Below, in pieces: positions 1-64,000 of a stretch of DNA of 64,000 nt. Source of the stretch: an uncultured Collinsella sp. (GTDB taxonomy: Bacteria > Actinomycetota > Coriobacteriia > Coriobacteriales > Coriobacteriaceae); assembly GCA_900541185.1 (NCBI GenBank), contig UQIQ01000001.1, positions 6,921-70,920 on the forward strand. Direction: 5' to 3'. The position numbers and the translations under genes are program-made. The notes beneath the pieces are model-generated. The model was not told where the DNA came from. It made no database searches and was given only the letters and a program-made list of their open reading frames with translations. Numbering within the stretch: position 1 is the stretch's first letter; each line of letters begins with the position of its first letter.

Positions 1-2
1 CC

Positions 3-1196
3 TCGTTTACAACGTCGGTTTCATCAAACGCCATGGCCGTGGTGGACTATCTGTCCAAAAGCATGATGTCGGCGCTGCCGTTTATTGTCTGCGCGGCGTT
101 GTTCCGCACCGTCGCCGTCATTATGGGCGAAGGCATGCTGGGCCTGTGGTCTGCCGATTCCGAAATCTATCGCCTGTTCTACAGTTGGCTCTATAACGCC
201 GGCTACTACTTTTTGCCCATCTATCTTGGTTGGGCGGCCGCCCGCCAGCTCGGTTGCTCGGAGCAGCTGGGTATGATGCTGGGCGGCGTATTGATTGCGC
301 CCGATCTGCTCAAGCTCGTCGATGCCGCATCGACGACGGGGGCATCGATGACTTCCGTGTATGGTCTGCTTCCCGCGCCGGTCAACGATTACACGACGAC
401 TGTTATTCCGGTTCTCATCTCGGTGCCCGTGCTATGGCGAGTGGAGTGTTTCTTTCAGCGCGTTATCCCCAAGGCCGTAGCGTTTTCGTTTGTTCCGTTT
501 GCGACCATGCTTGTCATGGTTCCGGTTTCGCTGTGTATCACGGCGCCGGCGGGCAGCTATCTGGGCATGCTGTTGGGCCAGCTTATGTTTATGCTTGGCA
601 ATTCCGGTGGCATCGTGTCGCTGCTCACGCTCATGGGGCTTGCCGCGGGTTGGGAGTTCCTAAAGATCGCCGGCGTCAGCAACGTCGTCCTATCGCTCGC
701 CTATGCGCAGTTTATGAGTGTGGGAACGGATTCGTGCATCCTGATCGCCGCGACGATGGCAACGTTCGCCGTTTGGGGCATGCCCTTTGGCGCGTCGCTC
801 CGCGTTGCGGATAAGGACGAGAAGGCGCTCATGCTGGGCTATTCAATCTCGGGTGTTCTTGGCGGCGTAAGCGAGCCGGCGCTGTACGGTTGCGGCTTTA
901 AATATGGCAGGTGCCTCACATGCATGGCCATTGGCGGCGCCGTCGGAGGCCTTGTTGCGGCCGTGGGTCACGTTACGGCCTATACCATCGGCATGACGAA
1001 TGTCCTCATGGTCATTGGCTTTGCCACGGGCGGCATCTCGAACCTGCTGTGGTGCTGCGCTGCCGGCGGTGTGGCATTTGCGGTGTCTGCGGCGCTGAGC
1101 TACTGCTTTGGCGTGGTACCGACGAAGGGGCAGGTGGCAGAAGACGAAGCCGATTCGCCCGAAACAGTGGCGAGCGCTGCTGAAGCAAGCGCATAA
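3..1196 (+). CDS. PTS sugar transporter EIIC-domain protein (5' end outside window)
   Basis: Reading frame is open to the window edge. Polytopic hydrophobic protein with a BglF/sucrose-type EIIC-like segment YYFLPIYLGWAAARQLG...GGVLIAPDL. Followed by a terminator. Confidence 0.6.
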   Translation, partial: SFTTSVSSNAMAVVDYLSKSMMSALPFIVCAALFRTVAVIMGEGMLGLWSADSEIYRLFYSWLYNAGYYFLPIYLGWAAARQLGCSEQLGMMLGGVLIAPDLLKLVDAASTTGASMTSVYGLLPAPVNDYTTTVIPVLISVPVLWRVECFFQRVIPKAVAFSFVPFATMLVMVPVSLCITAPAGSYLGMLLGQLMFMLGNSGGIVSLLTLMGLAAGWEFLKIAGVSNVVLSLAYAQFMSVGTDSCILIAATMATFAVWGMPFGASLRVADKDEKALMLGYSISGVLGGVSEPALYGCGFKYGRCLTCMAIGGAVGGLVAAVGHVTAYTIGMTNVLMVIGFATGGISNLLWCCAAGGVAFAVSAALSYCFGVVPTKGQVAEDEADSPETVASAAEASA

Positions 1197-1234
1197 ACCT
1201 GTGTGACAAAAGGACGATTCCTTTGTCATATTCC

Positions 1235-1268
1235 AAGGCCGTGGCCCGTGTGGGTTGCGGCCTTTTTG
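1235..1268 (+). terminator. Intrinsic terminator after the PTS gene
   Basis: AAGGCCG...CGGCCTT stem followed by TTTTT. Confidence 0.6.
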
Positions 1269-1346
1269 TATCTGAAGGACAAAGTGGCTACACTACAATC
1301 CGTTTGAGCAATAGATATATAGGCAGTACCGTGGGGGCGGATGTAG

Positions 1347-2501
1347 ATGGTCGAGTGGATTGTTAAGCGCGCGCAGGGCGACCGTGCGCGCGTGGGCACG
1401 TTGACGGGCATGGTGTGTATTCTCGCTAATGTTGCGCTTTGTGCTGCGAAGGGCGCAATTGGTGTGCTGTCGGGATCGGTTTCGATTGTGGCGGATGCCA
1501 TGAACAACCTGTCCGATGCCAGCTCAAACATTGTGAGCGTGCTGGGCTTTAAACTTGCGAGCAAGCCGGCGGACCCCGAGCATCCTTACGGACATGGCCG
1601 CTACGAGTATCTCTCGGGTCTGGTCGTGGCGGCGCTCGTGCTGCTGATCGGCGTTGAGCTGGTGAAGTCCTCGGTTGAGCGCATCATCCACCCCGAACCT
1701 GTCGAGTTCTCGCTTGCCCTGGTGGCAGTCCTGGCGCTTTCGATGGTCGTAAAGCTCTGGATGGCGGCCCTCAATCAAAAGCTCGGCGATCGCATTGAGT
1801 CCGAGACGCTGCATGCGACCGCGCAGGATTCCAAGAACGATGTCCTTGCCACGGGCGCCGTGTTAGCGTGCGCAATTGTTTCGCAGGTGACGCACATCAA
1901 TCTTGACGCATGGGTCGGCCTTGCCGTTGGCGCCTATATTGGCTGGAGCGGTTTTGAACTCATCCAGGATACGGTGAGCCCGCTTTTGGGCCAGTCGCCC
2001 GATCCTAAGCTGGTCAAGCACATTCGAGACAAGATCATGAGCTATCCCGGCGTTTTGGGCGTTCACGATTTGATGGTTCACGACTACGGCCCGGGCAGGA
2101 AGTTCGCAAGCGCGCATGCCGAGATGGCGGCCGAGGTCAGTCCGCTGGAAAGTCACGACACGCTCGATAACATCGAGCAGTCGTTTAGGAACGAGGACGG
2201 CATGATCGTCACGCTCCATTACGATCCCATCGTGACCGACGATCCAAAGGTGGCGAGCATGCGCCTGCGCATCAACGCAATGGCTCAGGAGATCGATAGC
2301 CGCCTGTCGATTCACGACCTACGCTGTGTGCCGGGCCCTACGCACACCAATGTGATTTTTGACTGCGTGCGACCCTCGGATTTGGCGATGAGCGCCGAGG
2401 ACCTAAAGCGCGCGTTGGCGAAACGGGTCGAATCGGAATATCCCAAGTCGGTCGCCAAAATCGCTATCGACGAAGACTACGTAGGCCATGCCCACGAGTA
2501 A
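1347..2501 (+). CDS. Cation diffusion facilitator (CDF) family metal efflux transporter
   Basis: N-terminal TM region with SVSIVADAMNNLSDA and HPYGHGRYE motifs typical of CDF/CzcD-like proteins, plus a C-terminal cytoplasmic domain. Confidence 0.8.
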   Translation: MVEWIVKRAQGDRARVGTLTGMVCILANVALCAAKGAIGVLSGSVSIVADAMNNLSDASSNIVSVLGFKLASKPADPEHPYGHGRYEYLSGLVVAALVLLIGVELVKSSVERIIHPEPVEFSLALVAVLALSMVVKLWMAALNQKLGDRIESETLHATAQDSKNDVLATGAVLACAIVSQVTHINLDAWVGLAVGAYIGWSGFELIQDTVSPLLGQSPDPKLVKHIRDKIMSYPGVLGVHDLMVHDYGPGRKFASAHAEMAAEVSPLESHDTLDNIEQSFRNEDGMIVTLHYDPIVTDDPKVASMRLRINAMAQEIDSRLSIHDLRCVPGPTHTNVIFDCVRPSDLAMSAEDLKRALAKRVESEYPKSVAKIAIDEDYVGHAHE

Positions 2502-2540
2502 GGCTGTGCCGGCAAAGCAGGTTATGCAGAAGGGGAGAGC

Positions 2541-3167
2541 ATGAAGAAGCTGTATCTACTCCGCCACGGTCAGACGGAGTTCAACGTCAAAAAGCTGGTC
2601 CAGGGCCGCTGCGATTCACCGCTGACCGACCTGGGCCGCAAACAAGCGGGAATGGCAGCCGCATGGCTCAAGGGCCACGACGTTGTCCCCGACAAAGTGG
2701 TCTCTTCGCCCTTAGGCCGAGCTATGGACACGGCTCAGCTCGTCGCATGCAAGCTCCTCGGCCCGGACGCAGCAGCCGAGCCCTGCGAAGGCATCATCGA
2801 GCGCTGCTACGGCACCTTCGAAGAAGGCCCGCACGACGCGCTACCCACCGACGTCTGGGATCCGGGCGAGGACCTGGTCCCCTTCGGAGGAGAAGGAAGC
2901 CAGGCGCTGCAAGAACGTATGGTAGGCGCCCTCACCAATCTCATGGGCTCCGAGGGCATCGAAGCCCTTCTAGCAGTAAGCCACGGCAGCGTCAGCCGCC
3001 AATTCATCAAGGCTGCAGCCCCAGAGGGCTTCGAGCTCCCAGCAAAACTCCCCAACTGCGCCATCATGATCTTCAATTTCGATGAGGCAAAGCCACAAGC
3101 AGAAGGCGAACCGTCCCAATGCAAGTTCACCCTCCAGCAAATAGTGGACCCCCAACAAAGTCATTAG
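2541..3167 (+). CDS. Histidine phosphatase (phosphoglycerate mutase-like) family protein
   Basis: N-terminal LYLLRHGQTEFN catalytic RHG motif. AAGGGGAG RBS upstream. Confidence 0.8.
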   Translation: MKKLYLLRHGQTEFNVKKLVQGRCDSPLTDLGRKQAGMAAAWLKGHDVVPDKVVSSPLGRAMDTAQLVACKLLGPDAAAEPCEGIIERCYGTFEEGPHDALPTDVWDPGEDLVPFGGEGSQALQERMVGALTNLMGSEGIEALLAVSHGSVSRQFIKAAAPEGFELPAKLPNCAIMIFNFDEAKPQAEGEPSQCKFTLQQIVDPQQSH

Positions 3168-3213
3168 CCAGAGCGAGCAGAGTTAAGCAGACATCAACGT
3201 GTCGTCTCCCGAG

Positions 3214-3348
3214 CTTGGCAGAGGGGCGGCGAAATATATTAAGTTTGTCGCGAGTTCCGCACGCAAAGGAAAGCACTTAATGTGCTTTCCGTCTTGCGCA
3301 GGACTGTAGAGCAGCAAACTTAATATATTTCGCCGCCCCTCTGCCAAG
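3214..3348. repeat. 135-bp palindromic element with perfect 34-bp arms
   Basis: Left arm CTTGGCAGAGGGGCGGCGAAATATATTAAGTTTG (3214-3247) is the exact reverse complement of 3315-3348. The interior holds a second hairpin, GGAAAGCAC-ttaa-GTGCTTTCC. Confidence 0.9.
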
Positions 3349-3406
3349 CCCAGGCGACTCCACGCACTTTACCTGCGTAAACAATGTGAGTGAAATATGA
3401 ATCTCG

Positions 3407-3433
3407 ATGGATACGCCCGCAGCCGTGTATACT
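3407..3433 (+). promoter_or_regulatory. 27-nt motif ending in TATACT (candidate promoter/leader element), copy 1
   Basis: ATGGATACGCCCGCAGCCGTGTATACT matches 5272-5298 at 23 of 27 positions. Lies about 190 nt upstream of rplC. Confidence 0.35.
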
Positions 3434-3625
3434 AAACAGCTGTGTGTAACCAGGGGAGTATTCTGACTGGACAAAATGCCTGCTTAATAGGGTTGTCAGG
3501 TAGTCCGGACGCAATACAAGGCTGGGGAGCACGTCGTGTAAGTAGTGGTCCTCTAGGGGCGTACGCTCGGTGGTGTACGCATTGTCCCAAGACCACGCGA
3601 GAGTTGGGATCATATCTTGATCAGC

Positions 3626-4237
3626 ATGATTCTCGGCCGCAAGATTGGCATGACCCAGGTTTGGGACGAGGACGACAACGTCGTTCCCGTCACGGTCATC
3701 CAGGCTGGCCCCTGCGCTGTCTCGCAGGTTAAAACTCAGGCAACCGACGGCTATGACGCCGTCCAGATCGGTTTCGGCGACATCAAGGCCAAGAACGTGA
3801 ACAAGCCCATGGCTGGTCACTTCGCCAAGGCTGGCGTCGAGCCTGTCCGCTTCCTTCGTGAGGTCCGCGTCGAGAACGGCGAGGAGCACAAGGTCGGCGA
3901 GGTCGTCACCGTCGCTGATTTCGCTGATGTCGAGAAGGTCGACGTCATCGGTACCTCCAAGGGTAAGGGCTTCCAGGGTCGCATCAAGCGCTGGGGTCAG
4001 CGCCGCGGTCCTATGACGCATGGTTCTCACTTCCAGCGTCACCCCGGTTCTATCGGTCAGTGCGCCTATCCTGCACGCGTCCTCAAGGGCGTCAAGATGG
4101 CCGGTCACATGGGTAACGAGCGCGTTACCGTCAAGAACCTTTCCGTTGTCCGCATCGATGCCGAGCAGAACCTCATCTTGGTCAAGGGCGCTGTCCCGGG
4201 TGCCAAGAATGGTCTCGTCGCCATCCGTATGGCCTAA
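3626..4237 (+). CDS. rplC: 50S ribosomal protein L3
   Basis: [24 protein letters not shown]... is a typical L3 N-terminus. ATG at 3626; an alternative TTG lies at 3617. Confidence 0.95.
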
Positions 4238-4283
4238 GGGCCCAGCCCATTTAGCCCAGCGTCATACCAAGGAGAACACTTAA

Positions 4284-4910
4284 ATGGCAAAGTTTGAAGT
4301 AAAGAACAGCGAGGGCAAGAAGGTCGCCGAGGCCGAGCTCGCCGCTGAGGTGTACGGCATCGAGCCGAACATCCACGTTATGCACCACATCGTCAAGTGC
4401 CAGATGGCCTCTTGGCGTCAGGGCACCCAGTCTGCTAAGGGTCGCTCTGAGGTTTCCGGTGGCGGCAAGAAGCCTTGGCGTCAGAAGGGCACCGGCCGTG
4501 CCCGTCAGGGTTCCATCCGTGCTGCCCAGTGGCGTCACGGTGGCGTTGTCTTCGCCCCCAAGCCCCGTTCCTACGCTAAGCGTATGAACAACAAGGAGGT
4601 CAAGCTGGCTATGCGCTCCGCGCTGTCCGCCAAGCTGGCCGATGGCGAGCTCGTGCTCGTCGACGACTACGGCTTCGAGAAGCCTTCCACCAAGGCTGCC
4701 GTCGCCATGCTCAAGGCTCTCGGCCTTGAGGGCAAGCGTCTGACCATCATCGTTCGCGATGAGGACGTCAACGCCTACCTGTCGTTCCGCAACATTCCCA
4801 AGACGTTCATCATCACTGCCGACGAGGCCAACACCTACGATCTCGTCAACAACAACGCTGTGCTGATGCCCGCCGACATCGCCGCTCACTTCGGGGAGGT
4901 GCTTGCATAA
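4284..4910 (+). CDS. rplD: 50S ribosomal protein L4
   Basis: GGGKKPWRQKGTGRARQGS motif; operon position after rplC. Confidence 0.97.
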   Translation: MAKFEVKNSEGKKVAEAELAAEVYGIEPNIHVMHHIVKCQMASWRQGTQSAKGRSEVSGGGKKPWRQKGTGRARQGSIRAAQWRHGGVVFAPKPRSYAKRMNNKEVKLAMRSALSAKLADGELVLVDDYGFEKPSTKAAVAMLKALGLEGKRLTIIVRDEDVNAYLSFRNIPKTFIITADEANTYDLVNNNAVLMPADIAAHFGEVLA

Positions 4911-5198
4911 ATGACCGCCCACGAGATCATCATCCGTCCGATCGTGTCCGAGCGTTCCTTCTCCGGCGTGGAGCTGAACAAGTACACGTTCGAGGTCGCC
5001 AAGGATGCTAACAAGTATCAGATCAAGGACGCTGTCGAGGAGATCTTCGGCGTCAAGGTCGTTCGCGTGAACACCCTGACGGTCAAGCCCAAGACCAAGC
5101 GCGTGCGCTATGTCGCCGGCAAGACCCGTTCTTGGAAGAAGGCCATCGTCACGCTGGCCGAGGGCGACACCATCGAGGTCTTTGGCAACCAGGCCTAA
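4911..5198 (+). CDS. rplW: 50S ribosomal protein L23
   Basis: IIIRPIVSERS... with YTFEV; operon position. Confidence 0.96.
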   Translation: MTAHEIIIRPIVSERSFSGVELNKYTFEVAKDANKYQIKDAVEEIFGVKVVRVNTLTVKPKTKRVRYVAGKTRSWKKAIVTLAEGDTIEVFGNQA

Positions 5199-5271
5199 GA
5201 CTCGCTGCTGTTGAGTGAGCTCATGCCTCCCAAATAGGGGAGGCGGGAGCTCAAGGTTTTGGGCGTATAAA

Positions 5272-5298
5272 ATGGACACGCCCGGAACCGTGTATACG
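5272..5298 (+). promoter_or_regulatory. 27-nt motif ending in TATACG (candidate internal promoter/leader element), copy 2
   Basis: ATGGACACGCCCGGAACCGTGTATACG lies in the unusually long 179-bp rplW-rplB spacer and matches 3407-3433 at 23 of 27 positions. Confidence 0.35.
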
Positions 5299-5377
5299 TC
5301 CGGTGTCATCGCACCCGAGGCAGAACCTCGAATCCCTGTCTGCGATGGCTAACGGATTCCTATTGAAAGGGATTGTA

Positions 5378-6208
5378 ATGGCTGTAAAGCACCTTAAGCC
5401 GACCTCCGCTGGTAGGCGTTGGCAGACGATCTCCGACTTCTCCGAGATCACCTGCACCAAGCCCGAGAAGTCTCTTCTCGAGCCCCTGCCCAAGAAGGCC
5501 GGTCGTAACAACAACGGCCGCATCACCACCCGCCACCAGGGCGGCGGCGTGAAGCGTCGTTACCGCGTGATCGACTTCAAGCGCAACAAGGACGGCGTGC
5601 CCGCCAAGGTTGCCACGATCGAGTACGATCCGAACCGTTCCGCTCGCATCGCTCTGCTGCACTACGCTGACGGTGAGAAGCGCTACATCCTGGCCCCCAA
5701 GGGCCTCGAGGTCGGTCAGACCATCATGTCCGGTTCTGACGCCGACATCAAGCCGGGCAACGCTCTGCCCCTCGCCGACATCCCCGTCGGTACGCTCATC
5801 CACGCCGTCGAGTTCCAGCCGGGCAAGGGCGCTGCTATCGCCCGTTCCGCCGGTAACTCCTGCCAGCTGATGGGTAAGGAGGGCAAGTACGCTATCGTCC
5901 GTATGCCTTCCTCCGAGATGCGCCGCATCCTCGTTACCTGCCGCGCCACCGTCGGCGAGGTCGGCAACGCCGATCACTCCAACATCGTCATCGGCAAGGC
6001 CGGCCGTAAGCGTCACATGAACGTGCGCCCGACCGTCCGCGGTACCGTCATGAACCCTGTCGACCACCCGCACGGCGGTGGCGAGGGCAAGAACCACACC
6101 TCTGGTCGTCCCTCTGTTACCCCCTGGGGTAAGCCGACGAAGGGCCTTCGTACGCGCAAGAAGAAGAAGGTCTCGAACCAGCACATCATTCGTCGCCGTA
6201 AGAAGTAA
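5378..6208 (+). CDS. rplB: 50S ribosomal protein L2
   Basis: [15 protein letters not shown]-terminus and the HPHGGGEG motif. AAAGGGA RBS. The upstream in-frame extension to 5303 was rejected. Confidence 0.97.
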
Positions 6209-6240
6209 TTTCGGATACCGAGTTTTAGGAGAAAGCACTT

Positions 6241-6501
6241 ATGAGCAGAAGTCTCAAAAAGGGCCCGTTCGTGGAGACTCGCCTTCTCTCGCGTATCACC
6301 GCGATGAACGAGGCTGGCAAGAAGGACGTCGTGAAGACCTGGTCCCGCGCGTCCACCATCTTCCCCGAGATGGTTGGTCACACCATCGCCGTCCACGACG
6401 GCCGCAAGCATGTGCCCGTGTATGTTACCGAGTCCATGGTTGGTCACAAGCTCGGCGAGTTCGCGCCGACTCGTACGTTCCGTGGCCACAAGGCCAAATA
6501 G
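6241..6501 (+). CDS. rpsS: 30S ribosomal protein S19
   Basis: [12 protein letters not shown]-terminus. Confidence 0.97.
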
Positions 6502-6515
6502 GGGGTTAACCGTAA

Positions 6516-6887
6516 ATGGCAACTAAGTCTATTGAAACTGAGGCCACCGAGGTTCGCGCCGTCGCTAAGTACGTGCGTGTTTCCCCCAGCAAGGCCCGCC
6601 TGGTGGTCGATCTGATCCGCCGCAAGCCTGTCGCTCAGGCTTTCGACATCCTCCACTTCTGCGACCGCGCCGTCGCCGTGGATGTCGAGAAGGTTCTCCG
6701 TTCCGCCGTTGCGAACGCCGAGAACAACAACGGTCTGCGTGCCGACAACCTGGTTGTCGCCGCTGCCTATGTTGACGAGGGTCCGACGCTTAAGCGCATC
6801 CGTCCCCGCGCCAAGGGTTCCGCTTCTCGCATTCTGAAGCGTACTTCCCACATCACCGTCGTCGTTGCTCCTCGAAAGGAGGCGTAA
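6516..6887 (+). CDS. rplV: 50S ribosomal protein L22
   Basis: Operon position plus L22-like sequence ([15 protein letters not shown]). Confidence 0.96.
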
Positions 6888-6893
6888 AGCTGT

Positions 6894-7604
6894 ATGGGTC
6901 AGAAAGTCTACCCCACCGGCTTCCGTCTTGGCATCACCGAGAACTGGCGCTCCCGCTGGTTCGCAGAGAAGGATTACGCTAAGACCCTCGGTAACGATCT
7001 CGAGATCCGCAAGTACCTCGAGAAGCGTCTTTCCCGCGCAGCTGTCTCCCGCGTCGAGATCGAGCGCGCTGGCGACAAGGTGAAGGTCATCATCCTCACC
7101 GCTCGCCCCGGCGTTGTCATCGGTAAGAAGGGTGCCGAGATCGATACCCTCCGCACCGAGCTCGAGAAGGTCGCTGGCGTCTCCAAGGGCCAGCTCTCCG
7201 TCGACGTTGTCGAGATCAAGCGCCCCGAGCTCGACGCCAACCTCGTTGCTCAGTCTATCGCCGAGCAGCTCGAGGGCCGCGTTGCCTTCCGTCGCGCTAT
7301 GCGCAAGGCTGTCCAGTCCGCCCGCAAGGCCGGCGCTAAGGGCATCCGTATCCAGTGCTCCGGTCGTCTCGGCGGTGCCGAGATGGGCCGTCGTGAGTGG
7401 TACCGTGAGGGTCGCGTGCCTTTGCACACCCTCCGTGCCAAGATCGACTACGGCACGGCTGTCGCCAGCACCACCATGGGCGCTTGCGGCGTGAAGGTCT
7501 GGATCTACCTGGGCGAGAAGCTCCCGGGCCAGCCTGTTCCCAACCCTGCACTCGAGGGCTCTTCCCGTCCTCGTCGTCGTAACTCCGAGAGGAGGGGTCA
7601 GTAG
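6894..7604 (+). CDS. rpsC: 30S ribosomal protein S3
   Basis: [15 protein letters not shown]-terminus and a KH domain. Confidence 0.97.
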
Positions 7605-8107
7605 TGCTTGCCCCTAAGCGTATTCTTCACCGCAAGGTGCAGCGTGGCTCCATGAAGGGCCAGGCCAAGGGTAATACCGAGCTGCATTTCGGCGAGTTTG
7701 GTATCCAGGCTCTCGAGGCCCATTGGATCACCAACCGTCAGATCGAGGCCGCTCGTATTGCCATGACCCGCTACATGAAGCGTGGCGGTCGTGTCTACAT
7801 CACGATCTTCCCCGATAAGCCCATCACCAAGAAGCCTGCTGAGACTCGCATGGGTTCTGGTAAGGGTAACCCCGAGGAGTGGGTGGCTGTCGTCAAGCCC
7901 GGCCGCATCATGTTCGAGGTCAAGGGCGTGCCCGAGGAGGTCGCTCGCGAGGCTCTGCGTCTTGCACAGCACAAGCTTCCCATCAAGACCAAGATTGTTG
8001 CTGCCAAGAACGCTGAGCAGCGCATCGAGAAGGAGATGGCTGAGGAGGCCGCTCTCGAGGCCAAGTGGGCTGCTGAGGACGCCGCCGCCGCCAAGGAGGA
8101 GAACTAA
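7604..8107 (+). CDS. rplP: 50S ribosomal protein L16 (with Ala/Glu-rich C-terminal extension)
   Basis: GTG start overlaps the rpsC stop. [12 protein letters not shown]-terminus. About 25 extra C-terminal residues ([20 protein letters not shown]). Confidence 0.95.
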
Positions 8108-8322
8108 TGAAGCCCGCAGAGATTCGTGAGCTCTCGGACGCTCAGCTCGTTGAGAAGCTGAAGGAAATGCGCGCCGAGCTCTTTAACCTTCGTTTCCAGA
8201 TGGCCACTAGCCAGCTGGACAACACCGCTCGCGTCAACACCGTGAAGAAGGACATCGCTCGCGTCCTCACGGAGCAGCGCGCCCGCGAGATCGCAGCGGA
8301 GAAGTCCGCTGTCGCCGAGTAG
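8107..8322 (+). CDS. rpmC: 50S ribosomal protein L29
   Basis: Operon position; ELFNLRFQ motif. Confidence 0.95.
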   Translation: MKPAEIRELSDAQLVEKLKEMRAELFNLRFQMATSQLDNTARVNTVKKDIARVLTEQRAREIAAEKSAVAE

Positions 8323-8338
8323 GACCTAAGGAGAGAAC

Positions 8339-8599
8339 ATGACTGATTCGCGTAACTCGCGTAAGGTCCGTACGGGTGTCGTTACCTCCGTCTCCGGTGC
8401 CAAGACCATTGTTGTCACCATCACCGAGCGCAAGCGTCACCCCAAGTACGGCAAGATGATGACCAGCTCCAAGAAGCTGCACGCTCACGACGAGGAGTGC
8501 ACGGCTGGCGTGGGCGACACCGTCCGCGTTATGGAGACCCGTCCTATGTCCAAGATGAAGCGTTGGCGCCTCATCGAGGTCGTCGAGCGCGCTAAATAA
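8339..8599 (+). CDS. rpsQ: 30S ribosomal protein S17
   Basis: Operon position; GVVTSVSGAKTIVV...HPKYGK. Confidence 0.95.
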   Translation: MTDSRNSRKVRTGVVTSVSGAKTIVVTITERKRHPKYGKMMTSSKKLHAHDEECTAGVGDTVRVMETRPMSKMKRWRLIEVVERAK

Positions 8600-8717
8600 G
8601 CAGTCGCTCTTACGACTTGTACGTTTCCGAAGATGTGCGTATGCCTGGCTTGCATACCACGGGCCGTATAAAGGCAGCGCACCTCTCTTCGGTTCTTAGT
8701 TCGGAGGAACATCTACC

Positions 8718-9086
8718 ATGATTCAGATGCAAACCATGCTGAACGTCGCCGACAACTCCGGCGCTCGCAAGATTCGCTGCATCAAGGTGCTTGGCGGTTC
8801 CAAGCGTCGTTATGCAGGCATCGGCGATGTGTTCATCGGTGCTGTCCAGGAGGCTACCCCTGGAGCCAACGTCAAGAAGAAGGACGTTGTCCGTTGCGTC
8901 GTCGTTCGCACCGTTAAGGAGATCCGCCGCAAGGATGGCTCCTACATTCGCTTTGATGAGAACGCCTGCGTTGTCATCAACAACGATGGTTCGCCCGTCG
9001 GCACCCGTATCTTCGGGCCTGTCGCTCGCGAGCTTCGTGACAAGAAGTACATGAAGATCGTCTCGCTCGCTCCCGAGACCCTGTAG
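8718..9086 (+). CDS. rplN: 50S ribosomal protein L14
   Basis: [17 protein letters not shown]-terminus. Confidence 0.97.
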
Positions 9087-9099
9087 TTAGGGGAGATAT

Positions 9100-9405
9100 A
9101 TGTATATCAAGAAGGGCGATAAGGTCCAGGTTCTCTCTGGTAAGGATCGCGGCAAGCAGGGCGTTATCCTGCGTGCTCTCCCCGCCGAGAACAAGGTCGT
9201 TGTCGAGGGCGTTTCGGTCGTCAAGAAGGCCGTCAAGCCCAACGCTGCCAACCAGCAGGGCGGCATCGTTTCGCAGGAGGCGCCCATCGATGCCTCCAAC
9301 GTCAATCTCGTCTGCCCCGAGTGCGGTAAGGTTACCCGCGTCGGTCACGAGAAGGACGGCAAGAACAAGCTGCGCGTCTGCAAGAAGTGCGGCCACAAGT
9401 TCTAA
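9100..9405 (+). CDS. rplX: 50S ribosomal protein L24 (with CxxC...CxxC zinc-ribbon-like C-terminus)
   Basis: [24 protein letters not shown] motif, plus CPEC...CKKC. Confidence 0.95.
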
Positions 9406-9433
9406 GCTGCCCGCAACATCAAGTTGCTAGCAA

Positions 9434-9467
9434 AGGCCCGGATGCCCCACGGCACCCGGGCCTTTTT
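9434..9467 (+). terminator. Intrinsic terminator directly after rplX
   Basis: AGGCCCGG(A)TGCC-ccac-GGCA(C)CCGGGCCT followed by TTTTT. Confidence 0.8.
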
Positions 9468-9474
9468 CTATCCC

Positions 9475-9500
9475 TACTCATTGGGGATACTCATTGGGGA
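9475..9500 (+). repeat. Tandem 13-mer TACTCATTGGGGA x2
   Basis: Exact direct duplication at the left edge of the AT-rich region 9468-9748. Confidence 0.85.
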
Positions 9501-9748
9501 CAGACTTAAATGAGTACCCTAACTGGGTAAGCATAAATGAGCGGGTCGTGCTGTATAAATTGCTTGTGTGCGCGTTTATGCGCGTTAGATTGCGTTTAAT
9601 TACGCACCTATGCGTATATATGCGCCGTTTACGGGGCAATAATGACCGTTTAGCGGTGAGATACGCAAAAACACGCACAGACGCGCGTGTTTGTGCGAAT
9701 ATAGAGCTGTCAGAAATGCAAGACTTTCTATGACACAGGAGACACATA

Positions 9749-10828
9749 ATGGCAGATTCCAAGCAGGCTCCACTCGACGCCGCGGCAGCCGCCAAAGCAG
9801 CATTTGCTTCGGTCCAGGACAAGCCGTTCCCTAACGACATCTTTACGGCTCCCGAGCTCCGTTGGGCTGTGATCGGTTGCGGCGTTATTGCCAACCAGAT
9901 GGCTCAGTCCCTTGCCCTGGCCGGCCGCAAGCTTACGGGCGTTGCCAACCGCACGCTCACCAAGGCTCAGACTTTTGCCGACCAGTACGGCGTCGAGAAG
10001 GTCTATGACACGGTTGAGGATCTCTACGCCGATCCTGACATCGACGCCGTCTACATCACCACCCCGCACAACACCCATATCACCTATCTGCGCGCCGCCT
10101 TGGCGGCCGGCAAGCACGTTCTCTGCGAGAAGGCCATCACGCTCAACTCCGCCGAGCTCGATGAGGCCCGCGCCATTGCCGCCGAACACAACGTGGTCCT
10201 TATGGACGCTACCACGGTGCTCCACATGCCCTTGTATCAAGAGCTGCGCCGCCGCATGGATGCCGGCGAGTTTGGCCGCATGAACCTCGCTCAGCTCAAC
10301 TTTGGTAGCTACAAGGAGTACGGCGACCTGACCAACCGTTTCTACAATCGCAACCTCGCCGGCGGTGCCATGCTCGATATTGGCGTATACGCCCTGTCCG
10401 TCATGCGCCTGTTTATGGCGAGCCAGCCCGTCGAGGTCGTGTCTCTGGGTAACATCTGCGAGACCGGCGTGGACGTTGCAGGCGGCATCGTCTGCCGCAA
10501 TGCCGAGCAGCAGCTGGGCGTCGTGAGCCTTACGCTCCACTCCAAGCAGCCAAAGCGCTCGGTTATCAGCTTTGACAATTGCTATGTCGAGGTCAACGAG
10601 TATCCGCGCGCCGATCACGCGACGATCTTGTGGACCGCGGACGGTCATCGCGAGGAGGTCGCCGCGGGCACCGAGGCTTATGCCCTGTGCTACGAGATGG
10701 CTGACCTCGAGCAGGCCGTCGCCGGCGACGATTCCAAGCGTGAGCTTCTGGATTATGCTTCTGATGTGATGGAGCTCATGACCAAGCTCCGCGCCGATTG
10801 GGGAGTCGTCTACCCCGAGGAGGAGTAA
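9749..10828 (+). CDS. Gfo/Idh/MocA family NAD(P)-dependent oxidoreductase
   Basis: RWAVIGCGVIAN Rossmann N-terminus and the EKA(I) motif (HVLCEKAITL). CAGGAG RBS. Confidence 0.85.
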   Translation: MADSKQAPLDAAAAAKAAFASVQDKPFPNDIFTAPELRWAVIGCGVIANQMAQSLALAGRKLTGVANRTLTKAQTFADQYGVEKVYDTVEDLYADPDIDAVYITTPHNTHITYLRAALAAGKHVLCEKAITLNSAELDEARAIAAEHNVVLMDATTVLHMPLYQELRRRMDAGEFGRMNLAQLNFGSYKEYGDLTNRFYNRNLAGGAMLDIGVYALSVMRLFMASQPVEVVSLGNICETGVDVAGGIVCRNAEQQLGVVSLTLHSKQPKRSVISFDNCYVEVNEYPRADHATILWTADGHREEVAAGTEAYALCYEMADLEQAVAGDDSKRELLDYASDVMELMTKLRADWGVVYPEEE

Positions 10829-10831
10829 GCG

Positions 10832-11578
10832 ATGCTTGCGGAAGATAGGCTCAATACGATCGTGTCGATGGTGCAGCAGGCTGGCTCGGTAACGGTGCCC
10901 GAGCTTGCCGATGCCCTGGGCGTGACGGCCTCTACCATTCGACGCGACCTACAGACGCTCGACCGAGCGCACCGCATCGCCAAGGTGCACGGTGGCGCGA
11001 CAAGTCTTGAGCGCGCGCACGTGACGCGCGACCTAACGATCAGTGAGCGCAGTGATCTCCATAACGACGACAAGGAGCGTATTTGCGCCCGTGCCGCGGC
11101 CCTGGTGGAGCCCGAGAGCTTTGTGTACATCGATTCGGGTTCGACAACGCTCAGACTCATCGAGCATCTTCCGCATCTCGAATCGGTCACCTATGTGACT
11201 GATTCCGTGCTCCATGCTCAGCATCTCGCTGTGCGCGGCATGCGCACCGTGGTGCTGGGCGGCGAGCTTAAACCCGAGACCGAGGCGCTCGTTGGCCCCG
11301 ATGCTCTGGCAACCCTAGACCGCTACAACTTTAACTGCGGCTTTTGGGGTTCCAACGGCATTGCCGCCGAGCAGGGCTTTACGACACCCGATATCGAGGA
11401 AGCGCAGGTCAAGCGTATCTCGATGCGCCATACAGCCAAACGCTTCGTAATCTCGGACGCCAGTAAGTTTGGCATGGTGGCGCCCGTCAAGTTCGCGGAC
11501 TTCCGTGACGCAACGATTATTACCGCAGGCGATGTCCCCGCCAAGTACCGGGCAATGGACAACGTCATCACGGTCTAA
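10832..11578 (+). CDS. DeoR/GlpR family transcriptional regulator
   Basis: N-terminal HTH (VTVPELADALGVTASTIRRDLQTL) plus a DeoR C-terminal sensor domain. Confidence 0.85.
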   Translation: MLAEDRLNTIVSMVQQAGSVTVPELADALGVTASTIRRDLQTLDRAHRIAKVHGGATSLERAHVTRDLTISERSDLHNDDKERICARAAALVEPESFVYIDSGSTTLRLIEHLPHLESVTYVTDSVLHAQHLAVRGMRTVVLGGELKPETEALVGPDALATLDRYNFNCGFWGSNGIAAEQGFTTPDIEEAQVKRISMRHTAKRFVISDASKFGMVAPVKFADFRDATIITAGDVPAKYRAMDNVITV

Positions 11579-11694
11579 CAGCAGGGGACGGGCAAACGCC
11601 AAAACCACCGCGAAGGGGTAGGAACCTATGTGGTGGTTTTGACGTTTGTCCAGATAAAACCTGCCAAAATAAACCTGTCCCTTTTCGGCAGGTT

Positions 11695-12354
11695 TTAGGG
11701 CTCCCAGGGGCAGGGGGCTTCGATGTGGATGTGCTCGCCGGTTACGGGATGCGTAAAGGACACGCTGTGGGCGTGGAGCATCAGGCCGCAGGGGCGCGGC
11801 GTTCCGTACAGGTCGTCGCCAACCAGGGGGTGATGCTCGCTGGCCAGATGCACGCGAATCTGATGCTTGCGGCCGGTGAGCAGCTCGACATCAATATACG
11901 AGCGCGTGGGCAGGCCACGGCGGCTCTTAAGACGCTTGAGTACCTTGACGCGCGTCTGAGACGGCTTGCCGCTGGCGCCGACGCGCATCTTGCGGCTATC
12001 GTGGCGGTCGCGGGCGATGGGCTTGTCGATGAGCTTTTCGTTCCAGTCGATTTTGCCCTCGGCGAGCGCCAGATAGTGCTTTTCGAAAGCGTGGTCGATG
12101 ACCATCTGGTCAAAGGCGGGCTGCGTCTGCTTGTCGAGCGAGAACAGCACCACGCCGGTGGTGTCGCGGTCTAGGCGGTTGAGCGGCTGCATGTCGGTCG
12201 CGGCAAAGCCGTCGCCCATCGCCAGCAGCAGGTCGCTGGCGTAGTCGGTGAGCGTGCGCTCGCCGGTGCCGTCGCCGTGGACGATCATGCCAGCGGGCTT
12301 GTCGATGGCCATGAGCCAGGCGTCGCAGTAGAGGACTTGAGGTTCTTCGTTCAC
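11695..12354 (-). CDS. RluA family pseudouridine synthase
   Basis: GRKHQIRVHLA catalytic-region motif and LDRDTTGVV. GTG start 15 nt after the upstream U32 gene, with a GAAAGG RBS. Confidence 0.85.
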   Translation of the reverse strand: MNEEPQVLYCDAWLMAIDKPAGMIVHGDGTGERTLTDYASDLLLAMGDGFAATDMQPLNRLDRDTTGVVLFSLDKQTQPAFDQMVIDHAFEKHYLALAEGKIDWNEKLIDKPIARDRHDSRKMRVGASGKPSQTRVKVLKRLKSRRGLPTRSYIDVELLTGRKHQIRVHLASEHHPLVGDDLYGTPRPCGLMLHAHSVSFTHPVTGEHIHIEAPCPWEP

Positions 12355-12369
12355 GTGTAAGCCTTTCGG

Positions 12370-14862
12370 TTAGCTGATTCCCACAAACATGCAGCCCGAG
12401 GTGGCGCCGCGCAGGCGGGCGGCGGGCTTGCGGCCCGCCTGCGCGGCTTCGACGGCACGACGGACGCGGGCGACGGCACGGCCCACCTCATCCGTCTCGA
12501 GCAGCGTTCCGTCAACCATGAGACGACGCACGCCGGCATCGAGCAGCTGAGGAACCTGCGGCGTGAGGTCGATGAGGTAGGCATCGTACAGGCGAGAGCG
12601 GCCGTGGATGTCGGTGCGGACGGGCATGACCTTTCCGTCGATATTCTTGAGCGAGAGCTTGCGGGCACGCAGACGGCAGTTGACACAATCGTGGATGCAG
12701 CCGTTGGCAACCTGCAGAATGCAATGCTCGCTTGTCATGACGTGCGGGCGGCCAAAGACGGTGATGCCCAGAGCCGCGGGCGCGGCGGCACCGAGCGAGA
12801 CAATCTCGTCGAGCGTGATTTCGGGCGAGAGCCAAAACGCACCGGCTCCGCGCTCGGCAAGCGCCTCCATGCAGGCCGTGTTGTGCACGGGCAGACAAGA
12901 GCGGACTTCTGCCGTGGCGCCAACCTGGGCGGCCAGGGCAAGCTCGGAGATGTTGCCAATAGCCACCGTGGCACCGGCAACAACCCACGGGTCGACGCGC
13001 TCGTGGTCGACGGCGCGGCAGACCTCGTCGAGTACGGGCACGATACCCTGCTCAAATGCATCGGCAGGGGAGAGTCCGACAGCCTCGAGCGCGTCGGTGG
13101 TCATATAGATGCGCGTTGCACCCTCCGCGCGGGCTGCCTCGGCGGCCTCGAGCGAGGTGACGGTGGCGCAGATCTGCGGCTCGTCGCGGTAGTGCTTGGG
13201 CATGGGGCGCGTACATTTGTCGAGCACCGGCAACTCGAGCGTTTTTGCGCGCTCCTCGTACGGTGCCAGAATGGCCTCTTCCAGCGCCTTACAAGCGGTG
13301 GCGCGCACCTTGTGCACGGCGGAAAAGCCCATACCGCAGCCGGCGTCGAGCGAAACGTCAAAGCTTGCGGCCTCGAAGGGCGAGGAGCCCATGCGGCCCA
13401 CATGCTCAACCAGATCGGATGCCTCGACGGCGCGGGTCTTGGCGGCCTCGACGGTGAAGCCCGTGGCGGTGGCGGTGAGCGCGGGGTTGTCACAGCAGGT
13501 GAGTGTGACAGTAAACGGCTCGCCCAGGCGCGCCACGACGGACACGTCAACAGCTCGGCGGCGCAGCACATCGCGCTTGAGCGCGGCGCCGGCGGCGTCG
13601 ATGGCGCGCTGACTGCGAATCACGCGGACGCGGCAGCCCTCGGGCATGCTGCGGGGCACGCGACATTCGATGATGTCGCCGGCGGCGGCATCATCGGCGG
13701 CAATGGTGGTCAGGAACTGGTCAAACTCGTTATCGTGGCGAAGCTCCAGCAGGTCGCCCTTGCCCACGGGCTCAAACAACTCAATGCGGGCGATGGCGGC
13801 GCGCCGACGGCGGTCGTCGGGCTTGAGGCCGCGCACATCGCGGTTGGCCAGACGGCTGCCCAGTACCGTGCCCACGATCTGGCCGCGGTTGTTGGAACGC
13901 TCATAGCTCATCATCTCGTCGCCCGAGGTGCCGTCCTGATAGGCGTGCGTAAAGTCGCGGTTGAAGCAGCGCTTGAGCTGGCGCTGGCGGGCTGCATCCT
14001 CATCCTTGGAGGTCGAAACATCGGCCAGCATGTCATCAATCTGATGACGGTACACGTCGACGATGGAATACACGTAATCGGGGGCCTTCATGCGGCCCTC
14101 GAGCTTGAGCGATGCGGCGCCGGCGTCATACAGACGGCGAACAAGCAGCGACGTGTTGGTGTCGCGCGGGCACAGCGCGCGCTCGCGACCGGCAGGGGAG
14201 AGCGAGCGGCCGTTCTCGTCGATCAGCTCGTAAGGCAGGCGACAGGGCTGAGCGCACATGCCGCGGTTGGCCGAGCGGCCCGCCATGGCAAAGCTCGAGA
14301 GCAGGCACAGGCCCGAGTAACAAAAGCAGATGGCGCCGTGGCTAAAGACCTCGAGGTCCACATCGGGCGCGGCGTCGTGGATGGCGGCGATCTCGTCGAT
14401 GGAGAGCTCACGCGAGAGAGTCACGCGGTCGGCGCCCTGCTCACGACACCAAAGGGTTCCGCGGTCGTCATGGATGTTCGCCTGGGTCGAGATGTGTGTC
14501 TCGATGCCGGGCATCGTGCGCTTGACCTCAAAGAACAGGCCCCAGTCCTGGATAATGAAGGCATCGGCGCCCAGCGTTGAGCAGCGGTGGATGAGTTGCA
14601 GCGCATCGCCCATCTCGGACTGCTTGATGACGATGTTGACCGTGACGTAGACGCGCGACCCGGCTAGATGCGCGGCGCGGCAGGCTTGCTCAAAGGCCTC
14701 GTCGGTAAAGTTGGTGGCCTTGCGGCGGGCGTTGAAGCTGCCCATGCCGCAGTAGATGGCGTCTGCCCCGGCAGCGAGCGCGGCGGCAAAGGGCTCCGGG
14801 CCTCCGGCGGGCGCCAAAAGCTCGGGTCTGCGGTTGGTGGTTCGACTGGCGGTTGCGGTCAT
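12370..14862 (-). CDS. Peptidase U32 family protein, long form (830 aa); candidate RNA/quinone hydroxylation-type enzyme
   Basis: PELLAPAGG...GADAIYCG N-terminus. Conserved Cys cluster CFCYSGLCLLSS...RSANRGMCAQPCR. Additional C-terminal Cys motif. Confidence 0.8.
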   Translation of the reverse strand: MTATASRTTNRRPELLAPAGGPEPFAAALAAGADAIYCGMGSFNARRKATNFTDEAFEQACRAAHLAGSRVYVTVNIVIKQSEMGDALQLIHRCSTLGADAFIIQDWGLFFEVKRTMPGIETHISTQANIHDDRGTLWCREQGADRVTLSRELSIDEIAAIHDAAPDVDLEVFSHGAICFCYSGLCLLSSFAMAGRSANRGMCAQPCRLPYELIDENGRSLSPAGRERALCPRDTNTSLLVRRLYDAGAASLKLEGRMKAPDYVYSIVDVYRHQIDDMLADVSTSKDEDAARQRQLKRCFNRDFTHAYQDGTSGDEMMSYERSNNRGQIVGTVLGSRLANRDVRGLKPDDRRRRAAIARIELFEPVGKGDLLELRHDNEFDQFLTTIAADDAAAGDIIECRVPRSMPEGCRVRVIRSQRAIDAAGAALKRDVLRRRAVDVSVVARLGEPFTVTLTCCDNPALTATATGFTVEAAKTRAVEASDLVEHVGRMGSSPFEAASFDVSLDAGCGMGFSAVHKVRATACKALEEAILAPYEERAKTLELPVLDKCTRPMPKHYRDEPQICATVTSLEAAEAARAEGATRIYMTTDALEAVGLSPADAFEQGIVPVLDEVCRAVDHERVDPWVVAGATVAIGNISELALAAQVGATAEVRSCLPVHNTACMEALAERGAGAFWLSPEITLDEIVSLGAAAPAALGITVFGRPHVMTSEHCILQVANGCIHDCVNCRLRARKLSLKNIDGKVMPVRTDIHGRSRLYDAYLIDLTPQVPQLLDAGVRRLMVDGTLLETDEVGRAVARVRRAVEAAQAGRKPAARLRGATSGCMFVGIS

Positions 14863-15161
14863 ATCCTGCCTTTCAAAATGCTCAAATACTCAATAGTATA
14901 GTGGCGCCGTCGCGATGGACGATGCCCGCAGCCTAAGCAGGACAAAGTCTTCAGCAGCTTGGGCTGGCTTTCCCACATGAGAACCGTTCAGCGGTTCGGG
15001 GAAACCGTTGGGCGATAAAATATTCTCGCAACGTGATAATAATCTTGCATCGCGCGGAAACCTTGAGTACTATCCCAATCAAGCGCGGTGTTCAGACCGA
15101 ACTGTGCCTCCCGGTGCGAACGCCGCGCTCACGCTCTCTATCTGATCGTAAGGAGAAAAAC

Positions 15162-15539
15162 ATGAGCAAGACCGTCGTGTCTTCCGATAACGCACCCGCA
15201 GCCATCGGACCGTATTCCCCCGGTATCCAGACCGGCAACATGGTGTTCCTGTCCGGCCAGCTGGGCATCGACCCCACAACTGGCAAGATGCCCGAGGGCG
15301 TCGAGGCCCAGGCCAAGCAGTCCCTTGCTAACGTCGAGGCCCTGCTGACTGCCGCCGGCGCTACGTTTGCCGATGTCGTCAAGACCACGGTCTACCTGGC
15401 CGACATTGCCGACTTCGCTGCCGTGAACGAGATCTACGCCTCCAAGTTCGAGGCCCCGTTCCCCGCGCGCAGCGCTTTCCAGGTTGCCGCCCTTCCGGCT
15501 GGCGGTCTGGTCGAGATCGAGGTCGTCGCCGCTCTCTAA
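15162..15539 (+). CDS. ridA: RidA family reactive-intermediate (enamine/imine) deaminase
   Basis: APAAIGPYSPGI...VFLSGQLGIDP...ARSAFQVAALP signature. AAGGAG RBS. The upstream ORF extension was rejected. Confidence 0.9.
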   Translation: MSKTVVSSDNAPAAIGPYSPGIQTGNMVFLSGQLGIDPTTGKMPEGVEAQAKQSLANVEALLTAAGATFADVVKTTVYLADIADFAAVNEIYASKFEAPFPARSAFQVAALPAGGLVEIEVVAAL

Positions 15540-15569
15540 GGCGTTGGCAACAACTAAACATGACATGCA

Positions 15570-15607
15570 AAAAGACCCTGCAGCGCGTGTGAACTGCAGG
15601 GTCTTTT
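15570..15607. terminator. Bidirectional intrinsic terminator between ridA and the YheO-like gene
   Basis: AAAAGACCCTGCAG-N10-CTGCAGGGTCTTTT. Confidence 0.8.
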
Positions 15608-15651
15608 GTTAAGTGACGGATCGCTTGTGGAGCCGCGCTCCATTTTGCTCG

Positions 15652-16359
15652 TTAGCCCTCCTTGCGAACTTTTTGCAGGTAGCGGTAGACGCTGGGCTCC
15701 GAGATGCCCAGCGCGGTGGCGGCGCAGGCCACGGCGCCCTTGAGCATGAACACCCCGTTGCCGTTGAGGTGGCGAATGACGTCCACGCGGTCGCTCTGAC
15801 CAAGCGACGCTACATCCAGCCCGCGCGCGCTCAGCAACTCGGCAATGCTGCGGTCGATGAGCTCCTGTGTGGACTCCGAAAGGCTTTCGACCTCGATAGG
15901 GGCGGGCTCCGTGCGCGTCGGCGCCGCGTCGAAGCACGCCATGAGCTGCTGCGCCATGGCGTTGATGGAGCGTACGGTCGAGAGGTCGGTGTTGACGCAG
16001 AGCATACCGACGATCTCGTCATTCTCGCGGATAAAGTACGTCGCCGACTCCAACGTCTTGCCGCCGGCACCGCGCCCCTCGTAGCCCGTAATAAACGGCA
16101 GGTCGCGATACTTGGGGTCGTGCATGATCTTGAGCGCCAGATCGGTGGCGGGGCCGCCGACCTTGCGGCCGCTCACGATGCCGTTGCGAATATCGACGAT
16201 GGCGTGGTCGGGATCCGAGAAATCGTGCAGCACGATTTCGCTGTTTTTGCCGAGTATCTGCTCCAGAAAATCGACCATCGGCAAAAAGCGGCGTACGGTC
16301 TCGTTCACGGGCAACTCCTTTGGGTGAAAACAGAAATGTTCATAACAATTTTTTCTCAT
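15652..16359 (-). CDS. YheO-like PAS-domain / HTH transcriptional regulator (paralogue 1)
   Basis: EIVLHDFSDPDHAIVDIRNGIVSGRKVG matches the YheO-like PAS region. C-terminal HTH (ATALGISEPSVYRYLQK). Start at 16359 was chosen by alignment with the paralogue at 36575-37228. Confidence 0.7.
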   Translation of the reverse strand: MRKNCYEHFCFHPKELPVNETVRRFLPMVDFLEQILGKNSEIVLHDFSDPDHAIVDIRNGIVSGRKVGGPATDLALKIMHDPKYRDLPFITGYEGRGAGGKTLESATYFIRENDEIVGMLCVNTDLSTVRSINAMAQQLMACFDAAPTRTEPAPIEVESLSESTQELIDRSIAELLSARGLDVASLGQSDRVDVIRHLNGNGVFMLKGAVACAATALGISEPSVYRYLQKVRKEG

Positions 16360-16660
16360 GGTAACACGCTGCCCACCATCTCGTATATCCGCAGGTACAT
16401 TGCGTAATGCAGACGAACGGTAGGAATTTAGCGGTAAACGGTTGACCAAAAGAAAAGTTAGATGTTATTTTGACCAGACACTTTCCTGACCTGCGGAAAT
16501 GCGTTATTTCAGCTGAAGAATGGTCTGATAACAAAAAATTATTATTGAGAATGAGAATCATCTTTAATACGATATGCAATGAAGGCACAACCTCAACCCC
16601 GCACTGCGTCACAATAGAGCGTTAGATGCGAAAACAACTACTTCGAGGATTGGTGGTCAA

Positions 16661-18055
16661 ATGACCCAGGAGACGGTTACGAACGGCACTGAAGCCCTGT
16701 TCACTCGCGAAGGCATGCCTCCCGTTAAGGAAATGATCCCGTGTGCCCTTCAGCACGTACTGGCATCGTTTGCCGGCATCATTACCCCGGCGGTCATCAT
16801 GGCCGGCGTCTACGGCTTTAATAGCCAGCAGAGCACCGACATCATCCAGGTCGCGCTCATTCTTTCGGCGATCGACACGGCCCTTCAGGCCTTCGCTCCC
16901 TTCCGTCGCATCGGCGGCGGCCTGCCCATCGTCATGGGCGTTTCGTTCGCGTTTCTGCCGGCCCTGCAGGCCATGGGTGCCTCGGGCTTTAGCTTTGGTG
17001 CGCTGCTGGGTGGCGAGATCGTCGGCGGCGCCGTCGCGGTCCTCTTTGGTCTGGCCTACAGCAAGATCAAGTGGCTGTTCCCGCCTGTCGTGACCGGTAC
17101 GGTCATCTTCTCCATTGGCGTCTCTCTCTATCCCACGGCTGTCAAGTATATGGCCGGCGGTATGGGTACGCCGCTGTGGGGCACCCCGCAGGCCTGGTGC
17201 GTCGCTCTTATCACCTTCGCCGTGGTCTTTGCGCTCGCCAACTTTGGCAAGGGTACGCTCAAGCTGGGATCTGTGTTCTTTGGCATGATCGTTGGCATGA
17301 TCGTTTCCATCCCCTTTGGCATGATCGACTTCTCCAGCGTCGCCACCGCTCAGGTCTTCGCCCTTCCCAAGCTCATGCCCTACGCGCTCGAGTTTGATCC
17401 CGAGGTCTGCATTACCCTCGCCGTCGTGTTCCCCATGGTTGCCATCCAGGTTATTGGCGACGTCTCCGCTGCCTGCCTGGGCTCCATCGACCGTATGCCC
17501 ACCGAGCGCGAGCTCTCCGGCGCCATCGTGTCCCAGGGCCTCACCTCTATGGTCGGCGGCCTGCTGGGCGGTCTTCCCACCAGTGCCCTTGGCCAGAACG
17601 TGGGCATCATCTGCTCCAACAAGGTCGTCAACAAGTGGGTCTTTGTGATCATCGCGGCCGTCTTTGCCATCGCCGGCCTGTTCCCGCAGCTCTCTGCCGT
17701 GCTCTCCGCCATCCCGCAGCCTGTCATCGGCGGCGCGACCGTTGGCGTTTTTGGCACCATCACCATGAATGGCGTGCGCATGTTCACTCGCGAGGGCCTC
17801 ACGCAGCGCACTACCACTATCGTCGGCACCTCCGTCGTCTTTGGCCTGGGTATCTGGATGGCCAGCGGTTGCCTTGCCGGCGAGGGTATGCCCGCCTGGG
17901 TGTCCACCGTCATCGGCTCCAATGCCGTAACCCCCACCGCCATCATGGCCATTGTCCTTAACCTGATCCTTCCGCAGACGCCGGTCGTGGCTCAGCACAT
18001 CGATGCTGCCAAGGACGCTGCCGTGGATCTGGTCTTGCCCGAGAGCAAGAAGTAA
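16661..18055 (+). CDS. Nucleobase:cation symporter-2 (NCS2) xanthine/uracil/urate-type permease
   Basis: Polytopic protein of 464 aa with LQHVLASFAGIITP and NCS2-like segments (SGAIVSQGLTSMVGGLLG, QNVGII). Confidence 0.85.
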   Translation: MTQETVTNGTEALFTREGMPPVKEMIPCALQHVLASFAGIITPAVIMAGVYGFNSQQSTDIIQVALILSAIDTALQAFAPFRRIGGGLPIVMGVSFAFLPALQAMGASGFSFGALLGGEIVGGAVAVLFGLAYSKIKWLFPPVVTGTVIFSIGVSLYPTAVKYMAGGMGTPLWGTPQAWCVALITFAVVFALANFGKGTLKLGSVFFGMIVGMIVSIPFGMIDFSSVATAQVFALPKLMPYALEFDPEVCITLAVVFPMVAIQVIGDVSAACLGSIDRMPTERELSGAIVSQGLTSMVGGLLGGLPTSALGQNVGIICSNKVVNKWVFVIIAAVFAIAGLFPQLSAVLSAIPQPVIGGATVGVFGTITMNGVRMFTREGLTQRTTTIVGTSVVFGLGIWMASGCLAGEGMPAWVSTVIGSNAVTPTAIMAIVLNLILPQTPVVAQHIDAAKDAAVDLVLPESKK

Positions 18056-18250
18056 CCAATTCGGTGCTATTCGTCGGCGGACGCATCGCCTCGTCCGCCG
18101 ACGCCATGCGGCGCCAAGCCGCACTTCAAAGGGCTTGTCCCTTTGGTGAAGCGTTGACGGGAGAGGGCCCGTTTCCGGTGTAGGCCGGCGCTTCGCACTC
18201 CGCCATGTCAGAGGTGTCAAACCCCGCCTCTGATGTTGAAGGGAGCATCC

Positions 18251-19606
18251 ATGCTTCTGGTCGCTAACGGTTCCGTCTTTACCCGCAACGCTCAGACCCC
18301 GTTCATTCCAAACGGTGCGGTCGCCATTGACGGAGATACGATCGTCGAAGTGGGCCCCGAGCGCGAGCTCAAGGCCAAGTACCCGGATGCCGAGTACGTC
18401 GATGCCCAGGGCAACCTCATCATGCCCGGACTCATCAACTGCCACACCCACATCTACTCGGGTCTGGCCCGCGGCCTTGCCATTAAGGGCTGCAACCCCA
18501 CCAACTTCTTGGAGAATCTCGAGCAGCAGTGGTGGAAGATCGACGACAACCTGACGCTCGACGGCACCAAGGCCAGCGCCTATGCTACGATTTTGGACTC
18601 CATCCGTGATGGCGTCACCACGATCTTCGATCACCATGCGAGCTTCTGCGAGATTCCGGGAAGCCTCTTTACCATTAAGGATGCAGCTCAGGAGCTGGGC
18701 ATGCGTTCGTGCCTGTGCTACGAGGTCTCCGATCGCCGCGGCCAGGAAAAGTGCGACCAGGCCATTGCCGAGAACGCCGAATTTGCCCAGTGGGCCGCCA
18801 AGGAGCGTCGCGATAACGACAACCACATGATCGCCGCCATGTTTGGCGGACATGCTACCTTTACGCTTTCGGACGAGACCATGGATAAGATGGCCGAGGC
18901 CAACAACGGCCTGACCGGCTTCCACATCCATGTGTGCGAGGGCATGAACGACGTGTGGGACTCCCGCCTCAACCGCGGTGGCATCAGCCCCGTCGAGCGC
19001 CTGCTGCAGCACAACCTGCTGGGTCCCGACACCATGCTGGGCCACTGCATCCACGTGACGCCTGCCGAGATGGATATCGTCAAGGAGTCCGGCACTTGGC
19101 TCGTCAACAACCCCGAATCCAATATGGGCAACGCCGTGGGCTGCGCCCCCGTGCTCGAGTTCTTCCGCCGCGGCATCCCCGTGTGCATGGGCACCGACGC
19201 CTACACCCACGATATGCTCGAGAGCCTTAAGGTCTTCCTGATTATTCAGCGCCACAACGCCGCCATGCCCAACGTGGGCTGGTGCGAGGCCATGACGATG
19301 CTGTTCGAGAACAACGCCAAGATGGCGAGCAAGTACTTCGATCGCAAGCTCGGTGTGCTCGAGGCCGGCGCTGCCGCCGACGTTATCGTTATGGACTACA
19401 AGCCCTTTACGCCGCTGAGCGAGGAGAATATCGACGGCCACATGCTCTTTGGCATGATGGGCAAAAACTGCCGCACCACCATCATCAACGGCCGCGTCCT
19501 GTACAAGGATCGCGAGTTCGTTGGCATTGATGAGGACAAGATCAACGCGTGGACCATGGCCGAGTCCAAGAAGCTCTGGAGCACGCTCAACGATCGCACC
19601 TACTAA
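18251..19606 (+). CDS. ssnA: SsnA-like amidohydrolase (chlorohydrolase/aminohydrolase family)
   Basis: PGLINCHTHIYS metal-binding HxH motif. Context next to ygfK/xdhD homologues. GAAGGGAG RBS before the ATG at 18251. Confidence 0.75.
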   Translation: MLLVANGSVFTRNAQTPFIPNGAVAIDGDTIVEVGPERELKAKYPDAEYVDAQGNLIMPGLINCHTHIYSGLARGLAIKGCNPTNFLENLEQQWWKIDDNLTLDGTKASAYATILDSIRDGVTTIFDHHASFCEIPGSLFTIKDAAQELGMRSCLCYEVSDRRGQEKCDQAIAENAEFAQWAAKERRDNDNHMIAAMFGGHATFTLSDETMDKMAEANNGLTGFHIHVCEGMNDVWDSRLNRGGISPVERLLQHNLLGPDTMLGHCIHVTPAEMDIVKESGTWLVNNPESNMGNAVGCAPVLEFFRRGIPVCMGTDAYTHDMLESLKVFLIIQRHNAAMPNVGWCEAMTMLFENNAKMASKYFDRKLGVLEAGAAADVIVMDYKPFTPLSEENIDGHMLFGMMGKNCRTTIINGRVLYKDREFVGIDEDKINAWTMAESKKLWSTLNDRTY

Positions 19607-19755
19607 TTCACAAGTAGATTCGCGCGCGTCGGATGTTTCGCCACATCCGGCGCGCGCATAGGCGGCCTCCGCGGGGTCGCCGGCGCTGTGCTAGCGCTAC
19701 ACCGTATTTGCGCCCGCCGCGCGGTCTCGCCGGGCGTTACAGAGAGGAACTCATT

Positions 19756-22755
19756 ATGAGCGACATCATGAGGCCGATCCCGTTTTCGCAGCTGATGAAC
19801 TGGATCATCGAGGAGCACAAGACTCAGGGCGCCGTCTTTGGCGTGCGCAAGATGGTCACGACCAACCAGGAGGGCGCGCTTCCCATTTTTGACGAGCGCA
19901 TCGAGACTCCGTTTGGCCCGGCCGCCGGTCCCAATACGCAGTTGGCCCAGAACATCGTGGCATCCTACGTGGCCGGTTCCCGCTTCTTTGAGCTCAAGAC
20001 CGTTCAGGTTATGGACGGCGAGGAGCTCTCCAAGTGTGTCAACAAGCCCTGCATTGTGGCGCAGGACGAGTGCTACAACTGCGAGTGGTCGACCGAGCTC
20101 GAGGTTCCGCAGGCTTTTGCCGAGTACGTGAAGGCATGGTTTGCCTGCCACCTGATCGCTCGCGAGTACGGCCTGGGCAGCCCGGACGGCTTTGTCTTCA
20201 ACATGTCCGTGGGTTATGACCTGGAGGGCATCAAGAGCCCCAAGGTCGACGCCTACATCGAGGGCATGAAGGACGCCAGCGGCTCCGACGTCTGGAACGA
20301 GTGCCGCGCATGGGCGCTCGCCAACCTGGACAAGTTTGAGCATGTCGACGCCGCGTTTGTCGAGTCCATCCCGGCACGCGTCTCCAACTCCATCACCGAG
20401 TCTACCCTGCACGGCTGCCCGCCCGCCGAGATCGAGCGCATCGCGACCTACCTCATCACCGAGAAGGGCCTCAACACCTACATCAAGTGCAACCCCACGC
20501 TGCTGGGCTATGAGTTTGCACGTCAGCGCCTCAACGAGCTGGGCTTTGACTACATCGTCTTCGACGATACGCACTTCCGCGAGGACCTGCAGTGGGCCGA
20601 CGCCGTGCCCATGTTCGAGCGCCTGATTGCCCTGTGCGCCGAGCGCGGCCTGGAGTTTGGCGTCAAGCTCACCAACACCTTCCCCGTCGACGTGACGAGG
20701 AACGAGCTGCCTTCCACCGAGATGTACATGTCCGGCCGTTCGCTGTTCTCGCTGACCATCGAGGCTGCCCGTCGCATTACCGAGCAGTTCGATGGCAAGC
20801 TGCGCATCAGCTACTCCGGCGGTGCTACGGTCTACAACATCCGCGCCCTGTACGATGCCGGCATTTGGCCCGTCACCCTGGCGACCGACGTGCTCAAGCC
20901 CGGTGGCTACGAGCGCTTTAGCCAGATGGCCGGCGAGTTTACCGACCTGGATGGCAAGCCGTTCGCGGGTGTCTCTCTCGAGGCTGTGACTGCGATCCAG
21001 ACCGACTCACTCACCAACCCGCTCTACAAGAAGCCGCTGCGTCCGCTGCCCGACCGCAAGGTCGCCGGCAAGAGCCCTCTTTCCGATTGCTTTACCACGC
21101 CGTGCCGCACGAGCTGCCCCATCCAGCAGGATATTCCCGCCTACCTGGCGGCCGTTGACGAGGGCCGCTACGAGGACGCACTCAACATCATCATCGAGCG
21201 CAACGCCCTGCCGTTCATTACCGGCACCATCTGCCCGCATCCCTGCGGCCGTGCCTGTGAGCGTGCGTTCTACGAGCCCGAGGGCGCCCAGATTCGCGCC
21301 AGCAAGCTCAAGGCCGCCCGCGAGGCCATGACCGCCGTGCTGCCCAAGCTGCGCGCCCAGGCCATCGCCAACGACGGCGAGCGCAACGTTGCCGTTATCG
21401 GCGGCGGCCCGGCCGGCCTGGCGACGGCGTTCTTCCTGACGCGTGCCGGCGTGCCCGTCACCATCTTTGAGGCCCGCGATTCGCTCGGCGGCGTGGTCCG
21501 TCACGTGATTCCCGAGTTCCGTATCGCGAGCGACGATATCTCCCACGATGCCGAGCTCTGCCTAGCCTTTGGCGCCAAGGTGCAGCTCAACGCTCGCGTT
21601 GATTCCATTGACGAGCTCAAGGACCAGGGCTTTACCGACGTGGTCGTGGCCACCGGTGCCTGGATGCCCGGCTCTGCGGGCCTGGGCGAGGGCGCCGAGC
21701 TCGACGTGCTGGAGTTCCTCGAGGCCGCCAAGAAGGGCGAGAAGCTCGAGCTGGGCGAGGACGTCGTGGTCATTGGCGCCGGCAACACCGCCATGGACGC
21801 GGCCCGCGTGGCCAAGCGCCTGGCCGGCGTGAAGAACGTGCGCCTGGTCTACCGCCGCACCAAGAAGCAGATGCCCGCCGATGAGGAAGAGCTCGATCTT
21901 GCTCTTGCCGACGGCGTTGAGTTCTGCGAGCTGCTGGCACCTAAGGCGCTTAACGGCGCCGTGCTGACCTGCGACGTTATGGAGCTTGGCGAGCCGGATG
22001 CAAGCGGCCGCCGCAGCCCCGTCGCCACGGGCGAGACTGTTGAGCTTCCCGCCACCACGGTGATCTGCGCCGTGGGCGAGGGCATCGACGCCAGCCTGTA
22101 CGATGCCGCGGGCGTCGAGCACGACCGTCGCGGCCGCCTTGCCGCTACCTCCACCGGCGTCGAGGGCGTCTGGGCTGCGGGCGACTGCCGCCGCGGTCCT
22201 GCCACCGTGGTCGAGGCTATCGCCGATGCCGCCGAGGTCGCCCGTGCCATCGCCGACGTGGACTTTAACAAGTACGCCGACTGCAACGAGCAGGCCGGCC
22301 GCGAGGACACTTGCTACGAGCGCAAGGGGTCGCTGTGCCGCGACAAGCGCAACTGCACCAAGACCCGCTGCCTGGGCTGCGGCTCGGTGTGCGAGGTCTG
22401 CTGCGACGTGTGCCCCAACCGCGCCAACGTGGCAATTAAGGTGCCGGGCCTGGCCAAGCATCAGGTCGTCCATGTCGACGGCATGTGCAATGAGTGCGGC
22501 AACTGCGCCGTGTTCTGCCCTTACCAGGAGGGTCGTCCCTACAAGGACAAGCTCACCCTGTTCTGGAGCGAGGAGGACATGGAGAACTCCGAGAACGAGG
22601 GCTTCCTGGCCGTGGACGAGGACCACTTTAAGGTTCGCGTCGCCGGCACGGTCCGCACCGTCTCGGTCGATGCCGTCAACACCGGTCTTCCCGAGGCCGT
22701 CCGCCTGACCATCAGGGCTGTGCGCGACAACTATTCGTACCTTCTTAAGAAATAG
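19756..22755 (+). CDS. ygfK: YgfK-like Fe-S/FAD-NAD(P) oxidoreductase (annotated in databases as putative selenate reductase subunit)
   Basis: About 1000 aa. Central GltD-like region (VAVIGGGPAGLATAFFL; VVVIGAGNTAMDAARV). C-terminal Cys clusters (CLGCGSVCEVCCDVCPNRA, CNECGNCAVFCP). AGAGAGGA RBS. Confidence 0.8.
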   Translation: MSDIMRPIPFSQLMNWIIEEHKTQGAVFGVRKMVTTNQEGALPIFDERIETPFGPAAGPNTQLAQNIVASYVAGSRFFELKTVQVMDGEELSKCVNKPCIVAQDECYNCEWSTELEVPQAFAEYVKAWFACHLIAREYGLGSPDGFVFNMSVGYDLEGIKSPKVDAYIEGMKDASGSDVWNECRAWALANLDKFEHVDAAFVESIPARVSNSITESTLHGCPPAEIERIATYLITEKGLNTYIKCNPTLLGYEFARQRLNELGFDYIVFDDTHFREDLQWADAVPMFERLIALCAERGLEFGVKLTNTFPVDVTRNELPSTEMYMSGRSLFSLTIEAARRITEQFDGKLRISYSGGATVYNIRALYDAGIWPVTLATDVLKPGGYERFSQMAGEFTDLDGKPFAGVSLEAVTAIQTDSLTNPLYKKPLRPLPDRKVAGKSPLSDCFTTPCRTSCPIQQDIPAYLAAVDEGRYEDALNIIIERNALPFITGTICPHPCGRACERAFYEPEGAQIRASKLKAAREAMTAVLPKLRAQAIANDGERNVAVIGGGPAGLATAFFLTRAGVPVTIFEARDSLGGVVRHVIPEFRIASDDISHDAELCLAFGAKVQLNARVDSIDELKDQGFTDVVVATGAWMPGSAGLGEGAELDVLEFLEAAKKGEKLELGEDVVVIGAGNTAMDAARVAKRLAGVKNVRLVYRRTKKQMPADEEELDLALADGVEFCELLAPKALNGAVLTCDVMELGEPDASGRRSPVATGETVELPATTVICAVGEGIDASLYDAAGVEHDRRGRLAATSTGVEGVWAAGDCRRGPATVVEAIADAAEVARAIADVDFNKYADCNEQAGREDTCYERKGSLCRDKRNCTKTRCLGCGSVCEVCCDVCPNRANVAIKVPGLAKHQVVHVDGMCNECGNCAVFCPYQEGRPYKDKLTLFWSEEDMENSENEGFLAVDEDHFKVRVAGTVRTVSVDAVNTGLPEAVRLTIRAVRDNYSYLLKK

Positions 22756-22766
22756 GCGAGTCTCTT

Positions 22767-23246
22767 ATGGCCAAATCCATTCAACATAACGTGGCCTACG
22801 TTGCCTGCGGAAGCGGTTGCGCCTCCGCAGGCGGCGACGCCCACTGCAGCGAAGGCTGCATTGGCTGTGGCGCCTGCGTCACGGCCTGCCCCCACGGCGC
22901 CATTGCGCTGGTCGATGGCATCGCCCGCGTGGACCGCTCCAAGTGCACGGGCTGTGGCCTGTGCGGCATGGCGTGCCCGCAGCGCGTGATTGCCTTCGTC
23001 CCCGGCTACCAGAACATTCTGGTGCGCTGCAACAACACCGATAAGGGCGCCATTGCGCGCAAGGTCTGCGACACGAGCTGCATCGGTTGCGGTATGTGCG
23101 CCAAAAAGTGCCCTGTCGGCGCTATCCGCATCGAGGACAACTGCGCCCATATCGACGGCGTGGACTGCCTGTCGTGCGGCATGTGCGCCGTCGTCTGCCC
23201 GCATGGCGCCATCCACGACCGCACCGGCATCGCCGCCGGCGTGTAG
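22767..23246 (+). CDS. Poly-ferredoxin (four CxxCxxCxxxCP 4Fe-4S motifs)
   Basis: CIGCGACVTACP, CTGCGLCGMACP, CIGCGMCAKKCP and CLSCGMCAVVCP. Confidence 0.9.
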   Translation: MAKSIQHNVAYVACGSGCASAGGDAHCSEGCIGCGACVTACPHGAIALVDGIARVDRSKCTGCGLCGMACPQRVIAFVPGYQNILVRCNNTDKGAIARKVCDTSCIGCGMCAKKCPVGAIRIEDNCAHIDGVDCLSCGMCAVVCPHGAIHDRTGIAAGV

Positions 23247-23258
23247 AAGGGAATCACC

Positions 23259-26036
23259 ATGGCACAGGAATTCACTTTTACCGTTAACGGCGTCGAGTGC
23301 ACGACGACTCAGAACAAGCCACTGCTGCGCTATCTGCGCGACGACCTGCACATTCACTCCGCCAAGGACGGCTGCTCCGAGGGCGCCTGCGGCACCTGCA
23401 CCATTCATGTGGACGGTGCGGCCGTCAAGGCGTGCGTGCTGACCACCGCTCTTGCCGCCGGCCGCAACATCGTGACCGTTGAGGGCCTGCCCGAGGACGT
23501 GCGCGAGGCCTTTGTGTACGCCTTTGGCGCCGTGGGCGCCGTGCAGTGCGGTTTTTGCATTCCCGGCATGGTCATGGCGGGTGCGGCGCTCATCGCCGAG
23601 GACCCCGAGCCCACCGAGGAGCAGATCAAGTACGCCATTCGCGGTAACGTCTGTCGCTGCACCGGCTACAAAAAGATTATCGAGGGCATCTCGCTGGCCG
23701 CTGCGGTGCTCCGCGGCGAAAAGCAGATCGACGAGGACCTGGAGCGTGGCGACGACTACGGCGTGGGCAAGCGCGCCTTCCGTATCGACGTGCGCAAGAA
23801 GGTGCTCGGCGAGGGCAAGTATCCCGACGACATCGACGAGCTCGATCAGCCGGGCCTGACCTATGCCAGCGCCGTGCGCTCCAAGTATCCGCGCGCCCGC
23901 GTGCTCTCCATCGACACCTCCAAGGCCGAGGCCCTGCCCGGTGTGGTGGGCATCCTGCGCGCCGAGGACGTGCCGGTCAACCAGGTCGGCCACCTTATCC
24001 AGGACTGGGACGTCATGATCGCCCAGGGCGATATCACCCGCTGCGTGGGTGACGCCATCGTGCTGGTGGTTGCCGAGGACGAGGCGACGCTCGAGAAGGC
24101 CAAGAAGCTCGTAAAGATCGATTACGAGCCGCTGGAGCCCGTGCGCAACATTGTCGAGGCCAGGGCCGCCGACGCCCCGCGCCTGCACGACAGCTTCTTT
24201 GCCTTTGGCAACACGGTGGAGCTCAAGGACAACGTGTGCCAGAGCCGTCATGTGACGCGCGGTGACGCCGCCAAGGCGCTGGCCGAGAGTGCGTTTACCG
24301 TGACGCAGCGCTTTACTACGCCCTTTACCGAGCATGCCTTCTTGGAGCCCGAGTGCGCCGTGGCCTTCCCGTACAAGAACGGCGTCAAGGTGCAGTCGAC
24401 CGACCAGGGTGCTTACGACACGCGCAAAGAGTGCGCCCACATGTTTGGCTGGGACAACGAGCCCGAGCGCGTGGTCGTCGAGACCATGCTCGTGGGCGGC
24501 GGCTTTGGCGGTAAGGAGGACGTTTCGATCCAGCACCTGGCCGCGCTTGCTGCCTATAAGCTCCAGCGTCCTGTGAAGTGCAAGCTCACGCGTGCCGAGT
24601 CGCTTGCTTTTCATCCCAAGCGTCATGCCATGGACGGCACCTTTACACTGGGCTGCGACGCCGAAGGCAACTTTACCGGCCTGGATTGCGAGATCAACTT
24701 TGATACCGGCGCCTACGCGTCGCTGTGTGGCCCGGTGCTCGAGCGCGCCTGCACGCATGCCGTCGGCCCCTACAAGTACCAGAACACCGACATTCGCGGC
24801 TTTGGCTACTACACCAACAACCCGCCCGCCGGCGCGTACCGCGGCTTTGGCGTTTGCCAGTCCGAGTTTGCGCTCGAGAGCCTGATCGACTTGCTGGCAG
24901 AGAAGGTCGGCCTGGATCCGTGGGAGATTCGTTACAGAAACGCCATCGAGCCGGGCGAGGTTTTGCCCAACGGCCAGATTGCCGACTGCTCCACGGCGCT
25001 TAAGGAGACACTGCTCGAGGTCAAGGATGTCTACTATGCGCATCCCGGACACGCCGGCATCGCCTGCGCCATGAAGAATGCCGGCGTGGGCGTGGGTCTG
25101 CCCGATGCTGGCCGCTGCAAGATTCGCATCGAGAACGGCGTGGCTACGGTCTATGCCGCCACGTCCGACATCGGCCAGGGCTGCAACACCGTCTTTTTGC
25201 AGGACGTTGCCGAGGCCTGCGGTCTGCCGCTTCGTTGCATCGCCAACGGCGAGTGCTCCACCGAGAACGCTCCCGACTCCGGCACCACGTCTGGCTCGCG
25301 TCAGACGGTCGTGACCGGCGAGGCCGTGCGCGGTGCCGCCTTCCTGCTGCGCGATGCCATGCTTGACATCGAGGCCGGCAAGTCTGCGCCCGCCGCTCCC
25401 GTGAATGCGCATGGCGACGGCGTCAAGATCGAGTACGACGACGGTCGCGCCTATCAGCTGCACACGCAGGAGCTCGTCGCCGGCCAGGGTATGCATCCTC
25501 AGGATCCTGCGGCCGCCATCAAGGCGCTCGAGGGATGCGAGTTTGGCTACGTGTACCTGGAGCCGACCGACAAACTGGGCGCCGACGTTCCCAACCCCAA
25601 GAGCCACATCTGCTACGGTTTTGCCACGCATGTGGTCATTCTGGATGATGACGGTCGCGTGAGCGAGATCTATGCTGCGCACGATTCCGGCAAGGTGGTC
25701 AACCCCATCTCCATCCAGGGTCAGATCGAAGGCGGCGTGCTCATGGGTATGGGCTATGCGCTTACCGAGGACTGGCCGCTCAAGGACTGCGTGCCCCAGG
25801 CAAGGTACGGCACGCTCGGGCTGTTCCGTGCGCCCGAGATTCCGGATATCCACGCCATCTACGTGGAGAAGGACGAGCTGCTGCCTGTGGCATATGGCGG
25901 CAAGGGCATCGGCGAGATCGCAACGATCCCCACGGCGCCCGCCGTACAGAACGCCTATCGCGCATTTGACGGCAAACTGCGTCCAGATCTGCCCATGGTG
26001 GATACCCCGTACAGCCGCGCCCGTCACCGCGGGTAG
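23259..26036 (+). CDS. xdhD: XdhD-like molybdopterin hydroxylase with fused N-terminal [2Fe-2S] domains
   Basis: N-terminal CSEGACGTCT and CGFCIPG...CRCTGY 2Fe-2S motifs, followed by an aldehyde oxidase/xanthine dehydrogenase Mo-binding body (GGGFGGKE). 925 aa. Confidence 0.85.
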   Translation: MAQEFTFTVNGVECTTTQNKPLLRYLRDDLHIHSAKDGCSEGACGTCTIHVDGAAVKACVLTTALAAGRNIVTVEGLPEDVREAFVYAFGAVGAVQCGFCIPGMVMAGAALIAEDPEPTEEQIKYAIRGNVCRCTGYKKIIEGISLAAAVLRGEKQIDEDLERGDDYGVGKRAFRIDVRKKVLGEGKYPDDIDELDQPGLTYASAVRSKYPRARVLSIDTSKAEALPGVVGILRAEDVPVNQVGHLIQDWDVMIAQGDITRCVGDAIVLVVAEDEATLEKAKKLVKIDYEPLEPVRNIVEARAADAPRLHDSFFAFGNTVELKDNVCQSRHVTRGDAAKALAESAFTVTQRFTTPFTEHAFLEPECAVAFPYKNGVKVQSTDQGAYDTRKECAHMFGWDNEPERVVVETMLVGGGFGGKEDVSIQHLAALAAYKLQRPVKCKLTRAESLAFHPKRHAMDGTFTLGCDAEGNFTGLDCEINFDTGAYASLCGPVLERACTHAVGPYKYQNTDIRGFGYYTNNPPAGAYRGFGVCQSEFALESLIDLLAEKVGLDPWEIRYRNAIEPGEVLPNGQIADCSTALKETLLEVKDVYYAHPGHAGIACAMKNAGVGVGLPDAGRCKIRIENGVATVYAATSDIGQGCNTVFLQDVAEACGLPLRCIANGECSTENAPDSGTTSGSRQTVVTGEAVRGAAFLLRDAMLDIEAGKSAPAAPVNAHGDGVKIEYDDGRAYQLHTQELVAGQGMHPQDPAAAIKALEGCEFGYVYLEPTDKLGADVPNPKSHICYGFATHVVILDDDGRVSEIYAAHDSGKVVNPISIQGQIEGGVLMGMGYALTEDWPLKDCVPQARYGTLGLFRAPEIPDIHAIYVEKDELLPVAYGGKGIGEIATIPTAPAVQNAYRAFDGKLRPDLPMVDTPYSRARHRG

Positions 26037-26105
26037 GGTAGAGCGCGGACGGTCATTGCTTACGGGCTGTTCGCGCTCAGCATCAACTGCATATGCTGCA
26101 CCTTT

Positions 26106-26140
26106 GGCCCCAGCTCCATCGCGAGCCGGGGCCTTTTGTT
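26106..26140 (+). terminator. Intrinsic terminator after the xdhD-like gene
   Basis: GGCCCC(A)GCTC-loop-GAGC(C)GGGGCC followed by TTTTGTT. Confidence 0.7.
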
Positions 26141-26157
26141 TGGAGCGCCTCCGCATG

Positions 26158-26500
26158 CGGAAGCTGCGTCCCAGATTTCGGCTCCAGAATGGGACGTACT
26201 TTCCGGACGGGGCTTCAAACGGAAACTGTATCCCGGATTCGACGCTCAGAATGGGATGCGTTTTCCGGTAGAGGCCTCAAATGGAAAGTGTGTCCCGGAA
26301 TATGGCTCCAGCCTGGGATGCATTTTCCGGTTGAAGCCTCAAGCGGAAACTGCGTCCCGGAATTCGGTCTCGGAACGGGTCGTGCTTTCCGGATCGCCCC
26401 TCAACCGGAAGCTGTGTCCCGGAATCATGCCTCAGAATGGAACGCGCTTTCCGTTGGCGTGGCCGTTGGGAAAACACGGCCCAGATAGGGGATGCGATCC
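26158..26500 (+). repeat. 62-bp palindromic-unit minisatellite, array 1 (about 5.5 units)
   Basis: CGGAAnCTG half-sites start at 26158, 26220, 26282, 26344, 26406 and 26468 (exact 62-bp spacing). Each is followed about 30 bp later by the inverted half-site GGGAYGCGYTTTCCGG. Confidence 0.9.
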
Positions 26501-26523
26501 GGCGATGCGCGGCCTAGCAGCTC

Positions 26524-27522
26524 CTACAGGTCCACCTCGTTGAGCCATGTCGGTAGAGCGGTCTGCCGGATGCCTGCCGTCTGTAGCTTTTTGGCGAGCA
26601 CTCCTGCCGAGCGGACCTCGCTGATGGTAAAGCGCAGCAGAGGGTGACCGTAGAGCGATAGGTGCGCCTCGCGCTGTCGTTCGGCAACGAGCGCCTCGGC
26701 GGTGGTGCGTCCGGCCAGCATGGTCTGGTCGGTATATTTGATGAGCCCGTCGAGCTCGCCCAGCGTGAGTTCCCGCGCCTGGCGCTCCCAGGCAAAGTCC
26801 GTTCGTATGGGCTTGGCCGAATTGAAGGGGTCCGTCAGCTCGTATTGAAGCCAATCGGGCGCAAAGCCCGTCTCGATCATGACGGCTCGGGCGACCGATT
26901 CCCCGCCGCTCTCGGCGCGGGCGTCGGCATATCGAAGCGTTGTGAGAGCCGTACGAATCGCGCGACCATTGCGGGCAGTTGCTCGTTGCTCGACGGCCTC
27001 CATCAGCTGTTCCCGCACAAGGACGAGCTTTGAGATCGCCGAATCGGCAATGGGCATACCGTCGGCAAAACCGGTCTGCAACAGGCAATCTGTAACCGTT
27101 TGGATGGGCGGCGTTACCGATATGCTGGCTCTGCGTTTTGCTCCGGCCGGCTCAATCTGGTGCCGCTGAATATGTGCGCCCGGACGAGCCGACGGCTTGG
27201 TGGTACTGCAGACATGCACGACATTCAGGTGTCGCCACGAGACCTCGAGCCCCAGCAGACAGGCGGCCGAAAACGAGCAGAACGTCCAATCGGGGTGGAT
27301 GATCGCAAGGGCGCGGAGGATTTCGCAATGGCGTTGCGCTCGGTTGAGTTCATCCCAGCGCGTTTTTCGCGCAAACAACCCCGGCATGGGCGAGACAACC
27401 GTGCCGCCGGTGCGCCGAAGGAGCGCTTTTCGGATCGCCGTGCTCGGGGGAATCAGGCAGCGCCCCTCTTGTTCGGCTTGAGTGAGCAGTTGGTCGATGA
27501 GCTGGTCATTGCAATGGGTCAT
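26524..27522 (-). CDS. Hypothetical protein with AbiEi-antitoxin-like N-terminus and PD-(D/E)xK/DUF559-like C-terminus
   Basis: Strong GGAGG RBS. N-terminal pattern (LLRRTGGTVVSPMPGLFA...FCSFSAACLLGL) and C-terminal D..W-x10-GELDGLIKY-x-ERQRE resemble a widespread actinobacterial family. Assignment is from memory. Confidence 0.5.
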   Translation of the reverse strand: MTHCNDQLIDQLLTQAEQEGRCLIPPSTAIRKALLRRTGGTVVSPMPGLFARKTRWDELNRAQRHCEILRALAIIHPDWTFCSFSAACLLGLEVSWRHLNVVHVCSTTKPSARPGAHIQRHQIEPAGAKRRASISVTPPIQTVTDCLLQTGFADGMPIADSAISKLVLVREQLMEAVEQRATARNGRAIRTALTTLRYADARAESGGESVARAVMIETGFAPDWLQYELTDPFNSAKPIRTDFAWERQARELTLGELDGLIKYTDQTMLAGRTTAEALVAERQREAHLSLYGHPLLRFTISEVRSAGVLAKKLQTAGIRQTALPTWLNEVDL

Positions 27523-27577
27523 GAGCTACCGCCTCCTTTTGGGTAGCAAAAACGTATCAGCTGGAACTTGCCGCTCA

Positions 27578-27599
27578 GCTGACCAAAAGCTGACCAAAA
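27578..27599. repeat. Tandem 11-mer GCTGACCAAAA x2 in a divergent promoter region
   Basis: Exact direct duplication 56-77 bp upstream of the minus-strand gene start at 27522. Confidence 0.8.
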
Positions 27600-27817
27600 T
27601 CTAACCATGCAGGTAGATGACCTGCTTTTGGCGACATATTTCTTGTTTGAATCGGTGGGCGGTAATCGGCGACCGTGAACGGTAACTGGATATGAAGTCT
27701 TGGTAAGTTTCGGGACGTGTACTTTTTGAAAAAGAGCATTCTATCTGCTGTTTTGTGTTTCTGGATCGCATATTTGAAGGCATGTGATAAGGGCGGCGGA
27801 CTGTCGCCTTGTATCTG

Positions 27818-28112
27818 CGGAAACTGTGACCCGGAATTGCCACTCGGAATGGGACGCGCTTTCCGGACAGCCCTTCAAGCGGAAACTACACCCCAGATTT
27901 CGGCCTCAGAGTGGGATGCCGTTTCCAGATCGGGCCTCAAACGGAAATTGCATCCCGGAACGAGCCTTCAGAGCGGGATGAACTTTCCCAACGGGCCGCA
28001 TGCGGAAACTGTGTCCCGGAATTGCCACTCAGAACGGGACACGCTTTCCGGATGGGATGCTTGGCGGAAACTACGGCCCAGTTTTGGCTCCAGAACGGGA
28101 TGCATTTTCCGG
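27818..28112 (+). repeat. 62-bp palindromic-unit minisatellite, array 2 (about 5 units)
   Basis: CGGAAAYTG half-sites at 27818, 27880, 27942, 28003 and 28065. Same orientation and unit as array 1. Confidence 0.9.
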
Positions 28113-28167
28113 AACGGTCCACGTGCGGTGGTGTACCGCCCCTTTCGTGTGCGCCGCTTGTCGAATT

Positions 28168-28219
28168 ACGTTATAGCTAGCTATATTATAGGAAGGTATA
28201 ATATAGCTAGCTATAACGT
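28168..28219. promoter_or_regulatory. Perfect 23-bp-arm AT-rich palindrome just upstream of the ATPase gene (candidate operator or 5' hairpin)
   Basis: ACGTTATAGCTAGCTATATTATA-GGAAGG-TATAATATAGCTAGCTATAACGT. The right arm contains TATAAT. It ends 16 nt before the ATG at 28236. Confidence 0.6.
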
Positions 28220-28235
28220 AAAGGAAGGATGGTCT

Positions 28236-29627
28236 ATGTTTGTCGGAAGAACAGCGGAAATGTCCGAGCTCAATCGACTGTATGGCACGGACTCCTTTGA
28301 GATGCCTGTGATTTACGGCCGCCGTCGTGTGGGTAAAACGCGCCTTATCACAGAGTTCATCCAAGGCAAGAAGGCTATTTACTTTCAAGCTCGTCGTACC
28401 AATGCGGAGGCAAACCTGCACGGCTTTAGCCAGGCGATACTTGCAGGCTCGGTTGGTGCTGCAGGCGTGTCGTTTCGTAGTTTTGACGAGGCGTTCGATG
28501 CATTGGTCACCATGGCTCGAACGGAGCGTTTGATTGTCGTGATTGACGAGTATCCCTATCTCGCCCAATCGAATCCCGAGATCAGCTCGTTGCTGCAAGA
28601 CAAGATCGACCACTTATACAAAGAGACCAGGCTAATGCTGGTCCTATGCGGCTCGTCTCTTTCGTTTATGGAGGAACAGGTGTTGGGCTACGAGAGCCCA
28701 CTATACGGTAGGCGTACGGCCCAGTTTAAGATCATGCCGCTCGATTTTACGACGACCTTCGGGTTGTGGCAGAGCATGGGTCGCGAAGACGCTGCAGTTT
28801 GCTATGGCATGACAGGTGGCATTCCTGCATATATCGAGAAAGTCGATCCTGCCGCACCGCTCAAGGACAACATCAAACGTCTTTTTCTTACTCCTACGGG
28901 CTATCTCTTTGAGGAGCCGAGTAACCTGCTATTGCAAGAGTGCCGCAATCCCGAACAATATGATGCGATCGTACAGGCAATTGCCCAGGGACGCTCGAAG
29001 AACTCGGAGATTGCGAGCTCTACGGGAATCCCTGCGAGCAACGTAAAGAGCTATGTGGATAAGCTGGCGTCGCTTGGGATTGTCGAGCGCGAGCTGCCCC
29101 TAAACGAGACGAGCAATAAGCGAGCCGTGTATCTGCTGAGCGATCAGATGTTTAGGTTCTGGTACAAGTTTGTTCCGCAGAACATCGGGCTGATTCAAAA
29201 CGATATGGCCGCGATGGCGTATAAGCGCATTGAGCCGCATCTGTCCGACTATATGGGCGCGGTTTTTGAGCTTATCTGCCGGCAGTACGTGTACGAACTT
29301 GCGCGCGCGGGCGAGCTCGATGTGATTCCGGCAACGGTGGGCCGTTGGTGGGGAACGGACAATCGGACGCGTACGCAGGAAGAGATCGATTTGATTGTCG
29401 ACGACGGAGAGGGCGCGGCGCTCTTTGCGGAGTGCAAATGGCGTAACGAACCGGTAGGCGAGGATGTTCTGGAAAAGCTCGTGTACCGAAGCGAGCTCTT
29501 TAGGCGGCAGCATAAAAGCTACGTGATCTTCTCGAAGCGTGGCTTTACGCAAAGATGTCAGGAAGCTGCGGCGAGCAGGGGAGATGCCAAGCTGATTTCG
29601 TTTGCCGAGATGTGTGAGCGGAGATAA
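28236..29627 (+). CDS. AAA+ ATPase of the 'archaeal ATPase' + DUF234 type
   Basis: FVGRTAEMSELNRLYGTDSFEMPVIYGRRRVGKTRLITEF (Walker A) and VVIDEYPYL (Walker B), plus a C-terminal DUF234-like region. AAGGAAGGA RBS. The 27717 ORF extension through the repeats was rejected. Confidence 0.85.
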   Translation: MFVGRTAEMSELNRLYGTDSFEMPVIYGRRRVGKTRLITEFIQGKKAIYFQARRTNAEANLHGFSQAILAGSVGAAGVSFRSFDEAFDALVTMARTERLIVVIDEYPYLAQSNPEISSLLQDKIDHLYKETRLMLVLCGSSLSFMEEQVLGYESPLYGRRTAQFKIMPLDFTTTFGLWQSMGREDAAVCYGMTGGIPAYIEKVDPAAPLKDNIKRLFLTPTGYLFEEPSNLLLQECRNPEQYDAIVQAIAQGRSKNSEIASSTGIPASNVKSYVDKLASLGIVERELPLNETSNKRAVYLLSDQMFRFWYKFVPQNIGLIQNDMAAMAYKRIEPHLSDYMGAVFELICRQYVYELARAGELDVIPATVGRWWGTDNRTRTQEEIDLIVDDGEGAALFAECKWRNEPVGEDVLEKLVYRSELFRRQHKSYVIFSKRGFTQRCQEAAASRGDAKLISFAEMCERR

Positions 29628-29647
29628 CCAAGCGCTCTGATGTGATG

Positions 29648-29935
29648 CTCGGAATGGGACGTGCTTTCCGGATCGCCCCTCAAGCGGAAGCTGCGTCCCG
29701 GATTCTGGCTCCAGAGTGGGATACCGTTTCCGGTTGAGGTCTCTGGCGGAAGCTGTATCCCGGAATCGAGCTTCAGAGTGGGACGTGCTTTCCCGTCAGG
29801 AGCTCAAGTGGAGACTGCGTCCCGGGCTCATGCCTCGGAATGGGACGTGCTTTCCGGATGGGCTTCAAGCGGAAACTGTGTCCCAGAATCGACATGGCTT
29901 CAAGTGGAAAGCGCGTCTCAGAATGCCGCGCCGGC
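29648..29935 (+). repeat. 62-bp palindromic-unit minisatellite, array 3 (about 5 units, last unit truncated)
   Basis: Half-sites at 29685, 29747, 29809 and 29870, then a 35-bp truncated unit at 29905. The array starts 20 nt after the ATPase stop. Confidence 0.9.
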
Positions 29936-30485
29936 GTTTTTAGCGGTCGTGGTTGGAAAGGGAAGCATTGCCTACACACGTGACGACGGCGTGGCGGTGA
30001 TCCCCATGGCGGCACTTGGGGCGTAGTGGTTTTGCGGGCGTGCCGTGCTTCCTTTACCGAAAATCCATTTGGTAAACTAGATGCTCGCGGATAGAATAAA
30101 GTTGACGGCAGCCCAAGTGGTGAAGAGCTGGGCAGCGCCGTTGCTTGGTCAAGAGGTCAGTGCCTTAATGGCAGCGACTTGTTATGCTTCGAATGCTGCT
30201 TGAGTGCCTCGGAAAGTTCGATAAGCGCCGTGAAGAGCAAGACCAAAGCAACCAAGAGCTCTACGAGCTCTGATGGGCCCGGGATGACCGCTGATTCAAG
30301 TCACCGGGCCTAAATCTTTTTCATGCATTTGAATAGAGCGGTCGACTCTCTTGGGGCCGTCTGCATGGCGTGTGCTTGGCGCATGGTATATTGCGTCCCG
30401 CTTTCATGTCCGCACGGGTTCCTATCCTTACGGCAATGTAGCCGCCTATGTAACGAGCGGCAGTTGACGGAGAAAGGCCCTGACC

Positions 30486-31220
30486 GTGCCAGACAAAAAG
30501 ACGCCGGATATCTCGGCTATCGATACGACGAACTTTGCGCGCCAGATTGTGCTGGACTTTGAGTTTGCGCCGGTGCCAAAGCAGCGCCAGCGACGTGGGC
30601 TGCGCAATGAGATTATCGAGGTCGGCGCCGTCAAGCTCGATTGCCACGGCAACGTTATGGGCGAGTTCTCGCAGTTTGTGCAGACGGAATTTACCGAAGG
30701 CGTTGCGTTTTCCGTCCGCGAGCTTACGGGGATATCGGCCGTGGACACTGCGATGGCCGATCCGCTCTACATGGTAATCAAAAGGCTCAGCGATTGGATC
30801 GGTCGCTACTCCGCACAGGTAGTTTGCTGGAGCGGGGCGGACCGTCGACAGCTTTTGACCGAGTGCCAGGCAAAGCACATTGATCTTTCCGCATTTCCTA
30901 CGGACTGGGCCGACCTGCAGGCGTTTTACACCTCGATCATGGACGTGGGCAGCCACGGGTGCGTCTCTTTGAGTGACGCGGCGACGTGGTTTGGCATCGA
31001 GTTCGACGAGCCGACGGGTCACGCCCACAGCGCCCTTGCCGATGCGCGCGTGACCGCCAAGCTGCTCAAGCAGGTGATGGACGGGGACTACCGCGTGAGC
31101 CCGCGCGCCCAGGAAGTCCGCCAGCGGTGGGGGATGGGCGAGCGAGCTCAGACGCGCCTTTCTAGCAAGTGCCCCGAGCTGGGCGACCTGCTGCTGAAGC
31201 TGAAGGCGGCGGGAAGGTAG
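30486..31220 (+). CDS. DEDD-family 3'-5' exonuclease (DnaQ/KapD-like)
   Basis: Exo I LDFEF, Exo II-like VCWSGADRR, and Exo III HSALADARVTAKLL. GTG start. Confidence 0.8.
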   Translation: MPDKKTPDISAIDTTNFARQIVLDFEFAPVPKQRQRRGLRNEIIEVGAVKLDCHGNVMGEFSQFVQTEFTEGVAFSVRELTGISAVDTAMADPLYMVIKRLSDWIGRYSAQVVCWSGADRRQLLTECQAKHIDLSAFPTDWADLQAFYTSIMDVGSHGCVSLSDAATWFGIEFDEPTGHAHSALADARVTAKLLKQVMDGDYRVSPRAQEVRQRWGMGERAQTRLSSKCPELGDLLLKLKAAGR

Positions 31221-31261
31221 GGGCGTTAGCTGTCTGCATGGCGCGTGCCTGTCGCGTATCG

Positions 31262-32497
31262 TTACTCTTCCTGCTGCTTGGCAGGCAAGATGTAGACGTT
31301 CTCGGCGTCCACGGCGATCTGCGCGGGGCGGTTGTAGAGGGTGTCGATCTCCTTTACGCTCTGCTTGAACGGCGTGACGTCGGGCGTCTTTGCCTGATGG
31401 AGCTTTTCGAGGAGTTTCTCGGATTGCTTGTCGTTGAACTTTCCGATGCTCTCTCCTGCGCCTTCGAGCGCCTCGTCGATGAGTGTATGGTCGCCCACGG
31501 GGGTCTTTGCGATGGCGTGACCGAGCAATTTGCCCGCGGACGCGATACCGCCCAGCAGTGCCGCATCGACGGTGTCGACAGCCCCCGCTTCGAGTGCGTT
31601 GTAGCAGTCGGTGTAGAGCTCGCGGTACGCGATCGAATCAGCCTCGATCTTCGCAGTGGCGTCCGCGAGCTTTGCGGGCTCGAAGTTCTGGGCGAGCATG
31701 GGTTCGAGGAACAGCGAGAACGCGTGGATGTAGGTGGCGAGCTGGCAGTCTTTGAGGTAGTCGAGCACCTTGTCGAGGCGTCTGCCCAAGCCGTCTCGCA
31801 CCTCGATGAACCCTTTCTTTTTCAGATCCGCCTGTGCCTGCGAGCGGAAGAGTTCCATGTCCTGCGCGGACGACTGCTTGATGTCGAGCACCTTCATATG
31901 GGCGTTTGCCATGTAGGTGGCGTTGCCGTAGTTGAGGCCGTAACCGTTGAGGATGTCTGCGAGCGTCTTGAGGTTGCCACGCATGTTGGCCTTGTCGCGC
32001 TGACGCATGTACTCGAACATTTCGTCGACGGACTCCTGGATGGAGTCGAGCTTTTGGTTTATCTGCGCGATTGCGGCTGCCATGAATAGCGATGTTGGAT
32101 CGTAAGGCACCTGCGTGACGCTCGTGGCGATGTCGCCCTCGACTACGTGGAAGCGCGCCTGCCCAAGGCCCTTGGCGGCGTCGCGGTAGCCCCCTGTGAG
32201 ACCGCTGCCGTCCTTGAACGTGTTGAGTTTCGACGGATCGAGCGGGTTACCATATTTGTCAGTCGCCTGGAGCAGCGTGGGCACACTCACCGTGTTGGTG
32301 ACGGTGCGAAACATCGAGCGGAGCGAGGCGAACGCCACGCCGAGTTGGGGAATTCGCTCGAGCGGTAGCTTGATGGCGCCGGAGACGTCCACCCGCTTCT
32401 GAGTGAGCGCGAGGTGGATTTTGGTCGATGCGAGCTGTTTTGCCACGAGCTCCTCTCGGCCGTCGTTCGCCGAGGGTTTGGTCTTGTTGTCTGCCAT
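31262..32497 (-). CDS. Hypothetical protein (411 aa, predicted soluble, helix-rich)
   Basis: Long ORF with coding-like composition. AAGGAG RBS 6 nt before the ATG at 32497. No family recognised. Confidence 0.6.
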   Translation of the reverse strand: MADNKTKPSANDGREELVAKQLASTKIHLALTQKRVDVSGAIKLPLERIPQLGVAFASLRSMFRTVTNTVSVPTLLQATDKYGNPLDPSKLNTFKDGSGLTGGYRDAAKGLGQARFHVVEGDIATSVTQVPYDPTSLFMAAAIAQINQKLDSIQESVDEMFEYMRQRDKANMRGNLKTLADILNGYGLNYGNATYMANAHMKVLDIKQSSAQDMELFRSQAQADLKKKGFIEVRDGLGRRLDKVLDYLKDCQLATYIHAFSLFLEPMLAQNFEPAKLADATAKIEADSIAYRELYTDCYNALEAGAVDTVDAALLGGIASAGKLLGHAIAKTPVGDHTLIDEALEGAGESIGKFNDKQSEKLLEKLHQAKTPDVTPFKQSVKEIDTLYNRPAQIAVDAENVYILPAKQQEE

Positions 32498-32679
32498 AGC
32501 GCGCTCCTTGCTTACGTTGATAGTCGTGGGCATTATCTCATCGTCTGGTGGCTTGCTAGAGCGGGGTAGAGGCCGAGCGTCTGGCGAAACTCGTTAACTG
32601 ATTGCATTTCAGCGGATTGGGTTGATTATAAGAGAAGGACGGCTATCCATCTGCCCTTCCCAGTTGAGTTCGCTTTGAG

Positions 32680-34494
32680 CTACTGTTCGTGCCTATGCTG
32701 CTTGGGCTCAAGCCTTCTCGCTGCCGTGAAGCAGGCCGTGGCCGCCATGGCCAATGCGATGCTGGCCATCCAAGTGGAGTCGCCGGTTGCAGCGAGCTTT
32801 GGTTCATCGGCTGTCGTGCGTCCCGACTTTTTTGTAGCCGCCTCGTCGGCGTCCTTTTCAGGAGTGGCAGGATCACTTTTGTTGTCGCCGGGTGAATCTA
32901 CGTCGGTCTTTCCGCCCGCCTGCTCCCCTTGGGCCTTCCCCTCCACGGTGAAGGACGCATCGGTCGCCGTCCCGTCCTTCCAGACGGCCGTGACGGTGTG
33001 TCCGCCGCCGGCGAGCGTGTCCAGGTAGGACGGCCTGAGCTCGATAATCGTGCTGCCCCTGGTTGCGGTGTAGTTCTCGGCGGAGACCTCAGTTCCGTCC
33101 ACGAGGAGACGCGTGAACTCATCGAGAGGACCGCTGAAGCGGAAGGTCAGACCGGCCTCGCCGTCCTTTGCATACGCCTGCCCGTCGCCCTTGGTGGCGG
33201 CATACAGCGGAGCGGTCACGTCGAAGGTGACGTCCCCCGCGTCGTCGACATCAAAGGTCTGAACGCCGGTCTTGCCGTTACGCTCGGCGTAGGCGGAGCT
33301 GTAGACGAAGGTCTCGTGGCCCGTCTTGTCGAGGACCGCGAGGGCTTGGATTTCAAACGAGCCCATCGAGAGCGACGTGGGGAACTCGATTTCGATATAG
33401 CCCCTTGCCGCATCGTAGCTGCAGCTCAACGTTTTGCGGGTCTTTAAAGAGTTCGGGTCCTCGACATAGCCGGGGTCGCCGAGGATCGGGGAGACAGACT
33501 TTACGCCGTCCGCGTCGCCTACATTGCAATAGATACGGAGGATCCCGCCGACGGGGACCCTCTTCGCGGAGATGGAAACGTTCGAGACCGTGGGCGGGTT
33601 CCGGTCGATCGCGCTGCCGGTCACCTCGAAGCACAGCTCGCTCGGGTCGCCAACCGAGAAAGTCGCGCCCGAAATGCCGTTGGCCCTGGCGTAGGAACTC
33701 TCGTACACATCGGTCTCGAACCCTAGGCCATCGGTGACCGAAAGGCCGATCAGCCTGTGCCTTCCGATCCTATTGCTGTCGAATGTGAGGTCAAACCCGT
33801 CGATGGACGAGCCTCCGTGATAATAGGCTGACGAAACAGAGCAGCCGTCGTCCGAATTCTCCCAGCCCTGCCGCAGTATGGGGGAAACGGAGCGAACGCC
33901 GTCGGCATCGGAGACGGTCCAAGAGATGTGGAAGTCGGCACCGGTTGCGACCTCCCTGCTCGAGAGCGACACGGAGGACACGGTCGGCGGGTTTTGGTCC
34001 TCGGGTCCCTCGGTCACCTCATACTCGAGGGGGTCGGTGGTGAAGGTCGGACAGTCGAGCCCCTTCTCCTCGGCATACGTCGTGTCGTAGACATCGGTAA
34101 CCCATCCAAGACTATCGGTCACGCCGAGGCCGATGATCCGGTACCTGCAGGGCCGGTCGCTCGGGGAGGTGGAGATATCGAAGCCCGCGGTCGTGTTGCC
34201 GGTCGACGAGAAGGCGAGACGGGAACTGATTCCATGGTCTCCGGTATCGTTTTCGACAAGGACTTCGACTATGGGCGTGACGGACCGTACCCCGTCAGGG
34301 TCATCGACGCTATAGCCGACATGCAGCGTGGAGCCGGCCGTGACTGTCGTCGCGGATATCGTCACGTTGGAGATGCTGGGCGGGTTCGGGTCCGACGCGG
34401 CTAGGGCGGTTGAGGGCAAAGCAAGCGCTACGGTGGCGGACAGCGAGGCGAGCAGGCTAAGCGCGAAGCGCCTGGAGAATTTCAAGGAGGTCAT
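32680..34494 (-). CDS. Cell-wall-anchored surface protein with three ~140-aa repeats
   Basis: Signal peptide (ALALPSTALAA). Three repeats start at NPPSISNVTISA, NPPTVSSVSLSS and NPPTVSNVSISA, each with D(A/P)DGV(R/K)SV(S/T)P. C-terminal LAATG + hydrophobic helix + RRLEPKQHRH tail (sortase signal). Confidence 0.8.
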   Translation of the reverse strand: MTSLKFSRRFALSLLASLSATVALALPSTALAASDPNPPSISNVTISATTVTAGSTLHVGYSVDDPDGVRSVTPIVEVLVENDTGDHGISSRLAFSSTGNTTAGFDISTSPSDRPCRYRIIGLGVTDSLGWVTDVYDTTYAEEKGLDCPTFTTDPLEYEVTEGPEDQNPPTVSSVSLSSREVATGADFHISWTVSDADGVRSVSPILRQGWENSDDGCSVSSAYYHGGSSIDGFDLTFDSNRIGRHRLIGLSVTDGLGFETDVYESSYARANGISGATFSVGDPSELCFEVTGSAIDRNPPTVSNVSISAKRVPVGGILRIYCNVGDADGVKSVSPILGDPGYVEDPNSLKTRKTLSCSYDAARGYIEIEFPTSLSMGSFEIQALAVLDKTGHETFVYSSAYAERNGKTGVQTFDVDDAGDVTFDVTAPLYAATKGDGQAYAKDGEAGLTFRFSGPLDEFTRLLVDGTEVSAENYTATRGSTIIELRPSYLDTLAGGGHTVTAVWKDGTATDASFTVEGKAQGEQAGGKTDVDSPGDNKSDPATPEKDADEAATKKSGRTTADEPKLAATGDSTWMASIALAMAATACFTAARRLEPKQHRHEQ

Positions 34495-34818
34495 TGGTGG
34501 TGCCGATCTTCCATAATTGTTGCAGCGATACCAGTATATCTTTGGCCCATGCTAGCCAGATGTTCTTTCCGCGAACGGCTCGTTAGTTTAGAGACGGCAT
34601 ATGGACGCCTGTCTCGTCCACGTTTCTCGTAAGGGCGATTATAAGGACATGAAGAGACTTTCTCGGAACAATCAATTGGGGATATCAAAGAAATGCTGGA
34701 CGCCTCCTGATCGCTCAATGCCTTTGAGGTGAAATGCGGCGCATCGGCTACGTTGTTGAGATCATTTATCGAGCGATACGTCATTCCAGCTGAGGCCACC
34801 GTCATGAGGCTTCTGTTC

Positions 34819-35244
34819 CTACACCCCCCCCGCAATCCCGCGCGCGGCACCCAACAGCGCGTACTCCCTCTCGCTCCACTGGCACAGCTCGGCAGTCTCG
34901 ACGGCGTCGCGACACAGGTCCAGAAACACCTCAGCTCCCTCGCAGAAGCACTCGCGGGCAAAGTCACCCGAACCGCTTGCGACGCACGTGCCGTCGGCAA
35001 ACAGCTTCCAGCTAGACAGCTCGCGCGAGTCGTCTCCAAGCAGCTTGATCTGCAGCACGTGCGGGTCGCCGGCGGCGCAGAGCTCTTCCTCGAGCACCTG
35101 CACGGTAAAGCGCATCTGGTGGGAGAGGCTGTTCTTGACCATGGCCGAGGCATAGCCGCTCGGCTCGTCCAGAAGATGCATTCGTTTTGGCTTGGCTGCC
35201 AGGTTGTGGAAGTTGCGCTCACTGCGCACGGAGAAATTGTCCAT
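34819..35244 (-). CDS. Hypothetical small Cys-rich protein (141 aa)
   Basis: AAAGGAG RBS 5 nt before the ATG at 35244. It is the 3' part of the artefactual 502-aa track ORF. No family recognised. Confidence 0.5.
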   Translation of the reverse strand: MDNFSVRSERNFHNLAAKPKRMHLLDEPSGYASAMVKNSLSHQMRFTVQVLEEELCAAGDPHVLQIKLLGDDSRELSSWKLFADGTCVASGSGDFARECFCEGAEVFLDLCRDAVETAELCQWSEREYALLGAARGIAGGV

Positions 35245-35461
35245 ACGGACTCCTTTCATCGATGTTGGCAGGGCCACCGTGCCTCTTGGCCGGTTGGCGT
35301 CGGGATCGTGGAGCCAACTCTCTACCCCGACTCTGGATAAAACGCGCCCGCTGCTTGCGGGCACGATGGAGTCTATCAGCACGCGCGGACAAAAATCAAC
35401 CCCGTGCGGCAATGAGCGCACGGGGTTGATCTGGTCTACGACCCTCAGTTTTCGGCATCTG

Positions 35462-36451
35462 TTACTCGTCGTCCCCGTCGTTGGGGTCGCCCTTGAGGGT
35501 GTTGATGTCCAGGTACTGGTTATCGTCCTCTTTTTGCTGGGTCTCCGACTCCGCTTGGGTGGGGCCGCGGAACAGTTGGAATCCCTCAAATGCAATGACA
35601 CCGAGCAGGGCAATGATAATGGCGATAAAGGCAACCTTGACTGCCTGCGGAAATTCCGAGAAACGCAGTGCCTTTTCCTCGGCGTAATAATCGGCGAAGC
35701 GCTCTTCGCCCGTGCTTTTGGTATACGCCGGCGCGGACGCGGCCTCCGGGTCATATTCCGGTGCGGGCGTGGCAGCGTACGGATCGTCGAGATAATCGCT
35801 CGACGCGGTGCCATAGTCCTCGGTCTCGATGCGACTGTTGCCAGCATAGCCATCGGAATAATCGGAATATGCCGTACCGCCCTCATAGTCTGCGGCGCTC
35901 GTGTTGGCGGCAAAAAGCGGGTTAACTGGAACGTCGAGCGCCGGCATGCCGGTAGAGGTCTCATCCAGATCGGTTGCAGCCCAGGAATCGTAGGCAACCT
36001 GATGGGCAACGGGCTCATCGAGCCTTGCGACCGGAGGCTTGCGTGCCGCAGGAACAGGCAACTGCTGGGCGCTGTACATAACAGTGCTGTCGGCCGATTT
36101 GCCCTGCGTCGCTGCTGCGAGAAATGCCGCCGTCTCGGATGGGTCACTTGCGGGGCGGGGAGCGGGCGTGGGCGCCGAAGTGGGTGCGGGTGTAGGCGCG
36201 GGCGTCGAAACAGCCGACTGCGCAGGAGTCGGCGCAGATGCGGTCTTAGGCGCAAGTGCGGGATTGGGGCTTGACGGGCGAGCCGCGCCGCCGCCCATGA
36301 GTTCGTCGGCGGTCCACGGGCGATCATCCATCACATCGTCAAGGCTCAGCGAAAACAGGTCGTCTTCACCCTCATCGAACATGCGGTGCACATGTCCACC
36401 AATTGCCGGAATCAATCCGCGACCGGTGCATGATGCCTTGCTCAACGCCAT
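35462..36451 (-). CDS. Pro/Ala/Thr-rich protein with a single C-terminal transmembrane helix
   Basis: Low-complexity PAPTPAPTSAPTPAP region, acidic Tyr-rich segment, TM helix VAFIAIIIALLGVIAF. Start at 36451 has an AAGGA RBS. Confidence 0.6.
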   Translation of the reverse strand: MALSKASCTGRGLIPAIGGHVHRMFDEGEDDLFSLSLDDVMDDRPWTADELMGGGAARPSSPNPALAPKTASAPTPAQSAVSTPAPTPAPTSAPTPAPRPASDPSETAAFLAAATQGKSADSTVMYSAQQLPVPAARKPPVARLDEPVAHQVAYDSWAATDLDETSTGMPALDVPVNPLFAANTSAADYEGGTAYSDYSDGYAGNSRIETEDYGTASSDYLDDPYAATPAPEYDPEAASAPAYTKSTGEERFADYYAEEKALRFSEFPQAVKVAFIAIIIALLGVIAFEGFQLFRGPTQAESETQQKEDDNQYLDINTLKGDPNDGDDE

Positions 36452-36574
36452 TCTGTTCCATCCTTTCGAAATACTAATGACATCGATTATATGGAACTTC
36501 CCAAGCGGCTCGGTCTTGGATTCGTGCTTTCCAGAACTCGCGCCCAAAAGGGGAGGGGCAATCCAGGCGAGCGC

Positions 36575-37228
36575 CTACTTGTCGCCGGCCGCCGCCTTGG
36601 CCTCATTGAGGTAGCTATAAAAACTGTACTTGGAGATGCCAAAGAACTCGCAGGCGCGCTCGCTCGACTTGGAAATGAGGAAGGCGCCGCGACGGTCGAG
36701 GTAGCCAATGGCACGAATACGCTCGTCTTTGGTCATGAGTGCCGCGGGCTTGCCCACAAACTGCTCGCACTCGTGCAGCAGGTCTTCGAGCAGGTCGCCG
36801 ATGTTCTTGGTAATGGGCTCGGGCTCGGTATAGCCCGTGCCGCCGGTGCCGGTAAAGGCGTCGAGCGAACGCTCAAAAGCCTTCATAAGCGTAATGTCAA
36901 AGTTGATGCCCAAAATGCCGACGGGCTTGCCCTCGTCGTTGCGGATAAAGATGGTCGAGGACTTGAGCAGCTTGCCATCGGTGGTTTTAGTGAGGTACGG
37001 CTCGCGGTCGTGTACGTCGGTGGCGCCCTCGTGCATGGACTCAAACACGATATGGCTGGGGCCGTCACCCAGTTTGCGTCCGCTGACGTGGCCGTTTTCG
37101 ATCACTACGATGGAGTGGTCCACGTCCTCGGTCTCCAGATCGTGGACGACGACTTCGCAGTTGGGGCCAAATTGGAGCGCCAGACCGTGTGCGAGGCGCT
37201 TGTAAAACTCAATCTGTGCGGGGGTCAT
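36575..37228 (-). CDS. YheO-like PAS-domain / HTH transcriptional regulator (paralogue 2)
   Basis: EVVVHDLETEDVDHSIVVIENGHVSGRKLGD is parallel to the paralogue at 15652-16359. C-terminal HTH (FFGISKYSFYSYLNE). AGGAAGG RBS. Confidence 0.75.
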   Translation of the reverse strand: MTPAQIEFYKRLAHGLALQFGPNCEVVVHDLETEDVDHSIVVIENGHVSGRKLGDGPSHIVFESMHEGATDVHDREPYLTKTTDGKLLKSSTIFIRNDEGKPVGILGINFDITLMKAFERSLDAFTGTGGTGYTEPEPITKNIGDLLEDLLHECEQFVGKPAALMTKDERIRAIGYLDRRGAFLISKSSERACEFFGISKYSFYSYLNEAKAAAGDK

Positions 37229-37366
37229 GGGTACCTTCCTAAAAATTAGTTTGGGCACACTTTGCCATAAACCACACATGACCGCAAACAAATCCATCAA
37301 CAAGGCAATTCATGACCGTTCGGCGGCGAAAAAGTACCGATTACGGCAACAAACAATTCGTTAGGT

Positions 37367-37419
37367 ATGCCAATCAAAAAGTGTGATAGAACATTACTAA
37401 CAAACTTTTTGTTTGGCAT
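37367..37419. promoter_or_regulatory. Inverted repeat (16-bp arms, 15/16 match, 21-bp spacer) between YheO-like gene 2 and dpaL
   Basis: ATGCCAATCAAAAAGT...ACTTTTTGTTTGGCAT lies in the divergent promoter region. Confidence 0.45.
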
Positions 37420-37505
37420 CCACATAAAAGTTCAGTCGCATGAATGGGAATGGGCTGAAACGCGTATGCGGGGGCCGGCAAGAGAGGACTTAAGGAGTTC
37501 ACCGT

Positions 37506-38720
37506 ATGGCCGATAAGATCCAGTGGGCGAGCAACACGATGCCCAAGAGCGATGACAAGCACTTGGGAATCATGAGCCTCGACCACGTGAAGAAGGCCCG
37601 TGCCTTCCACCAGTCGTTCCCCCAGTACACCGTCACTCCGCTTGCCCGCCTGGACGGCCAGGCCGCGCGCCTGGGCCTGTCCAACCTGTGCGTTAAGGAC
37701 GAGAGCTATCGCTTTGGCCTCAACGCCTTTAAGGTCCTGGGCGGCTCGTTTGCCATGGCCAACTACATTGCCAACGAGACCGGCAAGGACGTTGCCGACT
37801 GCACCTTCGATTACCTGACCTCCGATCAGCTTGCCAAGGACTTTGGCCAGGCCACCTTCTTTACCGCCACCGATGGCAACCATGGCCGCGGCGTGGCATG
37901 GGCTGCCAACAAGCTGGGCCAGAAGGCCGTCGTGCACATGCCCAAGGGTTCTACCAAGCCCCGCTTCGATAACATCGCCGCCGAGGGCGCCACGGTGACC
38001 ATCGAAGAGGTCAACTACGACGAGTGCGTGCGCATGGCCGCCGCCGAGGCCGACGCCTGCGAGCGCGGCGTCATCGTTCAGGACACCGCCTGGGAGGGCT
38101 ACGAGAAGATTCCGTCCTGGATCATGGAGGGCTACGGCACCATGGCTTCCGAGGCTGCCGAGCAGCTGCGCGAGATGGCCATCAACCGCCCGACGCACGT
38201 GTTTGTCCAGGCTGGCGTGGGTTCGCTCGCCGGCGCCGTGGTGGGCTACTTCACCAACCTGTATCCCGATAACCCGCCTACCTTTGTCGTGGTTGAGTGC
38301 GCTCCTGCCGCCTGCCTGTACAAGGGCGCTGCCGCCGGCGACGGCGATCCGCGCATCGTGGACGGTGACATGCCCTCCATCATGGCCGGTCTGTGCTGCG
38401 GCGAGCCCAACATCTTGGGCTGGGATATCCTGCGCAACCACACCACCGCCTTCGTGTCCTGCCCCGACTGGGTCACCGCTCGCGGCATGCGCACCCTGGG
38501 CGCTCCCGAGAAGGGCGACCCGCGCGTCATCTCCGGCGAGTCTGGCGCGGTGACCACCGGCCTGGTCGAGACTCTCATGCTCGATCCCGAGTACGCCGAG
38601 CTCAAGGAACTCATCGGCCTGGACAAGACGAGCTCCGTGCTCTGCTTCTCCACGGAAGGTGACACGGACCCCGACCAGTATCGCCGCATTGTTTGGGAAG
38701 GCGAATATCCCACTTGCTAA
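37506..38720 (+). CDS. dpaL: Diaminopropionate ammonia-lyase (YgeX/DpaL-like, PLP-dependent)
   Basis: FHQSFPQYTVTPL...KDESYRFGLNAFKVLGG (PLP lysine motif). AAGGAG RBS. Confidence 0.85.
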   Translation: MADKIQWASNTMPKSDDKHLGIMSLDHVKKARAFHQSFPQYTVTPLARLDGQAARLGLSNLCVKDESYRFGLNAFKVLGGSFAMANYIANETGKDVADCTFDYLTSDQLAKDFGQATFFTATDGNHGRGVAWAANKLGQKAVVHMPKGSTKPRFDNIAAEGATVTIEEVNYDECVRMAAAEADACERGVIVQDTAWEGYEKIPSWIMEGYGTMASEAAEQLREMAINRPTHVFVQAGVGSLAGAVVGYFTNLYPDNPPTFVVVECAPAACLYKGAAAGDGDPRIVDGDMPSIMAGLCCGEPNILGWDILRNHTTAFVSCPDWVTARGMRTLGAPEKGDPRVISGESGAVTTGLVETLMLDPEYAELKELIGLDKTSSVLCFSTEGDTDPDQYRRIVWEGEYPTC

Positions 38721-38794
38721 TCGTTGGGGCGGAGTAAATAGGTATCGCTCCGCCACCTCACAGGTAGATTCCTTCGTATGAAAGGTTATGAACA

Positions 38795-40180
38795 ATGGCT
38801 AAGGAACTCGATTTCGACGCAATCAAGGCTGCTGCTGAGTCTCATCGTGCTGATATGACTCGTTTCCTGCGCGCTATGATCTCCCATCCCTCTGAGTCCT
38901 GCGAGGAGGGTGAGGTTGTCGCCTGCATCAAGGCCGAGATGGAGAGCCTTGGCTATGACGAGGTCAAGGTCGACGGCCTGGGCAACGTCATGGGCTTTAT
39001 GGGCGAGGGCGACAAGATCATCGCCATCGACTCCCACATCGACACCGTCGGCATCGGCAACATCGAGAACTGGGATGCCGATCCCTATGAGGGCTACGAG
39101 ACCGACGAGATCATCTACGGCCGCGGCGGCTCTGACCAGGAGGGCGGCATGGCTTCTGCTACCTACGCTGCCAAGATGATGAAGGACATGGGCCTCATCC
39201 CCGAGGGCTACAAGATCATGGTTGTCGGCACCGTCCAGGAAGAGGACTGCGACGGCATGTGCTGGCAGTACATCTACAACAAGGATGGCATTAAGCCCGA
39301 GTTCGTCATTTCCACCGAACCCACCGACGGCGGCATCTATCGCGGTCACCGCGGCCGCATGGAGATCCGCGTCGACGTTCACGGTACCTCCTGCCACGGC
39401 TCCGCTCCCGACCGCGGCGACAACGCCATCTACAAGATGGCCGACATCATCGCCGACGTCCGCGCCCTCAACAACAACGGCTGCGACGAGTCGACCGACA
39501 TCAAGGGTCTCGTCAAGATGCTCGACCCCAAGTACAATCCCGAGCACTTCGAGGATGCCCGCTTCCTGGGCCGCGGCACCTGCACCGTCAGCCAGATCTT
39601 CTACACCAGCCCCAGCCGCTGCGCCGTGGCCGACTCCTGCGCCATCTCCATCGACCGTCGTATGACCGCCGGTGAGACCTGGGAGTCCTGCCTGGACGAG
39701 ATCCGCAACCTGCCGGCAGCCAAGAAGTACGGTGACGACGTGAAGGTCTCCATGTACATGTACGACCGTCCGTCCTGGACCGGCGAGGTCTACGAGACCG
39801 AGGCTTACTTCCCCACGTGGATCAACAAGGAGACCGCTCCGCACGTCAAGGCCCTCGTCGACGCCCACAAGGCCATGTTTGGTGACGAGCGCATCGGCTG
39901 CGAGCCCAGCATGGACAAGCGCACCGGTCGCCCGCTGTGCGACAAGTGGACCTTCTCCACGAACTGCGTCTCCATCCAGGGCCGTTACGGCATCCCCTGC
40001 GTGGGCTTTGGCCCGGGTGCCGAGTCTCAGGCTCACGCCCCCAACGAGGTCACCTACAAGGATGACCTGGTCACCGCTGCCGCCATGTACGTGGCTGCCC
40101 TGAACCTCTACGATCCGAGCCAGGCCGATGGCGACGCCACCGTGTTCCGCGCCGGTCTGACCAACAACAAGATCGATTAG
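38795..40180 (+). CDS. ygeY: YgeY-family M20 peptidase/deacylase
   Basis: M20 motifs ([11 protein letters not shown]; [13 protein letters not shown]). 461 aa. Lies between the ygeX and ygeW homologues, as in the E. coli cluster. Confidence 0.8.
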
Positions 40181-40381
40181 TCCCATTCCTCGATTTTGTT
40201 GAGCCGGGGGCCGCTCGTGTCCCCGGCGCTCCCTGTTGACTTGGGGCCCGCGGTCGTTATCTCCCATGCTTCCTCAACGGTGGCGGGTCCTCGTCATGGT
40301 GCTCTGCATGTTCTAGCCACACGCGCATGCCGGAGCACATCTACTCATTGCGATCGTTTCATCTTTAGAAAGGACATTTCC

Positions 40382-41584
40382 ATGGACGCTAAGTTTACCG
40401 AGCTCGTCGAGCAGCTGAACGGCCTCGATTTTAAGGGCATGTACGGCAGCGACTTCCTGCACACCTGGGACAAGACCACCGATGAGCTCAAGGCTCTCTA
40501 CATCGTCGCCGACGCCCTGCGCGAGCTGCGTGAGAACAACGTTTCGTCCAAGATCTTCGACTCGGGCCTGGCCGTCTCCCTGTTCCGCGACAACTCCACC
40601 CGTACGCGTTTCTCTTTCTCTAAGGCCGCCAACCTGCTCGGCCTTGAGCTGCAGGACCTGGACGAGAAGAAGTCCCAGATCGCCCACGGCGAGACCGTCC
40701 GCGAGACCGCTACCATGATCTCCTTCATGGCCGACGTCATCGGCATCCGCGATGACATGTACATCGGCAAGGGCGATGCCTACATGGCCGAGGTCTCCGA
40801 GTCCGTGCAGCAGGCCTACGAGGATGGCGTTCTGGATCACCGTCCCACGCTCATCTCTCTGCAGTCCGATTCCGACCACCCCACGCAGTCCTCTGCCGAC
40901 ATGCTCTACCTCATCAACGAGTTTGGCGGCCTCGAGAACCTTAAGGGCAAGAAGGTTGCCGTCACCTGGGCCTATTCGCCCTCTTACGGCAAGCCGTTGT
41001 CCTGCCCGCAGTCGCTGATCAGCCTGCTGCCCCGCTTTGGCATGGACGTCACCCTGGCTCACCCCGAGGGCTACGACCTCATGCCCGAGGTCGTCGAGCG
41101 CGCCAAGAGCTATGCCGCCGAGTCCGGCACCACCTTTAAGCAGGTCAACACCATGGCCGAGGCCTTCGAGGGCGCCGACATCGTGATCCCCAAGAGCTGG
41201 GCTCCGTTTGCCGCCATGGAGAAGCGCACCAACCTGTACGCCGAGGGCGACGACGCCGGCATCGCAGCGCTCGAGAAGGAGCTGCTCGCCCAGAACGCCA
41301 CCCATCAGGACTGGTGCTCCACGACCGAGCTCATGGAGAAGACCGCCAACGGCCAGGACACTATCTTTATGCACCCGCTGCCCGCCGACATCTCCGGTGT
41401 CTCCTGCGAGCACGGCGAGGTTAACGCCGACGTCTTCGACATGCACCGCGTGGGCATGTACAAGGAGGCCAGCTACAAGCCGTACGCCATCGCTGCCATG
41501 ATGTTCCTGCAGAAGGTTGCCGATCCCGCCGCTACCCTCAAGGCCCTCGACGAGCGTAACACCGCCCGTTGGCTCCAGGCCTAA
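40382..41584 (+). CDS. ygeW: YgeW-like (knotted) carbamoyltransferase
   Basis: SLFRDNSTRTRFSF carbamoyl-phosphate-binding STRTR motif and HPLPA. 400 aa. The upstream ORF extension was rejected. Confidence 0.85.
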   Translation: MDAKFTELVEQLNGLDFKGMYGSDFLHTWDKTTDELKALYIVADALRELRENNVSSKIFDSGLAVSLFRDNSTRTRFSFSKAANLLGLELQDLDEKKSQIAHGETVRETATMISFMADVIGIRDDMYIGKGDAYMAEVSESVQQAYEDGVLDHRPTLISLQSDSDHPTQSSADMLYLINEFGGLENLKGKKVAVTWAYSPSYGKPLSCPQSLISLLPRFGMDVTLAHPEGYDLMPEVVERAKSYAAESGTTFKQVNTMAEAFEGADIVIPKSWAPFAAMEKRTNLYAEGDDAGIAALEKELLAQNATHQDWCSTTELMEKTANGQDTIFMHPLPADISGVSCEHGEVNADVFDMHRVGMYKEASYKPYAIAAMMFLQKVADPAATLKALDERNTARWLQA

Positions 41585-41607
41585 AGCCGGGTTGAGGTAA
41601 GCCATGT

Positions 41608-41648
41608 AAAGGGGGCGCTCTGCCAACCGGCGGGGTGCCCCCTTTTTG
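41608..41648 (+). terminator. Intrinsic terminator after the ygeW-like gene
   Basis: AAAGGGGGC...GCCCCC followed by TTTTTG. Confidence 0.7.
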
Positions 41649-41734
41649 CATCGCGGGCGTGCGGGATAAGCGCTTTCGATGTGGATGCCCGCGGCGCGCG
41701 TTATGGGTACGATGGTTTCAGGGGAGGTATCACC

Positions 41735-42349
41735 ATGAGACTTGGATGCGTCATTATGGCTTCGGGCGAGGGCAAGCGGTTTGGCTCTAACAAGATGCTT
41801 GCCGATATCTATGGCGAGCCGCTGATTGCCCGGACCATCGATTCGGTTCCCCGGGGCTTTGACGTCGTGGTTTCGACGCGTTGGCCCGAGGTCGCCCAGA
41901 TTTGCGAGGACAAGCATTGCCCGTGCGTGCTGCACGATGGCGGGCTGCGCAGCGAAAGCGTCCGTGCGGGCCTTTCATGGGGAGTCGAACGCAACTGGAA
42001 AGGTTGCCTCTTTTTGCCGGGCGACCAGCCGCTCGTGAGTTCGGATTCTTTTGATGCCATGGTTCGCGCATTTGACGAGCGTGGCCGCAAACATCCGGTG
42101 CGCTTGGCGTGCAGCGGTGAGCCTTCGAGCCCGGTGCTCTTTCCGGCGGAACTGTTCGATGCACTTATGTGTCTTGAGGGCAAGGACGGCGGGGGCTCGA
42201 TTCTCGAAGGTCGCGTCGACGTTGCGCTGGTCGAGGCGCGTGCCTACGAGCTGTGGGACGTCGATACCGTCAAGGGACAGCGACGCATAACGGAGCATAT
42301 TGCCGCCTGCTCGTATTTTGATCGCGTGGCCAACTGTATTAATCAATAA
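41735..42349 (+). CDS. mocA: MobA/MocA-like molybdenum cofactor nucleotidyltransferase (YgfJ-like)
   Basis: VIMASGEGKRFGSNKML N-terminal NTP-transferase motif and LPGDQP. GGGGAGG RBS. Confidence 0.75.
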   Translation: MRLGCVIMASGEGKRFGSNKMLADIYGEPLIARTIDSVPRGFDVVVSTRWPEVAQICEDKHCPCVLHDGGLRSESVRAGLSWGVERNWKGCLFLPGDQPLVSSDSFDAMVRAFDERGRKHPVRLACSGEPSSPVLFPAELFDALMCLEGKDGGGSILEGRVDVALVEARAYELWDVDTVKGQRRITEHIAACSYFDRVANCINQ

Positions 42350-42357
42350 GGAGCAAC

Positions 42358-43725
42358 ATGATCATCATCAAAAACGGCGCGCTCGTGACGCCACAGGGGC
42401 TTCGCCGCGCCGATCTTGCCATGGATGACGATAAGATCGTGCGGATTGCCGCGGCAATCGAGCCTGGCGAGGGCGATACCGTCCAGGACGCCACCGACTG
42501 TTGGGTGTTCCCCGGCTTTATCGACGGCCACACGCACATGCAGTGCTGGACCGGCATGGACTGGACGGCCGATAGCTTTGAGACCGGCACGCGCGCGGCT
42601 GCCTGCGGCGGCACGACGACCATCGTGGACTACGCGACGGCCGATCGCGGCGTGACCATGCCCGATGCCCTTGCCGAGTGGCATCGCCGCGCCGACGGCA
42701 CCTGCACGGCCAACTACGCCTTTCATATGGCACTCGCCGAGTGGAACGAGCACAACCGCGCCGATCTTTCGGCCATGCGCGAGGCGGGCGTGTCGTCGTT
42801 TAAGACCTATTTTGCCTACGACCATCTGCGCTTGAACGATGCCGAGACGCTCGAGGTGCTGGAGGAGCTCAAGCGCCTGGGCGGTATCCTGTGCGTGCAT
42901 TGCGAGAACGGCACGTTGGTCAACGCGCTGCAGAAGCGCGTGTTTGAGCAGGGTATCCACGGGCCCGAGGGCCATGCGCTCAGCCGTCCGGACGTGTGTG
43001 AGGCCGAGGCCGTGAGCCGCCTGCTGTATCTGGCTCACTTGGCCGGGGACGCTCCGGTCAACGTGGTGCACCTTTCGACCAGGCTGGGGCTCGAGGCCAT
43101 TCGCGCTGCCAAAGCGCGCGGGCAGAAGAACATCTATGTCGAGACCTGCCCTCAGTATCTGATGCTCGACGATACTTGCTACTTGGAGCAGGGCGAGGAC
43201 GGCTTTGCGGGTGCCAAGTACGTGATGAGCCCGCCGCTGCGCCATGCCGGCGACCGTGCAGCCCTGCGCGAGGCGCTTGTGGCCGGCGAGATCGATACTA
43301 TTGCGACCGATCATTGCAGCTTTAACCTGCATGGGCAAAAGGACCGCGGGCGCGACGATTTTCGCGCGATTCCCAACGGTGGGCCCGGCGTGGAGCATCG
43401 TCCCGTCGCGATTGCCACGAGCTTTGAGGGACAGCTGGGACCCGAGGATCTGTGCCGCTTGATGAGCGAGAACCCGGCGCGCGTCTTTGGCATGTACCCG
43501 CGCAAGGGCTGTCTTGCCGAGGGCGCCGATGCCGACGTGTGCGTGTGGGATCCGTGCGCGCGTTGGACGATCAGCGCCGCGACACAGCATCAGGCCGTGG
43601 ACTACACGCCGCTCGAGGGCTTTGAGGCACATGGCCGCGCCAAGGCCGTGTTTGTGAACGGCGTGCTGGTGGCGCGCGATGGCGAGCCCACCGGAGCCCA
43701 GCCCGGTCGCTACGTGCCTCGCTAG
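42358..43725 (+). CDS. hyuA: D-hydantoinase/dihydropyrimidinase family amidohydrolase (HyuA/YgeZ-like)
   Basis: PGFIDGHTHM HxH motif, SFKTYFAY carboxylated-Lys region, ATDHCSF. AAGGAG RBS. Confidence 0.85.
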   Translation: MIIIKNGALVTPQGLRRADLAMDDDKIVRIAAAIEPGEGDTVQDATDCWVFPGFIDGHTHMQCWTGMDWTADSFETGTRAAACGGTTTIVDYATADRGVTMPDALAEWHRRADGTCTANYAFHMALAEWNEHNRADLSAMREAGVSSFKTYFAYDHLRLNDAETLEVLEELKRLGGILCVHCENGTLVNALQKRVFEQGIHGPEGHALSRPDVCEAEAVSRLLYLAHLAGDAPVNVVHLSTRLGLEAIRAAKARGQKNIYVETCPQYLMLDDTCYLEQGEDGFAGAKYVMSPPLRHAGDRAALREALVAGEIDTIATDHCSFNLHGQKDRGRDDFRAIPNGGPGVEHRPVAIATSFEGQLGPEDLCRLMSENPARVFGMYPRKGCLAEGADADVCVWDPCARWTISAATQHQAVDYTPLEGFEAHGRAKAVFVNGVLVARDGEPTGAQPGRYVPR

Positions 43726-43751
43726 CAGCAAAGATGCCGTGTCCCCTCCGC

Positions 43752-43819
43752 AGTTGCGGTGAAATACGGACTGTTTGCGGCCGTCATACGGCCAAACAGT
43801 CCGTATTTCACCGCAACTG
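43752..43819. repeat. 67-bp palindromic element, copy 1 (26-bp arms)
   Basis: AGTTGCGGTGAAATACGGACTGTTTG-loop-CAAACAGTCCGTATTTCACCGCAACT. Lies between the convergent hyuA and yqeC genes, with no flanking U-tract. Confidence 0.9.
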
Positions 43820-43834
43820 ACGAGATGGGGCCGG

Positions 43835-44569
43835 CTACTTGAGGCTGGTGGCGATGAGGGGGCGGTTGAGGGCTGCCTCGAAGCGATCTGCCATCGTGGG
43901 GTCGCTGAGCGTGTCGACTTGGTTGAGCATGATGCGGGCATTGTTGAGGTTCAGCATCCGCAGCTCGGCATTGAGCACCTGGGCGACGCGCTCTGGGGTG
44001 GCAGTGTCGGTGAGCTCGCAGCCGCAACGCTCGCAAAAGAGCTCGGGGCGGTGGACAACCTCGGCGACGGGTTTGCCCAGTCCCGAGGCGCCGACGACCC
44101 AGACAACGTTTGCCGTGGCGGCGGGAATTACCGGCTCCCAGGCGGCATGCGCCTTGAGCGGGAGTCGCTTGCTGCCATCTGCCTCGGCCAACACATAGTC
44201 ATAGCGCTGCGCCAGCTCGTTGAGCGGCTCGGCGGGGGCGGAGAGCTTGCCTGTCTCCGGGTCCAAAACACCTGCCTGGCAGATGCTTCCGCGGGCAAGT
44301 CCCGCGCATGCCTCGCAGGTGCAGCCGGGAACATGCAGGGTCCCCGGCTTCCAAGGCGCGGCGTCCAGGCGACGGCTCGACCCGTCCCATGGCACGCCGG
44401 CGACGGGAAACATGTGCGTGGTGGTGCAGAGGAGCACCCTGCCGCCGGCGCGCATGAGCTCAAGGCCGAGCGTCTTCAGCAATGTCGACTTGCCGCCACT
44501 GCCGATAATTGCGGTAATGCCCGGCTCGATCTTGAGCGCGGAGGCAAGGTTTCCGCTCGTCGTTTCCAT
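43835..44569 (-). CDS. yqeC: YqeC-family selenium-dependent hydroxylase accessory protein
   Basis: P-loop ITAIIGSGGKSTLL. 244 aa. Context with yqeB/xdhC/mocA homologues. Confidence 0.75.
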   Translation of the reverse strand: METTSGNLASALKIEPGITAIIGSGGKSTLLKTLGLELMRAGGRVLLCTTTHMFPVAGVPWDGSSRRLDAAPWKPGTLHVPGCTCEACAGLARGSICQAGVLDPETGKLSAPAEPLNELAQRYDYVLAEADGSKRLPLKAHAAWEPVIPAATANVVWVVGASGLGKPVAEVVHRPELFCERCGCELTDTATPERVAQVLNAELRMLNLNNARIMLNQVDTLSDPTMADRFEAALNRPLIATSLK

Positions 44570-44671
44570 CTGTTCACCGCCGTATAATACTGTGATAATA
44601 AATAATCATCAGAGTAGCGGTCGAACCGCTTTTGCTCTGCTCAAACCGTAGCACAGGGAGGTGCCCCGGGA

Positions 44672-45466
44672 ATGCTCGTTTATGTTCGCGGCGCTGGCGA
44701 TATCGCCACGGGCGTCGCCGCTCGCTTGGTTCGCGCCGGCGTGTCGGTCGTTATGGCCGATATCGCGGTTCCCACGTGCATCCGCCGCACAATCAGTTTT
44801 TGCGAGGCCATTCGCCTGGGCGAGGTCGAGGTCGAAGGCATTCGCGCTCGCTTTGCACTGACGCCGGCTGAGGCGCTCGAGATTACCCAAGCGGGGGATG
44901 TTGCCGTCGTGGTGGACCCTCAGGCCAAGATGCTTGATGAGCTTAAACCCGCGGCTGTGGTCGACGCGATTTTGGCCAAGCGCAACCTGAGCACCACGCG
45001 CGACATGGCGCCTGCCGTCATCGCCGTGGGGCCGGGCTTTACCGCGCCGGTTGACTGTGACGCCGTGGTCGAGACCATGCGCGGGCATTTTCTCGGCCGT
45101 GTCATTACCCAAGGTTCGCCGCAGCCCAACACGGGTGTGCCGGGCATTATCGCTGGCTATGGCAAGGAGCGCGTTATCCACAGCCCCGCCGACGGCGTGT
45201 TTCGGTCTGACCGCGCAATCGGCGACATCGTGAGCGCCGGCGACGTGATTGGCTACGCGGGCGATACGCCCATGTGCACGCAGATCGATGGCTGTATGCG
45301 CGGGCTTTTGGCGAACGGCGTGCAGGTGACTGAGGGCTTTAAATGTGCCGATGTCGATCCGCGTGGCGATGCCAGCTATATCAACTACATTTCGGACAAG
45401 GCGACGTCGGTCGGAGGCGGTGTGCTCGAGGCACTCGCTATGCTCACCGATGTCTTTAGAGGATAG
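44672..45466 (+). CDS. yqeB: YqeB-family protein (selenium-dependent molybdenum hydroxylase system)
   Basis: MLVYVRGAGDIATGVAARLVRAGVSVVMADIAVPTCIRR Rossmann-like N-terminus typical of the family (assignment from memory); context. Confidence 0.65.
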   Translation: MLVYVRGAGDIATGVAARLVRAGVSVVMADIAVPTCIRRTISFCEAIRLGEVEVEGIRARFALTPAEALEITQAGDVAVVVDPQAKMLDELKPAAVVDAILAKRNLSTTRDMAPAVIAVGPGFTAPVDCDAVVETMRGHFLGRVITQGSPQPNTGVPGIIAGYGKERVIHSPADGVFRSDRAIGDIVSAGDVIGYAGDTPMCTQIDGCMRGLLANGVQVTEGFKCADVDPRGDASYINYISDKATSVGGGVLEALAMLTDVFRG

Positions 45467-45475
45467 AAGGCGGCA

Positions 45476-46519
45476 ATGGAAAAGCTCGATGTGGTGAATG
45501 CTGCGCTTGGCGCTCTGCGTGCTGGCGAGACGTGCGAGCTCGTGGTCGTGGCCGGTACGGCGGGGTCGTCACCGCGCGGTGTGGGCGCATGGATGACTGT
45601 CTTTGCCGACGGCAGCCAGGCGGGCACCATCGGCGGCGGCAAGATTGAGCTCTTTGCGCTGGACGAGGCGCGCGAGCTGCTGAGCGCGGGACAGTCGCGT
45701 CTGGTCCGCTACACCATGGGCGGCGAGAACTCCGATACCGGCATGATCTGCGGCGGAGCCATCTGCCTGTGCTACCTGCATCTGGATGCGACTCAGGCAT
45801 CGTTGTTCCAAGAAATTGCCGACGTCTTGGCCTATCGGCGCATCGGCGACTTCGTCATCGACTATGAGCCGTTTATCGCGAGCGCACTCGAGGGCGATGT
45901 GGCCGAGTACCATGGCGAGGCATCGCGCCACACCATTGCGGGCTGCCCCGGGCTTTCGCTGGTGGAGGAGGGGAGTAAGGTCACCTACACCAACGCCGCC
46001 TCCGAGATTCCCGCGGCTCACATCGAGACACTCTGCCCCGAGGGCCTGACCTATATCTTTGGCTGCGGACATGTGGGCGCCGCGACGGCGCGGGTGCTCA
46101 CGGGGGCGGGCTTTGCCGTCGTGGTTTGCGACGACCGCCCCGGCACGCTGACCCCCGAATGGGTGCCCGGTGTCTACGACCGTCGTCTGGTCGACTACAA
46201 GAACCTGAGCAAACAGTGCCCCATCGGCCCGCGCGACCTGGTGGTCGTCGCCACGGCGGGCCACAAGTCCGATATCGACGTGGTGATTCAGGCCATGCGC
46301 GCCAAGCCTGCCTACCTGGGCTGCCTGGGATCGCGCCGCAAGACGGCCTTTGTGCGTGCCCGCCTGGAGCAGGAGGGCTTTACGCAGGACCAGATCGGCG
46401 AGCTGCATCTGCCGATCGGCGTTGCCATCGAGGCCGAGGATCCCGAGGAGATCGCCATCTCCATCGCCGCCGAGATGATCCACCTGCGCCGCACCAAACT
46501 CGTCCCCCGCAAGCGCTAA
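45476..46519 (+). CDS. XdhC/CoxI family molybdenum hydroxylase maturation factor
   Basis: N-terminal XdhC_CoxI-like region plus a Rossmann domain (IFGCGHVGAATARVLTGAGFAVVVCDDRP). Confidence 0.8.
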   Translation: MEKLDVVNAALGALRAGETCELVVVAGTAGSSPRGVGAWMTVFADGSQAGTIGGGKIELFALDEARELLSAGQSRLVRYTMGGENSDTGMICGGAICLCYLHLDATQASLFQEIADVLAYRRIGDFVIDYEPFIASALEGDVAEYHGEASRHTIAGCPGLSLVEEGSKVTYTNAASEIPAAHIETLCPEGLTYIFGCGHVGAATARVLTGAGFAVVVCDDRPGTLTPEWVPGVYDRRLVDYKNLSKQCPIGPRDLVVVATAGHKSDIDVVIQAMRAKPAYLGCLGSRRKTAFVRARLEQEGFTQDQIGELHLPIGVAIEAEDPEEIAISIAAEMIHLRRTKLVPRKR

Positions 46520-46536
46520 TCGCATCCCCATATATG

Positions 46537-46610
46537 AGTTGCGGTGAAATACGGACTGTTTAAGCCTGTTAAGCCGTCAAACAGTCCCTATTTCACCGCA
46601 ACTGCTTTTT
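46537..46610 (+). terminator. 67-bp palindromic element, copy 2, followed by a T-run (terminator before rplE)
   Basis: Same arms as 43752-43819 (one mismatch) with a different loop, followed by GCTTTTT. Confidence 0.8.
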
Positions 46611-46664
46611 GGGATCCATTTGTGCGGGGGAGTTGTGGAGTTGTGCAGGCAGACGAGGTTTTTC

Positions 46665-46693
46665 TGGAAATACGCACCCAATGCGCGTATAGT
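46665..46693 (+). promoter_or_regulatory. Candidate promoter for rplE and downstream genes
   Basis: TGGAAA-17 nt-TATAGT, about 137 nt upstream of the rplE ATG and directly after a terminator. Confidence 0.4.
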
Positions 46694-46830
46694 ACCGATT
46701 GTTTTGTCGGCTCCTGCTGCGTCGAGTCCAAACCGCGAAATGCCATGAGTGGCGCGGATGCAGCCAGGAGGCACGAGGACAACCCATTGTGGCCACGCCC
46801 CGTGCTTAAAACCCCAAGAAGGAGTGAACA

Positions 46831-47388
46831 ATGGCAGAAGAGAAGTATGTGCCGCGTCTGAAGACCAAGTACAACAACGAGGTCAAGCAGCAGCTTCAGG
46901 ACAAGTTCCAGTACGAGAACGTCATGATGATCCCCAAGTTTGAGAAGATCGTCGTGAACATGGGTGTCGGCGAGGCCGCTACCGATTCCAAGGCCATCGA
47001 CGGTGCCGTGCGCGACCTGCGCGCCATCACCGGCCAGCAGCCGATGATCACCCGTGCCCGCAAGTCCATCGCTACCTTCCGCCTGCGCGCTGGTATGCCG
47101 ATCGGCTGCAAGGTTACCCTGCGTGGCGACCGTATGTGGGAGTTCTTCGATCGTCTGACCTCCGTCGCGATCCCCCGTATCCGCGACTTCCGCGGCATCT
47201 CCGCCAAGAGCTTCGACGGCCGTGGTAACTTCTCCATGGGCGTCACCGAGCAGCTCATCTTCCCCGAGATCGACTTCGACTCCGTCGATCACCAGCGCGG
47301 TATGGACATCACTTTCGTGACCACCGCCAATACCGATGAGGAGGCCAAGGCCCTTCTGGACGCCTTCGGTTTCCCGTTCAAGAAATAG
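46831..47388 (+). CDS. rplE: 50S ribosomal protein L5
   Basis: [11 protein letters not shown]...[20 protein letters not shown] is typical L5. AAGGAG RBS. Confidence 0.97.
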
Positions 47389-47467
47389 GTTCACCTGCCC
47401 TATAAGCGCCGTTCCCACAAGGGGGCGGCGCTTGGGGCGAACAATACTCTATGTGAGGAGGATATAA

Positions 47468-47653
47468 GTGGCTAAGACATCGATGATCGTCAAGTGCAAT
47501 CGCAAGCAGAAGTTCTCTACTCGTGAGTACACGCGCTGCCAGCGCTGCGGCCGTCCGCACTCTGTGTACCGCAAGTTCGGCCTGTGCCGTGTCTGCTTCC
47601 GCGAGCTTGCACTCAAGGGCGAGCTTCCCGGCGTTAAGAAGGCCAGCTGGTAA
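47468..47653 (+). CDS. rpsN: 30S ribosomal protein S14 type Z (zinc-binding)
   Basis: 61 aa; [23 protein letters not shown] CxxC...CxxC; GTG start. Confidence 0.95.
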
Positions 47654-47772
47654 GTCACTACCAGCGTTTCAAGCATCAGTTTGGAACAGGGAAAACGCGC
47701 TAAAAAGGCTTTGCCGTTAAGGGCGGCGAAGAACCAAGAGCACGTGTTCATCAAGAACGAAGGAGAATCTGT

Positions 47773-48171
47773 ATGAACCTTACAGACCCGATCGCAGATA
47801 TGCTTACGCGCATCCGTAACGCTAACTCTGTGAACAAGGCCACGGTCTCCATGCCGAGCAGCAAGAAGCTCGTCGAGATCGCTCGTGTTCTGCACGAGGA
47901 GGGCTACATCGAGGGCTACGATGTCGAGGACACCGTTCCCCAGAAGACTCTGCACATCACGCTTAAGTATGGTCCCAAGAAGGCTAAGGTCATCAACGGC
48001 ATCCGCCGCATTTCCAAGCCGGGCCTGCGTAAGTACACCGGCGTTGCCGATATGCCCCGCGTCCGCGGTGGCCTTGGTACCGCCATTATTTCCACCAGCC
48101 ATGGCGTCATGACCGACCGCGATGCTCGCAAGCACAACGTCGGCGGCGAGATCATCGCTTACGTCTGGTAA
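47773..48171 (+). CDS. rpsH: 30S ribosomal protein S8
   Basis: [18 protein letters not shown]-terminus. Confidence 0.97.
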
Positions 48172-48204
48172 TTCGCTCGGTAGGTAGAAGGAAAGGAGAT
48201 CACC

Positions 48205-48741
48205 GTGTCTCGTATCGGTAATAAGCCTGTCCAGATTCCCGCCGGAGTCGAAGTGGCAGTCAACGGCAACAACGTTGTCGTCAAGGGCCCCAAGGGCCAG
48301 CTCGAGCTCGATGTCTTTGAGAAGCTCGCTATCAACGTCGAGGACAACGTCCTCACCGTTTCCCGTCCCGACGACGAGCGTGAGACCCGTGCCCGCCACG
48401 GCCTCACCCGCGCCCTCATCCACAACATGGTTGTTGGCGTTTCCGAGGGCTTCGAGAAGAAGCTCGAGCTCGCCGGCGTCGGTTACCGCGTGCAGCAGAA
48501 GGGCAAGAACCTCGAGTTCTCCCTGGGCTTCTCGCACCCCGTGATCGTCGAGGCTCCCGAGGGCATCACCTTCGAGGTTCCCGACAACACCCACGTGAAC
48601 GTCAAGGGTATCAACAAGCAGCAGGTCGGTCAGATCGCCGCTGAGATCCGCGGCCATCGTCCTCCCGAGCCTTACAAGGGCAAGGGTATCCACTACGTTG
48701 GCGAGCACATCCGCCGCAAGCTGGGTAAGGCCGCCAAGTAG
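48205..48741 (+). CDS. rplF: 50S ribosomal protein L6
   Basis: [18 protein letters not shown]-terminus; GTG start. Confidence 0.97.
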
Positions 48742-48816
48742 TCGTAACCGACTCACTCGCATAAGACCAGCACCCCGTCAGGTGCTGGCAAGATCAACCT
48801 TTTTAGGAGTTTACGT

Positions 48817-49185
48817 ATGAACAAGCATAAGGCGAAGCTGGAAGGCCTCAAGCGTCGTCAGCGTCGTGTTCGCGGCAAGGTCTCGGGTACCTCCGAGCGT
48901 CCGCGTCTTCGCGTGACCCGTACTAACGCCAACATCTATGCCCAGATCATCGACGACAGCAAGGGCTCCAGCCTGACGCTCGTCTCTGCCTCGACCCTCG
49001 AGGCCGAGTTCAAGGGCACCCACACCTCGAACAAGGAGGCTGCGGAGAAGGTCGGTCAGCTCGTTGGCAAGCGCGCCATCGAGGCCGGCATCACCAAGGT
49101 CGCCTTCGATCGCGGTGGCCGTATCTACCATGGCCGCGTCAAGGCCCTCGCCGACGGTGCTCGTGCCGCCGGTCTCGAGTTCTAG
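48817..49185 (+). CDS. rplR: 50S ribosomal protein L18
   Basis: [20 protein letters not shown] motif. Confidence 0.96.
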
Positions 49186-49199
49186 GAGGTATGTAGCAC

Positions 49200-49724
49200 A
49201 TGGCTCGTAATCAGAAGCAGCAGCGCGAGGCCTCCGAGTTCGAGGAGCGCGTCGTTTACATCAACCGCGTGTCGAAGACCGTCAAGGGTGGTCGTCGCAT
49301 GAGCCTCGTCGCTCTCGTCGTCGTTGGCGACGGCAAGGGCAACGTCGGCGTTGGCATGGGCAAGTCCGCTGAGGTGCCCATGGCCATCTCCAAGGCATCT
49401 CTCGATGCCAAGAAGAACATGTTCCACGTGCCGGTGACCGAGCAGGGCACCATCCCGCACGAGGTTCTCGGCCACTTTGGTGCCGGCCGCATCATCATCA
49501 AGCCCGCTGTCGAGGGTACCGGCGTTATCGCCGGCGGCGCTGTGCGTCCCCTCTTTGAGCTTGCTGGCATCAAGAACGTCCTGTCCAAGTCCCTCGGTAC
49601 CGACAACGGCCTCAACATCATCAAGGCTGCCGTCGAGGGCCTCAAGGAGCTCTCCAGCCCTGAGGACGTCGCGGCTCGCCGTGGCCTGACGGTCTCCGAG
49701 ATGTTCGTCGGTAAGGAGAACTAA
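49200..49724 (+). CDS. rpsE: 30S ribosomal protein S5
   Basis: [18 protein letters not shown] motif. Confidence 0.97.
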
Positions 49725-49726
49725 GC

Positions 49727-49909
49727 ATGGCTGACACCATCAAGATCAAGCAGGTCCGCAGCACCAACGGTTGCAAGCAGGACCAGGTCCGTACTGTCCG
49801 TGCCCTCGGTCTCCACAGGATCCGCGAGGTTCGCGAGATTGCTGACAACGAGTCCGTCCGCGGCATGATCTTCAAGGTCAAGCACCTTGTCGAGATTGTA
49901 GAGGAGTAG
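49727..49909 (+). CDS. rpmD: 50S ribosomal protein L30
   Basis: IKIKQVRS...TVRALGLHRI motif. Confidence 0.95.
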   Translation: MADTIKIKQVRSTNGCKQDQVRTVRALGLHRIREVREIADNESVRGMIFKVKHLVEIVEE

Positions 49910-49912
49910 CAA

Positions 49913-50362
49913 ATGCAGCTTCACGATCTTACTCCCGCGCCCGGTTCCACCAAGAACCGCAAGCGCGTCGGCCGTGGCAATTCTTCGGGTCACGGCACCA
50001 CTTCTGGCCGCGGTCAGAAGGGCCAGGGTTCCCGCTCTGGCGGCACCAAGGGTGCCGGCTTCGAGGGTGGCCAGACTCCGCTGGCTATGCGCCTGCCCAA
50101 GCTTCCGGGCTTCCGTAACCCCCGTCGTATCGAGTACACCGCTGTTAACGTTGAGCGTCTCGAGCGTAAGTTCGAGGACGGCGCTGTGATCGACGGTGCC
50201 GCTCTTAAGGCCGCTCGCATCACCAAGAGCGAGTTCGAGCCCGTCAAGGTGCTCGGCAATGGTGAGCTCACCAAGAAGTTCACGGTCAAGGTCGACAAGG
50301 TCAGCGCTTCTGCGCAGGCCAAGATCGAGGCCGCCGGCGGAAAGGTCGAGCTGCCGTGCTAA
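49913..50362 (+). CDS. rplO: 50S ribosomal protein L15
   Basis: [20 protein letters not shown]...GRGQKGQ motif. Confidence 0.96.
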
Positions 50363-51642
50363 ATGGTCTTAAGAATGCTTTCCGCATCAAAGAATTGCGC
50401 GAAAAGATTCTTTTTACCATAGCTATGCTCGTCGTGTACCGCATTGGTGCGCACGTTCCTGTGCCCGGCATTCCCTTCCAGGGGATGCTGGGCCTTTTCT
50501 CGACCGATAACAATTCGGTCGCCGCAGGTGCTATGGCCCTCCTGAATCTTTTCTCTGGCGGCGCGTTGAGCTATGTGTCGGTGTTTTCGCTGGGCATCAT
50601 GCCTTACATCACCAGCTCGATCATCCTCCAGATGCTCCAGGCCGTTGTGCCTTCCCTGCATGAGCTTGCCCGCGAGGGCGAGGTCGGTCAGACCAAGATT
50701 ACGCAGTATTCGCGTTACCTCACCCTTGCTCTGGCAATCCTCAACTCCGTGGGTTACCTCTTCCTCTTTAAGAGCTTCGGCATCAGCTTCAATGGCGCCG
50801 GCGCTCCCGAGATCATCTTCGACCTCATGATCGTCGGCACGCTCACTGCGGGCGCCATGCTGATCATGTGGATTGGTGAGCTCATCACCCAGCGCGGTAT
50901 CGGCAATGGCATGTCGCTGATCATCTTTGCGAACATCATGGCCGGTCTGCCGCAGGCTATCTTCTCCAGCACCGAGGGCAATGCCGGTGGCATCATCACC
51001 ATGGTGATCATCTGCGCCATCATCCTGCTGGTTATCCCGCTGATTGTTTTCCTTGAGCGCGGCCAGCGCCGCATCCCGGTCTCCTACGCTAAGCGCGTCG
51101 TGGGCCGTCGCATGATGGGTGGTCAGACCACCTACCTGCCCATCAAGGTCAACACCGCGGGTGTCGTGCCAATCATCTTCGCTTCGGCGCTGCTGTACTT
51201 CCCGGCTCAGATTGCCGTGTTCTTCCCCGGCATCGGCTGGATTCAGGCAGTTGCCTCTGCGCTTTCGCGCGGCTGGCTCAACTGGGTGCTTAACGTTGTC
51301 CTCATCGTGTTTTTCGCGTACTTCTACACCTCCATGGTGTTCAACCCCGATGACACGGCCGACAACCTTAAGAAGCAGGGCGGCTTTATTCCGGGCGTGC
51401 GTCCGGGTAGGGCTACCGCGGCCTACATCAAGAACGCGCTCAACAAGATTACGCTTCCCAGCGCTGTCTTTTTGGCGCTCATCGCCATCGTGCCTTCGAT
51501 CATCTTCTCCTTTACGGGTAACCAGCTGATCCAGGCATTTGGCGGCACGTCCATCCTCATCATGGTCGGCGTCGTGCTCGACACGGTCGATAAGCTCGAA
51601 GGCCAGATCAAGATGTATGATTACGATGGATTCTTTAAATAG
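50356..51642 (+). CDS. secY: Preprotein translocase subunit SecY
   Basis: 10-TM protein. [26 protein letters not shown] motif. GTG start overlaps the rplO stop. Confidence 0.96.
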
Positions 51643-51660
51643 GCTAGAGGAGGATTGCTC

Positions 51661-52287
51661 ATGAACCTCGTATTGCTCGGAGCTCCGGGTGCCGGTAAGG
51701 GTACCGTCGCACAGGAGCTCGTCGCCGAGTTTGGCGTCGCTCACATTTCCACGGGCGACCTGCTGCGTGCTGCCGTCAAGGGTGGCACCGAGCTTGGTAT
51801 TCAGGCTAAGAAGTACATGGACGCTGGCGAGCTCGTTCCCGATCAGCTCGTGATCGACCTTGTCAAGGAGCGCCTTGCCGCCGATGACGCCCAGCAGGGC
51901 TTCATCCTCGACGGCTTCCCGCGCAACACCGCCCAGGCCGTGACGCTCGATTCCGAGCTCTCCGCCATGGGTCGCGAGATCGACTGCGCCCTTCTGGTCG
52001 ATGTGGCCCCCGAGGTCATTATCGATCGTCTGTCTTCGCGTCGCACCTGCCGCGCCTGCGGTTACACCGGCACCGCTGCCGATGCTACCTGCCCCAAGTG
52101 TGGCGGCGAGATGTATCAGCGCGACGACGACAAGCCCGAGACCATCAAGAACCGTCTCGACGTCTACGAGAAGTCCACGAGCCCGCTCGTCGACTACTAT
52201 CGTGGCCAGGGTCTGCTCAAGTCGGTCAACGGTGACCAGGCTCGCGAGACCGTGTACGGGGATGTCAAAGAGGCTCTCGGTCTATGA
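51661..52287 (+). CDS. adk: Adenylate kinase (zinc-lid type)
   Basis: LLGAPGAGKGT P-loop and a CRACG...CPKCG lid. AGAGGAGGA RBS 6 nt upstream. Confidence 0.96.
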   Translation: MNLVLLGAPGAGKGTVAQELVAEFGVAHISTGDLLRAAVKGGTELGIQAKKYMDAGELVPDQLVIDLVKERLAADDAQQGFILDGFPRNTAQAVTLDSELSAMGREIDCALLVDVAPEVIIDRLSSRRTCRACGYTGTAADATCPKCGGEMYQRDDDKPETIKNRLDVYEKSTSPLVDYYRGQGLLKSVNGDQARETVYGDVKEALGL

Positions 52288-53072
52288 TCAAGATTAAGTC
52301 TGCAACGCAAATCGAGCAGATGAAGAAGGCAGGAGCGCTATCTAAGATGGCGCTCCGCCACGTTGGAGCCATGGTGCGCCCCGGCGTTTCGACTTTTGAG
52401 CTCGATCAGCTCGCGGAGCAGATTATCCGCATGCATGGTGGCATCCCAGCCTTTAAGGGTTACGGCGGGTTTCCCGGAACCATTTGCGCATCGATTAACG
52501 ATGCCGTGGTACACGGTATTCCCAACCCCGACATGATCCTGCGCGATGGCGATATCATCTCCATCGATACGGGAGCCGTTGTCGACGGTTGGGTCGGCGA
52601 TAACGCTTGGACGTTTTTCGTCGGCACCCCCACGCCCGAAGCCAAGGCTTTGTGCGAGATCACGCGCGATTGCCTTAAGGCTGCCATCGAGCAGGCTGTT
52701 CCCGGTAACCATATCGGGGACGTCGGTTATGCCGTTCAGTCCCTCGCCGAGTCTCACGGTTACGGCGTGCTTCGCGATTATGTGGGCCATGGCATTGGCC
52801 GCGTGATGCACGAGGACCCCAACGTTCCTAACTATGGAAAGAAGGGGAGGGGCGTTCGCCTCCAGGCCGGCATGGTCATTGCCATCGAGCCGATGGTTAC
52901 GATGGGTTCCAACCATGTGAGCACGGGCTCCGACGGTTGGATCGTCACGACCAACGACCACCTGCCCGCCGCGCACTACGAGAACACCGTCGCCATTACC
53001 AATGACGGCCCGGTGATTCTCACCACGGATGCGCAAGGTGCTTGGTGTTCGCTCCAAGGCGGAGAAATGTAA
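52284..53072 (+). CDS. map: Type I methionine aminopeptidase
   Basis: VVHGIPN, DISIDTGA, GHGIG and IEPM metal-ligand motifs. Start overlaps the adk stop. Confidence 0.95.
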   Translation: MIKIKSATQIEQMKKAGALSKMALRHVGAMVRPGVSTFELDQLAEQIIRMHGGIPAFKGYGGFPGTICASINDAVVHGIPNPDMILRDGDIISIDTGAVVDGWVGDNAWTFFVGTPTPEAKALCEITRDCLKAAIEQAVPGNHIGDVGYAVQSLAESHGYGVLRDYVGHGIGRVMHEDPNVPNYGKKGRGVRLQAGMVIAIEPMVTMGSNHVSTGSDGWIVTTNDHLPAAHYENTVAITNDGPVILTTDAQGAWCSLQGGEM

Positions 53073-53236
53073 AAGTCGCCGCCCCCTGATGCCCAACCTC
53101 GCCTTTCAATTTCGAAGGCATGACCCCAAGGTCTATGCCTTCTCATTTCAAGGCGATCTTGGGCATCAGGGAACGGCTTTGTTTTACATTTCAAATGTAA
53201 CAAGTTCCACTTAGTTGTGGAGCCATTACGAAGTTA

Positions 53237-53265
53237 TTACGATGCGTATATACGTGTTGTAGAAT
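53237..53265 (+). promoter_or_regulatory. Candidate promoter for infA-rpmJ-rpsM and downstream genes
   Basis: TTACGA-17 nt-TAGAAT in the 230-bp map-infA spacer. Confidence 0.4.
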
Positions 53266-53304
53266 ACTCAATCGCTGTCGTTTTCTAGAGAAAGATGATT
53301 GCTT

Positions 53305-53523
53305 GTGAAGAAGGAAGACGCAATTGAGCTCGAGGGTACGGTAAAAGAGCCGCTGCCCAACGCCATGTTTAAGGTCGAGCTCGAGAACGGTCATTCGGTT
53401 CTGTGCAACATTTCTGGCAAGATCCGAATGAATTACATCCGCATTCTCCCCGGTGACAGGGTTGTCGTGGAGCTTTCCCCGTACGACCTGACCCGCGGCC
53501 GCATCACCTATCGCTATAAATAG
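53305..53523 (+). CDS. infA: Translation initiation factor IF-1
   Basis: [28 protein letters not shown]...[18 protein letters not shown] at 53305; an alternative TTG lies at 53299. Confidence 0.93.
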
Positions 53524-53670
53524 CGGCACGCATACACGCTCTTTTCCGACTGCAGGCTTAGCTCAACCTACGGTCGGTTTGCGTGTGAAGACCAGCCATA
53601 GTTTTAAACGCCTGCGGCTGGGCGAGTAGATAGTAGGGAAGTAGTTTGAGCGCTACCGAAAGGAAGAACG

Positions 53671-53784
53671 ATGAAGGTACGTCCTTCGGTCAAGAAGATG
53701 TGCGATAAGTGCAAAATCATTAGGCGCCATGGCAAGGTCCTCGTCATTTGCGAGAACCCCCGTCATAAGCAGCGTCAGGGTTAA
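53671..53784 (+). CDS. rpmJ: 50S ribosomal protein L36 (zinc form)
   Basis: Translated by hand because it is below the track's size cutoff: [48 protein letters not shown]. Confidence 0.95.
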
Positions 53785-53798
53785 GAGAGGAGACTACG

Positions 53799-54173
53799 TT
53801 GGCCCGTATTAATGGTGTCGACCTCCCGCGTGAGAAGCGCGTTGAGATCGGTCTGACCTACATTTACGGCATCGGCCGCACCACTGCGACGAAGATTTGC
53901 GTCGAGTGCAACGTTAACGTGGATACGCGCGTTAAGGACCTCACCGAGGATGAGGTTAACGCCATCCGCGATTATATCGATAAGAACCAGATCATGGTTG
54001 AGGGCGACCTCCGCCGTGAGCGCAACCAGAACGTCAAGCGCCTTATGGACATCGGCTGCAACCGCGGCCTTCGTCACCGCAAGGGCCTCCCGGTCCGCGG
54101 CCAGCGCACCCACACTAACGCTCGTACCCGCAAGGGCCCGAAGCGTCAGATCGGTGCTAAGAAGAAGAAATAA
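53799..54173 (+). CDS. rpsM: 30S ribosomal protein S13
   Basis: [27 protein letters not shown]-terminus; TTG start with a GAGAGGAG RBS. Confidence 0.96.
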
Positions 54174-54187
54174 GGAGCGCTAGATAG

Positions 54188-54592
54188 ATGGCTACTGCTA
54201 AGAAGAACGTTCGCGCTGCCCGTCTGAAGCGCGCGGACCGTAAGAACATTTCCGTGGGCCAGGCTCACATTCGTTCTACGTTCAACAACACGATCGTTTC
54301 GATCACCGATCCCCAGGGCAACGTCATTTCCTGGAAGTCGGCTGGCCAGGTGGGCTTCAAGGGCTCCCGTAAGTCCACGCCGTTCGCTGCCCAGATGGCT
54401 GCCGAGGCTGCTGCCAAGCAGGCCATGGAGCACGGTATGAAGAAGGTTTCCGTCTTCGTCAAGGGCCCCGGCTCCGGTCGTGAGACCGCCATCCGCTCCC
54501 TCCAGGCTGCTGGCCTCGAGGTCTCGAGCATCCAGGACAAGACCCCCATTCCGCACAACGGCTGCCGCCCCAAGAAGCGTCGCCGCGTGTAA
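54188..54592 (+). CDS. rpsK: 30S ribosomal protein S11
   Basis: [18 protein letters not shown] motif. Confidence 0.97.
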
Positions 54593-54611
54593 CTGAAAGG
54601 ATCGTATCAAT

Positions 54612-55208
54612 ATGGCAATCGACAGGACTCCTGTTCTTAAGCGCTGCCGTCAGCTCGGGATCGATCCCGCTGAGCTCGGTTACAGCAGCAAGAAGGAATC
54701 TATCCGTCAGCCCAAGCGCCGTCGCAAGGAATCTGAGTACGGCATGCAGCTGCGCGAGAAGCAGAAGGTCAAGTTCATCTATGGCGTTCTGGAGAAGCAG
54801 TTCCACGGCTACTTCAACAAGGCCCGCAAGATGAACGGCGTCACCGGTGAGAACCTCATGATCATCCTTGAGTCTCGCCTCGACAACGTCGTCTTCCGTC
54901 TTGGCTTCGCCCGCACCCGCAAAGAGGCTCGTCAGTCCGTCCGTCACGGTCACTTCACCGTGAACGGCAAGCGCGTGGACATCCCGTCCTACCGCGTCAA
55001 GGCCGGCGACGTCGTCGCTGTCGGCGAGAAGTTCCGTGACCTCCTCCCCATCAAGGAGGCCCTGATTTCCTCCGAGCGCTTTGAGGTCCCTGGCTGGCTC
55101 GAGGTCGATATCGAGAAGCTGTCTGGTAACGTGCTCGCTCTGCCGACGCGTGAGCAGATCAGCGGTGATATCAACGAGCAGCTCATCGTCGAGCTCTACT
55201 CTAAGTAG
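54612..55208 (+). CDS. rpsD: 30S ribosomal protein S4
   Basis: YGMQLREKQKVKFIYGVLEKQF and an S4 RNA-binding domain. Confidence 0.96.
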   Translation: MAIDRTPVLKRCRQLGIDPAELGYSSKKESIRQPKRRRKESEYGMQLREKQKVKFIYGVLEKQFHGYFNKARKMNGVTGENLMIILESRLDNVVFRLGFARTRKEARQSVRHGHFTVNGKRVDIPSYRVKAGDVVAVGEKFRDLLPIKEALISSERFEVPGWLEVDIEKLSGNVLALPTREQISGDINEQLIVELYSK

Positions 55209-55240
55209 TCCATCCGGGCTGCTGAGGCTGGAGGTAATAC

Positions 55241-56182
55241 ATGTCAGAATTCATTAGGCCTCAGGTTCAGGTCGAAGAGATCAACGAGACGTCTGCTCGT
55301 GTCTCCGTCGAGCCGCTCGAGCGTGGTTACGGCGATACGCTGGGTAACTCCCTTCGTCGCGTTCTTCTGTCCTCGCTCGAGGGTGCCGCCGTCGAGGCTA
55401 TTCAGATCGATGGTGCGCAGCACGAGTTCATGACCATCCCTAACATGGTCGAGGATGTCACCGACATCGTCCTGAATGTCAAGGGTCTTGTCTTCAGGGC
55501 TCTCGGCACGACCGACGAGGCGACCGCCACCATCTCGGTTGACGGCCCCTGCGAGGTCACCGGTGCGGACTTCTTTATTCCGTCCGAGTTTGAGCTGGTC
55601 AACCCCGAGCAGCACATCGCTACGCTCACCGAGGGTGGCCATCTCACCATGAGCATGCGCATCGGCTATGGCCGCGGCTATGTTTCTGGCGAGGCCAACA
55701 AGCGCGATAACGATCCCATCGGTGTGATCCATGTCGACTCGCTGTACTCGCCGGTTTCCCGTTGCGCCAAGCTCGTTGAGGCTTGTCGTGTCGGTCAGCA
55801 CACCGACTACGACCGCCTTGTCCTCGAGATCGAGACCAACGGCTCCATCGCCCCGCGCGACGCCGTGGTCCAGGCTGCCAATATCATCAACCAGCATATG
55901 GCCGCCTTTATGAACCTTGCCGAGACCCCCGAGGTCGAGGAGGAGGCTTCGATCTTCGCTCCCGAGGTCACCAACGACAACGCCGAGCTGGACAAGCAGA
56001 TCGAGGATCTGGACCTTTCCGTCCGTTCCTACAACTGCCTTAAGCGCGCCAGCATTCACTCGGTCCGTCAGCTCGTTGAGTTCTCGGAGAACGATCTGCT
56101 CAACATCCGTAACTTCGGTGTTAAGTCGATCGAGGAAGTGAAGGACAAGCTTGAGTCCATGGGCCTGAGCCTGAAGGCTTAA
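55241..56182 (+). CDS. rpoA: DNA-directed RNA polymerase subunit alpha
   Basis: GYGDTLGNSLRRVLLSS N-terminal domain. C-terminal domain with LDLSVRSYNCLKRASI. Confidence 0.97.
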   Translation: MSEFIRPQVQVEEINETSARVSVEPLERGYGDTLGNSLRRVLLSSLEGAAVEAIQIDGAQHEFMTIPNMVEDVTDIVLNVKGLVFRALGTTDEATATISVDGPCEVTGADFFIPSEFELVNPEQHIATLTEGGHLTMSMRIGYGRGYVSGEANKRDNDPIGVIHVDSLYSPVSRCAKLVEACRVGQHTDYDRLVLEIETNGSIAPRDAVVQAANIINQHMAAFMNLAETPEVEEEASIFAPEVTNDNAELDKQIEDLDLSVRSYNCLKRASIHSVRQLVEFSENDLLNIRNFGVKSIEEVKDKLESMGLSLKA

Positions 56183-56212
56183 TGCTTCGCATATTTGAGG
56201 AGAAACTAGACC

Positions 56213-56680
56213 ATGCGTCACAACGTTAAGAAGGGCCTGAAGCTCGGCACCGATGCGAGCCACACCAAGGCCATGAAGAAGAGCCTTGCTAAGGCCCTCT
56301 TCGAGAACGACCGCATCAAGACCACCGAGACCCGCGCTAAGGCGCTGCGTTCGGTCGTCGACCCGATCATCACTTGGGCCAAGAAGGGCGACCTGCACTC
56401 TCGTCGTCTGGCTATCGCCAAGCTCGGCGATAAGCAGCTCGTTGCCGAGATCTTCGACAAGGCTGCCCAGGGCATGTGGCAGGACCGCAACGGCGGTTAC
56501 ACCCGCATCATGAAGCTCGGTAACCGTAAGGGCGACAACGCTCCCATCGTTATCATGGAGCTCGTCACCGAGCCTTGCACGCCTAAGGCCAAGAAGGCTG
56601 CTCCGGCCCCTAAGAAGGCCGCTGCTCCCAAGAAGGTCGAGGCTGTCGAGGAGGCTCCTGCTGAGGAGACCGCTGAGTAG
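56213..56680 (+). CDS. rplQ: 50S ribosomal protein L17 (with Ala/Lys/Pro-rich C-terminal tail)
   Basis: MRHNVKKGLKLGTDASH N-terminus; operon position. Confidence 0.95.
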   Translation: MRHNVKKGLKLGTDASHTKAMKKSLAKALFENDRIKTTETRAKALRSVVDPIITWAKKGDLHSRRLAIAKLGDKQLVAEIFDKAAQGMWQDRNGGYTRIMKLGNRKGDNAPIVIMELVTEPCTPKAKKAAPAPKKAAAPKKVEAVEEAPAEETAE

Positions 56681-56706
56681 ACATTCCGTCTGCATAGGCT
56701 ATATTC

Positions 56707-56737
56707 GAGGGGTACGTTCGCGTACCCCTCTTTTTTT
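56707..56737 (+). terminator. Intrinsic terminator after rplQ
   Basis: GAGGGGTACG-ttcg-CGTACCCCTC followed by TTTTTTT. Confidence 0.9.
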
Positions 56738-56772
56738 GTCGCGATACCGTTACTTGTTTGTTGGGAGCGCCC

Positions 56773-57597
56773 ATGACTGCGCCGTCTGATTTCAATTCGA
56801 TTTCCGAGCTTGACGCCACGCTCGTATTTCGCGTGGCCTATGATGGCTCGTCGTATAGCGGATTTGCCGAGCAGCCGGGACAGACGACGGTTGCGGGTGA
56901 GCTGCGTCGAGCCATCGAGACGCTGCTTCGCCGTCCGATCGATCTGACGTGCGCAGGTCGTACCGATGCCGGCGTGCATGCCGTGGCACAGTATATCAGC
57001 GTGCCCGTAACGGACGCTGAGCTCGCCCTTACGCGCCGTAGGTGGCTGCGGGCTATGGATGCCCTGCTGCCTAAAGATATCGCCATAAACGAGGTCTACA
57101 GGGCCCGTAAGGGCTTTTCTGCACGCTTTGACGCGCGTTCCCGTACGTATACGTACCGTATTGCCGATCGCGATGCGCGCCCCGTGCTGTCCCGTGGTGC
57201 CGTGTGGTGGCATCGCTATCCCTTGGACGTCGAGGCCATGTCTGCGGCCTGTCCCGCGCTTTTGGGTGAGCAGGACTTTAAGAGCTTTTGCAAGGTCGCC
57301 TCTGCCGTGGGCAAACCTACGCTTCGCTGCGTGATGCGTGCCGAGTTTGGCCATGAGGTTGCGTTTGGCGAGGACATCCTGACGTTTACCATCGAGGGCA
57401 ATGCGTTTCTGCATTCGATGGTCCGCACGATCGTGGGCACGCTTGTCGAGATTGGCATGCATCGCCGTAAACCCGAGTGGATGCGCGAGGTCATCGATGC
57501 TTGCGACCGTACCGCTGCGGGCCCCACGGCTCCTGCCTGCGGCCTTACGTTTATGGGCGTGGATTACGATCCCGTCGAGCTTGTCGTGCTCGACTAG
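56773..57597 (+). CDS. truA: tRNA pseudouridine(38-40) synthase TruA
   Basis: VAYDGSSYSGFAEQPG...AGRTDAGVHA catalytic Asp motif. ATG at 56773 after a GGGAG RBS. Confidence 0.92.
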   Translation: MTAPSDFNSISELDATLVFRVAYDGSSYSGFAEQPGQTTVAGELRRAIETLLRRPIDLTCAGRTDAGVHAVAQYISVPVTDAELALTRRRWLRAMDALLPKDIAINEVYRARKGFSARFDARSRTYTYRIADRDARPVLSRGAVWWHRYPLDVEAMSAACPALLGEQDFKSFCKVASAVGKPTLRCVMRAEFGHEVAFGEDILTFTIEGNAFLHSMVRTIVGTLVEIGMHRRKPEWMREVIDACDRTAAGPTAPACGLTFMGVDYDPVELVVLD

Positions 57598-57757
57598 GGG
57601 GGGCTCGACGCGTCGTGCGTCGACACCCGTCATCTGTGGGCTGCGCGTGTGCAACATCTGTTCTTGGCGTGCAATACAACCGGTGTCTCATTGCTTTTAT
57701 TGCCGGGGTGTACCATGAACCACGATTTGATTCATTGCTGTCGAGAGGACGGATAAC

Positions 57758-58798
57758 TTGGTTCGACGTGGCTCGCATCCGCGACTTTCGGTGATCCTTG
57801 TGGTAGAAGGTTCGCCCAGCTATGCGATGCGTGCGCTCGAGAGTATCCAGAACCAAGACCTCTACGATTTGCAGATTGTCGTTGTCTGCCGCGATGCTGC
57901 GCCCGGTGTGCGCCATTCGCTTCAAGTTGCTGCCGACAGGGACATCCATATTGATTTGATTGACGTCGAGGACGTGAAGCGCGGCGCTTGTCTTCGTGCC
58001 GGTTTTGATGCCTCGCGCGGCTCTCAAATCATCGCCATGAACGCCGATGAGTGGTTTGCTCCGCAGGCCCTTTCCAAGATGGTCGATATCGCGTGCGATA
58101 CTGCGGCAGACATTGTGCTCCCCTCGGTGTCGCTCGATCGATACGATGCGCATCGCGAGCGTCATTCGCGCGTCTTGGATGCTGCCTCTATTGCCATAGA
58201 AGACGAGTCTTCTATGGTGACTGAGCTGCCCCAGTTGATTTTGGGCGGCCTAGTCGCTCAGGCCTCTGGCGTGATGTATAGCCGTCCGCTGTTTGAGGCA
58301 TGCCTGTCGCGCGGCAAGGCGTACCGTACGGTTGAGTTTATGGCTTATGCGCTCTCGCAGGCACGATTCGTGTCCGGCTGCGGCGACGCTTGTTTCCACG
58401 CGGTGGCACCTAAGCTTACAGATGCCTTTGATCCCACCATGTTTGCCAGGATATCCGATGACACTCGAGCACTCGACGAGCTTGCGGACTCACTCTCGGA
58501 AGCAGATAGCGGTGGTCGGCTCAAGCTGGCAAGCCAAAAGTTCTACTTTGCCGGACTGGTCGCCTGCATCGAGAATTTGTGTCTGAGCCCGCATGGAGTG
58601 TCGTCAATCGAGCGTTCCGCCCGCATGCGTGATATGCTCGAGGCGCCTCGAACCCGTCAGATGGTCGCCGCGCTCAAGGATAACCATCGGGGACTTGGTC
58701 TGTTGTTTGGGCCGATCGCCAGCGCCAAGCCCGCGCGCTGCGTGATGTGTACGCATCTGGCAGCTTTTCTTAACCGGACGGGCGTAAAAACCGCCTAA
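57758..58798 (+). CDS. Glycosyltransferase family 2-like protein
   Basis: N-terminal LSVILVVEGSPSYAMRALESIQNQDLYDLQIVVV is GT-A/GT2-like. TTG start. The C-terminal half is unassigned. Confidence 0.6.
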   Translation: MVRRGSHPRLSVILVVEGSPSYAMRALESIQNQDLYDLQIVVVCRDAAPGVRHSLQVAADRDIHIDLIDVEDVKRGACLRAGFDASRGSQIIAMNADEWFAPQALSKMVDIACDTAADIVLPSVSLDRYDAHRERHSRVLDAASIAIEDESSMVTELPQLILGGLVAQASGVMYSRPLFEACLSRGKAYRTVEFMAYALSQARFVSGCGDACFHAVAPKLTDAFDPTMFARISDDTRALDELADSLSEADSGGRLKLASQKFYFAGLVACIENLCLSPHGVSSIERSARMRDMLEAPRTRQMVAALKDNHRGLGLLFGPIASAKPARCVMCTHLAAFLNRTGVKTA

Positions 58799-58804
58799 AC
58801 GGCT

Positions 58805-58842
58805 CATTTCGAAACAAATTTGCATAGAATTGTTTCGAAATG
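58805..58842. promoter_or_regulatory. 13-bp-arm perfect inverted repeat upstream of argR (operator or terminator hairpin)
   Basis: CATTTCGAAACAA-N12-TTGTTTCGAAATG. Lies 7 nt after the GT2 stop and about 90 nt before the argR ATG. Confidence 0.4.
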
Positions 58843-58930
58843 CGTTCTTATACACAAAAGCCTTCAAATAGCGTTAAACTATTCAATCACTGATTGATTG
58901 TCTCCGCCATCTTTTGGAGAGAGGGTTTGT

Positions 58931-59368
58931 ATGGCTAAAAAACGCAATGGGCGCCAGGATGCCATTAGAGATATTGTGCGCAATAAGGATGTCCGCACGC
59001 AGCGCGTGCTGGTCGATGAGCTCCGCGCTATGGGCTTTGATTGCACGCAGGCGACTGTCTCTCGCGATATTGCCGATATGGGGCTGCGTAAGCTCCCTGA
59101 GGGCATCTATGTTCTGGCAGAGGACCTGCACCTGCAGCGTATGGTTTCCGAGCTCGTAACGGGCGTTCTGCGCACCGATAATCTGGTTATGATCAAGGCT
59201 CAGCCTGGCACGGCTTCCGGCATCGCCGCCGCCGTTGATGCGGCAGAGCTGCCTGATGTGCTTGGCTCGCTTGCCGGCAACGATACGATTTTGGTTATTG
59301 CCCAGACGGCCGAGGACGGCGAGCGTCTCGAGGCGCTGATCAATAAGCTGAGCAATTCTCGCAAGTAG
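58931..59368 (+). CDS. argR: Arginine repressor ArgR
   Basis: RQDAIRDIVRNKDVRTQRVLVDELRAMGFDCTQATVSRDIADMGL winged-helix domain. C-terminal GTIAGDDTILVI-like motif (GSLAGNDTILVI). Confidence 0.9.
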   Translation: MAKKRNGRQDAIRDIVRNKDVRTQRVLVDELRAMGFDCTQATVSRDIADMGLRKLPEGIYVLAEDLHLQRMVSELVTGVLRTDNLVMIKAQPGTASGIAAAVDAAELPDVLGSLAGNDTILVIAQTAEDGERLEALINKLSNSRK

Positions 59369-59419
59369 GCGTGCGGGTCGTGCGCTCGGCCCTGCGCGCG
59401 CTGACATAGTTGCCTGTAA

Positions 59420-59453
59420 GGGGGTATCGACGATGGTCGGTACCCCCTTTTTG
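59420..59453 (+). terminator. Intrinsic terminator after argR
   Basis: GGGGGTA...TACCCCC followed by TTTTTG. Confidence 0.75.
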
Positions 59454-59493
59454 TTTGCCGGTATAAAGACCGCCTGCCAGGTCGCTTTAAACT

Positions 59494-59532
59494 AAAAGGC
59501 CCCCGAGCAGTTGAATAAGCTGTTCGGGGGCC
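59494..59532 (-). terminator. Intrinsic terminator after the PBP gene (minus strand)
   Basis: GGCCCCCGAGCAG-N8-CTGTTCGGGGGCC with a T-run on the minus strand (plus-strand AAAA at 59494-59497). Confidence 0.75.
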
Positions 59533-59556
59533 TTGTTGCTTATGGCCGGATGATTT

Positions 59557-61758
59557 CTAGCCGACCGTATCGTCAGGCGTGGGCGAGGGGTCGGGAGTGG
59601 GCGTGGGCGTAGGCGTGCCGCCATCGCCGCCGGTCGAACCACCGGTGGAGCCGCCCGTCGAGCCACCGGTCGTACCGGTGCCGCCGGTGGTGTCGCCGCC
59701 CGTGGTCTCGGTGGTCGTGGTCGTCGTGGTAGTCGTTGTAGTGGTGGTTTCCTCTTCGTCCTCGTTCTCGTCCTTGTCCTTGTCGTCGTTCTCCGTCTTC
59801 TTGGTGTTGTTGGTGCCGTAGAACTTCCAGACGCTGTTGTTCTTATAGGTGGGCGCCGTTCCGGTCGCAAACTCCTCGCGCTCGGTACCGGTCAGAACGG
59901 TGCTCATAAACCGCTTAAAGACAGGCAGGTTGGTGCTGTCGCCCAGCAGGTCTGTGCCGTATTTTTGGATGGGGATCTCGCCCGCGGAATAGCCGGTCCA
60001 CAGGGCGCACGCCAGCTGCGGGGTATAGCCGCAGAACCACAGGTTGGTGGTGTTGTCGGTGGTGCCCGTTTTGCCGGCATAGGGCTGGTTGACGCTCAGG
60101 GCACCGGCAGCACCCGTACCGCTTCCCTGCATGACGCCGGACAGAACATCGGTGACCGCGGCGGCCTCGCCCTCGGTAAGCACCTGTGAGGGATTGTCGG
60201 TGTGCTGGTACAGCACCGAACCGGTACGAGAGTCAATCTCGGTGATGGCGATCGGCTGGCGATAGTAGCCGCCGTTGGCAAACGTCGCGTAGGCGGCGGC
60301 CATCTCGAGCGGCGAGATCGAGCCGGTGCCGAGGGTCATGACGGGAACGTCCTCGATGTTGTCCTTGGCGGGATCGATGCCGAGCTTTTTGACGAGCGAG
60401 ATGATCTTGCTGTTGCCGACGGCTTCCGCCACCTGGATGTAGCCGGTGTTGGAGGAGTATGCCGTTGCCTGCTTAAGCGTGATGTTGCCATAGCTATGGT
60501 TGGCGTAGTTTTGGACCTCGGTCGTGGTGCCCTTGGCCTTGAGCGGCGAGTTGCAGTTGAGGGTGACGTTGGGGTTCATGCCGTTTTGGATGGCAGTTGC
60601 CAGCGTAAAGGCCTTAAAGGTGGAGCCGACGGGACGCTTGGCCGTGGCATGGTTTACGTGGTTCTCGTCGGCGTTGTAGTCGTAGCCGCCCACCATGCAC
60701 TTGATGTAGCCGGTCTTGGGATCGACGACGACCATGCCCATGTCCAGGCCGTCGAGCGAGAGCGTGTCGAGCTGCTCACGAACGGCATTCTCTGCCACCT
60801 GCTGCATCGTGGGGTCGATGGTGGTCTTGACGGTCAGGCCGCCCTTAAAGAGCACGTCGGTCGAGAACTCCTGCTCCAGCAGCTGCTTAACATAGGCGAC
60901 AAAGTAGGGCTGCGAGTATACGTCTACGCCGCTGCCCGAAATCTCGGTCACGTTGAGGGTGATGGGCTCGGCCTGTGCGGCATCGTGTTCCTCCTGCGTA
61001 ATGTGGCCCAGGCGCAACATGTTGTCGAGGACCTTGTTGCGACGGGACAGCGCCAGGTCGGGGTTGACCGTGGGGTCGTACTGCGAGGGCGAGTTGGGAA
61101 GGCCGATCAATAGTGCGGCTTCGCTCAGGGTGAGGTCGGCGGCGCTCTTGGACAGATAGGTCTCGGCGGCGGCCTCGATGCCGTAGGCGCCGTGGCCGTA
61201 ATAGATGGTGTTGAGGTACATCATGAGGATCTCGTCTTTGGAGTACATGTCCTCCATCTTGACGGCGATGTAGGCCTCGCGCACCTTACGCTCGATGGTC
61301 GAGTCGAACTGCTCCTCCTGCAGGATGGTGTTGCGCACCAGCTGCTGGGTGATAGTCGAGGCGCCTTCGTGCCCGCCGCCGAGGGTTGCCACCGCAGCAC
61401 GCGCGATACCCCACAGGTCGATACCGCCGTGCTCGTAGAAGCGCTCGTCCTCGACGTCAACGGTGCCCTGCAGCACGTAGGGGGAGACCTCGTCCTTGGT
61501 GATGGACTTGCGGTTTTGCGTGTAGAAGCTCGCGATCTTGTTGCCGTTGCAGTCGACGATCTCGGTGGGCTCGCTCACCAGATACGCGTTGGCGTCGGTG
61601 TAGTCGGGCAGATCGGACAGCCAGCGGTTGACGTTGCCGACCATGCCGATGCCAAATGCCACGCCCGCGATAAGCAAAAAGCCCAAAAACGAGAGCAGGA
61701 TTATGGGCAGAGCATGCGTCTTTGAACGGCTGCGTCCCTGTCGTTGGCGAGGACCCAT
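59557..61758 (-). CDS. Class A penicillin-binding protein (transglycosylase + transpeptidase) with a low-complexity C-terminal tail
   Basis: GT51 motifs EDERFYEHGGID and GASTITQQL. Transpeptidase motifs STFK, SSN and KTGT. N-terminal TM anchor. ATG at 61758 with a GGAGG RBS. Poly-Thr/Gly-Ser-Thr tail. Confidence 0.9.
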   Translation of the reverse strand: MGPRQRQGRSRSKTHALPIILLSFLGFLLIAGVAFGIGMVGNVNRWLSDLPDYTDANAYLVSEPTEIVDCNGNKIASFYTQNRKSITKDEVSPYVLQGTVDVEDERFYEHGGIDLWGIARAAVATLGGGHEGASTITQQLVRNTILQEEQFDSTIERKVREAYIAVKMEDMYSKDEILMMYLNTIYYGHGAYGIEAAAETYLSKSAADLTLSEAALLIGLPNSPSQYDPTVNPDLALSRRNKVLDNMLRLGHITQEEHDAAQAEPITLNVTEISGSGVDVYSQPYFVAYVKQLLEQEFSTDVLFKGGLTVKTTIDPTMQQVAENAVREQLDTLSLDGLDMGMVVVDPKTGYIKCMVGGYDYNADENHVNHATAKRPVGSTFKAFTLATAIQNGMNPNVTLNCNSPLKAKGTTTEVQNYANHSYGNITLKQATAYSSNTGYIQVAEAVGNSKIISLVKKLGIDPAKDNIEDVPVMTLGTGSISPLEMAAAYATFANGGYYRQPIAITEIDSRTGSVLYQHTDNPSQVLTEGEAAAVTDVLSGVMQGSGTGAAGALSVNQPYAGKTGTTDNTTNLWFCGYTPQLACALWTGYSAGEIPIQKYGTDLLGDSTNLPVFKRFMSTVLTGTEREEFATGTAPTYKNNSVWKFYGTNNTKKTENDDKDKDENEDEEETTTTTTTTTTTTTETTGGDTTGGTGTTGGSTGGSTGGSTGGDGGTPTPTPTPDPSPTPDDTVG

Positions 61759-61920
61759 ATATTGACCTCCAGGTATGTCGTGCCGGACGGTGGATGTGCC
61801 GTCGGGGCAGGATGGACATAAGTTATTACACGATAAACCAAACGGGGCGCGTGAGGCCTCGTGTATGCTGGAAGACGGCATTTTTCAGAGTGAATGCATA
61901 CCTTGGTAAGGAGTTTGCCG

Positions 61921-63879
61921 ATGGCGATTCGGGCGATGGGGCCGAGCGGACAATACGAGACTGGATTGGATGCTGCCGGTGCGGCGCTGCCCGAGCTGCT
62001 GGCGCCGGCGGGCGGGCTCGACCAGATGCTTGCGGCCATCGCCGCGGGTGCCGATGCCATCTATGCGGGGTTGGGCGGCTTTAACGCCCGCGTGAGCGCG
62101 CATGGTTTTACGGATGACGAGTTTGCGCGCGGTTGTGCCGTGGCGCATGCTCATGGCGTGCGTGTGTACGTAACGCTCAACGTGTTCGTGTTTGACGATG
62201 AGCTGTCCGACGCGGTGGCGCTGGGAGCTCATGCACTGGAGCTGGGCGCCGATGCTCTGATTGTGGCCGATGCCGGGTTGGCCTGCGCGCTGCGCGCGGC
62301 GATTCCCGGGGTCGAGATTCACCTGTCCACGCAGGCGGGCGCTCATAGCGAGGGTGCCGTGCGGCTTGCCGCCGACGAGCTGGGGGTCGAGCGCGTGACG
62401 ACGGCACGCGAGCTGACGGTCGACGAGATTGCGGCGCTATGTGCCACGGGCGTGCCCATCGAGGTATTCTGCCACGGTGCGATTTGCATCGGCTATTCGG
62501 GGGCGTGCGAGTTCTCGGCCCTGCGGCGTGGGCGCTCGGCGATGCGCGGCGACTGCACACAGCCGTGCCGTCTGGCGTACGACCTAGTGGACGAGGCGGG
62601 GCAGAGTGTTGTTGCTGTCGAGGGAGATCGCCTGCTGTGCCCGCGCGACTATCTGGGTATTGCGCATCTGCCCGAGCTTGTAGATGCCGGCGTGGCGTCG
62701 CTCAAGATCGAGGGGCGCATGAAGAACCCCGATTACGTATTCAACGTGGTGCGGGTGTGGCGCCGGGCACTCGATATGCTGTGCGACGGCGCGTGGGACC
62801 CCGGTGCCGTGGAAGAGCTTGAGCGCGAGTTGGGAAGGTCGTTTAACCGTGGGTTTACCGATGCGTACCTGCGAGGGCGTTCGGGTGCCGAGCTGATGAG
62901 CTTTGAGCGCGCAATTAACCAGGGCGTGCGCGTGGGGCGCTTGGTCGCTGTGGGCCACGAAGAGGTGACCGTTGAGCTCGACGCCGCCGTGGCGGCGGGT
63001 GACACGCTCGAGATTCGGTTCTATCCGGGTGTCGACGCGCGTCCCGATGTGCCCAAGCGCTGGCCGCAGGTGCCCTGTCCGGTGGATGCCGCAGCGGGGA
63101 AGCGCGTCGTCGTGCATTGCAAGCGTAAGGTGGACGCGGGCTGCGAGGTTTACCTGATTCGCAGCGCCGGCGTGTTGGATCAGACGGCGGCGGTGTTGGA
63201 GCGCATGCGGGCCGAGGCGGATGCGATTGCGCCCGTTGCGCGTGCCGTTGAGGTGCTGCCCTTTGAGGACGTTGCGGTGGATGGCGGTGCGTCGACGGAG
63301 TTGGTGGAGTGCGCGGTTCCCACTCGCATGGTTTTTGCTTGGCAGCTGATGGATGCCGACCCGCGCGGAGAACTCGATTTGTCCGACGCCGTTGTGGTGC
63401 TTGACGAGGTGTGCCGCACGGGTGACGCTGACCGGACCCGCTCACTGATGCAGCGTGCCGGGCGCGTCGTCTGCCGCAACCTGGGACAGGTGGTGATCGC
63501 TCGCGAGCTGGGCGTGACGTTTGACGTGGCGGCGCCGGTGTTCTGCGCGAATCGGGCCACGCTTGCCTGGCTGCGCGAACTCGGTGCGGGGCGGGTGTAC
63601 TTGCCGGCCGAGTTGCTCGGCAATGATGCGGAGCGTATTGCCGAACTAGCTGCTGAACCCGGCGTCTTGGGTCCGGTCGACGCCGACCGTCCCGAGCTTA
63701 TGGTGTGCGAGCACTGCCTGCTGACCGCCGAGGACGTCTGCGCCACCGATGCGACGGGACAGGTCCGTTGCCGCGACTGCTTGCGTCGTCGGCAGGTAGG
63801 CTATCTGGTCGAGCGTGACGGTACACGTCTGCCAGTTGCCATCGACGCATGCGGCAGGACGAGGATTTTCCTGTCGTAG
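61921..63879 (+). CDS. Peptidase U32 family protein, long form (652 aa), paralogue of 12370-14862
   Basis: PELLAPAGG...GADAIYAG N-terminus. Cys cluster CIGYSGACEFS...RSAMRGDCTQPCR. AAGGAG RBS 7 nt before the ATG at 61921. Confidence 0.8.
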   Translation: MAIRAMGPSGQYETGLDAAGAALPELLAPAGGLDQMLAAIAAGADAIYAGLGGFNARVSAHGFTDDEFARGCAVAHAHGVRVYVTLNVFVFDDELSDAVALGAHALELGADALIVADAGLACALRAAIPGVEIHLSTQAGAHSEGAVRLAADELGVERVTTARELTVDEIAALCATGVPIEVFCHGAICIGYSGACEFSALRRGRSAMRGDCTQPCRLAYDLVDEAGQSVVAVEGDRLLCPRDYLGIAHLPELVDAGVASLKIEGRMKNPDYVFNVVRVWRRALDMLCDGAWDPGAVEELERELGRSFNRGFTDAYLRGRSGAELMSFERAINQGVRVGRLVAVGHEEVTVELDAAVAAGDTLEIRFYPGVDARPDVPKRWPQVPCPVDAAAGKRVVVHCKRKVDAGCEVYLIRSAGVLDQTAAVLERMRAEADAIAPVARAVEVLPFEDVAVDGGASTELVECAVPTRMVFAWQLMDADPRGELDLSDAVVVLDEVCRTGDADRTRSLMQRAGRVVCRNLGQVVIARELGVTFDVAAPVFCANRATLAWLRELGAGRVYLPAELLGNDAERIAELAAEPGVLGPVDADRPELMVCEHCLLTAEDVCATDATGQVRCRDCLRRRQVGYLVERDGTRLPVAIDACGRTRIFLS

Positions 63880-63975
63880 GTGCCGCGTCGCGCCAGTTTG
63901 TTATCATATGAGAGTTTATGGACTTCCAGCACCGCCGTTTTCGGCGAGGGTGCTATAGCAAAAGGAGGATACCCA

Positions 63976-64000
63976 ATGCTGTCTGTTGACGAGCAAATGC
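63976..64000 (+). CDS. Start of an unidentified CDS running off the window
   Basis: AAAGGAGGA RBS followed by ATG (MLSVDEQM...). Only 8 codons are visible. Confidence 0.3.

Follow-up and report, generated by a model that had tools for sequence, protein, structure and literature searches.

A probable old boundary between transcription units at the rplX/rplE junction of Coriobacteriales, filled stepwise by unrelated genes

We analysed a 64,000-nt stretch of DNA from an uncultured Collinsella sp. (hereafter, the window), in which rplX ends at 9405 and rplE starts at 46831, with about 26 non-ribosomal genes in between. The best reading, to which we assign a probability of about 0.8 from sequence comparison, is that the rplX/rplE junction of Coriobacteriales is an old boundary between two transcription units, filled stepwise by unrelated genes. 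As Coriobacteriales we considered, in this case, Collinsella, Coriobacterium, Olsenella, Parolsenella and Atopobium. A first-pass annotation of the window had described a non-ribosomal stretch of 37.4 kb, whose gene identities and coordinates hold, and had taken it for one inserted block and a local event. Instead, it is a mosaic, with 0, 1, 3-4 or ~26 genes in the gap and sub-blocks that vary by strain, and the arrangement is a lineage trait: both sampled families, Coriobacteriaceae and Atopobiaceae, show a long spacer or a split; with Eggerthellales outside the sample, they set no more than a limit on how old the boundary is.

The two edges of the gap

The genes rplN and rplX are the last of the upstream ribosomal transcription unit (Table 1). 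The L24 protein carries a CxxC...CxxC motif at its C-terminus, with a weak Zn_Ribbon_TF match over residues 71-99. On the other side, the genes from rplE to rplQ (46831-56680, plus strand) follow the canonical order without interruption (gene tables L081-L090 were consulted).

The strong terminator that had been noted after rplX was recovered: its 75-nt fold has an energy of -35 kcal/mol, with z = -6.2, and none of 200 shuffles was as stable. A simple terminator scanner overlooked this hairpin because of one internal stem mismatch. It is kept in 80 of 80 Collinsella loci, whose homology reaches ~9479 or further. An analogous hairpin with a U-run lies downstream of rplX in L098, L095, L131, L195 and L219, and a terminator was found there in six non-overlapping lineages checked; for C. 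glomerans, no obvious terminator was predicted in the 96 nt 3' of rplX. The spacer that follows opens with two tandem copies of the 13-mer TACTCATTGGGGA (9475-9500). Its homology with other Collinsella species ends at 9479-9516 and restarts near 9638, while in 18 species representatives an unrelated stretch of 9.9 kb or more (a PTS sugar island) begins at 9479. In this alternative arrangement an IS3-type HTH_21 transposase remnant was seen at the junction.

Before rplE, the palindrome of the first-pass annotation also stands, with -45 kcal/mol and z = -8.8. It is confined to the C. aerofaciens group and probably ends or insulates the transcript of the uric-acid cluster ahead of the rplE promoter. 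The promoter-like site, of sigma-70 type, was found again by our scanner (1 site found, against 1.1 expected by chance), and T46688, A46689, T46690 and T46693 of its -10 element are invariant in an alignment of 11 sequences, in which TCTgG at -35 is at least 90% conserved and which takes in relatives without any inserted gene. Atopobium has, by eye, TGGCAT-17-TAGACT at the matching place.

The leader, earlier given as about 137 nt, is present with a length of ~130 nt. In helix P1, CUCCUG... (46711-46716 and beyond) pairs with ...CAGGAG (46765-46770), and its variable apical part contains GCC(A/G); in helix P2, coaxial with P1, GCACG-A-GG (46771-46778) pairs with CCCCGUGC (46798-46805). On the 3' side of P2 come UUAAAACCCC (46806-46815), which is invariant, and then AAGGAG (46819-46824) as the Shine-Dalgarno sequence. 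Across the lineage the leader measures ~90-250 nt; Atopobium has a minimal one with a compensated P1, CCCUUUG/CAAAGGG. A covariance model matched 77 of 77 rplE upstream regions (70-138 bits). Precisely, 96.4% of cells were paired and 8 of 16 pairs had compensatory changes, in an alignment fitted to the model and hence favouring structure; these values were reached by 0 of 500 shuffles, slid controls were paired in just 36-52% of cells, and RNAalifold on a MAFFT alignment recovered P2 independently. Folded singly, the leader sequences gained no stability over their shuffles (z from -0.8 to +0.3). A pattern derived from the leader hit 120 metagenome stretches, with rplE downstream wherever the sequence suffices (~110/120), and no family of Rfam 15 matched. 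The leader is a predicted, covariation-supported structured RNA that is undescribed.

The promoter-like site and the two-helix leader stand ahead of rplE in every lineage checked. Because they do so also in relatives whose gap holds no gene (L095, L146 and Atopobium L219), the operon boundary appears to predate the inserted genes. The earlier statement that rplE must be expressed from a new promoter therefore survives for a predicted promoter of its own and fails for its being new; the remark that any feedback target would lie near a transcript 5' end agrees with this predicted promoter and leader.

Contents and size of the gap

In the gap (9406-46830) there are ~26 ORFs whose GC3 is coding-like (plus strand 17, minus strand 9), and 86% of it is coding; genes in both orientations had been reported correctly, and their number, about 30, was too high.

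The sugar dehydrogenase/DeoR module near rplX is old. Its synteny is found in L091, L127, L199 and L214, it adjoins rplX also in C. phocaeensis and in C. intestinalis/stercoris-like loci, and most species representatives match it at only 87-91% identity, although they match the flanks at 96-99%. The pseudouridine synthase and the U32-family protein are two RNA-modification enzymes, transcribed against the ribosomal genes; within Collinsella, no part of the gap is shared more widely than this core pair, which lies in the gap in L094, L097, L098, L127, L199, L214 and L185.

The regions 15033-26036 and 36575-46519 are two parts of one purine/uric-acid module. In the second, 7 of 9 genes have NCBIfam equivalogs above cut-off, with Pfam support as well, and the gene order is preserved upstream of rplE on 10 long contigs; the deletion variants L150, L157 and L175 lack ygeX-ygeW and the hydantoinase gene. 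The cluster genes of C. aerofaciens are induced by uric acid (Liu et al.), and the uric-acid cluster genes are regulated separately from the ribosomal genes. Between the two parts lies an island (26100-36570) of mostly genes without assigned function, where GC falls to 0.52-0.57 at 27-31 kb and GC3 is low in one gene only. The C-terminus of its secreted repeat protein may be read as a sortase-type anchor, and L150 has an additional insert of ~1.5 kb at 35424/35463 (window coordinates).

Table 1. Features at and between the two junctions, in window coordinates
Feature	Position	Strand	Remarks
rplN	8718-9086	+	Pfam L14 at 7e-55
rplX	9100-9405	+	Pfam L24/KOW at 1e-26
Intrinsic terminator 3' of rplX	9432-9467	+	G+C-rich hairpin, 15-nt arms (9432-9446, 9451-9465), then TTTTT (T-run 9463-9467)
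Variable spacer and recombination breakpoint	9475-9748	.	Homology breaks
Gfo/Idh/MocA-family sugar dehydrogenase	9749-10828	+	Pfam; NCBIfam IolG-like, below cut-off
DeoR-family regulator	10832-11578	+	Pfam
RluA-type pseudouridine synthase	11695-12354	-	Pfam, NCBIfam
U32-family protein	12370-14862	-	Pfam; best NCBIfam TrhP/UbiU, below cut-off
RidA	15033-15539	+	Pfam
YheO-like PAS/HTH regulator	15652-16449	-	Pfam
Xanthine/uracil permease	16661-18055		Pfam
SsnA	18233-19606		NCBIfam equivalog above cut-off, 633 bits
YgfK	19633-22755		NCBIfam equivalog above cut-off, 1289 bits
4Fe-4S ferredoxin	22767-23246		Pfam
Selenium-dependent xanthine dehydrogenase	23259-26036		NCBIfam Se_dep_XDH above cut-off, 1128 bits
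Protein without assigned function	26524-27522	-	
ATPase_2/DUF234 protein	27717-29627	+	GC3 0.61
KapD-like DEDD exonuclease	30486-31220	+	
Protein without assigned function	31262-32533	-	
Secreted repeat protein	32680-34494	-	C-terminal LAATG motif, hydrophobic stretch, basic residues
Small ORF	~34819-35240	-	
SAM riboswitch	35253-35343	-	
Pro/Ala-rich protein	35462-36547	-	Hydrophobic segment near C-terminus
YheO-like regulator	36575-37303	-	
YgeX diaminopropionate ammonia-lyase	37506-38720		
YgeY	38795-40180		
YgeW carbamoyltransferase	40196-41584		
MobA-like nucleotidyltransferase	41681-42349		
D-hydantoinase	42358-43725		
YqeC	43835-44569	-	
YqeB	44672-45466		
XdhC-family maturation factor	45476-46519		Passes only TIGR02964
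Long hairpin 5' of rplE	46527-46613	+	35-nt arms (46527-46561, 46579-46613), then CTGCTTTTT; T-run 46606-46610
Promoter-like site of rplE operon	46665-46693	+	-35 TGGAAA 46665-46670, 17-nt spacer, -10 TATAGT 46688-46693
Predicted structured leader RNA of rplE	46697-46830	+	~130 nt; helices P1, P2
rplE	46831-47388	+	Pfam L5
rpsN, on through rplQ	47468-47653, 56213-56680	+	Contiguous

Among relatives the gap varies widely. In an Acidimicrobiales outgroup rplX and rplE overlap by 4 nt. The gap has no gene in Atopobium (281 bp), L095 (495 bp) and L146 (~580 bp, no ORF); at 1.0-1.2 kb it has one small ORF in Parolsenella and in a locus like that of Olsenella uli, and one gene in C. glomerans (1.66 kb). 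It measures 4.6-5.3 kb in C. intestinalis/stercoris-like loci, 4.7 kb in L098 and 9.0 kb in L097, other Collinsella having 3-4 genes in it, and the content of the 37-kb gap is restricted to the C. aerofaciens group. In 0 of 80 Collinsella species-representative loci was rplE less than 10 kb from rplX; 53 of these have the left-hand genes of the window, 18 have the alternative island, and the sequence of the other 9 is too short for a decision. Of 74 informative metagenome loci, 37 show the right junction, and a further 11 have it with an extra permease.

Other explanations of the gap

A rearrangement of the chromosome, by inversion or translocation, could have caused the split, with the 37 kb as the content between breakpoints brought together again. 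In C. phocaeensis, C. vaginalis and Collinsella sp. AK_207A the 10 kb that follow rplX lack rplE and run into housekeeping genes (groES-groEL, rnr-smpB), and one Olsenella genome has no rplE within 4 kb; some lineages may have separated the two units by rearrangement, not insertion. For the gap itself we consider this origin improbable. The series of 0, 1, 3-4 and ~26 genes is nested with orientation unchanged, the terminator, promoter and leader are constant at the edges and the shared four-gene core persists, as expected from successive insertions into one spacer, whereas after a rearrangement the two units would not remain head-to-tail and on one strand in all the cases compared.

Less probable again is that the operon is functionally unsplit, being read through from the upstream promoter, so that the element before rplE would be an internal processing or translational site. 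Intrinsic terminators are sometimes leaky, and E. coli controls rplE at a site inside a longer transcript (PMC3616713); here, however, strong terminators are predicted at both ends, 9 of the 26 genes, including the pair beside the left module, lie on the opposite strand, the cluster genes are inducible by uric acid and the -10 positions do not vary among relatives.

Recent insertion of one large mobile element, such as an ICE, a prophage or a composite transposon, between rplX and rplE is more doubtful still and already contradicted. The size of the block, its use of both strands, its accessory metabolism, the lower GC and GC3 at 27-31 kb and the IS3-like remnant at the equivalent junction of the alternative arrangement would suit it. 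Against it, domain searches of the block found no integrase, transposase, relaxase or phage domain, a tRNA scan found none, and no k-mer of at least 9 nt is common to both junctions; GC3 averages 0.778 over the block, against 0.779 over the r-protein genes that flank it. Moreover, the left part is found in 53 species representatives and the right part in dozens of loci, and other species hold subsets of the block in that gap. As to the missing integrase, transposase, tRNA and flanking repeat and the similar composition, and in regarding the block as old, domesticated and native-looking, not a fresh mobile element, the first-pass annotation was right.

Contigs misjoined at 9.4 kb and 46.8 kb, in whose favour we found no evidence, deserve practically no credence and are already contradicted. 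Both junctions recur in numerous assemblies made independently from isolates, MAGs and long contigs; the gene order at the right one is identical on 10 contigs, of which 8 measure 1.5-2.4 Mb, and L222 matches the block interior from the U32 gene through the surface protein.

Known systems and a possible course of events

In M. tuberculosis, non-ribosomal genes part rpsQ from rplN (Rv0710-Rv0714). As in Collinsella, an actinobacterial ribosomal super-cluster is broken by unrelated genes; the junction differs, being an operon border in E. coli, and the genes are few. To our knowledge, it has no dedicated leader.

From rplE on, the E. coli spc operon has an identical gene order, and there too a regulatory RNA lies at or just upstream of the rplE start, namely the S8 RNA with translationally linked genes downstream (PMC3616713). 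However, E. coli rplN-rplX-rplE are contiguous on one transcript with the S8 site internal, whereas Collinsella has the rplX terminator, a separate promoter-like site for rplE and a 5' leader. The E. coli S8 RNA is reported to have a narrow distribution, in Gammaproteobacteria (PMC3616713). The leader had no resemblance by eye to the E. coli S8 site, in an informal comparison. In kind it is similar to the r-leaders, of which Eckert and Weinberg described 20 candidates in 2020 (PMC7247131), in being a 5' UTR structure supported by covariation, in one lineage, that ends beside the Shine-Dalgarno; an rplE/spc leader is absent from their list, where the Coriobacteria entry is the L31 leader only.

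The metabolic genes resemble the uric-acid clusters of E. coli (ygeV-ygfK/xdh), C. sporogenes and C. aerofaciens (Liu et al.) in SsnA, YgfK, the selenium-dependent XDH, YgeX, YgeY, YgeW, hydantoinase, YqeB, YqeC, the XdhC-family factor and the permease. Unlike these, the Collinsella version is split by an unrelated 10-kb island, has YheO-type regulators and lies inside a ribosomal gene cluster; we saw no carbamate kinase among the genes of the block.

Insertions into ribosomal super-clusters likewise bring a few genes to junctions, with order lost in some descendants, and transposon-assisted recombination was proposed as their mechanism (PMC8046335). The events detailed there lie between operons (rpoBC/str, str/S10, rplL/rsmC) and involve few genes, whereas the Collinsella junction is within the spc operon of others, with ~26 genes and turnover from species to species. 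The mosaic indels between strains and the IS3-type remnant fit such transposon-assisted insertion.

A few loci, not placed on a species tree, suggest the following order of accretion. From a gene-free 0.3-0.6 kb the gap would have grown until, in the C. aerofaciens group, it reached 37.4 kb, with an old core (sugar dehydrogenase, DeoR, pseudouridine synthase, U32) common to other Collinsella species, RidA and the xanthine dehydrogenase/uric-acid module placed between the U32 gene and rplE, and the island with its one low-GC3 gene inside that module; in some species, the PTS sugar island with its transposase remnant lies directly after the rplX terminator. Transcription of rplE to rplQ would start at ~46700 of the window, and the long hairpin would keep uric-acid-induced transcription out of the ribosomal unit. 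A ribosomal protein binding the P2/SD-proximal leader would probably exert translational feedback on rplE to rplQ; candidate ligands are S8, whose target in E. coli has an analogous position, and L5, the product of the first gene. Inserted DNA would not be polar on essential ribosomal genes because the boundary was already insulated and, since the near-identical ribosomal genes on its flanks may serve as recombination anchors between strains, the site would be a hot spot of accretion.

Gene content of the interval between rplX and rplE

Ribosomal genes were called with Pfam in the window (G+C 60.6%), in which rplC to rpsQ lie 5′ of rplN, and rpsN to rplQ lie 3′ of rplE, in canonical order. The first-pass annotation had described a 37.4-kb non-ribosomal block holding rplX and rplE apart, and the gene calls and coordinates confirmed it: 37,425 bp separate the rplX stop from the rplE start, hence the rplN-rplX-rplE contiguity of the canonical spc operon is lost. 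This gap contains about 26 ORFs whose GC3 is of the coding type; 17 lie on the forward strand and 9 on the reverse. Two ORFs of the greedy gene pick, 34819-36327 and 47449-48762 (both on the reverse strand), were discarded as spurious, the first being ruled out as one gene by a SAM riboswitch match and by frame-specific GC3.

Features of the rplX-rplE interval and its edges (window coordinates)
Feature	Position	Strand	Remarks
rplN	8718-9086	+	Pfam
rplX (L24)	9100-9405	+	Pfam
Hairpin 3′ of rplX	arms 9432-9446 and 9451-9465, T-run 9463-9467	+	fold -35 kcal/mol, z = -6.2
Left module: Gfo/Idh/MocA dehydrogenase, DeoR regulator	9749-11578		Pfam/NCBIfam
Left module: RluA-type pseudouridine synthase, U32-family protein	11695-14862	-	opposite strand
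Left module: RidA	15033-15539		
Uric-acid half 1	15652-26036		YheO-type regulator, permease, SsnA, YgfK, ferredoxin, selenium-dependent XDH
Middle island	26.1-36.6 kb		about 10 kb; most genes without family match
Middle island: ATPase_2/DUF234 protein	27717-29627		GC3 0.61
Middle island: KapD-like exonuclease			
Middle island: Pro/Ala-rich protein			hydrophobic segment near C-terminus
423-aa protein	31262-32533	-	downstream of SAM riboswitch, same strand
Secreted repeat protein	32680-34494	-	C-terminal LAATG, hydrophobic stretch, basic residues
Small ORF	~34819-35240	-	behind SAM riboswitch; no family match
SAM-I riboswitch	35253-35343	-	45.1 bits vs Rfam gathering score 44.4; P4 almost absent
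Uric-acid half 2	36575-46519		YheO-type regulator, YgeX, YgeY, YgeW, MobA-like, D-hydantoinase, YqeC, YqeB, XdhC-family factor
Palindrome before rplE	arms 46527-46561 and 46579-46613, T-run 46606-46610	+	z = -8.8
Promoter-like TGGAAA-17-TATAGT	46665-46693	+	scanner match
rplE (L5)	46831-47388	+	Pfam

Most genes of both uric-acid halves passed the NCBIfam equivalog cut-offs, and the genes that define the type all scored above the curated values: by gene content, the block contains, in two halves, a selenium-dependent xanthine dehydrogenase/anaerobic uric-acid degradation cluster. Such a cluster is reported to be induced by uric acid in C. aerofaciens ATCC 25986, and mutants of C. sporogenes and E. 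coli are reported to show its requirement for uric acid consumption (bioRxiv 10.1101/2022.07.24.501321). For the U32 protein of the left module the best NCBIfam matches were TrhP and UbiU, both below cut-off. In the middle island, no obvious methionine or SAM gene is present among the three reverse-strand ORFs behind the SAM riboswitch, and the C-terminal end of the secreted repeat protein can be read as a sortase-type anchor. A context look-up with the ferredoxin gene, made for variants of the middle island, returned the same arrangement only.

The ribosomal super-cluster has a second opening in the window, in which rpsJ does not adjoin rplC (1-3617): 5′ of rplC there are PTS EIIC, cation-efflux and histidine-phosphatase genes, and then a 450-bp gap. 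Among the L091, L096 and L097 loci examined, rpsJ and rplC are 392 bp apart in C. glomerans (L096), and one short-chain dehydrogenase gene occupies the interval in another Collinsella; in C. phocaeensis it holds efflux and phosphatase genes. In addition, L24 carries at residues ~71-99 a C-terminal CPECG...CKKCG motif in Collinsella, Coriobacterium and two short-interval loci (L095, L146), which gives a weak Pfam Zn_Ribbon_TF match and looks like a zinc ribbon. The Olsenella and Parolsenella proteins are without these cysteines (the loci compared being L131, L195 and L219), and the two types look like C+ and C- forms of uL24.

Growth and variation of the interval in relatives

A scan with L24, one genome per species, gave 80 loci, nearly all titled Collinsella, with L24 99-100% identical to that of the window. 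In none of these 80 species-representative loci was rplE within 10 kb 3′ of rplX; after rplX, 53 had the left-hand genes of the window and 18 a different sequence, while 9 were too short to tell. Context look-ups with progressively more distant L24 proteins, together with the metagenome scan, provided the series below. Eggerthellales were absent among the best 120 matches listed in each of the three homology searches.

Distance between rplX and rplE, and the genes lying between them, in relatives and in the window
Locus	Distance	Genes in between
Acidimicrobiales MAG (L221, outgroup)	4-nt overlap (canonical)	0
Atopobium (L219)	281 bp	0
L095, L146	495 bp and about 580 bp, respectively	0
Parolsenella (L195), Olsenella uli-like (L131)	1.0-1.2 kb	one small conserved ORF
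Coriobacterium glomerans PW2 (L096)	1.66 kb	one transporter gene
C. intestinalis/stercoris-like (L127, L214, L199)	4.6-5.3 kb	dehydrogenase, with or without DeoR, U32
Collinsella group L098, L097	4.7 and 9.0 kb	pseudouridine synthase, U32, PTS EIIA; in L097 also a 1392-aa NACHT-type gene
L094	rplE not reached	MFS transporter, pseudouridine synthase, U32, RidA, YheO, xanthine-dehydrogenase-type enzyme
Window	37.4 kb	about 26 genes

The small ORF of Parolsenella and the Olsenella uli-like locus, placed between rplX and the rplE leader, encodes ~100 aa (MGVMAE(D/E)...) with a GC3 of 0.75-0.84. The 1392-aa gene of L097 (14768-18946, reverse strand) is of the DUF4062/NACHT type (STAND NTPase), and is absent from the otherwise identical L098. 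The fetched flank contained no rplE for C. phocaeensis, C. vaginalis, Collinsella sp. AK_207A or one Olsenella. For some species with rplE elsewhere, the two genes may have been parted by a rearrangement rather than by an insertion, but this would leave the nested, co-oriented series unexplained.

That the block is a recent single mobile element is contradicted. The first-pass annotation had seen no integrase, transposase, tRNA or flanking repeat, and this was borne out: neither recombinase, integrase nor transposase domains were detected among the block ORFs with Pfam and NCBIfam, no tRNA target was found for the block by the tRNA search, and no word of 9 nt or longer occurs at both junctions. 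Its by-eye impression of a composition similar to the flanks also held, mean GC3 being 0.778 in the block vs 0.779 in the ribosomal genes, with only the ATPase_2/DUF234 gene deviating. The sole HTH_21 remnant belongs to an alternative island of other species, and not to the block of the window.

Precisely, in 18 of the 80 Collinsella species representatives homology ends at 9479, directly after the rplX terminator, and an island of at least 9.9 kb follows, ~97% identical among the 18 (L002 10381-20303 and 17 other loci). Besides an IS3-type HTH_21 remnant, it encodes a LevR-like PRD/EIIA regulator, the IIC and IID components of a mannose-family PTS, a DUF2961 protein and a ROK kinase. The breakpoint of homology to other Collinsella falls in an exact tandem 13-mer duplication, TACTCATTGGGGA, at 9475-9500.

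The block is mosaic within the C. aerofaciens group too, and the spacer 9480-9638 is variable. The dehydrogenase-DeoR segment (window 9611-11638) has 87-91% identity in most species representatives vs 94-99% in the flanks, and is 97-99% identical throughout in a few genomes (compared with L003, L006, L008 and others); this pattern points to recombination within the block that replaced alleles. Three Collinsella metagenome contigs (L150, L157, L175) are without ygeX-ygeY-ygeW and the hydantoinase gene (equivalent to window 37291-41688 and 42366-43830), and keep the regulator, the MobA-like gene, yqeC, yqeB and the XdhC-family gene beside rplE. Strains are reported to vary in their use of uric acid, and such a loss is consistent with this.

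Misassembly of the block is excluded by the recurrence of the arrangement, right junction included: the contig index has 79,027 blocks with the exact L5 protein, and the 10 places listed (8 on 1.5-2.4 Mb contigs) all read ...YqeC, YqeB, XdhC-family gene, rplE, with an extra permease in 3/10. The arrangement itself is present in many public genomes, but the papers searched were not found to describe the split, the graded widening of the interval or the leader.

Boundary signals and the leader RNA before rplE

The strong intrinsic terminator that had been proposed after rplX is a real hairpin; it was missed by the terminator scanner, because its stem has a mismatch, and was confirmed by folding. 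The palindromic terminator-like element before rplE proved equally real, and the promoter-like hexamers following it were found by the scanner, though one such site is what chance gives. A hairpin and U-run 3′ of rplX are present in Collinsella, L095, the Olsenella uli-like locus, Parolsenella and Atopobium; no obvious terminator hairpin was seen 3′ of rplX in C. glomerans. In the alignment of the regions upstream of rplE, from both split and unsplit relatives, the -10 hexamer does not vary at its TAT..T positions and a TCTgG motif is conserved at -35. With a terminator at 9432-9467 and a conserved promoter-like site before rplE, the sequence argues against a single transcript from a promoter upstream of rplN, and read-through without a functional split is very unlikely.

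A leader precedes rplE in all the aligned relatives, split and unsplit. Its first helix, P1, has a CUCCUG/CAGGAG base and a variable top with GCC(A/G); the second, P2 (GCACG-A-GG...CC-CGUGC, interior of 4 to ~170 nt), abuts P1 directly, and is followed 3′ by the invariant UUAAAACCCC and then by the Shine-Dalgarno sequence. In Atopobium the leader is minimal, with a fully compensated P1, CCCUUUG/CAAAGGG. Three Collinsella loci (L192, L199, L214) have leaders of 286-295 nt, with an extra structured insert of ~110-170 nt inside P2, and with flanking P2 pairs and invariant tail unchanged.

RNAalifold, run on the MAFFT alignment, gave P2 with three compensated pairs and broken pairs in 1/153 cells; it saw only P2 because MAFFT misaligned P1 in the short variants, hence a covariance model with both helices was built and the sequences were realigned. 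Folds of single sequences gave the same two-helix architecture in 18 lineages. The model matched 77/77 rplE upstream regions, with 70-138 bits, and nothing else in the window. In the alignment, which is the one fitted to this model, 96.4% of cells pair and 8/16 pairs are changed on both sides (compensatory); 0/500 shuffles reached the observed values, and slid registers paired in 36-52% of cells. A pattern derived from the leader retrieved 120 metagenome stretches, with rplE 3′ of the motif wherever the downstream sequence suffices (~110/120).

Both the promoter-like site and the leader being already present in unsplit relatives, this boundary appears to be older than the inserted genes. The reading of the first-pass annotation, an old and domesticated insertion or rearrangement that left rplE with a new promoter, is therefore supported only in part: the observation of the split stands, and the novelty of the promoter does not.

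Ribosomal leaders (r-leaders) bind the ribosomal protein encoded downstream, repress its expression and often mimic its rRNA site. In its 5′ UTR position before the same gene and its covariation-supported structure, the rplE leader resembles an r-leader, and we consider it a lineage-specific candidate within a ribosomal gene cluster that has been interrupted. It matches none of the Rfam 15 families, either at gathering thresholds or at E ≤ 10; the absence of any match at E ≤ 10 in 46400-47000 bears on the E. coli S8 site only if Rfam holds that model. In the E. coli S8 mRNA site, which overlaps the rplE start, 16S rRNA helix 21 is mimicked by a helix bearing an internal loop; no feature of this site was seen in P2, against a core that we take to be AAG.../...GAUAC. 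The 3′ part of the leader, CCCCGUGCUUAAAACCCCAGAAGGAG, seemed to resemble loop C of E. coli 5S rRNA, presumably CCCCAUGCCGAACUCAGAAGUGA. This resemblance was rejected as evidence: by eye, the match pairs a helix strand of the leader with what is a hairpin loop in 5S, only C. aerofaciens has the GUGAAC tail, and no 5S model matched at E ≤ 10. In a set of 20 new r-leaders, only an L31 leader is given for Coriobacteria (PMC7247131).

A proposed insulated boundary as an insertion site

We give a probability of about 0.55 to the following reading: an undescribed promoter and leader at rplE, Coriobacteriales-wide, would be an independently evolved r-protein feedback element, which made an insulated boundary out of what had been an internal point of the spc operon. 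Within the most conserved gene cluster known in bacteria, this boundary would then have become a long-lived hot spot of gene accretion, now hosting uric-acid genes in C. aerofaciens. In Coriobacteriales rplC...rplX and rplE...rplQ are probably separate units, the second with its own promoter and a leader ending at the ribosome-binding site, an arrangement typical of translational feedback by a ribosomal protein. Candidate ligands are S8, by analogy of position with E. coli, and L5, as the product of the first gene. In the E. coli spc operon S8 feedback acts near the rplE start (PMC3616713), and the likeness to the Collinsella leader is one of position.

An insulated spacer between extremely conserved genes could take in DNA without polar effects, and homologous recombination in the conserved flanks could swap spacer DNA between strains. 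Brandis proposed a transposon-assisted route (PMC8046335), with which the IS remnant of the alternative arrangement is consistent. In the window, the hairpin at 46527-46613 would halt transcripts induced by uric acid ahead of the rplE promoter.

The S10-spc-alpha cluster is the textbook case of a gene order that resists change, and here a whole order would have opened it at a fixed point. The split would be tolerated because terminator, promoter and dedicated leader make the two halves independent. With these relatives, operon splitting and the change of an insulated site into an insertion hot spot can be studied in a natural series; the leader is a candidate new ribosomal leader RNA in a phylum for which, to our knowledge, few are known. 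In a very common human gut bacterium, the medically relevant uric-acid genes lie between ribosomal genes, with near-identical recombination anchors on either side and strain-variable content.

Follow-up and report, generated by a model that had tools for sequence, protein, structure and literature searches.

The window, by which we mean the whole 64,000-nucleotide stretch of Collinsella DNA that was analysed, contains three arrays of a palindromic tandem repeat, situated beside and between the genes that follow xdh, the conserved anchor of the locus. The features are as follows.

23259–26036, + strand: xdh, molybdopterin xanthine dehydrogenase-like gene (Pfam MoCoBD_1/2, Fer2_2, Ald_Xan_dh_C)
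26107–26140, + strand: xdh intrinsic terminator, GGCCCCAGCTC..GAGCCGGGGCC then TTTTGTTT, preceding array 1 (read from the sequence)
26151–26455, + strand: array 1, five 62-bp units (nhmmer, TRF, repeat search)
26524–27522, − strand: gene for a 332-aa protein (X332) of a large uncharacterised family
27816–28116, + strand: array 2, five units (nhmmer, TRF, repeat search)
28166–28221, no strand: perfect A+T-rich inverted repeat of 25 nt containing TATAAT-like boxes, 15 nt ahead of the ATPase start (repeat search)
28236–29627, + strand: ATPase_2 + wHTH + DUF234 gene, 463 aa (Pfam; PADLOC PDC-S27, E 7.7e-61)
29641–29912, + strand: array 3, half unit, three full units and a partial unit (nhmmer, TRF, repeat search)
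29913–30026, + strand: AAA_14/DUF4143 ATPase remnant, last 37 codons (tblastn, 97% identity to residues 395–431 of the L009 protein)

The 3′ ends of the xdh gene (stop 26036) and the 332-aa gene (stop 26524) flank array 1. Array 2 occupies the divergent 5′ region of the 332-aa and ATPase genes, upstream of the predicted ATPase promoter. Array 3 starts 14 nt past the ATPase stop (29627), and its first element is a half unit whose B arm is at 29656. This layout agrees with the preliminary description of the locus, which had placed arrays 1 and 3 at gene 3′ ends and array 2 in a shared 5′ region; the xdh terminator at approximately 26107–26140 is an addition. The terminator is absent from the consensus scan because its loop exceeds the length allowed there, and the terminator-before-array arrangement was also observed in L039, L136 and the L040 context. 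The ‘truncated 35-bp unit’ described at 29905 does show a spacing of 35, but it runs into the DUF4143 ATPase gene remnant that the end of array 3 abuts.

Genes of the xdh-adjacent island

In C. aerofaciens, the PGAP name for xdh is ‘selenium-dependent xanthine dehydrogenase’. The 332-aa protein has no match in Pfam or NCBIfam and a weak PADLOC match to AbiEi, and its N-terminus is possibly AbiEi-like. Its family has 3317 representatives. The residues D160, E208, D242, E256 and K262 are invariant, and the motif is PD-(D/E)xK nuclease-like. Foldseek with the AF2 model (pLDDT 93.4) gave weak matches only, mostly to nucleases and all with E>0.2. The DUF234 ATPase gene is a candidate defence gene. 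The 25-nt inverted repeat in front of it, where a promoter-like site is predicted at 28158–28187, is kept at 87% identity even in genomes devoid of the ATPase; it is likely to be a promoter/operator and does not belong to the repeat family. The AAA_14/DUF4143 ATPase is full-length in other strains, as indicated by Pfam hits on the L009 protein.

The 332-aa and ATPase genes belong to a variable island beside xdh that is decaying; its genes encode the 332-aa nuclease-like protein, two ATPases (DUF234 and DUF4143) and SIMPL proteins. Contrary to the earlier view of arrays bracketing two divergent genes, the pair is not specifically framed as a unit. Other genomes contain other cassettes at this place, or none.

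Architecture and pairing of the repeat unit

TRF found a period of 62 at 26180–26453 (4.4 copies), 27817–28050 (3.8) and 29655–29892 (3.9), with 67–72% matches, and the repeat search gave start-to-start spacings of 62,62,62,62 in array 1, 62,62,61,62 in array 2 and 62,62,61,35 in array 3, which bore out the three same-strand arrays with a period of about 62 bp at the coordinates first reported. The units of array 1 run in the order A arm, linker 1, B arm, linker 2, and degenerate arm remnants extend downstream of it as far as approximately 26500. All 11 matches of an A half-site pattern in the window were on the + strand and within the three arrays (0 matches in shuffled sequence), and nhmmer with the unit HMM showed no further units in the 64-kb window outside them. 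An assembly artefact, by collapse or expansion, is excluded because a 4301-bp region including the arrays is 100% identical across four independently assembled contigs (L002, L003, L007 and L008).

In each 62-bp unit a 14–15-nt box, (C)GGAAA-N5-TCCC, is accompanied by GGGA-N5-TTTCC(G), its reverse complement; as first described, the B half approximates the reverse complement of the A half. Linker 1 (18 nt) and linker 2 (13 nt) alternate between the A and B boxes. Both contain GGCCTCA in direct orientation, a motif missed in the preliminary description, and the layout GGCCTCA / box / GGAWT is common to the two half-units in direct orientation. In 198 distinct units, GGAAA, TCCC, GGGA and TTTCC are conserved at 99–100% and G61/C1/C2/C4 at 82–100%, whereas the positions neighbouring the invariant blocks are 20–45% variable. 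Over all loci, 99% of the 534 unit steps measure 61 or 62 bp; the period once called strictly 62 bp is so in 82% of the steps and 61 in 17%. Linker lengths stay rigid despite a sequence divergence of about 30%. Strong constraint acts on the boxes, the linker motif and the 61–62 bp spacing, whereas the box centres drift, and the invariance of blocks and spacing across about 200 distinct units points to continuing selection or a recognition requirement rather than neutral decay.

The consensus 15-nt arms form 13 Watson-Crick pairs, 1 G-U pair and 1 mismatch. Within the window, one register yields 143 Watson-Crick pairs, 27 G-U pairs and 25 mismatches and the other 140, 27 and 28, confirming that two alternative pairing registers are equally available. 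The strings of hairpins proposed for the arrays can thus pair in two registers, but the five central stem positions vary independently: neither register showed covariation there, and pairing at these variable positions was 0.599 and 0.565 as against 0.616 and 0.577 with permuted partners. At the sequence level, the conserved features are blocks and spacing. G-U exceeded A-C by 314:121 and 264:131, and sense-strand RNA gave folding energies of −156.7 and −150.1 kcal/mol (z −5.6 and −4.3), compared with −132.5 and −119.0 kcal/mol (z −3.5 and −2.8) for the antisense strand. U-tracts are absent from the array hairpins.

These data bear on the possibility, which we consider unlikely, that the arrays are phased double-stranded DNA binding sites coated by a putative Collinsella protein, hairpin potential being a by-product. 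Such a protein might be associated with the nucleoid, act as an insulator or topological barrier, or resemble gyrase as in BIME-2. Each arm has a dyad GGA-N7-TCC, and along the array these sites follow one another at 29–33 bp, or about three helical turns, alternating in polarity beside GGCCTCA; the invariant blocks surround a free N5 centre without compensatory change, and the rigid linkers and the direct layout common to the half-units fit as well, as does the position of array 2 between divergent promoters and of some arrays past terminators, where transcription is unlikely. However, the 62-bp period corresponds to 5.9 helical turns, a non-integer, no candidate binding protein was found, and a near-symmetric duplex site predicts neither the sense-strand G-U excess nor a strong transcription polarity, although a directional GGCCTCA box could rescue the model on this point.

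Distribution and variation of the repeats

A pattern scan of 185,579 species genomes matched at least 120 stretches, nearly all of them from Collinsella among the matches listed. The unit HMM found arrays of 1–7 units in 134 of the 134 fetched loci, again nearly all Collinsella. About 80 of these represent the syntenic xdh locus; by their flanks, the remaining 44 make up at least 8 more clusters, whose neighbouring genes are unrelated (GH5, Na/H exchanger, signal peptidase, Ser/Thr kinase, sulfatase, xylose-isomerase-like and ArsC), giving at least 9 distinct genomic contexts in total. One 0.9-Mb piece of a C. aerofaciens chromosome has 8 array places, and the arrays in the loci examined are all between genes. 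The occurrence in many Collinsella genomes and contexts shows a repeat family and not a local duplication. As no named family had been recognised in the preliminary description, so cmscan gave no Rfam match to the unit even at E<=10, and the repeat had no match in phage or viral collections. The arrays thus constitute a new BIME-like extragenic palindromic family, apparently undescribed, whose tandem repeats are dispersed in Collinsella at low copy number.

It is very improbable that the arrays are locus-specific regulators or partners of the island genes, for example a type III antitoxin-like repeat RNA for the ATPase or REP-like substrates of the 332-aa protein. RAYT genes are flanked by REPs, and in most genomes inverted arrays flank the 332-aa gene, the product of which has the conserved PD-(D/E)xK-like motif; the densest array cluster is at the xdh island, and array 2 lies upstream of the ATPase gene and is co-oriented with it. 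Against this, at least 8 unrelated array loci lack the 332-aa and ATPase genes, strain TSDC17.2-1.1 retains arrays even though neither gene is present in its xdh island, and no such arrays occur near a homologue of the 332-aa protein with 47% identity. The ATPase shows no similarity to type III toxins, and its predicted promoter is downstream of array 2. In type III toxin-antitoxin (ToxIN-like) systems a tandem repeat array directly precedes, and is co-transcribed with, a gene for an endoribonuclease toxin. Such an RNA is largely refuted, the downstream gene being ATPase_2/DUF234, the promoter following the array and the repeats recurring at unrelated loci.

Orthologous arrays have 0–7 units in different genomes, and array 1 is only 82% identical, with indels, between strains whose genes are 96–99% identical. 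Open reading frames across the arrays cannot be genes, as the preliminary description had held, because orthologous arrays differ by whole units and 62 is no multiple of 3. Comparison with L039 showed that the window lost an inverted (−) array at array 1 through an arm-to-arm deletion involving two GGGAYGYGYTTTCCG arms in direct orientation; L129 and L098 have hybrid array 2/array 3 junctions, and strain TSDC17.2-1.1 carries an IS3-family insertion within a B arm (a single case). Array length changes quickly through gain and loss of units, and deletions as well as one IS insertion have their end points in the arrays.

This variability would also fit a selfish or neutral minisatellite without cis function, seeded by a putative mobilising activity, expanded by replication slippage, persisting only where harmless (at gene 3′ ends) and mattering solely because deletions and insertions arise from it. 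Hypervariable unit number, low copy number and the deletion end points and IS insertion in the arms are in line with such an origin, and purifying selection against insertions would likewise yield convergent/3′ enrichment and promoter avoidance. Yet the four blocks and their spacing are near-invariant over about 200 distinct units next to the far more variable positions, and the orientation bias reported below (16:1) requires an extra assumption. We regard this explanation as unlikely.

Array orientation and the proposed role at gene 3′ ends

At the 17 junctions counted between a gene 3′ end and an array, 16 were co-oriented and 1 opposite; the counts come from GC3-based ORF calls rather than curated annotation, and common ancestry of some contexts is possible. 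Seven of 13 contexts were convergent, 5 tandem and 1 divergent. All 7 convergent contexts had a co-oriented array beside at least one gene 3′ end, and 6 of the 7 a head-to-head pair of a + and then a − array. The directional GGCCTCA in both linkers confers a polarity on the array, and this polarity follows the transcription of the gene whose 3′ end the array adjoins.

We infer a cis function at gene 3′ ends, and consider it about an even chance (probability approximately 0.5) that the arrays are Collinsella-wide repeats of BIME-2 architecture acting there in cis. The sense strand of read-through or 3′-UTR transcripts would form strings of G-U-containing hairpins, which may impede exonucleases as well as transcription entering the neighbouring, often convergent, gene. 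Impediment of both kinds has been shown for REP/BIME elements in E. coli. As DNA, the direct and inverted arms would make the arrays recombination-prone, which would help to explain the variability of the xdh-adjacent island that the arrays cut up. PMC3733652 and PMC3479197 link REPs to mRNA stabilisation, termination and supercoiling.

Several observations speak against a cis RNA role. Neither hairpin register is backed by covariation, and the hairpins lack U-tracts. A canonical terminator is ahead of the array in at least two contexts (the window, 26107–26140, and L040), so that only read-through RNA would include the array, and array 2, between divergent promoters, may be wholly untranscribed. 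Classical REPs are far more numerous than the arrays, which number about 8 in the 0.9-Mb chromosome piece scanned.

The likeness to BIME-2 noted previously, i.e. alternating orientation and two linkers, was confirmed: the boxes are extragenic imperfect palindromes in strict alternation with two alternating linkers, they form tandem clusters of variable length, and they are located at gene 3′ ends and between convergent genes. IS1397 and ISKpn1 target PUs, and the one IS3-family insertion in a unit recalls them. Unlike BIME-2, the Collinsella boxes are 14–15 nt with a free 5-nt centre instead of 35–40-nt palindromes, occupy about 8 loci per 0.9 Mb in the chromosome piece scanned instead of hundreds per genome, have one direct motif common to the linkers, and occur in an actinobacterium (Coriobacteriia); BIME-2 units are enterobacterial Y/Z2 PU sequences that bind gyrase or IHF, and there is no sequence similarity to the Collinsella consensus as judged by inspection. 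No RAYT was found in the window or the fetched loci, nor do the repeats have a GTAG or CGTC tag, one of which, according to PMC3733652, is conserved at one foot of the REP palindrome. The 61-column consensus contains no GTAG or CTAC, and CGTC only across the variable columns 17–18.

MIRUs are mycobacterial tandem units of about 50–100 bp at a few tens of intergenic loci, with strain-variable number and an orientation following the flanking genes. The Collinsella arrays share the actinobacterial host, tandem units, strain-variable unit number and orientation. MIRUs, of 46–101 bp, are, however, non-palindromic and situated inside operons, where their small ORFs are coupled to the genes on either side by overlapping the stop and start codons, whereas the Collinsella period is no multiple of three and no ORF is conserved; sequence similarity is lacking. 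A MIRU minisatellite is ruled out by the palindromic units and by the frame lost through a variable number of 62-bp units. A CRISPR array, with identical repeats around unique spacers, is also ruled out, the linkers being conserved between units with GGCCTCA in common and no CRISPR-DR family matching. Collinsella-1 RNA (RF01700; Weinberg et al. 2010, PMC2864571), which shares the genus and the origin in human-gut metagenomes, is unrelated to the array unit in sequence and structure, and was ruled out by the negative cmscan at E<=10 and by its published alignment.

REPs are imperfect palindromes of 20–40 bp outside genes, dispersed in tens to hundreds of copies per genome; the Collinsella units agree in palindrome and position, and are dispersed over at least 9 contexts. 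REPINs occur with a RAYT transposase in Pseudomonas and E. coli (PMC3116915, PMC3337134). The Collinsella repeats resemble REPINs in having two inverted short repeats with a short spacer as a hairpin-capable doublet, higher-order tandem clusters and lineage specificity; they differ in being apparently low-copy and almost only in strict tandem arrays, not dispersed doublets, and no Y1/HUH transposase was found beside any of approximately 135 array loci. Consistent with the preliminary description, tblastn with a Collinsella IS200 TnpA query detected no Y1 transposase in the window either, and no dedicated transposase for the repeats was found in the window or the fetched loci. A distinctly unlikely reading is that the arrays are recognition platforms of a Collinsella-specific system outside REP/RAYT, on which strictly phased GGAAA-N5-TCCC boxes and the directional GGCCTCA, bound as DNA or RNA by a putative protein, would mark or insulate gene 3′ ends and serve as landing sites for cassettes and IS elements; it is conceivable that the HTH/PD-(D/E)xK-like 332-aa family is a partner or mobilising enzyme of the arrays. 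If true, this would amount to a RAYT-independent route to making and using REP-like repeats. The lone tnpA seen, in L135, has its own unrelated end hairpins.

Anatomy of the arrays

The preliminary description had proposed three same-orientation arrays of a repeat with a 62-bp period, and this was confirmed by Tandem Repeats Finder, by the repeat spacings and by a half-site scan against shuffled sequence. Tandem Repeats Finder gave period 62 at 26180-26453, 27817-28050 and 29655-29892 with 67-72% matches, and scored a period of 124 in array 1 too. In the repeat search, the unit starts were spaced by 62, 62, 62 and 62 bp in array 1, by 62, 62, 61 and 62 bp in array 2, and by 62, 62, 61 and 35 bp in array 3. 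The A half-site pattern (up to three mismatches) had 11 matches, all on the + strand and within the arrays, and none in shuffled sequence; a unit HMM built from 13 units had no match in the 64-kb window outside the three arrays. The arrays and their neighbours are listed below.

Features of the array region (window coordinates, strand, feature)
23259-26036, +, xdh, a molybdopterin xanthine-dehydrogenase-like gene, named xdh by PGAP in C. aerofaciens
~26107-26140, +, canonical terminator of xdh as read from the sequence, preceding array 1
26151-26455, +, array 1
26524-27522, -, X332, gene for a 332-aa protein with a weak AbiEi-type PADLOC match
27577-27607, short tandem repeat AGCTGACCAAA x2.8, upstream of X332 in an A+T-rich region (47% G+C)
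27816-28116, +, array 2
28166-28221, no strand assigned, perfect 25-nt A+T-rich inverted repeat (TTACGTTATAGCTAGCTATATTATA, loop GGAAGG, complement)
28236-29627, +, ATPase_2/wHTH/DUF234 gene (the ATPase gene), matching PADLOC defence candidate PDC-S27
29641-29912, +, array 3
29913-30026, +, remnant of an AAA_14/DUF4143 ATPase gene (its last 37 codons), with 97% identity to the 431-aa gene that is intact in L009, an array locus from another genome
30486-31220, RNase T/KapD-like exonuclease gene

Each unit consists of an A arm (CGGAAACTGYGTCCC), an 18-nt linker, a B arm (GGGAYGCGCTTTCCG) that is approximately the reverse complement of the A arm, and a 13-nt linker. The results bore out the suggestion that the arms can pair in two alternative registers, and the two proved equally good: over the window arrays, pairing of A with the next B gave 143 Watson-Crick pairs, 27 G-U pairs and 25 mismatches, and pairing of B with the next A gave 140, 27 and 28, respectively. 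The 4301-bp array region showed 100% identity across four metagenome contigs that had been assembled independently (L002, L003, L007 and L008), which excluded the assembly error considered in the preliminary description. The arrays explain some contig breaks in assemblies, and ORFs and CRISPR-like calls over them are spurious annotations.

Distribution and classification of the repeat family

Collinsella is among the most prevalent actinobacterial genera of the human gut, and to our knowledge its non-coding genome has hardly been explored. When one genome from each of 185,579 species was scanned with an exact pattern, at least 120 stretches were returned, and nearly all among the matches listed were from Collinsella isolates or MAGs. 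In each of the 134 array loci fetched, the unit HMM detected arrays with 1-7 units, so that the repeat is a family with further loci, as had been supposed. About 80 of these loci represented one syntenic xdh locus with the order Fer4 gene, xdh (+), array (+), usually an inverted array (-), X332 (-), array (+), ATPase gene (+), array (+) and RNase T gene. The 44 remaining loci fell into at least 8 flank clusters with unrelated neighbours, among them a Tad/DUF192 operon with a GH5 gene, a Na/H exchanger, a signal peptidase, a Ser/Thr kinase, a sulfatase, a xylose-isomerase-like gene and an arsenate reductase. Eight array places were found in the 0.9-Mb C. aerofaciens record NZ_OY725717.1. The family is real, reproducible and genus-wide in Collinsella. 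It appears to be undescribed so far; the literature searched gave no relevant account of REP-type repeats for Collinsella or Coriobacteriia, which, given the incomplete coverage of that search, is absence of evidence only.

The record NZ_OY725717.1 is listed as 'plasmid 6' (899,693 bp), and its positions 1-50000 carry recA, ftsK, scpAB, der, lexA and rny; it is therefore a piece of chromosome mislabelled as a plasmid. A phage, plasmid or virus origin of the repeat was rejected, as there was no match in phage or viral collections and this mislabelled record was the sole 'plasmid' match. The repeat was also present in two bins labelled Treponemataceae (L043) and Acutalibacteraceae (L058), the flanks of which clustered with the Collinsella contexts of loci L017 and L032; judged by these flanks, both are probably mis-binned Collinsella contigs.

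We know of hardly any studies of REP/BIME-like elements outside Proteobacteria, in which RAYT transposases account for how they spread. The alternating orientation with two linkers matches the architecture of BIME-2, as the preliminary description had noted, and its statement that the window holds no REP-associated Y1 transposase was upheld and extended: a search for RAYT/Y1 transposases around all fetched array loci found none near any array. An IS200 copy lay 3.5 kb from one array and had its own hairpins. Other features that define REPs were likewise lacking or uncertain: the GTAG or CGTC tag that belongs to the REP definition (PMC3733652) was not found in the unit consensus, and the copy number is low (8 places per 0.9 Mb). 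Actinobacteria go unmentioned in the 2013 REP survey. Being palindromic and without coupled ORFs, the repeat is not a MIRU, and it is not a CRISPR, because its linkers are conserved between units. The earlier remark that no named family could be recognised also stood, since Rfam gave no match to the arrays at gathering thresholds over the whole window, and chance miRNA/snoRNA noise alone at E<=10 over the array region. The published Collinsella-1 motif was considered and rejected, its alignment being unrelated and the Rfam search at E<=10 without a match. The sole Rfam family in the window was an unrelated SAM riboswitch (RF00162) at 35253-35343 (-), at 45.1 bits barely over the gathering score.

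We have filed the repeat as of the REP/BIME-like kind. It behaves as a BIME cluster does, but its REP/RAYT membership is not established. It has some unusual traits, namely a strict period, a directional motif shared by the linkers, a pronounced polarity linked to transcription and the lack of a transposase near any array.

Constraint, polarity and a possible role at gene 3' ends

Conservation was scored over 198 distinct units. The blocks GGAAA, TCCC, GGGA and TTTCC were 99-100% conserved, the linker 2 positions G61, C1, C2 and C4 82-100%, and their linker 1 counterparts C35, G37 and A38 about 90%. GGCCTCA is present in both linkers in direct orientation, and the unit can therefore also be described as two direct half-repeats of ~31 bp with a flipped core box. 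Every arm contains the dyad GGA-N7-TCC, the five positions at the centre of each arm are variable (major allele 57-84%), and of 534 unit steps, 82% were 62 bp and 17% were 61 bp long. Covariation was absent: pairing equalled the expectation under independence in per-column contingency tables, and permutation on de-replicated arm pairs (25-162 pairs) showed no excess in either register. In the largest set (197 arm pairs), pairing was 0.599 vs 0.616 permuted and 0.565 vs 0.577 permuted. The B/linker 2/A register had a slight raw excess (p=0.013) that was gone after de-replication, and neither register was supported. Thus, since blocks and spacing are conserved, arm centres vary and covariation is absent, selection visibly acts on sequence blocks and spacing and not demonstrably on a continuous stem. 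This block invariance is difficult to square with a purely selfish minisatellite. The main rival explanation is that the arrays are phased double-stranded DNA binding sites for some protein, and the invariant blocks, free centre and fixed spacing all favour it.

Array orientation was called from the GGCCTCA motif and genes from GC3-filtered calls, with other analyses of the loci added. At junctions between a gene 3' end and an array, 16 arrays were co-oriented with the gene and one, a single unit in locus L032, was opposed. Seven of the 13 contexts were convergent gene pairs, six of them with array (+) followed by array (-), head to head; the seventh (L132) had + arrays on both sides and a weak - match only. 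The arrangement was tandem in five contexts and divergent only at array 2 of the xdh locus. On the sense strand, G-U exceeded A-C oppositions (314:121 and 264:131). This strand was also the better RNA folder of the two, the predicted folding energies of sense vs antisense strands being -156.7 vs -132.5 kcal/mol for array 1 and -150.1 vs -119.0 kcal/mol for array 3. For the most part the G-U excess follows from the consensus itself and is therefore not independent evidence per array; the orientation rule, unlike it, is independent evidence.

The best-supported reading is that the arrays are a BIME-like extragenic palindromic family acting in cis at gene 3' ends. What the analysis demonstrates is anatomy, distribution, constraint, polarity and dynamics; from the polarity, the strand asymmetry and the analogy with REP/BIME (PMC3733652, PMC3479197), we infer a role at the RNA level. 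Strings of hairpins on the sense strand would act in cis where genes end, shielding 3' ends and curbing read-through into convergent neighbours, and the repeated arms favour deletions and draw insertions. Three points count against the RNA role: canonical terminators lie ahead of the arrays in two contexts, array 2 is probably untranscribed, and covariation is absent. A BIME architecture with marked polarity, lacking the tag and with no RAYT near any array, makes the family a test case for whether a cis function at gene 3' ends is what maintains such repeats.

Dynamics of the xdh island and its genes

Unit counts at orthologous arrays were 1-7 on the xdh side, 0-5 in the inverted array, 0-6 in array 2 and 0-5 in array 3. 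This range (0-7 in closely related genomes) suits the arrays as strain-typing markers of the MIRU-VNTR kind. Array 1 was only 82% identical, with indels, between strains of 96-99% gene identity. The window has lost its inverted array through a deletion that ran from one arm to another in direct orientation. Some ATPase-less genomes (L129, L098) had array 2/array 3 hybrids; as a general route of ATPase loss, array-array recombination was rejected, as it held only for some genomes such as these, and L044, L055 and L112 lost the gene through internal deletions, with promoter and gene fragments left behind. The DUF4143 ATPase remnant is joined to the end of array 3, and other genomes had full or truncated (208-aa and 167-aa) DUF4143 ATPase genes, or SIMPL genes, 3' of this array.

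In C. aerofaciens TSDC17.2-1.1, an IS3-family element starts inside one B arm in the array on the xdh side (…GAGTGGGA / GGGGGTGCGGACAG…; L136 10160-10225, corresponding to NZ_OY725717.1 ~496160-496225), and the rest of the island is replaced by IS21 copies, an AbiEi/AbiEii pair and another ATPase. This single case recalls enterobacterial BIMEs, in which the IS3-family elements IS1397 and ISKpn1 target PUs. Another locus (L116, 8 kb fetched) kept the head-to-head array pair beside xdh and lacked X332, the ATPase gene and the RNase T gene. Thus, the island is variable and defence-flavoured, the arrays form its stable framework and are recombinogenic themselves, and this decaying island of defence-type ATPases shows them shaping local gene content.

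The X332 protein had no match in Pfam or NCBIfam. Its family (3317 representatives at 50% clustering) is uncharacterised, has no Pfam model, and in the family alignment has invariant D160, E208, D242, E256 and K262 in a PD-(D/E)xK-like pattern, D...E...D...E-x-D-G-x-x-K. The AF2 model, of very high confidence (pLDDT 93.4), gave weak Foldseek matches, mostly to nucleases, and no significant match to a solved structure. Taken together, the family search, the alignment, the model and the Foldseek matches suggest a PD-(D/E)xK-like fold, and this may be an uncharacterised family of HTH + PD-(D/E)xK nucleases. Locus-specific readings, in which the arrays encode a type III-like antitoxin RNA or are substrates of the nuclease-like X332 protein, are largely excluded, because arrays occur at unrelated loci, persist without the X332 and ATPase genes, and are lacking from the locus of a distant X332 homologue. 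X332 as the enzyme of the repeat was rejected on this last point and on the non-significant structural match, despite the suggested fold.

The inverted repeat at 28166-28221 includes boxes resembling TATAAT and a 15-bp motif in tandem (x3), lies 15 nt ahead of the ATPase start codon and retains 87% identity even in genomes with the ATPase gene deleted. It is likely an autoregulatory operator/promoter. The AGCTGACCAAA tandem repeat may likewise be part of the X332 promoter or operator. At L009 3485-3582, the intact DUF4143 ATPase gene is closely preceded by another, distinct tandem repeat (23 bp x 4.3, TTACGCCATTTTCAATGTAGTTT), which may be an operator array of the DUF4143 cassette.
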